Assembly: GCA_000091165.1 (NCBI GenBank)
Contig: FP565575.1
Span: forward strand, 2,580,001 to 2,612,000
Length of the DNA stretch: 32,000 nucleotides
Origin: Candidatus Methylomirabilis oxygeniifera
GTDB taxonomy: Bacteria > Methylomirabilota > Methylomirabilia > Methylomirabilales > Methylomirabilaceae
Direction of reading: 5' to 3'
In this document: piece after piece, positions 1-32,000 of the stretch
Position numbering within the stretch: the first letter of the stretch is position 1
Layout of the letters: each line of letters starts with the position of its first letter
Made by a program: the position numbers and the translations under genes
Notes under the pieces: model-generated
Databases searched by the model: none
What the model saw: only the letters and a program-made list of their open reading frames with translations
Told to the model about the DNA's origin: nothing

Positions 1-1211
1 GCCGACTGAACCCCGGGGAGTTCTACGCCCTGCCGCAGTCGCCCCAGCTCTTCAAGCAGCTTCTCATGGTCGCGGGGATCGATCGGTACTATCAGATCGT
101 CAAATGCTTTCGGGATGAGGATCTGCGAGCCGACCGGCAACCGGAGTTTACGCAGATCGACCTTGAGATGTCGTTTGTCGATCGGGACGATGTGCTCGAG
201 GTAACGGAAGGGCTGGTAGTGGCGCTCTTTGAAGCGGCCGGCAAATCTTCTCTGCCCCGGCCCTTCCCGCGACTGACGTATGCCGAGGCGATCGACCGGT
301 TCGGTCTCGATACGCCGGACACTCGATTCGGGATGGAGCTTGCCGATCTGACCGAGCTATTGTGCGGGGTCGAGGCTAAGGCGTTCGCCGAGCCGATTGC
401 GCAAGGCGGTGTGGTGAGGGGGATGAACGTTAAAGGGTGCGGCGCATTCTCCAGGACGCAGATCGATGGACTGGTCGACTACGCCAAGGGAGTTGGAGCG
501 AAAGGCCTGGCCTGGTTCAAGGTGTCCGCGGATGGGCTTCAATCGCCGTTGGCCAAATTCCTCGGGCCGATCATCCTCGAACGCCTGGCTGAGCGACTGA
601 AAGGGGAGGAGGGGGATCTGCTGTTGCTGGTCGCTGATCAGGCCAAGACGGCGGCTGAGACACTGGGTCGTCTTCGAGTGAAATTGGGCCACGAACTGAA
701 GCTGATCGACGAGAGCGCGCTGGCGGTCACGTGGGTCATCGACTTCCCGCTCCTTGAATATGATCGCGAGCAAGGGCGGTGGCAGGCGATGCATCACCCC
801 TTTACGGCGCCGATGGACGAGGATCTGCCGCTCTTTGACACCGATCCCGGACGAATCCGCGCCAAGGCCTATGACCTGGTTGTCAACGGGCAGGAGCTGG
901 GTGGTGGCAGCATCAGGATCCACCGCCGGGACGTGCAGAGCCGGATGTTCGCCGCGCTGGGAATCGGCGCGGAAGAGGCAAGGGCGAAGTTCGGGTTTCT
1001 CATGGACGCACTCGAGTACGGCGCTCCACCCCATGGCGGGCTGGCCTTCGGGTTCGATCGAGTCATCGCGCTGCTCGCGGGGGCTGCCTCGATCCGGGAT
1101 GTTATCGCCTTCCCCAAGACCCAAAAAGCGGTGGACCTGATGACGCAAGCCCCCTCGCCGGTCGACGCAAGGCAGTTGAGGGAGCTGAGCATCAAATTGG
1201 ATCTGGACTGA
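1..1211 (+). CDS. aspS: Aspartyl-tRNA synthetase, C-terminal ~400 aa (5' end lies outside the window)
   Basis: Frame 3 is open from nt 3. Translation begins [53 protein letters not shown] (class IIb motif 2 region) and later contains GGGSIRIHR and [15 protein letters not shown] (motif 3). Stop TGA at 1209-1211. Confidence 0.95.
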
Positions 1212-1230
1212 AAAGCAGCGTTGAACTGTT

Positions 1231-1258
1231 AGCCTTCAGCTTTCAGCAATAAGCCGAT
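1231..1258. repeat. 7-nt-period array, TCAGC flavour
   Basis: AGCCTTC AGCTTTC AGCAATA AGCCGAT read directly; starts 20 nt after the aspS stop. Confidence 0.85.
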
Positions 1259-1290
1259 CGCTGGCTGCCGGCGGCTCACTGCTGTCGCTG

Positions 1291-1319
1291 TTGACAGGGC
1301 TACGTGACCGGCATATGCT
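1291..1319 (+). promoter_or_regulatory. Candidate sigma70 promoter for the phoH operon
   Basis: TTGACA (1291-1296), 17-nt spacer, TATGCT (1314-1319). About 110 nt upstream of the phoH ATG. Motif match only. Confidence 0.45.
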
Positions 1320-1344
1320 GAATGTAGATCAAGGAGCGGCTTAT

Positions 1345-1365
1345 AGCTGTCAGCCTTCAGCGGCA
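1345..1365. repeat. 7-nt-period array, TCAGC flavour
   Basis: AGCTGTC AGCCTTC AGCGGCA. Confidence 0.8.
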
Positions 1366-1380
1366 AGAGGGTTGTATGTT

Positions 1381-1422
1381 GCTGATCGCTGAGAGCTGAA
1401 CGCTGAATGATGAGTAGCGAAG
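1381..1422. repeat. 7-nt-period array, GCTGA flavour (reverse complement of the TCAGC arrays)
   Basis: GCTGATC GCTGAGA GCTGAAC GCTGAAT GATGAGT AGCGAAG. Can pair imperfectly with 1345-1365 and 1231-1258. Ends 8 nt before the phoH ATG. Confidence 0.85.
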
Positions 1423-1429
1423 TGGGGAG

Positions 1430-2422
1430 ATGATAAGGGAGCAGATTCGACCGGAAAAGAAGGTCTCCCTGCCTATCGGGGAAGAGATCCAACAACTGTT
1501 TGGGCGTAAGGATGAGGTCAGGAAGCTCATCGAAGAGGCGTTACAGGTCAAGTTGGTTGCGCGAGACGGCCTCGTCAGCATCCAGGGCGAGGCGGCAGAT
1601 GTGACGGTGGGGGAGCAGGTTGTATCGGAGCTGATCTCACAACTGACGCGCGGCGAGCGCGTGACACCGCAGGACGTCAAACTGGTCCTTCGGCTCTTTA
1701 TGAGGAAAGACGAGGAGGAGTTCAAGCGAATCCAGGGTGAGGTGATCGAGGTTTCGTCAAAAAAGCGGCCGGTCCGGCCAAAAGGTCCCGGCCAGCGATG
1801 GTACATCGAGGCAATCCGCCATCACGACATTGTCTTCGCCATCGGGCCGGCCGGGACCGGCAAGACCTATCTGGCGATGGCGATGGCTGTGTCGGCGCTC
1901 TTAAAACACGAGGTCAATCGGATTATCCTGACCAGGCCCGCCGTAGAAGCGGGGGAAAAATTAGGTTTTCTTCCCGGCACGCTCTACGAAAAGATTAACC
2001 CCTACCTTCGACCCCTGTACGATGCGCTCTACGATATGATCGAGATGGAGCGTGTTACCCGTCTGATTGAGATGGGCACCATCGAGATCGCCCCGCTGGC
2101 CTTCATGCGAGGCCGGACTCTGAACGATTCATTCATCGTGCTGGACGAGGCCCAGAATACGACCTCAGAGCAGATGAAGATGTTTCTGACGCGCCTGGGT
2201 TTCGGCTCAAAGACCGTCATTACGGGGGATATTACCCAGATCGACCTGCCCGCCGGCCGACTGTCCGGCCTGATCGAGGTGCAGCGTATTCTGAAGGGGA
2301 TCGAGGGGATTAAATTCGCCTATCTCGGCGAGGAGGACGTGGTGCGACACGAGTTGGTACAGCAAATTGTCAGAGCGTACGAGGCGTACCAGACCTCCAC
2401 GTTACCAACTGAGGGGCGATAG
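1430..2422 (+). CDS. phoH: PhoH-like ATPase (PhoH/YbeZ family)
   Basis: 330 aa. Walker A GPAGTGKTYLAMAMAV, Walker B-like IVLDEAQN, ITGDITQIDLP. Sits in the conserved position upstream of the 7TM-HD gene and ybeY. Confidence 0.9.
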   Translation: MIREQIRPEKKVSLPIGEEIQQLFGRKDEVRKLIEEALQVKLVARDGLVSIQGEAADVTVGEQVVSELISQLTRGERVTPQDVKLVLRLFMRKDEEEFKRIQGEVIEVSSKKRPVRPKGPGQRWYIEAIRHHDIVFAIGPAGTGKTYLAMAMAVSALLKHEVNRIILTRPAVEAGEKLGFLPGTLYEKINPYLRPLYDALYDMIEMERVTRLIEMGTIEIAPLAFMRGRTLNDSFIVLDEAQNTTSEQMKMFLTRLGFGSKTVITGDITQIDLPAGRLSGLIEVQRILKGIEGIKFAYLGEEDVVRHELVQQIVRAYEAYQTSTLPTEGR

Positions 2423-2433
2423 GAGGGCGCCCG

Positions 2434-4080
2434 ATGGCGCCCCACAGGAACGGCAGCACCACCGTGGCCGATGAGCGGTCGCCGGCTGCGCGTCGTCTGT
2501 TGGGCGCTCCGCGCGTGATCTCTTCGTGGTTTCATTGGGCCACGGGGCGCCTCGAACGCCATCCTGGTGCGTTCTATACGCTCTGCAGCCTGACGATTCT
2601 CGCGATCATTCTCGTCATCGCATCGTCCGCGGCGCTTCCGTCCGGCATCCTTCCGCTCCTTGGGATCTGCCTGCTGGTCGGCTTCCTGCTGGGGAGCCTC
2701 TACCTGTACATTTGGACGCTCCAGCCCAAACCGCTGCGACAGCCGAAGAACCTATTTTTGCTGACTTCGGTGATCTTGTTGACGGTTGCCGTCACCCGTT
2801 CCTTTTTCTTCTTTCTTCCCTCGGTTCATCAGGCGCTCCCCAATGTGCCTGCAAGCGCCATCGAATACTCGATCCCTGTCGCCATTGGGGGCCTGCTCCT
2901 TGCGATCCTGTTCAGCAGCCGCCTGGCGTTTGCGGGCGCTCTTGCCATCAGCATTCTGACCTCTCTCCTGGCGGCGGACGGGTTCCGCTTCTTCCTGTAC
3001 AGCCTTGTGAGCAGCCTTGCGGCGATCTTCGCCCTTGTTGGGCGCAAAGATCGGGCGATCCTGCTCAAGGCTGGGATGGCTGTCGGGTTAGCCAACCTCT
3101 ACTCCGTCCTTGCATGGTCATTGCTCTCGGGATCCATGGAGCAGCTTGGCTTTCATCTGCTGTGCGGTCTGGTCGGTGGACTGTTTGTTGCGATTCTGTC
3201 ACTGGGCCTGCTTCCCCTCTTCGAATACCTGTTCGAGGTGGCGACCGATTTTCGATTGTTGGAACTGTGCAACCTGAACCATCCGCTTCTGAAAGAGATG
3301 ATACTCAAGGCCCCTGGAACCTACCACCACAGTGTTATGGTGGGCACCTTGGCCGAGGCGGCCGCTGAGGCGATCGGTGCGAATACCATGCTGTGCCGGG
3401 TAGGCGCCTACTACCACGACATCGGAAAGATCACCAAGCCGTCGTTCTTCGTTGAAAATCAGCAGAATGTGAAGAGTCGCCATGAAAAGCTTGGTCCGAA
3501 CCTGAGCAGTTTAGTCATCGTGTCCCACGTCAAGACGGGCATTGAGCTGGGCAGGACCTACGGTCTGCCGCCGGCGGTGCTGGAGATGATTCCCCAGCAC
3601 CACGGTACCAGACTGACCCTTTTCTTTTACCAGAAAGCCAAGGACACAGAAGAAAGCGACCAGGGCGAGGTCCACGAAGAGAGGTTCCGATATCCCGGGC
3701 CAAAACCTCAAACCAAAGAAGCGGCTATTCTGATGCTGGCAGATGCCGTCGAGGCAGCGTCGCGGACGCTGACCGAGCCTACACCCGGACGGTTCCAGAC
3801 GCTGGTCGCGAAGATTGTCAATGCCGTGTTTGTAGATGGGCAGCTTCGCGAGTGCGAGTTGACCTTCAGCGAGCTTCGCCTCATCGAGGAGAGCTTTGTT
3901 CGGATTCTGTGCGGTATCTATCACCGACGGGTAGAATATCCCGGGTTTGCCTTTGAGGAGTCTGTTGGTAGAAGGGGCGCGAATGGGGATGCAGGTCACA
4001 AACCGACAAAGGAAGATCAGGCTCGACACGAGCTTTCTAAAAAAGGTCGGGCAGACCACCCTCGCCAGAGCAGGGGTTGA
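2434..4080 (+). CDS. pgpH: Membrane 7TM-HD (HDIG) phosphohydrolase, PgpH/YqfF family
   Basis: 548 aa. Multiple hydrophobic helices (aa ~45-260) followed by an HD domain (HHSVMVGTLAEAAAEAIG...AYYHDIGKITKP...IPQHHGT). AGGAGGG RBS 6 nt upstream of the ATG. Synteny phoH-X-ybeY. It lacks the long N-terminal extracellular domain of longer family members. The symbol rests on family plus synteny only. Confidence 0.75.
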   Translation: MAPHRNGSTTVADERSPAARRLLGAPRVISSWFHWATGRLERHPGAFYTLCSLTILAIILVIASSAALPSGILPLLGICLLVGFLLGSLYLYIWTLQPKPLRQPKNLFLLTSVILLTVAVTRSFFFFLPSVHQALPNVPASAIEYSIPVAIGGLLLAILFSSRLAFAGALAISILTSLLAADGFRFFLYSLVSSLAAIFALVGRKDRAILLKAGMAVGLANLYSVLAWSLLSGSMEQLGFHLLCGLVGGLFVAILSLGLLPLFEYLFEVATDFRLLELCNLNHPLLKEMILKAPGTYHHSVMVGTLAEAAAEAIGANTMLCRVGAYYHDIGKITKPSFFVENQQNVKSRHEKLGPNLSSLVIVSHVKTGIELGRTYGLPPAVLEMIPQHHGTRLTLFFYQKAKDTEESDQGEVHEERFRYPGPKPQTKEAAILMLADAVEAASRTLTEPTPGRFQTLVAKIVNAVFVDGQLRECELTFSELRLIEESFVRILCGIYHRRVEYPGFAFEESVGRRGANGDAGHKPTKEDQARHELSKKGRADHPRQSRG

Positions 4081-4429
4081 TCAGGCCGAGTGCGGGCTGG
4101 TGTTGGTGGGCGACCGGACCATAGCCCGCCTAAACCGGCAGTATCGGGGGAAGGCGACAAGTACGGATGTCCTTTCGTTTCCGATGCGGGAGGGATCGTT
4201 TGCATCGCTCTCGCCGCATCTGCTCGGGGACGTGGTGATCTCGGCTGAAACAGCCGATCGACAGGCCAAAGCGGCGGGTCGCACGCTTCGTGACGAGTTG
4301 ACTGCGCTGCTGATCCATGGCATTCTTCATCTCCTTGGCTACGACCATCAGATGCCGTCAGAGGCGCGGAGGATGAAACGCCTGGAGCGACAGTTCGGCC
4401 TCCTGTTCATTGAGGCCGAAGGCAGGTAA
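3983..4429 (+). CDS. ybeY: Endoribonuclease YbeY (rRNA maturation factor)
   Basis: Motifs TDVLSFPM and LLIHGILHLLGYDH (H3xH5xH zinc site). I prefer the ATG at 3983 (GAAGGGG RBS about 7 nt upstream) over the ORF-track start at 3947. The gene overlaps the pgpH-like tail out of frame. Confidence 0.85.
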   Translation: MGMQVTNRQRKIRLDTSFLKKVGQTTLARAGVDQAECGLVLVGDRTIARLNRQYRGKATSTDVLSFPMREGSFASLSPHLLGDVVISAETADRQAKAAGRTLRDELTALLIHGILHLLGYDHQMPSEARRMKRLERQFGLLFIEAEGR

Positions 4430-4431
4430 GC

Positions 4432-4938
4432 GTGGAAGGCTCGTCACATCCGTTTCGCTGTGCGTTGAAAGGGGTCGAAGACGCGATCTCCACACAACGC
4501 CACCTGCGCGCTCACATCGTCGTGGCCGGGTTCGTCGCGCTGTTCGGGCTGTTGCTGGAGTTGCCGCATGTCGATCTGGTGCTGCTGCTCATGGCCATTG
4601 CGCTTGTTATCATCACAGAACTGCTGAATACTGCAGTGGAGTTGACCGTGGATCTTGTATCGCCGACCTTTCACCCGATCGCCGGACGGGCAAAGGACAT
4701 TGCCGCCGGCGCGGTGCTGATCGCCGCGTTGGTTGCGGCTACCGTCGGTATTATCGTACTTGCGCCCCCTTTGTTCGGCGCGCTCACCACACGTCCGCTT
4801 TCAGCGAAGTCAGCTCTGCTGGTGGCGACCACCCTCGGGCTGGTCGGAAGCATTATTGCTGCACTCTTGCCACGTTCTTCCAGCTCGAAGCGCGACCAGC
4901 TTTTAACTGTCAGCAAGAAGTTGAATACTGACCACTGA
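4432..4938 (+). CDS. dgkA: Diacylglycerol/undecaprenol kinase family protein (DgkA) with extra C-terminal hydrophobic segment
   Basis: GTG start 2 nt after the ybeY stop. Motif ITELLNTAVELTVDLVSP..HPIAGRAKDIAAGAVLIAA matches the DgkA core. About 50 additional C-terminal residues. Confidence 0.8.
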   Translation: MEGSSHPFRCALKGVEDAISTQRHLRAHIVVAGFVALFGLLLELPHVDLVLLLMAIALVIITELLNTAVELTVDLVSPTFHPIAGRAKDIAAGAVLIAALVAATVGIIVLAPPLFGALTTRPLSAKSALLVATTLGLVGSIIAALLPRSSSSKRDQLLTVSKKLNTDH

Positions 4939-4955
4939 GATCTGACCGCTACAGG

Positions 4956-5858
4956 ATGGACATGACCAACGATAAATCAGGTTTTGTAGCGATTATTGGC
5001 CGCCCCAACGTCGGCAAATCGACCCTCATGAACCGTCTGCTGGGACAGAAGGTGTCGATCGTCTCTCCCAGGCCGCAGACGACCAGAACCAAAATTATGG
5101 GGATCAGGAGCCTGCCCGGAGCGCAATTGATCTTCCTGGATACGCCTGGGATCGATAAGTCGGGCGGCTATTTTCACCGGTTGATGGTGAAAACAGCCAC
5201 AAACAGTCTGGAAGGGGCAGACCTGATCCTCTGGATAGTGGAAGCTCCCGATCCGCTCTCTCAGGGTGACAAACTGATCCTGGAGATTCTGAAGCGGGTC
5301 ACGTCTCCGATCCTGCTCGCCGTCAATAAGGTCGATCTCGTTCAGAAAGAAAGCCTGTTGCCCACAATCGATCGCTTCCGGTCGCTGCTGCCGTTTGCCG
5401 AGATCGTACCGATCTCCGCTACGAAAGGCGACAACGTTGCGCTTCTCGAGTCGCTGCTGGTCCAATATCTCCCGGAGGGACCACCGCTGTACCCCCCTGA
5501 TCAGTTGACCGACCAGCCAGATCGTTTCATCATCGCCGAGCTGATCCGAGAGCGGGTCTTCCGCTCGGTCTATCAGGAGGTGCCGTATGCGGTGGCCGTG
5601 TTGGTAGAAAAGGTCAGAACACGGGAAGGGCGAGCGCTGACCGACGTCGAGGCAACCATTTATGTCGAGAAGGACTCACAGAAGGCGATCATCATCGGAC
5701 GCGGGGGCGCCATGCTCAAGCGAATCGGGGAGCTGGTCAGGCCGGAGATCGAGAGGCTGCTCGGCACCCAGGTGTTTCTGAAGCTGTGGGTCAAGGTTCG
5801 CAGCGACTGGCAGAAGGATGATGAGGCGCTAAGGCGGCTCGGCTATCTGCAACAGTAG
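4956..5858 (+). CDS. era: GTPase Era
   Basis: 300 aa. G1 GRPNVGKST, G3 DTPG, G4 NKVD, C-terminal KH domain (VEKDSQKAIIIGRGGAMLKRIG). Confidence 0.95.
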   Translation: MDMTNDKSGFVAIIGRPNVGKSTLMNRLLGQKVSIVSPRPQTTRTKIMGIRSLPGAQLIFLDTPGIDKSGGYFHRLMVKTATNSLEGADLILWIVEAPDPLSQGDKLILEILKRVTSPILLAVNKVDLVQKESLLPTIDRFRSLLPFAEIVPISATKGDNVALLESLLVQYLPEGPPLYPPDQLTDQPDRFIIAELIRERVFRSVYQEVPYAVAVLVEKVRTREGRALTDVEATIYVEKDSQKAIIIGRGGAMLKRIGELVRPEIERLLGTQVFLKLWVKVRSDWQKDDEALRRLGYLQQ

Positions 5859-5863
5859 AAAAG

Positions 5864-5905
5864 TTTTGGATTTCGAGTCCCGAACCCCTAACCCCTGGTC
5901 CGAAA
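5864..5905. repeat. 7-nt-period array filling the era-recO spacer
   Basis: TTTTGGA TTTCGAG TCCCGAA CCCCTAA CCCCTGG TCCGAAA. Ends 1 nt before the recO ATG. Confidence 0.8.
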
Positions 5906-5906
5906 A

Positions 5907-6656
5907 ATGCCCCTACAGACAACCGAAGCGATTGTGATCGGCGGACACAATCTTGGCGAGGCCGACCGGATTATTCCGTTCTTCACGAGGAAGTTGGGGA
6001 AGGTCAGGGCAGTGGCTCGTGGGGCCAGGCGGGTTCGCAGCCGATATGGCGGGACCCTCGAGTTGTTCACGCTCGGTCAGCTTGTCTTTTTCGAGTCGCC
6101 CAACCGGACTCTCCACAAGATCAACGAGTTCTCGGTCATGGAGCCGTTTGCTGGGCTCAAAGCCGATCTGGGGAGGCTGGGCCGGGGGGCCTACCTCGTA
6201 GAGCTGGCGGGCGCATCTGTCGAGGATGAGGAGCCGAACGAGGAGATCTTTCTCTTGCTGCGGGATGCCCTGACGCTGCTCGTCTTATATGATGACCCGC
6301 GCCTCGTCAGGTCGTTTGAGATCCGCCTCCTCAGGATTGTCGGATACCTTTTGGAACTCTATCGCTGCCTGGTGTGCCGGTCCGTGCTGGAGCAAGGCGC
6401 TGCATCCGCCATCAGCCCGACTCGCGGTGGACTGGTCTGCCTCAAGTGTCTTCCGCGGGCGCCGGACCATATGTCCATCTCTCCGGAATCATTGGACTTT
6501 CTGCGATCAGCTTTGCATGGCGGGCTGGAACAGTCACTGGCCTCGCCTCTTTCTCATCCGCACACGACCAACCTTCAAGAGGTCTTGAAAGTCTGTATCA
6601 CCCACTTCTTCGGCAAACGACTTCGGTCTGTGGCATTCATGAGTCTCGTTGAATAG
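5907..6656 (+). CDS. recO: DNA repair protein RecO
   Basis: 249 aa. N-terminal OB-fold signature (EAIVIGGHNLGEADRII.FFT...G...AVARGAR) and a Cys4 zinc finger (CLVCRS...CLKC). era-recO synteny. Confidence 0.9.
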   Translation: MPLQTTEAIVIGGHNLGEADRIIPFFTRKLGKVRAVARGARRVRSRYGGTLELFTLGQLVFFESPNRTLHKINEFSVMEPFAGLKADLGRLGRGAYLVELAGASVEDEEPNEEIFLLLRDALTLLVLYDDPRLVRSFEIRLLRIVGYLLELYRCLVCRSVLEQGAASAISPTRGGLVCLKCLPRAPDHMSISPESLDFLRSALHGGLEQSLASPLSHPHTTNLQEVLKVCITHFFGKRLRSVAFMSLVE

Positions 6657-6678
6657 GGTGTTGACGGAGGCTGCGTTC

Positions 6679-7677
6679 ATGCGGGCGCTCTGTCTGAATA
6701 GTGTACGTCCGATCGAGGACCATCCGCTTACGATGGTCGAGCTGCCAGCCCCGATTCCGGGTCCTGGCGGACTTCGCCTACGGGTGCAGGCTTGCGGTCT
6801 GTGCCGAACCGACCTGCATATCATCGAAGGCGACCTTCCGCTTCCTATGCTTCCGATAGTGCCCGGCCACCAGATTGTCGGTGTTATCGATGAGGTCGGA
6901 CAAGGCGTCACCCGCTTTCACGTAGGCGATAGAGTGGGCGTTCCCTGGCTGTACTCCACGTGCAGCCAATGCACCTTCTGCCGACGTAATCAGGAAAATC
7001 TCTGCGACGCAGCCCGCTTTACCGGCTACCACGTGAACGGTGGGTATGCGGAGTGTGTGGTTGTCCAAGAGGCATTTGCATATCCGTTGCCGTCAGGCAT
7101 CTCGACCACCAATGCGGCCCCATTGCTGTGCGCAGGGGTCATCGGCTTCCGCGCCCTTCGACTGAGCGGAATCAAGCCTGGTGAGCGTCTGGGGTTATAT
7201 GGGTTCGGCGGCTCGGCGCATATCGCCATCCAGGTCGCGGTCTACTGGGGTTGCGAGGTTGCTGTCTTTACCCGGAGCGAGGCGCATCGCGCCTTGGCCT
7301 TGCAACTCGGCGCCCGCTGGGCAGGCCCGGTCGAAGACGATCCGCCGGGGCGACTCGACAGTGCGGTCATCTTCGCGCCCGTCGGATCGCTGGTGCTCGA
7401 GGCGCTTCGAGTTCTCAGAAAGGGCGGCACGGTGGCCATCGCCGGCATTACCATGAGTCCGATCCCGGAGCTTGACTACTCCTTACTCTACCAGGAGCGG
7501 ACCGTTCGGAGCGTAGCCAACAGCACGCGGCAGGATGTGCATGATCTCTTGCGCCTCGCAGTAGACATTCCGATTCGGACCACGATCCGCACCTTTCCCC
7601 TCGAAGAGGCCAATCACGCCCTCCAACTTCTCAAGCACAGCCGGTTCAGCGGCGCCGGCGTTCTGACTATCTCCTAG
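6679..7677 (+). CDS. Zinc-dependent alcohol dehydrogenase (MDR superfamily)
   Basis: GLCRTDLHIIEGD, VPGHQIVGVIDEVG, structural-zinc Cys cluster CSQCTFCRRNQENLC, GFGGSAHIAIQ Rossmann motif. The ATG at 6679 is more plausible than the TTG at 6649 in the ORF track. Confidence 0.85.
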   Translation: MRALCLNSVRPIEDHPLTMVELPAPIPGPGGLRLRVQACGLCRTDLHIIEGDLPLPMLPIVPGHQIVGVIDEVGQGVTRFHVGDRVGVPWLYSTCSQCTFCRRNQENLCDAARFTGYHVNGGYAECVVVQEAFAYPLPSGISTTNAAPLLCAGVIGFRALRLSGIKPGERLGLYGFGGSAHIAIQVAVYWGCEVAVFTRSEAHRALALQLGARWAGPVEDDPPGRLDSAVIFAPVGSLVLEALRVLRKGGTVAIAGITMSPIPELDYSLLYQERTVRSVANSTRQDVHDLLRLAVDIPIRTTIRTFPLEEANHALQLLKHSRFSGAGVLTIS

Positions 7678-7701
7678 TGTCTTAGAGTGCTTTATTTTTC
7701 G

Positions 7702-7730
7702 TTGACAGCGTTGTGGGGATGATGTAAACT
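7702..7730 (+). promoter_or_regulatory. Candidate sigma70 promoter of the radical SAM gene
   Basis: TTGACA (7702-7707), 17-nt spacer, TAAACT (7725-7730), preceded by an AT-rich tract CTTTATTTTTC (UP-like). About 70 nt upstream of the ATG at 7799. Confidence 0.55.
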
Positions 7731-7798
7731 TACCATCTACGTCGCCTCGTAGCGTGCTCTTCGCATTTCCGGGAGAGCCGTACCGGAGAAGTCGAGAA

Positions 7799-10138
7799 AT
7801 GGAGACGACAACCGCCGACCAAAGCACATCGCGAGCCATGAAGGACCTCATGCAGCACGAGTGTACGGAATCGCAGCAGTCCCCCCTTCTCCCGCAAGCC
7901 AATCAGTATAAGACTCTTCGAATCGTCCTTATCAAACCCTCGCAATACGATGACGATGGATACGTGATCCGCTTTTGGAAAGCCGTGCTGCCCAGCAATA
8001 CTCTGAGCGTGCTCCAGGGCTTGACCGAAGATATCAAGAGGCGGCGCGTTTTTGGCGATATTACCATCCAGGTCGATACCTTTGATGAGGTAGCGGAAAA
8101 AGTCCCGGTGGCGCAGATCGCCAAATGGGATCGTCATCCTTCCACGAAGCTTGTGGTGTGCCTCGTCGGAGTCCAGACCCCCCAGTTCCCCAGGGCGCTC
8201 GAAATGGGGAAACAATTCCGCAAGTATGGGATTGACGTCATGATGGGCGGATTCCATACCAGCGGGACCATCAATATGCTTGGCGATCAGGGGTCGGACA
8301 TCCAGGAGCTTTATCGGGAATCGATCGTGGTTGTCTCCGGAGAGGTTGAAGGACATTGGGAGGGGATACTGGCCGATCTCCTCAACGGACAATTGAAACC
8401 CCTCTACTCCTTTGCGCAGAACCTGAAAGACCTTGTAAATATCGACAATGCCCCATTGCCCATCATCAGCCGCAAAACGATGAAGCACTTTGCCAGGCCC
8501 AATTTCGGGACCGTTGAAACATCTCGAGGCTGCCCATTTTCGTGCAGCTTTTGTACGATCATTAACGTGCAGGGTCGGATGATGCGTGAGCGCTCTCCGG
8601 AGGTCATCGCGGAGCTCGTTCGAAGAAATTACACCGAACATCAGATTGACTTTTACTTTTTCACTGACGATAACTTTGCCCGGAAGAAGTGGTGGCGCGA
8701 GACCTTTGAAGCGATCATCCGTCTGCGAGAGGAAGGGATCAAGATCTCCTTCATGATGCAGGTGGACCTGGCCCGTAAGCCGCAAGACTTCGTGCGTCTT
8801 GCAGCCGAGGCCGGCTGTACCCAGGTATTCGTCGGCATGGAGAGCGTCAATCCTGACAACATCAAAGCCCAAGGCAAGGGACAGAACAAGGTCGAGGAGT
8901 ATAGGGCTATTATCGGCGAGTGGCACGACGCCGGCGTCGCTGTTCACGTGGCCTATATTATCGGCATGCCCTTCGATACGAAGGCGCAGGTAGCCCTCGA
9001 CATGCAGTATCTTATTGATGAGATCCAACCGGATCAGGCCTCCTTCTTCATGCTGACACCGCTGCCGGGATCTCAGGATCACAAAGAAATGCAGCAACAG
9101 GGTGAGTGGATGGATCCCGATCTCAATAAGCGAGATTCTTTTCACGCCACAACCGCACACCCCAATATGACCTTCGAGGAATGGACCGCTGCGTATCAGG
9201 AGGCCTGGCGGGCGTTTTACAGTAAAGAGAATATGGCGAAGATCCTGGCGCGATGGCAGCACAACCCGAGGACGTACTGGAATCTCCTGAATGTCTACCT
9301 GTGGTACAAGAACGCGGCCCTGATCGAAAAGCAACATCCGATGGTGGCTGGATTTTTCCGCTTAAAGGACCGGCTAACGCGGAGACCGGGATGTTCGGTT
9401 GATCCGTTGCCGGTCCATCTCTGGAAGCGCACGAAAGAGGTGTACCGGCTGTTCGTGGCGTGGGCCCGATTCCTGAAGGAGATGGAAGAGGTCTGGCTTC
9501 AGTCCCGCCCTCGAACTGAAAGAGAAAGACGAGTCCTCGATGAGGTACAGCGGATCCAAGGAGAGATCTGGCAAACCCTAAAGGTTGCGGAGTGGCAAAA
9601 GGCGTATAGTGATGCCAAGGTGGCGCTGCCCTCCAAGGCTCGGGCCCTACTCGATCCCTTTGAAGAGCTCTCCTCCAAGATGTTGCTCAGTCGCAGGGAC
9701 CTGAATGTGTTCCTGAAGAAGTGGGGAAGCCTTCAGACCAAGATCCAGGCGCTGCGTCGCAGTTGGGTATGGGGGGACGGACCTGCCAAGAAATGGCTTG
9801 AGCAGCTCTATGCGCTCCATCGAGATGCCCGGCAGGGCATGAAGGTTCGTGAATGGCAAGAGGTCTACTCCGGCTTCAGGGGAAGGCTCCCATCACGACT
9901 GGATCTGCTCTATGCCAGGTTTGATGCGTTGAGCAACCGGATTGTCTGTTCCCGACAGGATCTTAGCGCGTGCTGGGCGAGAACACGGGGGCATCTTGGT
10001 GAAATGCGGATCTGGCATCTCCATCTCTCCGCGCTGGCGGTTGCCTGCTTTAAGGAGTTATTTCTGACAATGACATTCGCTCGGAGCCTCTTTGCATCGA
10101 TTCGCCAAAAAGGCAAGGATACTACAGCATCGACTTGA
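7799..10138 (+). CDS. B12-binding-domain radical SAM protein (class B-like) with long helical C-terminal extension
   Basis: CX3CX2C at 8531-8554 (TSRGCPFSCSFCTI). N-terminal Rossmann-like region (LRIVLIKPSQYDDDGY...) typical of the cobalamin-binding-like domain. ATG 7799 with a GGAGAA RBS; the ORF track starts earlier at 7754. The C-terminal ~200 aa contains a duplicated module. Confidence 0.85.
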   Translation: METTTADQSTSRAMKDLMQHECTESQQSPLLPQANQYKTLRIVLIKPSQYDDDGYVIRFWKAVLPSNTLSVLQGLTEDIKRRRVFGDITIQVDTFDEVAEKVPVAQIAKWDRHPSTKLVVCLVGVQTPQFPRALEMGKQFRKYGIDVMMGGFHTSGTINMLGDQGSDIQELYRESIVVVSGEVEGHWEGILADLLNGQLKPLYSFAQNLKDLVNIDNAPLPIISRKTMKHFARPNFGTVETSRGCPFSCSFCTIINVQGRMMRERSPEVIAELVRRNYTEHQIDFYFFTDDNFARKKWWRETFEAIIRLREEGIKISFMMQVDLARKPQDFVRLAAEAGCTQVFVGMESVNPDNIKAQGKGQNKVEEYRAIIGEWHDAGVAVHVAYIIGMPFDTKAQVALDMQYLIDEIQPDQASFFMLTPLPGSQDHKEMQQQGEWMDPDLNKRDSFHATTAHPNMTFEEWTAAYQEAWRAFYSKENMAKILARWQHNPRTYWNLLNVYLWYKNAALIEKQHPMVAGFFRLKDRLTRRPGCSVDPLPVHLWKRTKEVYRLFVAWARFLKEMEEVWLQSRPRTERERRVLDEVQRIQGEIWQTLKVAEWQKAYSDAKVALPSKARALLDPFEELSSKMLLSRRDLNVFLKKWGSLQTKIQALRRSWVWGDGPAKKWLEQLYALHRDARQGMKVREWQEVYSGFRGRLPSRLDLLYARFDALSNRIVCSRQDLSACWARTRGHLGEMRIWHLHLSALAVACFKELFLTMTFARSLFASIRQKGKDTTAST

Positions 10139-10167
10139 TGTACGCAGCAAGTCGAATATATAAAAAA

Positions 10168-10200
10168 GCCCCCGCGTAGGAATTTCGCGGGGGCTTTTCT
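10168..10200. terminator. Bidirectional rho-independent terminator between convergent genes
   Basis: GCCCCCGCG (10168-10176), 9-nt loop, CGCGGGGGC (10186-10194). Flanked by AAAAAA upstream and TTTTCT downstream. Confidence 0.75.
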
Positions 10201-10208
10201 CATTCTTC

Positions 10209-10243
10209 GCTGAAAGCTGTCTGCTGACAGCCGACAGCTTAGT
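10209..10243. repeat. 7-nt-period array, GCTGA flavour
   Basis: GCTGAAA GCTGTCT GCTGACA GCCGACA GCTTAGT. Includes the stop codon (10239-10241) of the Tim44-like gene. Confidence 0.85.
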
Positions 10244-11219
10244 TGTCTGCCTGATTGATGGCCGCAAGCCGCCAGGGGTTCGGTCCTACCGGGCGCGTCA
10301 CGGTCCAGTATTCCTCAAACTTCACAGGGTCGGTGCGACTGCCGTCCACTACCTGAGACGTCCCCTCATCCACCGTGTAATCGAGGAGATTCGCCAAAAA
10401 CCGCACAGTCACATAATCCTGTCCCTGCTCCTGCCACGCTTCAGTCAGTTCGACGGAGCGAACCGCGATATTTTCGAGGCGATTGATCTTCCGTTCGTTC
10501 CTCAGCCGCATCACATCGGCGCCAAGCTGAGTGTGCATCTCTGGCGTGAGGATCGTGCGGATCGGTTCAAGATCGCGATTCCCCCAAGCCGCCTGAACCT
10601 TGAAGAAGAGATCGGTGCATATCTCTCTGAGGCGTCCTGTCTCAAAACCAGGGTCCATCTGGCGAATGTGGGCCATCCCCTGGTCCAGATCGCCTTCTTG
10701 GACCATTGTTGCTTGGCCGGCCGCCGCCCCCTGGTAGCGTTCGGGCTCACGTTCAGCCGACCACGTACGCTGATGCTGATATGGCGCTTCGATGAGGGCC
10801 GGCCGCGATCTCTGCTTCACCACCCAGTAGATCGCCAAGCCGATCCCGCCCAGGATCACCAGGTCCATCAAACCGAATCCTCCGCCCATGCCGCCAAAGC
10901 CGGCGAAGCCTAAGCTCCGAAACAACATGCCGCCGAGAAGTCCGCCAAGCAGGCCTCCAGCCATGCTCCGCATAAATCCACCTCCTCCGAATGGGGAGGA
11001 CGCCGGGGCTGCGAGGGGGGATTGCGTCTCAGGTCGTGGCTGGGATGGCGTTGTCGGTCTAGAGTAGTTACGGCTTGGGCTGGAGTAGCTGCGAAAGCCA
11101 CGACTTCCAAAGCTGCGGCCGCCGCCTGCCCTCGCCCATGCGTCGAACTCAGTGGCCAGCAGCGTGAAGACCACCGCAAGAATGATGAACCCTAAGCACT
11201 GTCCGTATTTCCGTGTCAT
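10239..11219 (-). CDS. Tim44-like domain protein with N-terminal TM/signal segment and Gly-rich linker
   Basis: I prefer the ATG at 11219 (GGAGGAGG RBS 5 nt upstream). Hydrophobic N-terminus, a low-complexity GGGRSFGSRGFRSYSS...GGLLGGLLGGMLF region, a second TM segment, then a C-terminal ~150 aa resembling the Tim44/MBA1-type domain. Family call is from memory of domain architecture. Confidence 0.6.
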   Translation of the reverse strand: MTRKYGQCLGFIILAVVFTLLATEFDAWARAGGGRSFGSRGFRSYSSPSRNYSRPTTPSQPRPETQSPLAAPASSPFGGGGFMRSMAGGLLGGLLGGMLFRSLGFAGFGGMGGGFGLMDLVILGGIGLAIYWVVKQRSRPALIEAPYQHQRTWSAEREPERYQGAAAGQATMVQEGDLDQGMAHIRQMDPGFETGRLREICTDLFFKVQAAWGNRDLEPIRTILTPEMHTQLGADVMRLRNERKINRLENIAVRSVELTEAWQEQGQDYVTVRFLANLLDYTVDEGTSQVVDGSRTDPVKFEEYWTVTRPVGPNPWRLAAINQADN

Positions 11220-11279
11220 ACAACCTCCTCCCGTTGCTGAACCCCACACCGTGGGCCTTAATCTTCAGACCCTTCGTTC

Positions 11280-11308
11280 ATTATCAGTGATCCTTCCCAG
11301 GGGTGCAA
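11280..11308 (-). promoter_or_regulatory. Candidate sigma70 promoter of the Tim44-like gene
   Basis: Minus strand TTGCAC (11308-11303), 17-nt spacer, GATAAT (11285-11280). Motif match only. Confidence 0.4.
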
Positions 11309-11355
11309 GCAAAAAGCGGTCCCCCAAGAACAGCGATAGAAATGCCTAGCATCCA

Positions 11356-11384
11356 CCACCAATACCCGTTATGGGTATTGGTGG
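11356..11384. repeat. Perfect 12-bp inverted repeat (hairpin or operator)
   Basis: CCACCAATACCC (11356-11367), loop GTTAT, GGGTATTGGTGG (11373-11384). A T-rich run (TTATTTT) follows only on the plus strand, where no gene ends. Confidence 0.8.
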
Positions 11385-11440
11385 TTATTTTGGACAACAG
11401 TAAAGTTGCATAGAGACTTCGCCCTTTATGCTTCGACAAC

Positions 11441-11468
11441 TAGGGCATAGGGTGTAGGGGGTAGGGTG
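11441..11468. repeat. 7-nt-period array (TAGGGNN)x4
   Basis: TAGGGCA TAGGGTG TAGGGGG TAGGGTG. Four G3+ tracts on the plus strand. Confidence 0.9.
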
Positions 11469-11497
11469 TGCGATAAGTGCCGGACATTGGCTTTCCT

Positions 11498-11518
11498 CCC
11501 AATCCCTATACCCTGTCT
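11498..11518. repeat. 7-nt-period array, complement flavour (CCTATAC)
   Basis: CCCAATC CCTATAC CCTGTCT, abutting the xerD stop codon. Can pair with 11441-11468. Confidence 0.75.
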
Positions 11519-12406
11519 TTATGCCCGCGGATGGTAGCGGTTGTAGACCGTCTTCAGGTGCGCCCTGGAGACGTGTGTGTAGATCTGTGTCGTCGAGATA
11601 TCGGCATGACCCAACATCATCTGGACTGCCCGGAGGTCGGCGCCGCGCTCGAGCAGGTGCGTGGCAAATGAATGGCGAAGCGTGTGGGGGGTGACTCGCC
11701 GGTCAATCCCCGCCGCTATCGCATACGCGCGGAGGAGCTTCCAGAAACCTTGGCGCGTCAACGGGTACCCGAAGCGATTGAGGAACAGTGTAGAGCTTGA
11801 CCATCCTCTTTGAAGATATGGCCGTGATGTCTCAAGATACCGGCGAACTGCCGTCTGGGCATCGCGCCCTAACGGCACCACGCGGTCTTTCCCGCCCTTG
11901 CCTTGACAATGCACATAGCCCACCTCCAGGTCTACTTCGGACAGCCGGAGAGTCACCATCTCCGATACGCGCAGGCCGGCCGCGTACAACAGTTCCAGCA
12001 TGGCCTTGTCACGAAGACCCAGAGGATTGCTGGTGAGCGGCGCCGCCAGCAGTCGCTCCACCTCCTCCTGGCTCAGCACGCCGGGCAGACGCACCCAGGG
12101 ACTCGACGACTCGAGGTGCGCGGTAGGATCCTCTTTTACATGATCCTGCGTCAGCAGGTACCGGTATAGACCCCGCAGCGACGAGGTGTGGCGCGAGACC
12201 GTGCGGGGCGCCAGCCCCGCCTCTCGAAGCGTTAAGAGCAGGCGCGCAACCTGCCCGCGGCTGACCTCCCGGAATGAACCGACCCCGCCCTGCTTGAAGT
12301 AGCCGACTATCCGGCGCAGGTCCCTCCCATACGCCGCCAGACTGTTCTCTGCCAGCCCCTTCTCGACCGCCAGATACCTCAAGTAGTCCTCGATCAGATT
12401 GTCCAT
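11519..12406 (-). CDS. xerD: Site-specific tyrosine recombinase XerD
   Basis: 295 aa. N-terminal LAVEKGLAENSLAAYGRDL (XerD-type SAM-like domain). Catalytic region ...LYAAGLRVSE..., HTLRHSFATHLL, LGHADISTTQIYTHV. Confidence 0.8.
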   Translation of the reverse strand: MDNLIEDYLRYLAVEKGLAENSLAAYGRDLRRIVGYFKQGGVGSFREVSRGQVARLLLTLREAGLAPRTVSRHTSSLRGLYRYLLTQDHVKEDPTAHLESSSPWVRLPGVLSQEEVERLLAAPLTSNPLGLRDKAMLELLYAAGLRVSEMVTLRLSEVDLEVGYVHCQGKGGKDRVVPLGRDAQTAVRRYLETSRPYLQRGWSSSTLFLNRFGYPLTRQGFWKLLRAYAIAAGIDRRVTPHTLRHSFATHLLERGADLRAVQMMLGHADISTTQIYTHVSRAHLKTVYNRYHPRA

Positions 12407-13629
12407 GATGAGCCAGGGTGTAGGGTGTAGGGTGTAGGGTGTAGGAGCTGCTCATAAGCTTCAACGAGCTGAATGGCCGAGGCTTCGGCTGTCATCTGCA
12501 TCGCCTTCACCAGGCCCTGCTCGGCGTAGCGAGTCAGGCTTGTCCCATCGTGAAGCAGCGTGAGCAAGCGCCGGATGAAATCGTCCTCGGCGTCATTGGC
12601 CAGCGCTCCATTCGTCCCATCGACGATGAAATCTGAGGTGCCGACAGACCGAACCGCCAGCACAGGGAGCCCGTGCGCCATCGCCTCCAACACAACCAGG
12701 CCCTGGGTCTCTGAAACCGACGGAAAGACAAAAAGGTCCGAAGCCCGATACCAGCAGCCCACAGCCTGATGCGGGACCGGGCCCACGAATCGGACGTGGT
12801 CGGCGACTCCTAGATGGGCAGCCAGTTGCTGCAATGAGTGCTGCTCATCCCCCTCCCCGACTACCAATAGTGTGATGTCGGGCACAACCCGAGTGACGCT
12901 ATGGACCGCCCGCAAGAGCCGCCCGAGATTCTTTTCCCTGGCCAGCCGCCCCACGTACAGGAGGATCGGCCCGACCTCCGACACGCCTAGGCGGCGCCGA
13001 ATCTGGGCCTTCGATTCCTCCGACTCCCCCGGCGGCTCGATCCCTGTTGGAATGACTTCAATGGGAGCGGTGACCCCGCGGTTCCACAGTCGCTCCCGCA
13101 CCCCTGACGTCGGCGCGATGACCAGATCGGCCTGGTTGGCGAAGACGTAGCTCCTGGTCTCCGCGAGCCGGGCAGCCAGGGACGAGATGACCGGCAGGTA
13201 ATGGGCATAATGCTCATACAGTGTATGGTAGGTGAACACAAATGGGATTCCCAGTCGGCGGGCCAGTCGGCGGGCGTAGGGCCCGACAAGAAACGGGTGG
13301 TGGGTGTGGATGATCTGGAGACCAAGACGTGGAATCAGACGATGGAGTCCCACGGCGACGGCTGGGATCGGTAAGGCATAGCGGTGATGGGTCGGCACGC
13401 GCAACGATGGGAACCGGTAGGTATCGGGCTCCACATCTCGGCAGTCGGGGTAACGCGGCGCAAAGACGAAGACCCGATGGCCAAGCCGACGCAGGTGACA
13501 CGCGAATTGTTGAATAGAGACAGCGAGACCGTTGAGCAGTGGCGAGGCGTTGCAGGTGAAAAATCCGATCGTCACCGAAGTTCCGGGTTTCGGGTTTTGC
13601 GTTTCGGGTTGACTCGAAACTCTGGACAC
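12394..13629 (-). CDS. Family 4 glycosyltransferase (GT4, UGDG-like)
   Basis: IGFFT...GV, FVFTYHTLYEHYAHYLP, GRLAREKN, and an E-x7-E region (FPSVSETQGLVVLEAMAHGLPV). The first 18 codons and last ~15 codons are encoded by heptamer arrays. The true start may be the GTG at 13575. The 3' end overlaps xerD by 13 nt. Confidence 0.85.
   Translation of the reverse strand: MSRVSSQPETQNPKPGTSVTIGFFTCNASPLLNGLAVSIQQFACHLRRLGHRVFVFAPRYPDCRDVEPDTYRFPSLRVPTHHRYALPIPAVAVGLHRLIPRLGLQIIHTHHPFLVGPYARRLARRLGIPFVFTYHTLYEHYAHYLPVISSLAARLAETRSYVFANQADLVIAPTSGVRERLWNRGVTAPIEVIPTGIEPPGESEESKAQIRRRLGVSEVGPILLYVGRLAREKNLGRLLRAVHSVTRVVPDITLLVVGEGDEQHSLQQLAAHLGVADHVRFVGPVPHQAVGCWYRASDLFVFPSVSETQGLVVLEAMAHGLPVLAVRSVGTSDFIVDGTNGALANDAEDDFIRRLLTLLHDGTSLTRYAEQGLVKAMQMTAEASAIQLVEAYEQLLHPTPYTLHPGSSWTI
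12415..12445. repeat. Perfect (AGGGTGT)x4.4 tandem array
   Basis: Units at 12415, 12422, 12429 and 12436 plus AGG. Lies inside the last codons of the GT4 ORF and 9 nt upstream of the xerD ATG. Confidence 0.95.
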
Positions 13630-13643
13630 GCAACTCGAAACTT
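13581..13643. repeat. 7-nt-period array, TTTCGGG / GAAACTC flavours
   Basis: TTCCGGG TTTCGGG TTTTGCG TTTCGGG TTGACTC GAAACTC TGGACAC GCAACTC GAAACTT. Spans the whole GT2-GT4 junction up to the GT2 stop codon. Confidence 0.9.
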
Positions 13644-15217
13644 CATTTGCGGGTAGTCTCCGTATGCGTGATGGAGATGCCCAGGGCCAGGCGAGCCTGC
13701 ATGTAAAGCTGTGCCGTGGCCATCAGGACATAGTTGTGCAGGTTGACCGGCGTGAAGGTAAGGCGAGACCACTCAAAAAGTTTCCTGGCCTGCCGCCAAC
13801 GGTGAGGCGGTTGCTGATGAATGATCGGCTTCAGCGTGTGGGGGACCAGCACCATGCTCAGGAGCATCGAAGCGGTCAGTACAATCGTCTGGAACTGGAG
13901 ATTAAAAGCGGCGAGCGGACTCACGCACAGGCTTTTGCTCCCGATCCGTAAGGCGAGTACATCGGGCGAAAGGAATACCTGAAACGGCCACAACTCTCTG
14001 ACGCAGGGGCTGATCCAGGAGATCAGAATCAGTTGCGCCGGCAAAAAGACCATAAGGGGCGGCATGGCGTTGGCAAATAGCGCTCGAAGCGCCAGGAATA
14101 ACCTTCGCTTGAGCAGCGGCACCCGCACGTCGTCAAATCTTCGCGCATAATTGACGACGAATTTGACGTCTACGGCGCCGCGGGCCCAACGGGCGATCTG
14201 GCTCCACGACTCTCTGGTGGTGAGCGGCGCCTGTCCCCAGGTCGGCATTTTGATAGGGGCGACGCGAAACCCTTCCATCACGACCTTGTACCTGAACTGC
14301 ATATCCTCGTTGTGACGATTCGGTTCAAAGTAGTCCACCGCGCGGAAATCACGGAAGGGGAGGCTTGTTCCCGGACCCAGGACCAGATAGTCGCCGGTAG
14401 TCTGCATCTTTCCCAACTGATACAGAACGAACCCGGAGTTGTGCAGGCGAGGCAGCATCGGCACCTTCCAGTAGTTCGAGGTGTAGGTGGTCAGTGACTG
14501 CAGGACGACCCCTCGGTCCCCCCTGGTCATCGCGCGTTCCGCTTCCTGCCGATGGCTATGCTCCCGGAAGGCAAGATCCTGTGGATGCAGAATTGTGTCG
14601 GCATCGATGATCAGAATCTTCAGATTCTCATCCCGCAGCGTCCCGTCATCGATCAGCCGCGCGAGATACCGGCCTGCTGTACTGATCGACGTTGCCTTGC
14701 ATCTGTTCATGATCCCGTCGGTGGGATAGGTGAGCAGTCGGATTCTGAAGGTCTGCTCAAACGTCGGGATGAGATCGTCCAGCGCTTGAAGCGTCTCTCC
14801 ATCTTCCGCTTCCACGATCGGTATCAGGGTGATGTGCCCGTGCGGGTAGCGCTGCCGCTCGATCGAACGCATCGCCTGAAACAGCACGCGGCGGTTACTC
14901 TCCCGCTTCAAAGGCATGAGGATCGCATAATGACTGAAGGGGCGGCCGGAGGTATCGAGCCTGCTGTGCCAGTCGGTCTCCATGTTGGTCAGCAGCTCCT
15001 GTCGCGTCTTGTGGGCGCGGACCTGATTGATGATCAGGTAGCCGATCCAGATGGTGATAACGGCAAATCGAAAGACCTCGGCCCAAAACGGATCGTCAGG
15101 AAGATATCGGAGGAGCGGGTAGATTGAGAGGAGCAGAAGGGTCGTAAGAATAGGAAGAATATCTAAGGCCCGCTCGAACACTCGGGCTGTAAAAGTGGGG
15201 TTACTGCTGTACGTCAT
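13643..15217 (-). CDS. Integral-membrane family 2 glycosyltransferase (processive type, QxxRW)
   Basis: ILMPLKRE, IIDADT (DxD), NEDMQF and QIARWARG motifs in the canonical GT2 order. TM helices at both ends. I prefer the ATG at 15217 (GGGAG RBS) over 15268. Confidence 0.7.
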   Translation of the reverse strand: MTYSSNPTFTARVFERALDILPILTTLLLLSIYPLLRYLPDDPFWAEVFRFAVITIWIGYLIINQVRAHKTRQELLTNMETDWHSRLDTSGRPFSHYAILMPLKRESNRRVLFQAMRSIERQRYPHGHITLIPIVEAEDGETLQALDDLIPTFEQTFRIRLLTYPTDGIMNRCKATSISTAGRYLARLIDDGTLRDENLKILIIDADTILHPQDLAFREHSHRQEAERAMTRGDRGVVLQSLTTYTSNYWKVPMLPRLHNSGFVLYQLGKMQTTGDYLVLGPGTSLPFRDFRAVDYFEPNRHNEDMQFRYKVVMEGFRVAPIKMPTWGQAPLTTRESWSQIARWARGAVDVKFVVNYARRFDDVRVPLLKRRLFLALRALFANAMPPLMVFLPAQLILISWISPCVRELWPFQVFLSPDVLALRIGSKSLCVSPLAAFNLQFQTIVLTASMLLSMVLVPHTLKPIIHQQPPHRWRQARKLFEWSRLTFTPVNLHNYVLMATAQLYMQARLALGISITHTETTRK

Positions 15218-15281
15218 TGTATGCTCCCAGGTGGAATTTCTACACGAGTCACGGCGGGGTGTCAACACCTTGCCGCTGATG

Positions 15282-16070
15282 TTACCCGAAGAGACCCAGA
15301 TACCAGTCGATCACCTCATCACCGACAAACAGAGCAACGACTGCGCCGAGCGCTAAAAACGGCCCGAACGGGATCCGGTCCTTCCGCGACAGCACACGGG
15401 ATGCTATCAGCGCCAACGAAAGACAGGCGCCAGCGATGACCGCGACGCCAAAAGAGACGAGCATGAGGCGCCACCCGAGGAAGGCGCCGATCATGCTCAG
15501 CAGGTTCACATCACCGCCGCCCATGCTCTCTTGCTGAAAGGCTACCTCTGCATATACCGCAACCAGATAGACCAGTCCGGCACCGACCAGCGCTCCCGTC
15601 GCGGCTTCAAACGGAGGCGGATCGAAGGTTAGGAGGCTTGCGACGAGCCCGATCGGTATACCGGGAAGACTGAGGATATGGGGAATGATGCCATGGTCCA
15701 GATCGATGAATGTGATCACCACCAATACTGAGAGGAAAAGAAGGAGGAACACTGTTCGGGTGGCAATGCCGAAGTGTAAGACCGTCGTAAAGTAAAGGCC
15801 TGCGGTTAGCCCTTCTACAAGCGGGTAACGCCAGGGAATCGGTGTCTTACACCGACGGCATCGACCCGCAAGCAGGAGAAAGCTGATAATGGGGATATTG
15901 TCGGACCATTTGACCGGCGCATTGCACTGAGGACAGTGCGATCCGGGAAAGACGAGGGATTCGTCGCGTGGGATACGCCAAATACAGACATTCAGGAAAC
16001 TTCCGACCACGAGCCCCAGGGGGATGGTCAAGAGTATTGCTAAGCCTTCTAGTGACAGATTACCCGGCAA
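15282..16070 (-). CDS. pilD: Prepilin peptidase / N-methyltransferase PilD
   Basis: 262 aa. GSFLNVCIWRIP, Cys motifs CPQC...CRRC, Asp-containing FIDLDHGIIP and GGGDVNLLSMIGAFLG. TTG start. Confidence 0.9.
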   Translation of the reverse strand: MPGNLSLEGLAILLTIPLGLVVGSFLNVCIWRIPRDESLVFPGSHCPQCNAPVKWSDNIPIISFLLLAGRCRRCKTPIPWRYPLVEGLTAGLYFTTVLHFGIATRTVFLLLFLSVLVVITFIDLDHGIIPHILSLPGIPIGLVASLLTFDPPPFEAATGALVGAGLVYLVAVYAEVAFQQESMGGGDVNLLSMIGAFLGWRLMLVSFGVAVIAGACLSLALIASRVLSRKDRIPFGPFLALGAVVALFVGDEVIDWYLGLFG

Positions 16071-16215
16071 GAGAGGCCGACCTTAGGTTAGGGCGAGGTC
16101 CAGGACCCGCCAAGGAGATTGAGTCGTAGCCCGATACAAGAATCCACCATCGACATGATCTGTAGAATAGCAGTTCCTGGGTAGGTTACCAACTCTAAAG
16201 CTGTGACGAAGGGGC

Positions 16216-17481
16216 CTATAGTCCCCACGACAGGATTTGGAGTGGGCCTTGAAGGGGCGGATTGGAACCGCAATTGTACGTGAGCGTAATATTGCCGTTC
16301 ACGGTGTTGGCGCTCACAAGGCTGCCGGGCGTGTCGAGGGCGTTTTCACCAATGATGAGCCCGACAATGGTCCCAGTGCCGCTGAGATCGAACTGTTCAT
16401 GAGCTGCTATCAGCCCGTTGTAGCCATTGTCTGGGGTGCCTTGGATTTTGACATCACGGCCTGCAATAAACAAGGAATCGTGAACGGTATAGGCGGCGTC
16501 GGCGCCTATCGTCGGATTACCTGTAATCTTAACATCGCCGGTTGCAATCAGGGTAGTTTTCCATGGGTTGGAATCATCGCCTAGAGTGCTTGCCACTTCT
16601 GCGGTTCCTTGGAAGTAGTATGTGCCGTTGCAGGGTGTACCGCTGTTTAATTTCCATGTAGCAAGGGGGGTGTCGGCGGTGTACTTCCATCCGCAAGTGG
16701 AAGTATCTCCGGAATTCAGGGTCTGAAGCAGGGAGCCGCTGCCGTCGCGTACCTCACCCTGACCGTTCGCGTTCACTGTCATCTGATATAGGTGATCCAG
16801 GTGGCCTGCAAGCAGGTTCGTCGCGGCGGCTAGGAAATCGGCCGGATCGATGTGCGGAACTGTTTCTGTCGGTGTGCCGCCCCCGCTGCCGGCACCGACA
16901 GTTGCGCCGCCGGGATTCGAATAAGTGCCGCTGGCGGTGGCGTTGCCGTTAATTGTGACACTGCTGCCATTCAGGGTAAGATTACCGTTGGCATGAACGT
17001 TCCCGCATATCCCACCAGTTGCTAACACGCCTGTGCTGCCCCCAATTGTCATACTCCCGTCGGTCAGGATGGCGTCATTGGAGCGAAAAAAGGTGCTCAT
17101 GACGGCTCTTCGAATCGCTTGAGCCCCTCCAATAGCACTGGCGCCGGTTGACACCACCCTCACCGTGTAATCTCCTGCCTTCTGGTGCTGAACAGTATAG
17201 CTTCCTGCCCCGCCCAACGACGGATTGGATAGGAGAGTCTGAAGGTTGACATTGGCGTTTGTCACGAGGCTCGACGTCGTCCGCAGTGTGTTGAAGGCAT
17301 GCTCCAGACCGGCCTCGGCCAGGAACTGGGCCTGGATGGTGCGCAGATGGTTGGATGCGATCTGCGCCTCAGAGCCGCCGATCGACAGAATGGCAGCCGC
17401 GAGCGCCCCCAGGACGACGAAGGCCATGAGCGCGAGCGGAAGGATCAGCCCCTGATCATTTCCAAACCGCTGATACTTCAT
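16216..17481 (-). CDS. pilX: PilX-N-terminal-domain minor pilus protein with large Gly/Asn/Thr-rich C-terminal domain
   Basis: N-terminus MKYQRFGNDQGLILPLALMAFVVLGALAAAILSIGGSEAQIA resembles the PilX_N type (no G/FTLIE cleavage motif). Last gene of the minor-pilin set. 4-nt ATGA overlap with pilW. Repetitive GNLTLNGSSVTINGNATASG segments. Confidence 0.6.
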   Translation of the reverse strand: MKYQRFGNDQGLILPLALMAFVVLGALAAAILSIGGSEAQIASNHLRTIQAQFLAEAGLEHAFNTLRTTSSLVTNANVNLQTLLSNPSLGGAGSYTVQHQKAGDYTVRVVSTGASAIGGAQAIRRAVMSTFFRSNDAILTDGSMTIGGSTGVLATGGICGNVHANGNLTLNGSSVTINGNATASGTYSNPGGATVGAGSGGGTPTETVPHIDPADFLAAATNLLAGHLDHLYQMTVNANGQGEVRDGSGSLLQTLNSGDTSTCGWKYTADTPLATWKLNSGTPCNGTYYFQGTAEVASTLGDDSNPWKTTLIATGDVKITGNPTIGADAAYTVHDSLFIAGRDVKIQGTPDNGYNGLIAAHEQFDLSGTGTIVGLIIGENALDTPGSLVSANTVNGNITLTYNCGSNPPLQGPLQILSWGL

Positions 17482-18299
17482 GGCAGGCTCCTTGGCTTGA
17501 CCCTGGTGGTCATGCGGCGCGCGCTGCCATCCGGGCTCTGAACGGTGAGGACGATCTGAATCTCCCTGATAAGGGCTGCATTCGTAGTCTGCGTCACCCC
17601 ATCGCCGCCGAAATAGGTGAAGGTCAGGCCTGTCACATTATCGACAATGGCTTCGGCGTTGGCTCCGCCCTGCCTCCTAGTGAGACAAGTCAAAGGTTGG
17701 CACGTAGAGGTGGCAACCGCATTTCTGGCATAGGTAATAGTCTTAACATCCCGGACAATACTGCCTACAGGATAGGCAGAACTGAGGGGTGATGCAATTG
17801 GAAGGTTAATGGTGCTGCCGCCTATGCCCGTTATCTGCCTGACATCCCGCGTACCCCCGTCGGCGATATAGATATAATCGTTCAGACCCGAATTCGGATC
17901 CGCATACACCCTGAAGGCATTGGTGGTCGCTGTTGCGTCTAGGCTTAAAGTAACAGTGTTCGCGGTAAATGCGGTGGCTGTCGCCTCAACGCCATTGATC
18001 ACCGAAGAGTCGTCGACGTTCGCCATAAAGGTGATGCTGATCGGGGAGGCAGCCGTGATCGCGTTGCCTGCGCCGTTCGCGCCGACCCAGTAAGAGCCGA
18101 TCAGTCTCAGCTCGTTCGCCATACGATCCAGGCCTGCCCTCGCCCCTGCCTGAGCAGCCTCCAGGGAACTGGCCCGGATATAGGTGTCCTGCGAGACCCG
18201 GTAGACTCCCAAGATGGCCCCGCCAATTAAGCCCGCAATCGCCAGGACGATCAACAGCTCAATGAGGCTATACCCCTCAGTTTCAGCAACACGCCTCAT
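17478..18299 (-). CDS. pilW: Minor pilin PilW-like
   Basis: Class III signal MRRVAETEG/YSLIELLIVLAIAGL. 273 aa. Position after the pilV-like gene. Confidence 0.65.
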   Translation of the reverse strand: MRRVAETEGYSLIELLIVLAIAGLIGGAILGVYRVSQDTYIRASSLEAAQAGARAGLDRMANELRLIGSYWVGANGAGNAITAASPISITFMANVDDSSVINGVEATATAFTANTVTLSLDATATTNAFRVYADPNSGLNDYIYIADGGTRDVRQITGIGGSTINLPIASPLSSAYPVGSIVRDVKTITYARNAVATSTCQPLTCLTRRQGGANAEAIVDNVTGLTFTYFGGDGVTQTTNAALIREIQIVLTVQSPDGSARRMTTRVKPRSLP

Positions 18300-18311
18300 G
18301 ATCGTTCCCCC

Positions 18312-18764
18312 TTACGGTCTGGCGGCGACGAGCGTACTGATATTAATGCTTTCCTGGTTCGCCCCCTGAGCCGTCGGAAGGGTGAAGGCCACGGTGACGG
18401 TCACCTGCCTGGTATCCGCGGCCGGACCGGCCACGATGCTCACCTGTCGGCCAAAGTTCGGATAGCATGGACAACCGGGTCCAGGGCCTACTGGTATCGT
18501 CTCAAATCCTTCATTCGGGAAGCCGGCCGGAGGGAAACTGGATAGTGCTTGTCGCTTCACCTGTTCCAGCCGGTCCTGGGCGAGCATGGTCGCCGTCGAT
18601 AGATAATAGCCTCGCGTGACGGCAGCCTGGCCGAAGGAGACGGCGCCCGCGCTCCCGCCGCCGCCTTGAAGCGCGGTCGTTGCTGCCACCCCTAAAACGG
18701 CTACTGTAAGAATCGCGAGGGCAATCAGGACCTCGACGAGGGTAAATCCGCGCGCTTCTCGCAT
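18312..18764 (-). CDS. pilV: Minor pilin PilV-like
   Basis: MREARG/FTLVEVLIALAIL prepilin motif. 150 aa. GGAGG RBS. Confidence 0.65.
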   Translation of the reverse strand: MREARGFTLVEVLIALAILTVAVLGVAATTALQGGGGSAGAVSFGQAAVTRGYYLSTATMLAQDRLEQVKRQALSSFPPAGFPNEGFETIPVGPGPGCPCYPNFGRQVSIVAGPAADTRQVTVTVAFTLPTAQGANQESINISTLVAARP

Positions 18765-18784
18765 CTCGCCCCTCCTCAGTCGGT

Positions 18785-19255
18785 TTAATTGATTCGGACA
18801 CGGCCCGACGTAGCGACGATAACATCCAGAGATGACGTATTATCCTGAGCGTTCTGTACGGTGATGGTCCCGCCTCTGGCAGTCCCAAGCGGGTTAAAGA
18901 TGATTGGGTTGGCAGGCGGGTCGACAAGCTGAGCTTGATTGACCAGTCGTCTGAAGCCCTGATTATCGGTCCCAGGACCGACCCATGCCTGGTTGGTTGA
19001 GGTATCCCAAAACTGCAACTGGTTCCCGTTGACGTTAATCTGATAATTCGTGTTACGGGCGATGGCCAGCTCACGGGCCTGCTGCAGGACTGTCGCGAGC
19101 TCTTGGGAGGCGCCCCGCGTCTCCATCGCCCTGAGAAAGGTCATAAACAAAGGAGTGGCCACCATGCTGACAATCCCGATGACCGCAAGAGCGGTCATCA
19201 GTTCCACGAGGGTATAACCACATTCGCCGCCCACTCGACTCTGTCGAAAGACCAT
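18785..19255 (-). CDS. GspH/FimT-family minor pilin
   Basis: Prepilin motif ...GGECG/YTLVELMTALAVIGIV. I prefer the ATG at 19255 (GAAGGGTG RBS) over the GTG at 19270. About 156 aa. First gene of the minor-pilin set. Confidence 0.65.
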   Translation of the reverse strand: MVFRQSRVGGECGYTLVELMTALAVIGIVSMVATPLFMTFLRAMETRGASQELATVLQQARELAIARNTNYQINVNGNQLQFWDTSTNQAWVGPGTDNQGFRRLVNQAQLVDPPANPIIFNPLGTARGGTITVQNAQDNTSSLDVIVATSGRVRIN

Positions 19256-19345
19256 CTGATCACCCTTCACCTTAGAGATGGCTCACCACCGTGAGACCGC
19301 CCCCGCGCCGTCCACACAAGTGGCACGTGCGGAGCCAAGGGAAAC

Positions 19346-19370
19346 GGGGAGAGGCTGCTCGCCTCTCCCC
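19346..19370 (-). terminator. Hairpin downstream of pilA (terminator/attenuator)
   Basis: GGGGAGAGGC / loop of 5 nt / GCCTCTCCCC (10-bp perfect stem), 22 nt after the pilA stop. On the minus strand it is followed by GTTTCCCTT, only moderately U-rich. Confidence 0.55.
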
Positions 19371-19391
19371 AGTGGCGCCTCTTGCGACTGC

Positions 19392-19874
19392 TTACGGCAT
19401 CGTGATGGGATTCCCTTCACCCGCAGGAGGCGTAGCGGTGAGGGTGTAGTTAGCCACCCCAGCATTCTTCGTCATCGCGTACTGCCAGCCCGCCGGCGGT
19501 GTCGGCTCATTCCCGGCTGTGAAGAACGGCCCCGCTGAGATCAGGGCAGCATCGGTGACCGCCACGGTCAGGGGCGTGATCCCGGTGGCAGCAAGTGCCC
19601 CGGCGCAGGTGTTGGCTGTTGGTGCCGTTCCTGGCCAGTTTTGCGCAAGCACACTCCCAGGCACATCACCACAGTGGGCCGCGAAGGCGCTGAGCGTGCC
19701 CATCATCACCCGCAGATCGCTTTGGGCTCTGCCGATCCGCGACCGCGCCTGCATGTTGGCATACAGTGGGACGGCCATCGCCGCAAGGATACCGATGATC
19801 GCCACAACAACCATCAGCTCAATCAATGTAAATCCACCCTTCCGTCCAATCAGTTTCTTCCTCAGCCGTTCCAT
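19392..19874 (-). CDS. pilA: Type IV major pilin (PilA-type)
   Basis: MERLRKKLIGRKGG/FTLIELMVVVAIIGILAAMAVPLY with Glu at +5. 160 aa. AGGAG RBS. Sits downstream of a -24/-12 promoter and of pilSR. Confidence 0.85.
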   Translation of the reverse strand: MERLRKKLIGRKGGFTLIELMVVVAIIGILAAMAVPLYANMQARSRIGRAQSDLRVMMGTLSAFAAHCGDVPGSVLAQNWPGTAPTANTCAGALAATGITPLTVAVTDAALISAGPFFTAGNEPTPPAGWQYAMTKNAGVANYTLTATPPAGEGNPITMP

Positions 19875-19936
19875 CTCTCTTCTCCTTTACCGTTAAGGTT
19901 AACCGACCCAACAGTAATCATCTGGTATTTTTGTTG

Positions 19937-19952
19937 TGCAGGCGACGTGCCA
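19937..19952 (-). promoter_or_regulatory. Sigma54 (-24/-12) promoter of pilA
   Basis: The minus strand reads TGGCACGTCGCCTGCA, against the consensus TGGCAC-N5-TTGCW (one mismatch). About 52 nt of leader to the pilA ATG. Confidence 0.7.
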
Positions 19953-20027
19953 TCTCGACTTCGACACCCTGACTGATCAGAAGGCTAATAGCATTGTCAT
20001 GGTACCAGGGCTACCCGTGCATCATGA

Positions 20028-20077
20028 AAATCCCCCAAACTCCCCTCTATCAAAGGGGAGAATCCGAGGGGGGATTT
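20028..20077 (-). terminator. Bipartite hairpin between pilR and the pilA promoter (possible pilSR terminator)
   Basis: Outer stem AAATCCCCC (20028-20036) / GGGGGATTT (20069-20077). Inner stem CTCCCCT (20040-20046) / AGGGGAG (20054-20060). On the minus strand the 3' arm runs into TTTTCAT. Confidence 0.4.
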
Positions 20078-20214
20078 CAGTCGTGGGCGATTTTCTAAGT
20101 AAAGAGATGGGATCAAGCCTTGCCGACAGTATCAGGGTAGAAGGGAGCAGCGGATGATATATAACCCAATGGGAGGTGACAAAAAGAGTCGGTTGACTGA
20201 CGATTTTGGAGGGA

Positions 20215-21597
20215 TCAGTGGGCTTTGGATATGCCGTACTTCTTGACCTTGTACCGAAAGGCGCGAAAGGTGAGATTGAGGAGTTCTGCGGCCCTGCTCT
20301 GGACCCATCCTGAGCGCTCGAGGGCTTGAAGCATCAGATCTTTCTCAAGCTGCGAGACGGTATTTTCCAAGTCGATCCCCTCCGACGGAAGAGTGAAGGA
20401 CCAAGGCGGCTGCTTCTCCCCGTCTTCATTGTCTGCTCTCACCTGTACGGAGATACTGGCCGGCGACAACTGGTCGGTCGTCTCGAGGGCGACAGCCCGT
20501 TCGACGACGTTCTCAAGTTCCCGTACATTGCCAGGCCAGTGATACCGCATCAGAATCTCCATGGCCTCCGAGGAGATTGAGGTCGGCCCCCTCCGCTGTC
20601 GAAGCACGCACTGGGCCAACAGTCTGTTAGCCAGTAACGGGATATCCTCCGTTCGTTCGCGAAGCGGCGGCAGATGGATCGGGATCACATTCAGCCGATA
20701 GAACAGATCCTCGCGAAACGTGCCGTCGGCCATCGCCTTCACCAGATCCTTATTCGTGGCAGCGATGAGGCGCACATCCACCTCCAGGTCCTCTGTCCCG
20801 CCTACCCTCCGGAAGGTCTGCCCCTGCAGGAACCGAAGGAGCTTGACCTGAAGGACCGCGCTCATCTCGCCGATCTCATCCAGGAGTATGCTGCCGCGAT
20901 TCGCGACTTCGAAGAGCCCGGCCTTGTGGGAGATCGCCCCCGTAAATGAGCCTTTGACGTGGCCAAACAGCTCGCTCTCCAACAGTTGCTCAGGTATGGC
21001 GCCGCAGTTGATGGCGAGAAACGGGCGTTCAGCTCGAGAGCTTGCGCAGTGGATGGTTCTGGCGACCAGCTCCTTGCCTGTTCCGCTCTCCCCGGTAATG
21101 AGGACCGTACTATCCAGTTCGGCAATCCGGGTGATCAGTTTATACAGCTCAACCATCTTCGGACTGTGGCCAATGAGCCCGGCGGGCTGCGCCTCCTCTA
21201 TCGCGGCCGGCTGGGAGGTTCCATCATCCGGTCGCCTGACCTTAGCCAGCGCCTTTTCTACGACCAATCGGATTTCGTCGATCCGGAAAGGCTTGGTGAT
21301 ATAGTCATGCGCCCCTAATCGCATGGCCTGAATCGTTGAATCCATGGAGGCGTACGCCGTGACCATGATGACCGGTAGATGCGGATCCGTTTTCCGTATG
21401 CCGGTCAGAAGGCCGATCCCATCCATCTTCGGCATTCGAACATCAGAGATCACCAGATCCGGCGACTGATGCGCAATGAGTTCAAGTGCCCGCTCGCCGT
21501 CAGAGGCTGTGATGACGCGATACCCTTGTTTTTCCAGGAGCACTGTAAGAAACTCGCGTATTCCCTGCTCGTCATCGACGACTAATATCGTTTCCAA
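20215..21597 (-). CDS. pilR: Sigma54-dependent response regulator PilR (NtrC family)
   Basis: REC domain (VVDDEQGIREFL...SDVRMPKMDG), AAA+ domain (GESGTGKE, GSFTGA variant of the GAFTGA motif, ...), C-terminal Fis-type HTH. TTG start with an AAGGAG RBS 7 nt upstream. Confidence 0.9.
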   Translation of the reverse strand: METILVVDDEQGIREFLTVLLEKQGYRVITASDGERALELIAHQSPDLVISDVRMPKMDGIGLLTGIRKTDPHLPVIMVTAYASMDSTIQAMRLGAHDYITKPFRIDEIRLVVEKALAKVRRPDDGTSQPAAIEEAQPAGLIGHSPKMVELYKLITRIAELDSTVLITGESGTGKELVARTIHCASSRAERPFLAINCGAIPEQLLESELFGHVKGSFTGAISHKAGLFEVANRGSILLDEIGEMSAVLQVKLLRFLQGQTFRRVGGTEDLEVDVRLIAATNKDLVKAMADGTFREDLFYRLNVIPIHLPPLRERTEDIPLLANRLLAQCVLRQRRGPTSISSEAMEILMRYHWPGNVRELENVVERAVALETTDQLSPASISVQVRADNEDGEKQPPWSFTLPSEGIDLENTVSQLEKDLMLQALERSGWVQSRAAELLNLTFRAFRYKVKKYGISKAH

Positions 21598-21615
21598 AAC
21601 GTAACTCCTTATTAA

Positions 21616-21685
21616 GTAGATAGACTGTAGGCTATAGGCTGTAGGAGCGCGCTAACAGCCTAATCCCCTACAGCCTATAGCCTAT
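21616..21685. repeat. Composite CTGTAGG/CTATAGG palindromic element, copy 1 (pilS-pilR junction)
   Basis: Perfect 16-bp stem, 21630-21645 with 21667-21682. Shares an 18-mer (21616-21633), a 15-mer (21660-21674) and a 10-mer with the element at 28575-28680. Confidence 0.9.
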
Positions 21686-23355
21686 TCATCCGGAGCCTGT
21701 TTGAGCAAGACGCGAAAGGTTGACCCGCCACCTTCCCGACTGATCACCTCGATCCGGCCGCCGAGATTATCGATGATCTTCTGTGTGATGGTCAGCCCCA
21801 GGCCTGTACCGCCAGGCTTCGTCGTATAGAATGGATCAAAAATTCGTTCGACCTCCTCCGGCGGGATTCCTTGTCCGGTGTCGGTCAGCTCTATCCCCAC
21901 CCAGTTATCGCCGTTTTCAGATCCGTGACGTCGGATAACAAAGCTGAGCCGACCGCCCATCTGCATAGCCTGGATCGCGTTGAGCCCAAGATTCCACAGC
22001 GCCTGTTTTAGCTGATCGGGGTCGCCTGCAGCCATGACCTCCTCGGCCTCACGCTGAATGGAAAAGGTCACCGGGTGAGCGCTGTCGCAGCTCTTTTCCA
22101 AGAGCGAGACCGCCTCTGCAACCAGCGCGACGAGGTTGCACTGCTTCTGTGAGGCCAGGGTCGGCTTCGCGAAATCCAAGAACTGTCCGGTTACCAGCTT
22201 GAGTCGCTCGGCCTCGCGAAGAACGATATCGAGCAGTTGAGGTCTGGCTGTTCCCGCTTCCTTTATCAGTTCGATGCAACCGCTTATCGCGGCCAGAGGA
22301 TTCCTCACTTCATGCGCCAGTCCGGCTGCCAGTTGGCCCGCCGTCGCTAACCGGTCGGCTTGACGGAGCCTGGCCTCTGTCTTTCTCCGCTCCGTCAGAT
22401 CCTGAAAGATGCCCACAAGGCCTATAAGTCTGCCTTCTGATGACTTCAGGGGTGTCAGGTTGATCCCAACCGGGATCGGATGGCCGTCTAGGCCTCGGAT
22501 CGGAAGCTCTTGGGAGCATCCGGCAAAGGCAGACGTGGGGGTGGAGAAGAATACCTCAAGCTCCTTAATCGCTCCAAAAGGGGTCTCTCGCCAGTTCTTG
22601 TCTCGTATCTGCTCTACCGCAATGCCGATGATCTTCTGCGCCCCCCGGTTGAACGATACGATCTTTCCAGTGAGGTCCAGCGTTATGACCCCGCTTGGGA
22701 TATTTTCAACAATGTCCTCGTGAAGGGTCCGGAGATTGCGGAGGTCGATCCGTTGCGCTTCCAGTTCGCGGCCCGTTTCTTTGAGCCGCTCGGCAAGTTG
22801 ACTGCCTAGGAGCGCCACAAGAAAAAAGGTCGCACTATTGACGGAGAACTGGAGGAGCGCGTATGCGGGGTCATGCGTGGTGCTTCCCGTAAAGAGGAAC
22901 GGCGTCTCCTCCGTGAGCCCATAGATCTGAATATTGATCAGCGCTCCGTACAGTATGGTGCCGGCGCTTGCGAGTAACAGGCTCGATCGCCTGGATAGGA
23001 GCACGGATGCGGCCAGGACGGGAAAGATGTAGACAAACGCAAAGACACTCTTGATCCCACCGGTATAGTGTACCAGGGCGGTAGCCAGGACCGCGTCGAT
23101 CCAGAGCTGCAGGCTGCAGAGCTGCCTCAGTCGCATAGTACGGTTCAGTAAGATCGAATAGAGGACGGTGAGAAGGCAGGCGCAGGCGATTAAGACAAAG
23201 AGGGGGGTCAGCGTAAAGGGCGGGTGCTCCCGGATAGCAAGAATACCGGCTGAGCCCAAAAACAGGAACGCCACGAGGAGCCGGAGACCGATCAGCCATT
23301 TGATCTGTCGGCCCAGCGCAACGTCTTCAGACGCAGGCTCGTTTGTGTCCGTCAT
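21682..23355 (-). CDS. pilS: Sensor histidine kinase PilS-like
   Basis: 557 aa. N-terminal block of about 6 TM helices, a PAS-like region, H-box LAHEVRNPLAAI, and a HATPase domain (DTGQGIP, GGTGLGL). Adjacent to pilR. Confidence 0.85.
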   Translation of the reverse strand: MTDTNEPASEDVALGRQIKWLIGLRLLVAFLFLGSAGILAIREHPPFTLTPLFVLIACACLLTVLYSILLNRTMRLRQLCSLQLWIDAVLATALVHYTGGIKSVFAFVYIFPVLAASVLLSRRSSLLLASAGTILYGALINIQIYGLTEETPFLFTGSTTHDPAYALLQFSVNSATFFLVALLGSQLAERLKETGRELEAQRIDLRNLRTLHEDIVENIPSGVITLDLTGKIVSFNRGAQKIIGIAVEQIRDKNWRETPFGAIKELEVFFSTPTSAFAGCSQELPIRGLDGHPIPVGINLTPLKSSEGRLIGLVGIFQDLTERRKTEARLRQADRLATAGQLAAGLAHEVRNPLAAISGCIELIKEAGTARPQLLDIVLREAERLKLVTGQFLDFAKPTLASQKQCNLVALVAEAVSLLEKSCDSAHPVTFSIQREAEEVMAAGDPDQLKQALWNLGLNAIQAMQMGGRLSFVIRRHGSENGDNWVGIELTDTGQGIPPEEVERIFDPFYTTKPGGTGLGLTITQKIIDNLGGRIEVISREGGGSTFRVLLKQAPDE

Positions 23356-23374
23356 AGATTAAAAAGTTCCCTCT

Positions 23375-23464
23375 GTCGTTGCGAGGCAAAGCCGAAGCAA
23401 TCTCACAGTCTTTCAGAATAACGACGCCGAGATTGCCGCGCTCCCTTCGGTCGCTCACAATGAC
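23375..23464. repeat. Long imperfect GC-rich palindrome between pilC and pilS
   Basis: Left arm GTCGTTGCGAGGCAAAGCCGAAGCAATCTC (23375-23404). Right arm GAGATTGCCGCGCTCCCTTCGGTCGCTCACAATGAC (23429-23464). GCAATCTC/GAGATTGC pair perfectly, and further blocks pair with mismatches. Confidence 0.7.
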
Positions 23465-23493
23465 ACATCCCAATGTCTATTGTTAGCCGTCCT

Positions 23494-24708
23494 TCATTTC
23501 CCTATCACCGTCACTAACTTGAAGATGGGCAGATACATTGCCACGATCATACCGCCCACGACGACTCCAAGGAACACCATCAGTATCGGCTCAATCAGGG
23601 CAGTCAGATTTGCGACCGCTTGATCGACCTCGGCATCGTAGAAATCGGCAATCTTCTCCAACATCGAGTCAAGCGACCCGGATTGCTCCCCAACGCTAAT
23701 CATCTGTACGACCATAGGGGGGAAGACCCCGGATATCTTCAATGGGTCGGCAATGGTCTTGCCTTCAGCGATGCTCCCACGGGTCTTCATGATCGCCTCT
23801 TCTGCCACCTTGTTGCCGGTAGTTTTCGCTGTGATATCCAGTCCGTCAAGGATGGGAACCCCGCTGGCGATCAGTGTCCCAAGGGTCCGCGTAAACCGTG
23901 CAACGGCCACCTTTCGAAACAGCGCTCCGAATACCGGAATCCGCAGAAACAATGCATCAATGGCCCTTCTGCCCTTCTCCGTCTTGTACGTGAACCGAAT
24001 ACCGACGACCCCTGCGATAAGGAAGCCGAGGCAGGCCAGGATATACGTTCGCACAAGACGACTTAGCGTCATGACGATCTGAGTCGGCAGGGGAAGCTCG
24101 ACCCCCGACCCCTCGAAAAATCCAGCAAAGACGGGAATCACGAAGATCAGCAAAAAGACGACCACGGCGATAGCAACCACGACGATGGTGCTGGGATAAA
24201 TCAGGGCGCCCTTGACCTTCCGCCGAAGGGTCGTCGCTTTCTCGATGTACACCGCCAGTCGATTCAGGATAGTGTCGAGCATCCCTCCGGCCTCGCCGGC
24301 TTCGACCATATTGGCGTATAGCGGAGTAAATACTGTCGGATGGCGTTTGAGCGCCGTTGTAAAGGTCGACCCCCCCTCCACATCCTCTCTGATCTCAGCG
24401 AGGATGTTCTTGAACCCTTTATTCGGTTGTTGGGATGCTAAGGTGTCGAGACACTGTACTAGGGGGAGTCCGGCATCAATCATGGTGGCAAGCTGACGGG
24501 TGAACACGGCCAGATCCTTATCCTTCACCTTCTTTCCGCCGAATCCGGGAATCTTCAGCTCGATCGCTTTGGGCTGCGGTTTGACGGAAATCGGGAATAT
24601 CCGCTGTTGACGAAGCTGAGCGACTACAGCCTCTGCGGTGGTGGCCTCCATCCGCCCGGCAATCACCCGGCCCGCCTGACTTCGTCCGCGATAAGCAAAC
24701 GTCGGCAT
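23494..24708 (-). CDS. pilC: Type IV pilus platform protein PilC (T2SSF family)
   Basis: 404 aa. Duplicated T2SSF domains and three TM segments. C-terminal EPILMVFLGVVVGGMIVAMYLPIF. Confidence 0.9.
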   Translation of the reverse strand: MPTFAYRGRSQAGRVIAGRMEATTAEAVVAQLRQQRIFPISVKPQPKAIELKIPGFGGKKVKDKDLAVFTRQLATMIDAGLPLVQCLDTLASQQPNKGFKNILAEIREDVEGGSTFTTALKRHPTVFTPLYANMVEAGEAGGMLDTILNRLAVYIEKATTLRRKVKGALIYPSTIVVVAIAVVVFLLIFVIPVFAGFFEGSGVELPLPTQIVMTLSRLVRTYILACLGFLIAGVVGIRFTYKTEKGRRAIDALFLRIPVFGALFRKVAVARFTRTLGTLIASGVPILDGLDITAKTTGNKVAEEAIMKTRGSIAEGKTIADPLKISGVFPPMVVQMISVGEQSGSLDSMLEKIADFYDAEVDQAVANLTALIEPILMVFLGVVVGGMIVAMYLPIFKLVTVIGK

Positions 24709-24714
24709 GCTTTT

Positions 24715-24735
24715 CCTCTACCCTATACCCTAGCC
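24715..24735. repeat. 7-nt-period array (CCTNTAC flavour) spanning the pilT stop / pilC RBS
   Basis: CCTCTAC CCTATAC CCTAGCC. Contains the pilT TAG stop (24723-24725) and, on the minus strand, the purine-rich stretch upstream of the pilC ATG. Confidence 0.75.
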
Positions 24736-25802
24736 TTTTGTGCCCGCTGGACCATCTGGGTCAGTTCGTCGGGCAATGAGCTCCTGAATATCGCCTCATC
24801 CAGCGTGATGCTCCGTTTCAAATAATGTCCAAGGAGCGACTGGTTCATCGTCTGCATCCCGAATTTCTCCTGGCCGGTTTGCATGGCGGAATAGATCTGG
24901 TGGATCTTGTCTTCCCGGATCAGATTGCGGATCGCAGGATTCGGGATCATGATCTCCAGCGCCAACACGCGCCCCTGGCCATTGCTCTTTAGGATAAGCG
25001 CCTGGCAGAGTACCCCCTCCAGAACGAAGGAGAGCTGGGCGCGTATTTGCGGCTGCTGATACGATGGAAAGACGTCGATAATGCGGTGAATGGTTTCCAC
25101 CGCTGAGTTGGTATGCAGCGTCGCAAACGTCAGATGCCCGGTCTCCGCGATGGTGAGGGCCGCAGCAATCGTTTCCTGATCGCGCATCTCCCCGATGAGC
25201 ACCTTGTCGGGATCCTGCCTCAGGATTCTTCTCAGCGCCTCCGCGAATGACTTGGTGTCGGAGTGAACCTCGCGCTGGTTGACGATGCAACTCTTATGCG
25301 GGTGCAGGAATTCGATGGGATCTTCGATGGTCACGATATGCTCATGGTGCTCGGAGTTGATCTTGTCAATCATAGTGGCCAGCGTGGTTGATTTTCCCGA
25401 ACCGGTCGGTCCGGTGACGAGGATCAGTCCCTTCGGCTTCTCGCAGAGATCGGCGACAACCTTCGGCAGACCTAACTCCTCGAAGGCGTGAATCGTGTAC
25501 GGGATGGCCCGGATCGCCATCCCTACGGCTCCCCGCTGCATATAGACATTGGCGCGGAACCTACTCACATCCTTGATTCCGAAGGACAAGTCGAGTTCTT
25601 GTGTTTCTTCAAACTGCCGCTTCTGGGCGTCGGTCAGTACGCTATAGGCCAGGCGTTTTGTTTCCGTCGGAACCAGCGGTGGCACATCCCCGAGAGGCGA
25701 GATCAGGCCGTGCAGGCGCAACATCGGTGGGATGCCGGCGGTCAGGTGAAGATCGGAGGCGCCGCGCTCAACAACCTCCTTCAACATCTCGTGCAGGTCC
25801 AT
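24723..25802 (-). CDS. pilT: Twitching motility retraction ATPase PilT
   Basis: 359 aa. Walker A GPTGSGKSTT, VLIGEMRD, PilT signature AIRNLIREDKIHQI. AGGAGG RBS. Confidence 0.95.
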   Translation of the reverse strand: MDLHEMLKEVVERGASDLHLTAGIPPMLRLHGLISPLGDVPPLVPTETKRLAYSVLTDAQKRQFEETQELDLSFGIKDVSRFRANVYMQRGAVGMAIRAIPYTIHAFEELGLPKVVADLCEKPKGLILVTGPTGSGKSTTLATMIDKINSEHHEHIVTIEDPIEFLHPHKSCIVNQREVHSDTKSFAEALRRILRQDPDKVLIGEMRDQETIAAALTIAETGHLTFATLHTNSAVETIHRIIDVFPSYQQPQIRAQLSFVLEGVLCQALILKSNGQGRVLALEIMIPNPAIRNLIREDKIHQIYSAMQTGQEKFGMQTMNQSLLGHYLKRSITLDEAIFRSSLPDELTQMVQRAQKARV

Positions 25803-25828
25803 ACTTACCTCCTATCGAGATGTGGGGA

Positions 25829-25844
25829 AGCAAGATCAGTGCCA
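25829..25844 (-). promoter_or_regulatory. Sigma54 (-24/-12) promoter upstream of pilT
   Basis: The minus strand reads TGGCACTGATCTTGCT, a full match to TGGCAC-N5-TTGCW. The predicted TSS is about 16 nt upstream of the pilT ATG, leaving the AGGAGG RBS in the leader. Confidence 0.65.
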
Positions 25845-25854
25845 CGTGTTATTG

Positions 25855-25910
25855 GCTATCAGTGGTCAGCAGCGAGCCGAGAAGCTGACAGCTAATAGCT
25901 GATCGCTGCC
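25855..25910. repeat. 7-nt-period array (AGCTGAY flavour) in the pilB-pilT spacer
   Basis: GCTATCA GTGGTCA GCAGCGA GCCGAGA AGCTGAC AGCTAAT AGCTGAT CGCTGCC. Ends 1 nt before the pilB stop codon. Confidence 0.8.
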
Positions 25911-25911
25911 G

Positions 25912-27609
25912 TTAAAAGAGACTGGTGACCCGAACAACCTCTTCGACGGTCGTGACGCCTTCCCGAATCTTTTGCAAACCGCTCTCCCTCAGACTCCTCA
26001 TCCCGTACTTCTCCTGAAGCGTACGGAGCTCACCGACGGAAGCGCCATTCAGGATAGCCTCACGCATCTGTTCATTGAGCAGCACCACCTCATAGAGGCC
26101 GATCCTGCCGCGATAGCCGGTATCACGACAGGCGATACACCCCTTCCCCCGATAGCAGGTCACACTCTTTACCTCCTGCAGGCTGAACCCGATATCCTCC
26201 AGGGTGGAGCTGGGAATCGAGACCTCTGTCCGGCATTCCGCGCAGAGCCGCCGGACCAGACGCTGGGCGAGCAGCAGGTTGAGCGAGGCGCTCACCAGGT
26301 ACGCCGGCACACCCATGCTGATCAGCCGTCCCACTGTACTGAGTGCGTCGTTGGTATGGACCGTACTGAGCACCAGGTGGCCGGTCAGGGCGGCCTTAAT
26401 GGCAATCTCTGCTGTGTCGAAATCGCGGATCTCTCCCACCATAATGATGTCCGGGTCTTGCCGGAGGAATGACCGGAGTAAGGCCGCAAAGGTCAGACCG
26501 ATATCCGACTTGACTTGAGCCTGATTGATCCCGGTCAAGTTGTACTCGATCGGGTCTTCCGCGGTCATGATATTCGTGCCGATACGGTTCAGCCGGTTGA
26601 GCGCCGAATAGAGCGTCGTCGTCTTCCCGCTTCCGGTCGGGCCGGTTACCAGGATCATGCCATACGGGGCGAGGATGGCCTTCTCGAACATGGCGAGCGC
26701 CTCAGGCTCGAACCCGAGCTTAGCCATATCCAATTCGAGGTTCGCGCGGTCCAGGAGTCGCATGACCACCTTCTCGCCGAACAGCGTCGGAACTGTAGAG
26801 ACCCGGAGGTCCAGCTCACGCTCTCGCATCTTGACCTTGATCCGCCCATCCTGCGGCATGCGACGTTCGGCAATGTCCAGTCGAGCCATAATCTTGACGC
26901 GGGACGTCACCGCGGCGTGCAGCGTAAGAGGTGGAGCCATCACCTCATAGAGGACGCCATCGAGCCTGAAGCGAATCCGAAATGCCTTCTCGTACGGCTC
27001 CAGGTGAATATCCGAGGCGCCTTTGTTGATGGCGTCGGTCAGGATGAGATTGACCAGCTTGACCACCGGGGCCTCTTCGGTGGCTCGATAAAGCTCGGCC
27101 AGATCAACTCCCCCCTGATCCGATTCAGCGATCCCCAGCTCTTTTTGCTCAAAGTCTCTGACCAGGCTTCTGGCAAAACCGGCCGTTTCGTAGTACCTGT
27201 TGAGCGCATTCTGGATAGACGTATCCGGAGCGACCATTGGTTGTATGTTGTGACCGGTAATGAATCTGACTTCGTCGATGGCAAAGATATCGGACGGATC
27301 CGCCATAGCCACCGTGAGGGCGCCTCCAGACCGGCCTAGAGGGATGAGCAGGTACTTCCGAGCGACTTCGGCAGGAACGAGCTTGAGGATGGCAGGGTCG
27401 ATCGTCGCCTTGCTGAGATCAACGGGCGGTACGCCATATTGACGCCCCAGAAAGGATGCGATGTCCTCCTCACTGACATATCCGAGCTTAACGAGAGTCG
27501 ATCCGATCCGTCCGCCGGCACTCTTTTGCAATGCAAGGGCGTCATCCAACTGCTCGGACGTGATCAGGCCGGCCCTTACCAGCATCTCGCCCAATCGTCC
27601 AGATGACAT
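25912..27609 (-). CDS. pilB: Type IV pilus assembly (extension) ATPase PilB
   Basis: 565 aa. N-terminal T2SSE_N-like domain, Walker A GPTGSGKTTT, IIMVGEIRD, tetracysteine motif CAECR...CIACRDTGYRGR. Confidence 0.95.
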   Translation of the reverse strand: MSSGRLGEMLVRAGLITSEQLDDALALQKSAGGRIGSTLVKLGYVSEEDIASFLGRQYGVPPVDLSKATIDPAILKLVPAEVARKYLLIPLGRSGGALTVAMADPSDIFAIDEVRFITGHNIQPMVAPDTSIQNALNRYYETAGFARSLVRDFEQKELGIAESDQGGVDLAELYRATEEAPVVKLVNLILTDAINKGASDIHLEPYEKAFRIRFRLDGVLYEVMAPPLTLHAAVTSRVKIMARLDIAERRMPQDGRIKVKMRERELDLRVSTVPTLFGEKVVMRLLDRANLELDMAKLGFEPEALAMFEKAILAPYGMILVTGPTGSGKTTTLYSALNRLNRIGTNIMTAEDPIEYNLTGINQAQVKSDIGLTFAALLRSFLRQDPDIIMVGEIRDFDTAEIAIKAALTGHLVLSTVHTNDALSTVGRLISMGVPAYLVSASLNLLLAQRLVRRLCAECRTEVSIPSSTLEDIGFSLQEVKSVTCYRGKGCIACRDTGYRGRIGLYEVVLLNEQMREAILNGASVGELRTLQEKYGMRSLRESGLQKIREGVTTVEEVVRVTSLF

Positions 27610-27702
27610 GCACCTACCCTTTCTTAACGTGTCTACGGCTGGCGCGTTACGGCCACAACGAACTTTTATATTAGAACGTTAGCATACCATACCTCGAAGA
27701 AC

Positions 27703-28560
27703 TCAGGCAATTGCAGTGACGAGGGCGTGCCGCATAGCCGCCTCCGAAGGTTTGTGCCCGGTCCACAGTTCGAAGGCCAAAGCGCCCTGATAGAGCAACA
27801 TCCCCAACCCACCTATGACCCGACAGCCTCGCCTCTTCGCCTCTCGTAGTAATGCGGTCTCCTGTGGCCGGTAGATCAGATCGTACACCAACGCTCTCGG
27901 CTGAAGGATGTTCGGGTCGATTGGCGGAGGATCTGAAGGGTTGAGGCCAACCGATGTGGTATTGACCACCAAAGCACAGTCTCTTACGATAGCCGGCATC
28001 TGAGGATCGTCAATCGCCAGTCCGGTGGTTGAGGTTCCGATGTTCCGATATACGAACTCGGCCAGCGACCGCGCGCGCGGAGCCGTTCGGTTGACGATGA
28101 CGATCGGTTCGGCGCCGGCTTCCGCTAAGCTCCAGGCCACGGCCCGCGCTGCCCCGCCTGCTCCAAGGATCACAGAAGGCTTGCCGCGCGGCAGAAAATT
28201 CGCCTCCTCATGGAGTGAACGGAGAAACCCCAGCCCGTCAGTATTGGCGCCGAGCAGATGTCCGTCTCTGGCTACGACCGTATTGACTGCGCCCACAGCG
28301 GTGGCTTCTGGAGTCAGGGTGTCGACCAGCGCGAAGGCCTGCTCCTTATGGGGAACTGTAACATTTGCGCCCCCGAAATTTTCCATCCCGCGAAGCGACT
28401 CGAATGCGGCGGGTAAGCCGGCGGATTGCACCCGCCATGGAATATAGAGGCCATCGATTCCGGCTGCCTGGAGCGCGGCATTCTGCATGACCGGCGACAG
28501 GCTATGCGCCACAGGATCGCCGAAGAGGATAAACAGCTTTGCTGCAGCCGTAAACTTCAT
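27703..28560 (-). CDS. aroE: Shikimate 5-dehydrogenase
   Basis: 285 aa. FGDPVAHSLSPVMQNAA, GANVTVPHK, NTDGLGF, GAGGAARAV. Confidence 0.9.
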   Translation of the reverse strand: MKFTAAAKLFILFGDPVAHSLSPVMQNAALQAAGIDGLYIPWRVQSAGLPAAFESLRGMENFGGANVTVPHKEQAFALVDTLTPEATAVGAVNTVVARDGHLLGANTDGLGFLRSLHEEANFLPRGKPSVILGAGGAARAVAWSLAEAGAEPIVIVNRTAPRARSLAEFVYRNIGTSTTGLAIDDPQMPAIVRDCALVVNTTSVGLNPSDPPPIDPNILQPRALVYDLIYRPQETALLREAKRRGCRVIGGLGMLLYQGALAFELWTGHKPSEAAMRHALVTAIA

Positions 28561-28574
28561 TTGTAATTACTCAG

Positions 28575-28680
28575 GTAGATAGACTGTAGGCTGTTAGTGC
28601 GTCGTATTCGGAAAATGCCTGGTGCGTTCCTACAGCCTAACAGCCTACAGTCTAATCCCCTACAGCTACAGTCTATCTGC
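28575..28680. repeat. Composite CTGTAGG palindromic element, copy 2 (glnD-aroE junction)
   Basis: AGATAGACTGTAG (28577-28589) pairs with CTACAGTCTATCT (28666-28678). Alternatively, CTGTAGGCTGTTAG (28584-28597) pairs with CTAACAGCCTACAG (28637-28650). Shares an 18-mer, a 15-mer and a 10-mer with copy 1. Confidence 0.9.
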
Positions 28681-31479
28681 CTAATTGAATCCCTCCGCGA
28701 GCACGCGCTCCAACTCGATCCCGATCTGTGCCCTTCGCCCTTCATCAATCAGCTTGCTCCCGTCCTTATTGGTTACATAGAAGACGTCTACCACCTGCTC
28801 GGCCTCAGTCGTGATCTTCGCAGAGCGTATATCGACCTCAAGCTGCGATAGGGTGCTGGTGATGAGGTAGAGAAGCCCCAATCTGTCCCGTGTCCGAATA
28901 TCCAGAACGGTATAGGCTTGGGAGACCAGGTTGTCAAATTCTACCTTGATCGGGAAGACTGTACCCTGCTGAATCGGCCTGACCAGGACCTCCTTCCTAC
29001 GACTCTTGATCAGGTCGTGAACAGCGACTGTGCCCGTGAGGACCTCTTGCAGATCCGCAACGACCCGATCCCAGACGGCCGGGTCTTCGATGGCTACGCC
29101 GCGGCCGTTGTCGACCCTGAAGTGCCGGATCACCATCCCGCTAGCCAGTGTGAAAATCTGGGCGCTCAGGATATTCATCCCGCTTGCGGTGAGCGTCCCT
29201 ACAACCTGCGCGAACCGCCCGTGGCGGCCACAGGCGCAGACGGTAAACTCGGAATAGCCGGCCAACGGAAACGCCGCCCACTGGCTGGCCGCCTCTTCAC
29301 CCCGTTGTACGCGCGCAATGACGCGCATGTGCGAGGCGATCTTATGGGGTGGAATCGTCAGCAGGTACCGCGTTGGGGCCTCTTGCAGGTGCCTTTTCAC
29401 CGCCTCCGCGCCGAACTCCGGTGAGAGTTCCTGGGTAAGCTGGGAGGTGATCCGTTCGGCGCGAGCCAGATCGTCCTCGCCCTCCGGAATGCCCCGGATG
29501 AGGACGGTATGGGTCTTGATGTACAGTTCCCACAGCAATGTGCCTTTCCACTCGGTCCAGACGCCGGGCCCGACCGCCTTGATGTCGGCGAAGGTGAGCA
29601 GGTACAGCATTTTCAACCGATCGAGCGTCTGCACCTTTTTGGCAAAATCGATGATGATGGCCTCATCGTCCAGGTCCAGGCGTTGAGCGATATGTGACAT
29701 CTCCAGATGACGCGCCACCAGGAAGACAACGGTATCGGCATCCGGCTCAGGGATTCCCATCCGGTGAAGAATTGCCTCAACGATGGAGGCGCTCTTGGAT
29801 GCGTGGTCAGCCCCCTCCCCCTTACCGATATCGTGGAGCAGAAGCGCCAATCGAAGAATTTCCAGCCGCTTCGCATCCGATGCCAGCGAACGAAACTCTT
29901 CGCCGTACAATCGTGACACCTCATCCAGGTGCTCGAGTGTCTCGATGGCCATGAAGGTATGTTCGTCCACGGTGTACCGATGGTAGAAATCGAATTGGAT
30001 CAGACGGGTCAGCTTGGCGAACTCCGGAATATAGGCCCCAAGTACGCCAAGTTCATGCATGCTCCGAAGTGTGGCGGCCACCCCCTTCGGCTCTCGCAGG
30101 ACGGTCAGGAAAAAGCCAAGGGCCCGGCTCGAGCGTCGTACCCCCTCATCGATGAAATGCGTATCGGCCCTGATAGCGTCCTGGATCTCCTGGCTCAACG
30201 TGTACCCCATCTGCTGCGCATACCAGAAAACCTTCAGCAACCGGACGGGGTCATCCTGAAACAGGCCCCGATGTTTTGGCGACACGTATATGCACCGATC
30301 GATTTCTGTTAAATCATCGCCGATATCGCGAGCCTTCAGCCTCCGTATCACCCTCTCCACCTGCGACCTCCCTTGCGTGCAGCGCGAGATCACCTGCGCC
30401 GATAACTGCGAGATATCCTTTGCAGCCAGATAATAGCGCTGCATGAACTGTTCTACCCCGTACGAACGAGCCGTATCCAGAAACCCAAGGTTGGCCGCCA
30501 CCTGCTCTTGCACGGAGAGCGAGAGTACGTCGTTCTTGCCCCGGTGCAGGTAATGAAGTTCATTCCGCAGGCGGAGCACGAAATCCAGGGCCAGGTCCCA
30601 CCGTTCGCGCTCCTCCTGTCCAAGTAGCCCTTTTTGCGCCAATTCAGACGACGTACCGACTCGCTGAGTGATCCTGGCAATACAAAGGGCAGCGTGAAGA
30701 TCTCTCAGGCCGCCGGGACCTTCCTTGATGTGCGGCTCCTGCACATAGATCGATGTGCCGTACCGGTAGTGGCGTTGATGTAACTCCTCGATCTTTTGCT
30801 TGACGAGGGTGTCGGCGTGCTTGTACAAGACCGATCGTCCCAATTTCGCGCTGAACGCCTGATAGATTGCCGGGTCGCCGGCGAGGTGTCGGGCTTCTAT
30901 CATCGAGCTGCAAGAGGGCAGGTCCGTTCGAGCCATCCGTACACAGTCATCAATAGAGCGGCAACAATGTCCTACGACGAACCCCACGTCCCAGAGAGTA
31001 CTCAACACCGGATGGAGGATCGTGTCCAGATAGGTATCGGCCCTTCGGGGGTACACAAACATAAGATCGACGTCGGAGGCCGGATTCATCTCCCGCCGGC
31101 CATAGCCGCCCAGAGCGATCAGCGCGCACCCGTCGCTGCGCCGCCTCAACGTCGGATCACAGGCTGTTTCTGACAGTTGAAAGAGTGAGGTGACGACCGC
31201 ATCAGTAAGTGTGGCGATGGATCGAACTACCGCCTGCCCGGTTCCCCCATTCCGATGGATCTCAAGAATCCGGGCCCGCTCATCGGCGATGAACCCTCTG
31301 AGGACCGAAATGAGACCGTTGGCCGCATGGCCGCCTTGCAGCAGGGAGTGCAGAGTGCCGGCCAGCGTTGAACACTCTACGGAGGCCGTGGGCGTATCGC
31401 CGGTAGGACTCGCGGCATTCGCCCCTCGGTGTCGCAGCAATGCGAAACGGCCCTTTGTGATGACCTGAAATCGTTTCAT
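28681..31479 (-). CDS. glnD: [Protein-PII] uridylyltransferase / uridylyl-removing enzyme GlnD
   Basis: About 932 aa. Nucleotidyltransferase region (ALGGYGRREMNPASDVDLMF), HD domain (LLLHDIGKG), two C-terminal ACT-like repeats. I prefer the ATG at 31479 over the TTG at 31485. Confidence 0.9.
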   Translation of the reverse strand: MKRFQVITKGRFALLRHRGANAASPTGDTPTASVECSTLAGTLHSLLQGGHAANGLISVLRGFIADERARILEIHRNGGTGQAVVRSIATLTDAVVTSLFQLSETACDPTLRRRSDGCALIALGGYGRREMNPASDVDLMFVYPRRADTYLDTILHPVLSTLWDVGFVVGHCCRSIDDCVRMARTDLPSCSSMIEARHLAGDPAIYQAFSAKLGRSVLYKHADTLVKQKIEELHQRHYRYGTSIYVQEPHIKEGPGGLRDLHAALCIARITQRVGTSSELAQKGLLGQEERERWDLALDFVLRLRNELHYLHRGKNDVLSLSVQEQVAANLGFLDTARSYGVEQFMQRYYLAAKDISQLSAQVISRCTQGRSQVERVIRRLKARDIGDDLTEIDRCIYVSPKHRGLFQDDPVRLLKVFWYAQQMGYTLSQEIQDAIRADTHFIDEGVRRSSRALGFFLTVLREPKGVAATLRSMHELGVLGAYIPEFAKLTRLIQFDFYHRYTVDEHTFMAIETLEHLDEVSRLYGEEFRSLASDAKRLEILRLALLLHDIGKGEGADHASKSASIVEAILHRMGIPEPDADTVVFLVARHLEMSHIAQRLDLDDEAIIIDFAKKVQTLDRLKMLYLLTFADIKAVGPGVWTEWKGTLLWELYIKTHTVLIRGIPEGEDDLARAERITSQLTQELSPEFGAEAVKRHLQEAPTRYLLTIPPHKIASHMRVIARVQRGEEAASQWAAFPLAGYSEFTVCACGRHGRFAQVVGTLTASGMNILSAQIFTLASGMVIRHFRVDNGRGVAIEDPAVWDRVVADLQEVLTGTVAVHDLIKSRRKEVLVRPIQQGTVFPIKVEFDNLVSQAYTVLDIRTRDRLGLLYLITSTLSQLEVDIRSAKITTEAEQVVDVFYVTNKDGSKLIDEGRRAQIGIELERVLAEGFN

Positions 31480-31504
31480 TGTCAATCCGTACTGGCGTTC
31501 TGAG

Positions 31505-31560
31505 CGTCGAATTGCGAGTTTTGTGTTTCGAGTTCTTCACTCAACACTCAACACTTGCAG
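31505..31560. repeat. 7-nt-period array, TTTCGAG then CTCAACA flavours
   Basis: CGTCGAA TTGCGAG TTTTGTG TTTCGAG TTCTTCA CTCAACA CTCAACA CTTGCAG, in the glnD upstream region. Confidence 0.85.
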
Positions 31561-31610
31561 TCTGCTGTTAGTATAGGCGGGCCTGCCGGACAGGGTCAAG
31601 GTGTATGTAA

Positions 31611-31638
31611 AGCCGTCAGCCATCAGCACTCAGCCGTC
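31611..31638. repeat. 7-nt-period array (AGCCRTC)x4
   Basis: AGCCGTC AGCCATC AGCACTC AGCCGTC. Confidence 0.9.
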
Positions 31639-31670
31639 AACTCCGGACAAAACCGTGGGCACACCAGAAA

Positions 31671-31691
31671 AGCTGACAGTTGATAGCTTCC
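31671..31691. repeat. 7-nt-period array, complementary flavour (AGCTGAC)
   Basis: AGCTGAC AGTTGAT AGCTTCC. An imperfect reverse complement of 31611-31638. Confidence 0.75.
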
Positions 31692-31835
31692 TTATGGGGC
31701 GTAGCCGTGCTAAATTAGGGCTGGCATCAAGAATCCTGGAGCCTATCCTGTGGGTTCATCAATGCCACTTGGATCATTGCCAACGACGTGATGATGGGCG
31801 AGGCAGTGTAGCGAGGCGCTGGAAAGGGGATAACC

Positions 31836-32000
31836 ATGCTGGGGTTTCAGCTTGCGATTACCTTCCACCTTGTAGGGATTATTTTCTGGCTTGGCGGCTT
31901 GAGCGCCAGACTGGTCCTCCTCGCCTCTGCCCAGTCCGGCACCGAGGCGGGATGGCGATCCCAACTCTGCCGGCTCCAGCGAAAGATTCACTTGATGATG
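31836..32000 (+). CDS. Hypothetical membrane protein, N-terminal 55 aa (runs off the window)
   Basis: ATG 31836 with an AAGGGGA RBS 6 nt upstream. Open to the window end. MLGFQLAITFHLVGIIFWLGGLSARLVLLASA looks like a TM helix. Not in the ORF track because it is truncated. The opposite-strand 82-aa ORF looks like its shadow. Confidence 0.4.
   Translation, partial: MLGFQLAITFHLVGIIFWLGGLSARLVLLASAQSGTEAGWRSQLCRLQRKIHLMM

Follow-up and report, generated by a model that had tools for sequence, protein, structure and literature searches.

About half of the gene junctions in a stretch of 32,000 nucleotides (hereafter the window) from the genome of Candidatus Methylomirabilis oxyfera, a methane-oxidising bacterium of the phylum NC10, carry short arrays of tandem 7-nt units (11 junctions by a lenient criterion, 8 by a strict one), as an earlier note on this DNA had claimed. 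We are highly confident that these elements belong to the heptanucleotide SSR/STRR class associated with the names of Mazel, Mrazek, Rehm, MacGregor and Aklujkar, here in a non-cyanobacterial genome. The class is already known, best from cyanobacteria; in the literature searched we found no report of such repeats in NC10. As for their origin, we favour slippage plus conversion: the arrays are probably DNA repeats driven by these processes and tolerated in spacers, with the hairpins as a by-product.

Arrays at gene junctions

The M. oxyfera DNA examined was a contiguous 44.4-kb stretch, the window with both flanks, of which 3653 nt (8.2%) is non-coding. One element is a short array of 7-nt units, usually 3-5 with a mode of 4. 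One group of flavours is GCTGnnn (GCTGAnn, GCTGTAG, GCTGAAG) and a second is the G-tract group nnnnGGG (TAGGGTG, TTTCGGG, TTAGGGG). Arrays occur solely in the non-coding ~8% of the DNA, in the tails of ORFs and in a single permissive protein loop. In operon-internal spacers they stretch from the upstream stop codon almost as far as the following start (Table 1). As first described, an array contains or abuts each of the TAG stops of pilS, pilT and glnD as well as the Tim44-like gene's TAA, and every position listed at that time has the flavour given for it. Some of those arrays are just 2-2.6 units long or degenerate (5864-5877, 5885-5898, 28584-28597, 31540-31553); the range of 3-9 units becomes 2-5 for single arms, nine being the sum of both arms of a pair; and the array at 12415-12445 is not strictly intergenic, since the GT4 ORF reads through it and ends 13 nt inside xerD.

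Table 1. Heptanucleotide elements of the window, with fold z-scores and neighbouring features
Element	Position	Strand	Basis	Remarks
nnTCAGC array, ~3 units; outer 5' arm, aspS/phoH spacer	1229..1258	+	sequence read	pairs with 1379-1410 in the spacer fold; inverted repeat I5
Second nnTCAGC arm; inner 5' arm, aspS/phoH spacer	1345..1365	+	sequence read	hairpin 1340-1415, z=-2.98
GCTGAnn array, 4 units; 3' arm, aspS/phoH spacer	1379..1410	+	TRF, strict array	ends 20 nt upstream of phoH ATG
Weak 2-unit arrays TTTCGAG then CCCCTAA/CCCCTGG, era/recO spacer	5864..5898	+	sequence read	spacer fold not significant, z=-0.2
Self-complementary GCTGnnn array, convergent rSAM/Tim44 spacer	10209..10241	.	sequence read	contains Tim44 TAA stop; adjoins canonical terminator; z=-2.3
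Hairpin 5 nt downstream of xerD stop	11439..11516	-	TRF, strict array, z=-2.43	G-tract 5' arm 11495-11516 (CAGGGTATAGGGATTGGGAGG); C-rich 3' arm 11439-11470; G-tract arrays at same site in L130, L134, L136
(CTACACC)4 sense = (AGGGTGT)4.4 on + strand, upstream of xerD	12413..12447	-	TRF 100% match	ends 8 nt before xerD ATG; encodes C-terminal tail of GT4 ORF; single-armed; no significant fold as RNA ((CUACACC)4), z=+0.9; template strand matches G-quadruplex motif
GT2/GT4 spacer pair: GTTTCGAG-type 5' arm, (CCCGAAA)4-type 3' arm	13576..13642	-	TRF, strict array	arms 13611-13642 (5') and 13576-13610 (3'); flavour retained in L128, L129, L137; z=-1.2 to -3.0 (counted not significant), -2.4 to -4.9 in relatives
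pilS/pilR hairpin: 5' arm TAGGCTATAGGCTGTAGG, 3' arm CCTACAGCCTATAGCCTA	21620..21684	-	inverted repeat I3	5' arm opens with pilS TAG stop; perfect 20-bp stem; MFE -40.1 kcal/mol, z=-4.82; I3 perfect 18-nt arms 21628-21645/21667-21684, 100%
Short TAGGGTA array, ~2.5 units, pilT/pilC	24709..24735	-	sequence read	covers final pilT codons, TAG stop and 14-nt spacer; longer four-G-tract versions in L127 and L129
pilB/pilT element: nnTCAGC 5' arm, degenerate GCTGA-type 3' arm	25855..25909	-	strict array	arms 25882-25909 (5', begins 1-3 nt past pilB TAA) and 25855-25876 (3'); z=-2.47
glnD/aroE long hairpin, CTGTAGG flavour	28573..28683	-	inverted repeats I4 (100%), I7 (94%)	starts at glnD TAG; ends are terminal inverted repeats AGGTAGATAGACTGTAG / CTACAGTCTATCTGCCT; perfect 18-nt arms 28580-28597/28637-28654; MFE -49.9 kcal/mol, z=-5.78; core and 3' end in common with pilS/pilR element
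glnD 5'UTR pair: GTGTTGA arm, then ACTCGAAACAC arm	31508..31556	-	TRF, strict array	fold not significant, z=-0.8
glnD/UPF0093 divergent spacer pair, nnTCAGC / GCTGAnn	31611..31694	-	TRF, strict array	nnTCAGC 5' arm 31671-31694; GCTGAnn 3' arm, 4 units, 31611-31639; fold not significant, z=-0.7

Specificity of the 7-nt period

TRF reports period-7 arrays at 1381, 11448, 12415, 13580, 21620, 21667, 28629, 31538 and 31611, the one at 12415 being AGGGTGT in 4.4 perfect copies. Within the window alone, three-unit windows at or above 80% lag-7 identity gave 5 period-7 arrays against 0.08 in dinucleotide shuffles, and zero arrays at periods 8-12. Over the 44.4 kb, stringent lag-7 arrays numbered 6 in intergenic DNA (0.01 expected) and 2 inside called ORFs (0.24 expected), with almost none (0-2 each) at every other lag from 4 to 12, while strict arrays, defined as three or more units in which five or more of the 7 columns are invariant, came to 9 intergenic against 0 in shuffles. 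Lag-7 autocorrelation of the intergenic DNA reached z=9.4 and lag-14 autocorrelation z=5.3; in coding sequence the sole periodicity was 3. The earlier description of non-CRISPR, non-coding arrays of exact period 7 outside the cyanobacteria is right. The relatives L127, L128, L130, L132 and L134 have intergenic lag-7 z of 3.3-6.3; at lags 8 and 9 they lack arrays altogether.

Over spans of 2-17 kb that include the arrays, the window matches one NCBI assembly and five independent assemblies from SRA runs at 100.000% identity, and this base-for-base agreement of six assemblies confirms that the arrays are not an assembly artefact. Chance or artefact, for which nothing speaks except the shortness of certain arrays (2 units), has a negligible probability and is refuted by the shuffle tests (0-0.08 arrays vs 5-9 observed, with z=9.4 at lag 7 alone), by the identical assemblies and by orthologous arrays in eight related genomes. 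Because all six assemblies are identical, no variation in array length or copy number is seen between strains. This also bears on the idea of contingency (phase-variation) loci, in which copy-number changes would toggle pilus genes. Several arrays do lie within the type IV pilus gene cluster, and SSRs near surface-structure genes are the classic set-up (background in PMC4692102), but housekeeping junctions are equally occupied (aspS/phoH, era/recO, xerD, glnD/aroE, glpX/hisS) and most arrays sit between stop and start codons rather than in promoters or reading frames. With zero length variation on top of this, we disfavour phase variation as very improbable.

Hairpins, arm order and unit number

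About half of the arrays have an inverted array 5-80 nt further on, making 15-27-bp stems possible in DNA and in any transcript; the remaining half are single-armed. The reverse-complement partners that had been described as typical thus hold for about half of the arrays, with perfect 18-nt arms at two junctions, and not for the rest. Folds are significant at six junctions (z -2.3 to -5.8) and not significant in five cases, namely GT2/GT4, both glnD 5'UTR pairs, era/recO and the xerD-upstream array. The hairpins have no T-tails (terminator tails) and match no Rfam family; they are real, yet neither terminators nor known RNAs. The proposal of a structured intercistronic family stands for about half of the elements, those with significant hairpins and common non-periodic cores and ends, and falls for the single-armed unstructured arrays.

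On the view first put forward for this DNA, the inverted arrays would be selected RNA elements that exist for their mRNA stem-loops, with putative roles in stabilising the upstream cistron, in RNase III/E processing or in transcription punctuation. Such roles have been shown for the REP sequences of E. coli. Consistent with this, the space between cistrons is precisely where stems of 18-27 bp (z=-4.8 and -5.8) are found, arrays span the distance between the stop codon and a point shortly ahead of the Shine-Dalgarno site or start codon, and a phage structural operon is rich in them. In addition, significant hairpins persist at orthologous junctions despite flavour change, and an array-free control spacer has z ~0. 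However, the sense transcript is not favoured: there is no bias to it in G·U pairs (63 vs 70) or in stability, the sense strand being more stable in 9/23 hairpins. Since neither bias favours the sense strand, arm complementarity is probably a DNA-level rather than a sense-RNA-level property. Around half of the arrays are single-armed or without significant fold, the same junction is empty in certain sister species, where nothing visibly compensates for it, and T-tails and an Rfam family are lacking. We consider it unlikely that the inverted arrays exist for mRNA stem-loops; some selected RNA-level role of the arrays is also rather unlikely, though less so.

Arm order is fixed, the G-arm lying 5' of the C-arm in 39/41 pairs and the TCAGC arm 5' of the GCTGA arm in 46/47. 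Single-armed arrays follow the same polarity relative to genes, with 5'-arm types after stop codons and 3'-arm types before start codons. Unit counts for non-G4 units (2:70, 3:53, 4:88, 5:12) have a sharp mode at four.

Turnover and exchange

Comparison of orthologous junctions, which the earlier note had suggested, shows arrays kept at the same junction in sister species with different units and copy numbers; turnover is therefore fast and in situ. At glnD>aroE the flavour is CTGTAGG in M. oxyfera and L127 and TCAGC/GCTGA in L128; L129 has no element there, just a 20-nt spacer, and L130 an unrelated palindrome. Upstream of xerD, four species keep four nnnnACC units, in which the AGGGT columns are retained across 16 units and two loop positions vary, and a fifth, with a 95% identical XerD, has (GCTGAnn)5. 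An in-frame loop of a histidine kinase has different heptamer flavours in four species, and the insertion must therefore be ancestral. Sequence is also common to different loci: a core, CTGTAGGGGATTAG, and an end, CAGTCTATCTACCTGAG, occur in both the pilS>pilR and glnD>aroE elements, and a 40-nt loop core is found at pilB>pilT in L127 and at pilS>pilR in L128 and L129.

Distribution across phyla and phage

The AGGGTGT array occurs mostly in cyanobacteria, plus at least 10 other phyla. Many phyla, and also a bona fide tailed phage, share these flavours together with the arm order and the four-unit mode; in the phage, a pair occupies almost all junctions of the head-gene module. In 842 kb around AGGGTGT arrays from many phyla we counted 452 lag-7 arrays against 11-80 at lags 5, 6, 8, 9 and 10, and 313 of the lag-7 arrays belong to 153 flavours other than AGGGTGT. 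The period-7 syndrome is general and sequence-independent.

A rival reading is that of non-autonomous mobile elements, MITE- or REPIN-like, with terminal inverted repeats that are heptamer-built by coincidence and with mobility supplied by a transposase or RAYT-like enzyme from another part of the genome or from phage. The glnD/aroE element does end in terminal inverted repeats; cores and ends are common to two junction types, with the loop core at differing junctions between species; presence or absence differs at orthologous junctions; and fixed arm polarity would be expected on descent from one element. A 19-mer found unchanged in 20 metagenome contigs (36-65% GC) and the occurrence in phage point the same way. 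Like REP, REPIN and MITE sequences (e.g. Bertels & Rainey 2011, PMC3116915), the arrays are short palindromes outside genes, placed at operon junctions and grouped into dispersed families that have ends in common; elements of this kind can stabilise mRNA. Two flavours have GTAG every 7 nt, reminiscent of the REP head. In contrast, REPs are not made of tandem 7-nt units and have one conserved sequence per family with a cognate RAYT gene; neither a RAYT nor another transposase gene, nor a target-site duplication, was found in the 44 kb of M. oxyfera. Units and lengths vary continuously with no discrete copies, many arrays are single-armed, the F1 core had no match in viral contigs, and independent insertion cannot account for the differing flavours that four species have at a single in-frame coding site. 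We regard mobile elements as distinctly unlikely.

We give a similarly low probability to binding arrays for a protein that recognises nucleic acid, single- or double-stranded, at 7-nt intervals and takes four units at once, be it a nucleoid protein, a tetramer or a four-domain OB/CSD/S1/RRM-type protein. Together the arrays would then constitute a network of global regulation, an idea put forward for G. metallireducens, Beggiatoaceae and Nostoc (PMC2700814, PMC4679880, bioRxiv 10.1101/2022.06.06.494920). The four-unit mode outside G4 units, the four units and conserved AGGGT columns upstream of xerD, arrays abutting starts without a Shine-Dalgarno motif and the polarity of single arms would all fit. 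Yet array-rich genomes hold at least 153 flavours, several in one genome, which argues against one sequence-specific reader, flavour is replaced at a conserved site, and the analysis turned up no candidate protein.

For a minority of arrays, four G-tracts at 7-nt spacing could form G4 DNA or RNA that modulates transcription or translation. The stretches 12416-12439 ((AGGGTGT)4), 11443-11466 and 33391-33414 match G3N1-7 x4, the four G-tracts upstream of xerD are conserved in four species on the antisense strand, and sense-strand G-tract arrays follow the xerD and pilT stops; this placement and the four-unit preference are exactly as in PMC4692102. Nonetheless, the GCTGAnn and CTGTAGG flavours lack G3 tracts, G4 motifs are mildly enriched overall (7 vs 3.7 +/- 1.9), and the four-unit mode is equally sharp in GCTGAnn; four units therefore need not mean G4. 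G-quadruplex function is, in our judgement, quite improbable as an explanation.

Relation to known heptamer repeats

The STRR (short tandemly repeated repetitive) heptanucleotide sequences of heterocystous cyanobacteria were reportedly described by Mazel et al. in 1990. The window's arrays resemble them in exact 7-nt tandem units, few copies per array, several flavours per genome, non-coding location and lack of a settled function, and the likeness drawn earlier also holds in that AGGGTGT arrays are mostly cyanobacterial. They differ in their NC10 host and in that about half form inverted pairs of fixed arm order, and the named units STRR1-3 are absent here. STRR is not the sole analogue, as had been thought, given parallels in Xanthomonas, Nostoc, Beggiatoaceae and Geobacter (PMC4692102, PMC4679880, PMC2700814, bioRxiv 10.1101/2022.06.06.494920). 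Among the long SSRs of prokaryotes, heptamers are the most common class according to Mrazek 2007, as cited in PMC4679880 and PMC4692102, the latter also citing Calothrix heptamers.

Rehm et al. 2015 (PMC4692102) described G-rich heptamers, GGGAATC in Xanthomonas and GGGGA(C/T)T in Nostoc, that are intergenic, mostly between co-directional ORFs, with a four-unit preference and inverted copies noted. Their G-strand is sense within 50 bp after a stop or antisense within 50 bp before a start, and length and sequence vary extensively at the same junction in close relatives. All of these features are present here for the TAGGGTG, TTAGGGG and TTTCGGG flavours. The unit sequences are different, however, most window arrays (GCTGAnn, CTGTAGG) cannot form G4, and the four-unit mode extends here to non-G4 units.

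The TAACTGA direct repeats of marine Beggiatoaceae, cyanobacteria and Bacteroidetes (MacGregor 2015, PMC4679880) are likewise intergenic heptamers, in 2-6 copies directly upstream of starts without Shine-Dalgarno, and their patchy multi-phylum spread suggests horizontal transfer without a known vehicle. That system has a single unit, absent here, and nearly all direct repeats (one inverted set in 170), whereas in the window flavours are numerous and inverted pairs common. Geobacter metallireducens (Aklujkar et al. 2009, PMC2700814) carries four tandem GGACCGG at 49 sites, some intragenic, and five tandem MTYCTGA units as inverted pairs at 16 sites. The four-to-five-unit size, intragenic cases and a TCAG/CTGA-type flavour in hairpin layout recur here in another organism with other units; those authors, who made no comparative or statistical analysis, took the repeats for RNA elements or for elements of a global regulator (IHF/HU).

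Slippage and conversion as the probable origin

Under slippage and conversion, arrays would arise and be homogenised at the DNA level by slipped-strand mispairing in 7-nt steps, polymerase slippage being an idea credited to Mrazek 2007, with template switching or gene conversion from arm to arm and array to array adding to it. Tight operon spacers would tolerate the arrays, allowing them to persist. The hairpins would be mainly a by-product, although in polycistronic mRNA they should act like REP stem-loops, as 3'-exonuclease barriers or double-strand RNase targets that isolate neighbouring cistrons. C-rich or GCTGA arms beside starts without a Shine-Dalgarno motif may be unstructured ribosome landing sites. 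Several regularities are unpredicted by simple slippage and hint at a reader or selection: the fixed arm order, the gene-relative polarity of single arms, the four-unit mode, the conserved AGGGT columns, the retention of hairpins and the occupancy of phage junctions.

Period-seven arrays in the spacers of Methylomirabilis

The presence of tandem arrays of 7-nt units in the window was confirmed, and far beyond chance. TRF returned nine period-7 arrays, including the AGGGTGT array upstream of xerD with all of its copies perfect (Table). Using three-unit windows with at least 80% lag-7 identity we found five lag-7 arrays, against 0.08 in dinucleotide shuffles, and by the same test zero arrays at periods 8-12. 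The analysis was then carried over to a 44.4-kb stretch of the same assembly comprising the window and both flanks, of which 3653 nt (8.2%) are non-coding. Six stringent lag-7 arrays were intergenic against 0.01 expected, each other lag from 4 to 12 giving 0-2. Autocorrelation of the intergenic bases was high at lag 7 (z = 9.4) and lag 14 (z = 5.3) and unremarkable at other lags, and period 3 was the sole periodicity of the coding DNA. When a strict array was defined as at least three units with at least five of seven columns invariant, nine were counted in the 3.65 kb of intergenic DNA (0 expected) and four in the 40.7 kb of called ORFs (0.7 expected), at least two of these four being one ORF tail and one permissive loop. 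The 13 strict arrays would extrapolate to hundreds genome-wide, a figure drawn from 44 kb only.

The earlier note had placed arrays at 11 junctions, a count that holds under its own criterion and falls to 8 under the strict one, and at every position it listed we recovered the flavour, that is, the sequence type of the unit, that it named. Its arrays of up to nine units do exist, but that count adds both arms of inverted pairs, and some arrays have just two units. Assembly artefact does not explain them: across the arrays, the window is matched at 100.000% identity by one NCBI assembly and by five others built independently from SRA runs. No copy-number variation between strains was seen among five metagenome contigs encoding an identical PilT, all 100% identical to the window. 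The units are contiguous and 7 nt long, as opposed to the 23-50-nt repeats with unique spacers of similar length of CRISPR, and the host is indeed not cyanobacterial: PilC is 100% identical to the Candidatus Methylomirabilis oxyfera protein, its closest homologues are all from Methylomirabilis or NC10, and the genes include a sigma-54 PilR and GlnD.

Table. Genes, arrays and neighbouring features (window positions unless a locus of a relative is named)
Feature	Position	Context	Source
Genes, + strand		aspS, phoH, 7TM-HD protein, ybeY, dgkA, era, recO, alcohol dehydrogenase, radical-SAM protein	Pfam
Genes, - strand		Tim44-like, xerD, two glycosyltransferases, pilD, minor pilins, pilA, sigma-54 pilR, pilS, pilC, pilT, pilB, aroE, glnD	Pfam
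AGGGTGT array, 4.4 units	12415-12445	upstream of xerD	TRF
Arrays matching the G4 motif	11443-11466; 12416-12439; 33391-33414	three in 44 kb	
(CTACACC)4 array within GT4 ORF	12394-12447	upstream of xerD	
Bidirectional intrinsic terminator	10150-10197	radical-SAM to Tim44-like gene	
Synteny breakpoint at xerD	10239-12406	against L130 and L134	
Histidine-kinase heptamer element	33389-33420 (just outside window) = L001 2383-2414; L127; L129 1540-1604; L130 1450-1527	HATPase_c domain	
40-nt loop core	L127 8678-8745; L128 10977-11040; L129 12933-12960	pilB-pilT in L127; pilS-pilR in L128 and L129	
(GCTGGTG)n array	L133 16491-16526	called pyrK-like ORF	
AAATCCCCC-type small palindrome	20035-20085; L130; L136	pilR-pilA; L130 downstream of pilX; L136 downstream of xerD and GT2	
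GTCATTGTGAGCGACC repeat, ~100 nt	23375-23475	pilC-pilS spacer	

Element anatomy and predicted folding

The flavours fall into two groups, GCTGnnn (GCTGAnn with its complement nnTCAGC, GCTGTAG, which is the CTGTAGG of the earlier note, and GCTGAAG) and a G-tract group (TAGGGTG, TTTCGGG and TTAGGGG). In about half of the cases a second, inverted array comes after the first, each array of such a pair being an arm. Elements extend from the upstream stop codon, the TAG of pilS, pilT and glnD being part of the first unit as had been described, to just short of the next start codon or Shine-Dalgarno site. At pilS-pilR and glnD-aroE the arms are perfect over 18 nt, and the predicted RNA folds are strong (-40.1 kcal/mol, z = -4.8, and -49.9 kcal/mol, z = -5.8, respectively). 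Four further junction hairpins gave fold z of -2.3 to -3.0. Folding was not significant at GT2-GT4 (the two glycosyltransferase genes), at both glnD 5'UTR pairs or at era-recO, and (CUACACC)4 upstream of xerD showed no structure (z = +0.9). The description of these as structured intercistronic elements is right for about half of the cases.

A reading of the hairpins as intrinsic terminators was rejected because they lack T-tails. None follows either of the two strong hairpins, the sequence 3' of the hairpins being CTATCTAC and similar, and a terminator scan that recovers canonical sites, e.g., 3' of pilA, misses both. Its matches among the arrays were two weak stems of 5-8 pairs in the GT2-GT4 array, on the + strand and antisense to both genes. 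No Rfam family matched anywhere in the window at gathering thresholds. The convergent radical-SAM and Tim44-like genes are separated by a canonical bidirectional intrinsic terminator (AAAAAAGCCCCCGCG...CGCGGGGGCTTTT), which directly adjoins a GCTGnnn array, and so the genome also uses ordinary terminators.

The GT4 ORF was observed to run through the (CTACACC)4 array, with the tail ...LHPTPYTLHPGSSWTI and a stop codon 13 nt inside xerD. In the relative's locus L130, GT2 and GT4 have been lost, and a remnant of the GT4 3' end and the array still stand upstream of xerD.

Turnover among NC10 relatives

The syntenic pil region was compared in six Methylomirabilis relatives (PilC identity 94-70%) and the xerD region in four. 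Array-bearing spacers change fast, and the presence of an array tends to persist. The glnD-aroE spacer, for example, holds a CTGTAGG hairpin in M. oxyfera and in L127, a TCAGC/GCTGA hairpin in L128, a bare 20 nt in L129 and an unrelated palindrome in L130; pilT-pilC is 14 nt long in M. oxyfera and carries an additional TCAGC hairpin in L127. Hairpins stay significant at orthologous junctions whatever the flavour (z -2.4 to -6.1), and the array-free aroE-pilB spacer is conserved in sequence, with z near 0. Four species carry a run of exactly four nnnnACC units ahead of the xerD ATG; of the 16 units, 15-16 keep the antisense AGGGT columns, with variation at two loop positions. In a fifth species, with a XerD 95% identical, (GCTGAnn)5 stands there instead, and a sixth has no array. 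Lag-7 intergenic autocorrelation was significant in five of the eight relatives' loci (z 3.3-6.3), fading in the most distant.

Two further observations were made in these loci. Heptamer arrays stand on both sides of xerD, which is a synteny breakpoint: pcnB, for poly(A) polymerase, follows it in relatives, and the Tim44-like gene and an inverted aspS-to-radical-SAM block follow it in M. oxyfera. In the distant relative's locus L133, a (GCTGGTG)n array lies inside a called pyrK-like ORF, and in tandem this unit contains the E. coli Chi octamer GCTGGTGG.

Evidence on the origin of the elements

Three lines of evidence speak for processes at the DNA level. The pilS-pilR and glnD-aroE elements have in common a core, CTGTAGGGGATTAG, and a 3' end, CAGTCTATCTACCTGAG; the homology of copies at different junctions goes beyond their periodicity. 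Likewise, a 40-nt non-repetitive loop core (TTTTAGGGGTAGRAACCGAGAAGGT..TGAATGGCTTGATTCG) occurs within GGCTGAAGG hairpins of three relatives, at different junctions, and could be a small RNA or element cargo. Cores and ends shared between junctions argue for exchange between loci or differential loss, and not for local slippage alone. An in-frame heptamer element in a NIT-sensor histidine kinase indicates change in place; it falls within the HATPase_c domain, with the N box (NAIKFTPEGG) on one side and the G1 box (DTGIGI) on the other. It occupies one site in four species with different flavours and encodes a variable loop of 15-25 residues. From its shared position the insertion must be ancestral, which implies that the flavours changed where they stand, by slippage or conversion. 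The genome-specific flavour counts are suggestive of concerted evolution across loci, in numbers too small to serve as evidence for it.

Stems selected as sense-strand RNA should show mismatches biased to G·U on the sense strand. No such bias was found in 23 hairpins (63 vs 70 G·U pairs, the sense strand being more stable in 9 of the 23; Wilcoxon p = 0.12, in the opposite direction). This small test, be it negative or underpowered, favours strand-symmetric complementarity at the DNA level.

Spread across phyla and viruses

A scan for (AGGGTGT)3 with one genome per species yielded at least 120 stretches (842 kb), the M. oxyfera genome not being among those listed. Among the matches listed most are cyanobacterial, and the others come from Planctomycetota, Gemmatimonadota, Bacteroidota, Nitrospirota, Methylomirabilota, Armatimonadota, Elusimicrobiota, Chloroflexota, Patescibacteria and some Proteobacteria. 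Lag-7 arrays number 452 in these listed matches, while lags 5, 6, 8, 9 and 10 give 11-80; 313 of the 452 belong to 153 flavours other than AGGGTGT. A genome carrying one flavour generally carries many, and so what stays constant is the period, not the sequence. A 19-mer of F1, the non-periodic core of the pilS-pilR and glnD-aroE elements, was present in 20 metagenome contigs of 36-65% GC, within TAGG-type arrays and hairpins, and had no match in viral contigs. (GCTGAnn)4 was found in at least 120 viral contigs. One of them (L198, IMG/VR 3300045936_000120, 1500-7300) is a genuine tailed-phage (caudovirus) head-gene module, with terminase, portal, Mu-F-like protein, prohead protease and major capsid genes, and has a four-unit nnTCAGC/GCTGAnn inverted pair at nearly every gene junction.

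Two regularities emerge from these collections. The order of the arms is fixed: among the matches listed, the G-arm is 5' of the C-arm in 39 of 41 inverted pairs of the multi-phylum stretches, and the TCAGC arm is 5' of the GCTGA arm in 46 of 47 pairs of the viral contigs. In NC10 the latter order was seen in 5 of 6, the exception belonging to the AGGCTGA family, which has a fixed order of its own, and single-armed arrays obey the same rule, with 5'-arm types after stops and 3'-arm types before starts. There is also a preference for four units. Exact-core GCTGAnn runs in the viral matches listed, with one selected run per contig removed, numbered 70, 53, 88, 12 and 6 for two to six units, and non-target arrays in the multi-phylum matches listed had a secondary mode at about 4.5 units with or without a G-tract.

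Formation of G-quadruplexes (G4) was weighed as a general explanation. Rehm et al. 2015 (PMC4692102) attributed the four-unit preference of G-rich heptamers in Xanthomonas and Nostoc to it, and our arrays resemble theirs in placement, four-unit preference and inter-species variability. The G-strand is sense after stops and antisense before starts in their study, and so it is for the G-tract arrays here, which follow the xerD and pilT stops in sense orientation and have their four units upstream of xerD in four species. All G4 motifs in the 44 kb are mildly enriched (7 vs 3.7 +/- 1.9), with three arrays only among the matches. Unlike in their explanation, however, the four-unit mode here is not specific to G-tract units. 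The majority flavours, GCTGAnn and CTGTAGG, have no run of three or more G, and for these G4 was rejected as a general explanation; a four-unit mode that appears regardless of G4 potential weakens the quadruplex reading of the preference itself. Neither the fixed arm order nor the four-unit mode is explained by plain slippage or by G4, and plain slippage does not predict the placement of single arms relative to genes.

Relation to known repeat systems

Cyanobacterial STRR heptamers have been on record since 1990, and we know of no established function for heptanucleotide repeats, nor of an established reason for their 7-nt period. The analogy with STRRs drawn in the earlier note is apt: units of exactly 7 nt run head to tail in non-coding DNA, with lag 7 alone enriched, although the host is NC10 and not a heterocystous cyanobacterium. 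The STRR1-3 units (CCCCAGT, TTGGTCA, CAACAGT) had no two-unit match in the 44 kb, in any rotation, on either strand, with up to one mismatch. The heptamer class was already known and is wider than that note assumed, STRRs being one analogue among several. Among the long SSRs of prokaryotes heptamers are cited as the most abundant, with polymerase slippage as a proposed origin (Mrazek 2007, via PMC4679880 and PMC4692102); the arrays here agree with that 5-11-nt class in being longer than chance with heptamers dominant. TAACTGA repeats stand upstream of Shine-Dalgarno-less starts in Beggiatoaceae, cyanobacteria and Bacteroidetes (MacGregor 2015, PMC4679880), and G. metallireducens has four-unit GGACCGG elements, some within genes, and five-unit MTYCTGA inverted pairs (Aklujkar et al. 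2009, PMC2700814). A 2022 preprint describes heptamers near recF and recO in Nostoc with modest reporter effects (10.1101/2022.06.06.494920). TAACTGA (no two-unit match), GGACCGG and GGGGAYT units were absent from the 44 kb, and HIP1 occurred once. No link between heptamer repeats and Methylomirabilis was found in the literature searched, and the arrays are an NC10 member of an already known class.

Resemblance to REP/REPIN elements lies in extragenic short palindromes, with stem-loops at six junctions (z -2.3 to -5.8). Each REP/REPIN family has one conserved sequence with a GTAG head, in many near-identical copies; here GTAG recurs in CTGTAGG and GGTGTAG units and two junctions share a core and an end, but the units vary continuously. 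As in MITEs, there are terminal inverted repeats at the ends of the glnD-aroE element (I7, 17 nt, 94%), but no direct repeat indicating target-site duplication flanks the four best-delimited elements. No RAYT gene (IS200/IS605-like tyrosine transposase) lies within the 44 kb.

Explanation and meaning

Overall, the best reading, and one we consider somewhat probable, is that these are STRR-type heptanucleotide elements of DNA-level origin. The arrays would be generated and homogenised by 7-nt slippage and conversion, and tolerated in operon spacers, ORF tails and permissive loops. The hairpins would be a by-product, probably with REP-like effects on polycistronic mRNA.

Fixed arm order, the four-unit mode and the occupancy of phage junctions nevertheless leave room for a shared reader or generator with horizontal spread, which we think unlikely. 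Under this proposal STRRs, the Xanthomonas and Nostoc G-rich heptamers, Beggiatoa TAACTGA, the Geobacter elements and the NC10 arrays may be one pan-bacterial class with three putative rules: a 7-nt register irrespective of sequence, a four-unit optimum (~28 nt) for which G-tracts would not be needed, and a fixed 5'-to-3' arm order that single arms would obey relative to genes. Such rules would point to a trans-acting reader or generator common to array-rich lineages, candidates being a single-strand-binding protein with four sites and a dedicated activity of the polymerase or recombinase type. Phages with arrays at nearly every junction would be possible vehicles between phyla.

The window shows the arrays at high density in Methylomirabilis, a nitrite-dependent methane oxidiser of a very different lineage, and the public-data scans place the phenomenon in many phyla and in a real phage. 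Theories of heptamer repeats must now account for testable regularities: the array persists at a junction while its sequence is replaced, arm order is fixed, there is a four-unit mode regardless of G4 potential and no sense-strand RNA bias was seen. At a practical level, arrays account for the length of many Methylomirabilis operon spacers and for odd tails or loop insertions in some ORFs, and they give rise to mis-assembly of short reads and to errors in gene calling.

Other palindromic repeats

Two further repeats were also seen. Several NC10 spacers have a small, non-heptameric palindrome of the type AAATCCCCC...CCCCTTT.AAAGGGG...GGGGGATTT (Table). A repeat of about 100 nt, GTCATTGTGAGCGACC..GGGAGCGCGGCAATCTC...GAGATTGCTTCGGC..GCCTCGCAACGAC, is kept between pilC and pilS in M. 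oxyfera and L130 and lies at another locus, downstream of xerD, in L135; it probably represents a further family of dispersed palindromic elements.

Follow-up and report, generated by a model that had tools for sequence, protein, structure and literature searches.

Shared blocks at two operon junctions

How does the spacer between glnD and aroE come to share long blocks of sequence with the spacer between pilS and pilR? Both lie in one 32,000-nt stretch of the Candidatus Methylomirabilis oxygeniifera genome, here called the window, and the initial annotation took them for two copies of a dispersed and possibly mobile MITE- or REP-like element that follows a positional rule. The best explanation of the whole, to which we give a probability of about 0.8, is that the glnD-aroE spacer represents a copy, decayed and probably immobile, of a family of small DNA transposable elements. 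The genes and codons on which the positions depend are as follows, and every gene around both spacers is on the minus strand.

20215-21597, minus, "pilR", a sigma-54 response regulator directly after the PAS histidine kinase (NCBIfam)
at 21597, minus, pilR start codon TTG
21682-23355, minus, "pilS", a PAS histidine kinase (NCBIfam)
21682-21684, minus, pilS stop codon TAG, inside the first heptamer of copy 1
27703-28560, minus, AroE (NCBIfam match to TIGR00507, 249 bits)
28558-28560, minus, aroE start codon ATG
28681-31485, minus, GlnD (NCBIfam match to TIGR01693, 674 bits)
28681-28683, minus, glnD stop codon TAG (plus strand reads CTA), adjoining spacer base 28680

The "pilS/pilR" pair is located within a pilB-pilT-pilC...pilA cluster, in which PilB, PilT and PilC are confirmed by NCBIfam. 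The three blocks reported to be common to the two spacers are exact, namely 28575-28592 with 21616-21633 (GTAGATAGACTGTAGGCT), 28652-28666 with 21660-21674, and 28637-28646 with 21652-21661. The sharing is beyond chance, since the 18-mer GTAGATAGACTGTAGGCT occurs in the window only at 21616 and 28575 when up to 3 mismatches are allowed, and in 0/100 shuffles. The 15-mer alone is weaker evidence, with at least 2 matches at up to 3 mismatches in 11/100 shuffles.

Anatomy of the two spacers

A profile made from 11 Methylomirabilis copies was run with nhmmer, and the glnD-aroE spacer (copy 2) was aligned to a full-length element, L154. Copy 2 is matched at 28654-28599 on the minus strand (E = 1e-7) and at 28564-28598 on the plus strand (E = 8e-6). 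The features of both copies are listed here.

28563-28680, minus, copy 2, a whole decayed element filling the glnD-aroE spacer (nhmmer matches and alignment to full-length L154)
28563-28576, minus, outer terminal inverted repeat (TIR) of copy 2; the plus strand reads GTAATTACTCAGGT, a 13/14 match to the consensus GTAACTACTCAGGT
28577-28597, minus, 3' arm heptamer array of copy 2, gene strand ...CTAACAGCCTACAGTCTATCT, with 26/31 identity to positions 416-446 of the full-length element
28598-28628, minus, four-helix-bundle ORF remnant of copy 2, gene strand AACGCACCAGGCATTTTCCGAATACGACGCA, matching L154 ORF codons at about nt 324-347
28629-28680, minus, 5' arm heptamer array of copy 2, starting directly after the glnD TAG and containing the CTGTAGGGGATTAG block common with copy 1
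21601-21684, minus, copy 1, a reduced element filling the pilS-pilR spacer (nhmmer match 21609-21654, E = 1.4e-6)
21601-21611, minus, right-TIR remnant of copy 1, gene strand TAAGGAGTTAC, a 9/11 match to TGAGTAGTTAC

On the gene strand, copy 2 therefore has the order of left heptamers, ORF fragment, right heptamers and TIR, reading TAG, GCAGATAGACTGTAG-CTGTAGGGGATTAGACTGTAGGCTGTTAGGCTGTAGG, AACGCACCAGGCATTTTCCGAATACGACGCA, CTAACAGCCTACAGTCTATCT, ACCTGAGTAATTAC, and then AA ATG. The two heptamer arms and the right TIR are retained, the ORF is down to about 25 nt, and the outer left TIR is gone. The ORF remnant also matches the CCAGGCGTTTCCGAATGCGACGC block, a variant kept in two copies (L050 and L117) of Ca. 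Methylomirabilis sp. bin48. Copy 1 keeps only its heptamer arms, which are perfect over 18 bp (21628-21645 and 21667-21684), and the TIR remnant. That remnant carries the AAGGAG Shine-Dalgarno of pilR (21605-21610) and ends 3 nt before the TTG start; the orthologue of copy 1 at locus L133 still reads ACCTGAGCTGAGGAGTTAC followed by GTG and ATG. TRF reports period-7 arrays at 21620-21645, 21667-21685, and 28629-28654.

These boundaries alter part of the initial description. The codon positions agree with its statement that the glnD TAG adjoins the first spacer base, 28680. Copy 2 was said to end 14 nt before the aroE ATG; it extends past 28575 to 28563, 12 nt further, through the TIR GTAATTACTCAGGT, and the gap to the ATG is 2 nt, the same placement as at locus L108, where the TIR is followed by GA and ATG. 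For copy 1, the downstream start is the TTG at 21597, which is 18 nt from the proposed boundary and 3 nt from the TIR remnant. Both proposed stems, of 13 and 14 bp, are perfectly complementary; the inner one is real but longer than described, at 18 bp (28580-28597 with 28637-28654).

Both copies sit within operons and run in the sense direction. They start at the TAG of the upstream gene, and this TAG forms the opening triplet of a TAGGCTG-type heptamer; they end 2-3 nt before the next start codon. They also have in common a non-canonical block, GTAGGGGATTAG, which among all loci compared is found only in these two copies and their orthologues, indicating a local sub-lineage or an exchange of sequence between the copies. 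Because the left end is lost in both, neither the target-site duplication (TSD) nor the insertion event of either copy is recoverable, and both are probably immobile relics.

Distribution, termini and target-site duplications of the family

A scan of the genome collection with the terminal 16-mer, GYAGATAGACTGTAGS, gives at least 120 matches. At least 10 loci are in Ca. Methylomirabilis sp. bin48, at least 2 in an M. oxygeniifera MAG, at least 12 in a MAG labelled Nitrospira, and at least 2-3 each in several Desulfobacterota, a Spirochaetales MAG, and a "Patescibacteria" MAG, with matches in KSB1 also. Single matches per genome are expected by chance with this pattern and the multi-locus genomes are the informative ones; their matches all sit in one longer terminus, GTAACTRCTCAG-GTAGATAGACTGTAGG-CnTTTAGRCTGTAGG. 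The opposite end of the family reads ...CTAACAGCCTTCAGCCTACAGCCTAAACACCTGAGTAGTTAC, and comparison of the two ends yields a perfect 14-bp TIR, GTAACTACTCAGGT ... ACCTGAGTAGTTAC, with subterminal heptamer arrays. A metagenome scan with a 19-mer adds at least 120 loci. The element is thus dispersed, as had been proposed from two sites only, with the terminal 16-mer present at many loci across Methylomirabilis and other phyla, and the shared blocks are by no means confined to the two junctions of the window.

Intact members are about 450-500 bp long and consist of a TIR, a TAGACTG/TAGGCTG heptamer array, a 118-aa ORF, a CAGCCTA heptamer array, and the inverted TIR. Internal deletions reduce them to MITE-like derivatives of 65-230 bp. 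In the genome set, the flanking 8 nt match at 6/8 or better in 10/18 two-ended elements, against 2/420 mismatched control pairs, and in the metagenome set (n = 75) the match is 8/8 in 14 elements and 7/8 in 10. Examples of perfect TSDs are TAATTAAG, AGCGCTTT, CGGCAGGC, CATTGAAC, and AAAAGATA. Having TIRs and TSDs, the family is one that transposes, and the suggestion of mobility is further borne out by orthologous junctions that are empty in one genome and filled in another.

As for the kind of element, the family has the features of MITEs in being short, multi-copy, dispersed, provided with TIRs and a TSD, and free of a transposase gene. No autonomous IS or transposase with the same TIRs was found among 261 loci. 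TIR pairs 1-3.5 kb apart (L042, L061, L166, L191, L231, and L249) were considered as a transposase-bearing partner and rejected, as none encloses a transposase; what they enclose is ordinary host genes, among them those for an ABC ATPase, MlaE, an acyl-CoA dehydrogenase, a carboxyl transferase, a response regulator, rpe, a MazF-like toxin-antitoxin pair, and rplN. The family is MITE-like with an intervening-sequence (IVS) protein cassette as its parent, and not an insertion sequence. Thus the first half of the "MITE- or REP-like" label stands, amended by derivation from an ORF-bearing cassette, and the second half falls in view of the TIRs and TSDs.

The four-helix-bundle ORF and the origin of the short copies

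The bin48 copies of 130-182 nt have left heptamers followed by ATGCGAGACCATACCAAGCTCAGAGCGTTTGAACTGGCCGACGAAG, and ...GTTCTGGGCGCCTTGATTCGGTCCATGCGCAACGACTAA before the right heptamers. Full-length elements unite the ATGCGAGACCATACCAAGCTCAGAGCGTTTGAACTGGCCGACGAAG and GTTCTGGGCGCCTTGATTCGGTCCATGCGCAACGACTAA pieces in one ORF of 118-119 aa. Three of them with the ORF intact are listed.

L112, 458 nt, in a KSB1 MAG
L154, 446 nt, with sequence blocks the same as those of the Methylomirabilis copies
L237, 471 nt, with the perfect TSD AAAAGATA

The last of these and L234 (228 nt) occupy one locus with identical flanks, which demonstrates internal deletion in place. The short copies are deletion derivatives of a cassette carrying a four-helix-bundle ORF.

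The family ORF matches PF05635 (23S rRNA-intervening sequence protein) at 3e-31 and TIGR02436 (four helix bundle protein) at 1e-29. The closest solved structure is Xanthomonas XCC0516, PDB ID: 2GSC (1.7e-23), a pentameric S23p cited in PMC4990558, and there are about 5,000 close homologues. A weak match to the DGR protein Avd, NF033474, scores 5e-5 and 23.5 bits against an Avd cut-off of 80 bits, and PF22296 (bAvd) is listed for many of the homologues. Among intact ORFs, dN/dS is 0.07-0.15 with dS from 0.5 to saturation, and the element ends are identical over at least 19 nt, so that protein and termini are both under constraint, the ORF by purifying selection. Four intact homologues (L135, L136, L137, and L141) all carry the family's heptamers on either side and lie within operons in sense orientation; the sites are after efp, between the genes for a Bac_transf (bacterial sugar transferase) and an FAD-binding-domain protein, between those for an S24 peptidase and an IMS polymerase, and between two transketolase subunit genes. 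PADLOC has no match for the family ORF that would link it to a defence system. Within the window, tblastn with 41 family proteins gives only noise (E > 0.05), hence the other heptamer hairpins of the window are not tied to the cassette.

What moves the cassette is a matter on which we offer only a speculative and rather doubtful idea, by analogy with the way an Avd protein assists a DGR reverse transcriptase. The PF05635 four-helix-bundle protein may help to mobilise its own TIR/TSD cassette: it would bind the subterminal heptamers and bring in a nuclease, recombinase, or polymerase of the host. In that case the classical rRNA IVSs would be special-case insertions of a transposon of this class.

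Position and orientation of insertions

The positional rule can be judged on insertion points reconstructed by removing the element and one copy of the TSD. With the crude ORF calls that underlie these counts, 48 of 78 points are intergenic, against 18% of random positions, and many of the others fall no farther than 12 nt from the end of an ORF. The gene downstream shares the orientation of the element ORF by 41:5 in the 46 cases that could be scored. For about 13 copies a co-oriented stop codon lies no more than 12 nt upstream, and many copies abut a stop or a start, with distances to start codons running from 0 to hundreds of nt. In some cases the TSD itself contains the upstream stop codon (ACCGTAGC, AAACGTAG, and TAATTAAG), and at L108 it contains the downstream start (GAATGGCG), where the TIR, like that of copy 2, stops 2 nt short of the ATG. 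The copies are therefore far from randomly placed, and the "rule" is a strong bias toward intergenic sites and stop-start junctions without a fixed distance to either codon, for which selection may be responsible.

The bias would come mostly from survival, if the only insertions to persist are those in the few non-coding bases between a stop and the next start; a preference for A/T-rich targets may add to it. The TAGGCTG arrays provide TAG in all three frames within 21 nt, so a gene that takes an insertion at its very end loses no more than a few codons, with the first heptamer then serving as its annotated stop. A different account, in which the insertion machinery itself targets stop-start junctions or A/T-rich ribosome-binding regions and selection after insertion plays no such part, we consider unlikely, though it deserves weight. 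Perfect, hence young, TSDs that are rich in A/T or include a stop or start codon (TAATTAAG, AAACGTAG, CATTGAAC, AAAAGATA, AAATCATA, ATGATTTT, and GAATGGCG) speak for it, as does the co-orientation of downstream genes, but other perfect TSDs are G/C-rich (CGGCAGGC, ATCCCCGA, AGCGCTTT, and GGAGACAC), the spread of distances to start codons is wide, and purifying selection against genic insertions in compact genomes yields the same pattern.

Junctions in related genomes

Empty sites in relatives had been named as something to look for, and they exist. An element occupies the pilS-pilR junction in the window, in L131 (whose AroE is 93% identical), and in L133 (83%). The site is empty in two genomes: in L132 (M. 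lanthanidiphila) the TAG overlaps a GTG start, and in L134 the spacer is 21 nt. The glnD-aroE junction is occupied differently in each genome. In L131 it holds a related element that lacks the ORF remnant, in L133 an unrelated hairpin of the GCTGATA type whose end is at the ATG, and in L134 AACCAGACC repeats; the L132 contig begins 196 nt upstream of aroE, and its GACGCnn repeats lie immediately before the start codon. Genomes with the element (window and L131) have TAG as the glnD stop and those lacking it (L133 and L134) have TAA, the last residues of the protein being otherwise conserved. Further family copies are present in L131 at the pilB-pilT junction and downstream of pilR, places where the window has none. 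Related genomes thus present empty sites, additional copies, and replacement by other heptamer hairpins. Several short-read contigs stop 50-90 nt upstream of aroE, within the spacer, as expected where the sequence is a repeat.

RNA structure and alternative readings

As RNA, the two spacers have folding energies of -49.9 and -43.4 kcal/mol (z of about -6). The copies would be co-transcribed with their operons and fold into hairpins of some 18-20 perfect bp. By analogy with rRNA IVSs and Correia elements, such hairpins could be sites of RNase III-type processing between cistrons or a barrier affecting mRNA stability there. RNase III cuts both the Coxiella IVS, a selfish element that carries an S23p ORF and is bordered by complementary sequences (PMC4990558), and the TIRs of Correia elements (PMC10969869). 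The right end of the element would provide the translation-initiation region of the downstream gene, and at pilR this end has turned into AAGGAG. In the fold of copy 2, a weak GAG upstream of aroE is sequestered in a stem, so an effect on translation could equally be negative. Covariation is uninformative as evidence of RNA structure here, as the inverted repeats of a transposon already impose complementarity on the arms.

Neither spacer has a promoter-like or terminator-like site or a T-run, for which reason we reject reading them as promoters or terminators. The broader proposal, that the glnD-aroE spacer (and that of pilS-pilR) is no mobile relic but an RNA selected for cis regulation of its operon, for example an attenuator, a riboswitch, a leader bound by a protein, or a terminator, is improbable. 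It can draw on the great stability of the structures, on retention of the pilS-pilR element in three species (aroE identity 83-100%), on arms that have changed together in the window (TATAG/CTATA) relative to L131, and on the right end forming the pilR ribosome-binding site. It has to contend with the lack of any T-run or terminator-like site, and with Rfam, which has no match at gathering thresholds in the whole window and, at E ≤ 1 over 21400-28900, only a spurious mir-132 hairpin (E = 0.14). The same sequence, moreover, stands beside unrelated genes, the glnD-aroE spacer consists of unrelated hairpins in L133 and L134, and L132 and L134 lack the pilS-pilR element. The mobile-element explanation is itself consistent with exaptation following insertion.

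Another reading, that the spacers are heptamer tandem arrays generated locally by slippage in the manner of STRR or TAACTGA repeats, alike by convergence and not through a transposed ancestor, is very improbable. Period-7 arrays of other sequence certainly occupy many more spacers of the window, at 1381-1407, 10209-10238, 11448-11469, 12415-12445, 25880-25911, 31538-31555, and 31611-31639, the heptamer type at the orthologous glnD-aroE junction differs from one species to the next, and TAACTGA repeats too sit just upstream of starts (PMC4679880). Slippage would not, however, place the non-heptamer blocks of copy 2, a 14-bp TIR and an ORF fragment, in family order, nor account for the TSDs of family members or for the non-canonical GTAGGGGATTAG that the window copies share. 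It may have reshaped the arms after insertion.

REP/REPIN sequences are imperfect palindromes of 20-40 nt without a TSD and with a linked RAYT transposase. That the copies are short extragenic palindromes spread by such a RAYT (an IS200/IS605-like tyrosine transposase) is scarcely credible: they are intergenic, palindromic, multi-copy, and often just after stops, but the family has 14-bp TIRs and 8-bp TSDs, which REP/REPIN do not make, its units are 65-500 bp and come from an ORF-bearing cassette, and no RAYT gene is beside the copies within the flanks that we looked at.

Relation to known systems and significance

The decayed transposable element that we favor has one of its closest parallels in the S23p rRNA IVSs of the Leptospira, Coxiella, and Xanthomonas type (PMC4990558). 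These too are small selfish inserts, of about 430-760 nt, with complementary borders that form a long stem and a single PF05635 four-helix-bundle ORF (of which copy 2 has only the remnant of about 25 nt), tolerated as they are transcribed within host RNA, and sporadic and horizontally spread. They differ in location, since both window copies and all copies with examined flanks are beside protein-coding genes and not in 23S helices 9, 25, or 45. They also differ in that 14-bp TIRs, heptamer arrays, and 8-bp TSDs were not found for IVSs in the literature searched, the comparison with IVSs being by description and protein family.

The operon MITEs, namely Correia of Neisseria, ERIC, and Chunjie of Geobacter (PMC10969869, PMC3184786), are similar in being short and multi-copy with TIRs and direct repeats (DRs), in varying in size by internal deletion, in having truncated copies without TIRs or DRs, and in forming stable RNA hairpins within operons that insertion leaves unbroken. 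Unlike those, the present family has for its parent a cassette whose sole ORF is a four-helix-bundle protein, instead of a transposase-bearing IS. Identity with Chunjie was considered and rejected, since that element is described with 21-bp TIRs, 9-bp DRs, and an A+T-rich sequence (PMC3184786).

With heptamer repeats, such as the cyanobacterial STRR and the TAACTGA repeats of Beggiatoaceae, Cyanobacteria, and Bacteroidetes (PMC4679880), the family has in common the period of 7 and an almost exclusively intergenic location. The TAACTGA repeats resemble it further in being mostly "forward," a few nt upstream of starts, common to distant phyla, and subject to indels in 7-nt steps (PMC4679880). 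They differ in that our unit is TAGGCTG/CAGCCTA, in inverted pairs inside a TIR/TSD element with an ORF, whereas TAACTGA units are direct repeats without such a frame (PMC4679880). As to DGRs, the ORF is weakly related to Avd, but no reverse transcriptase or template/variable repeats are beside the copies examined. The heptamer unit is presumably also distinct from those described as STRR1-3.

The literature searched holds nothing on Methylomirabilis MITEs, nothing describing this heptamer/TIR family, and nothing linking PF05635 genes to TIRs, TSDs, or heptamers. The initial reading is borne out in its essentials; the two window copies are themselves ordinary relics, and the interest lies in their family. 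Heptamer repeats near starts, operon MITE hairpins, and orphan "IVS protein" genes have been treated separately before, and here they belong to one type of element with signatures of transposition. For the annotation of Methylomirabilis and of numerous sediment MAGs, the family accounts for contigs that break at operon junctions, for stop codons that come from a repeat, and for ribosome-binding sites derived from one, and it is a possible marker for mis-binned contigs. The origin and mobility of IVS/S23p have been a question since the early 1990s, with a remnant of transposition and a mobile element whose ORF aids mobility among the ideas listed (PMC4990558), and intact-ORF copies with perfect TSDs, such as L237, are concrete substrates for testing them. 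Should the cassette indeed mobilise itself, PF05635 would gain a function and the origin of the IVS would be explained.

Turnover of the element among Methylomirabilis relatives

The closest relative is locus L131, whose AroE is 93% identical to that of the window, and it carries extra family copies at 11143-11285 and 16878-17005, in the pilB-pilT spacer and after pilR. The window has a different hairpin at the pilB-pilT junction, where L131 has a family copy, and, unlike L131, it yielded no family copy after pilR in a profile search. These differences between L131 and the window indicate that turnover of the family has been recent. Three other Methylomirabilis relatives differ from one another in heptamer dialect at the junction orthologous to the one before aroE:

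L132 (M. lanthanidiphila), 1-196, GACGCnn
L133, 8431-8501, four copies of GCTGATA, up to the ATG
L134, 8411-8501, three copies of AACCAGACC

Since the heptamer type changes with the relative, this one site is repeatedly re-occupied or rewritten.

Heptamer arrays in other spacers of the window

Of the remaining intergenic spacers in the window, most are likewise occupied by period-7 repeats, often as inverted pairs:

1212-1429
5859-5906
10209-10238
11440-11518
25803-25911
31530-31690

Their unit sequences differ (GCTGAnn/nnTCAGC, TAGGGTG, AACCCCT, CACTCAA, AGCCGTC), and tblastn of the family proteins against the window detected no remnant of the four-helix-bundle ORF in these spacers. Eight of the nine period-7 arrays that TRF reports in the window are located in non-coding or gene-boundary sequence. 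A perfect (AGGGTGT)x4.4 array at 12415-12445, 8 nt upstream of an ATG at 12406 on the minus strand, overlaps the 3′-terminal part of another reading frame, ORF 12394..13629. The coding tail may thus have absorbed a heptamer array, or the array may supply the stop of this ORF.

At 10153-10209, where two genes converge, there is a strong, GC-rich hairpin flanked by runs of A and T (AAAAAAGCCCCCGCG...CGCGGGGGCTTTTCTC). It looks like a bidirectional intrinsic terminator, and a GCTGnnn heptamer array directly follows it.

Copies in other metagenomic assemblies

Element copies of the Methylomirabilis type are found on DATMXF01 contigs (L036, L108, L117) from a MAG that bears the label 'Patescibacteria group bacterium'. 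Protein P0003 has the same label and is an AroE that shares 93% identity with the M. oxyfera protein; these contigs and P0003 probably represent mis-binned or mislabelled NC10 DNA. In the MAG SBAY01, which is labelled Nitrospira sp. Bin_21_1, there are at least 12 copies, each of ~195 nt, of a low-GC subfamily that shares the family terminus and has a different, decayed internal sequence (L004, L009, L014, L015, L025, L040, L044, L047, L063, L069, L082, L093).

Deletion in place and paired copies

One locus recovered from two samples has element alleles of 228 nt (L234, 1358-1585, minus strand) and 471 nt (L237, 433-903), with identical flanks and the target-site duplication AAAAGATA, and thus shows directly that internal deletion occurs in place. 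Elsewhere, two element copies enclose a single host gene or module: a MazF/PemK-like toxin with an antitoxin, rplN, rpe, or a response regulator:

L231, 322-1311, minus strand
L249, 1919-2595
L191, 785-1807, minus strand
L166, 1678-3159, minus strand

Such composite arrangements could in principle allow the enclosed gene to be mobilised.
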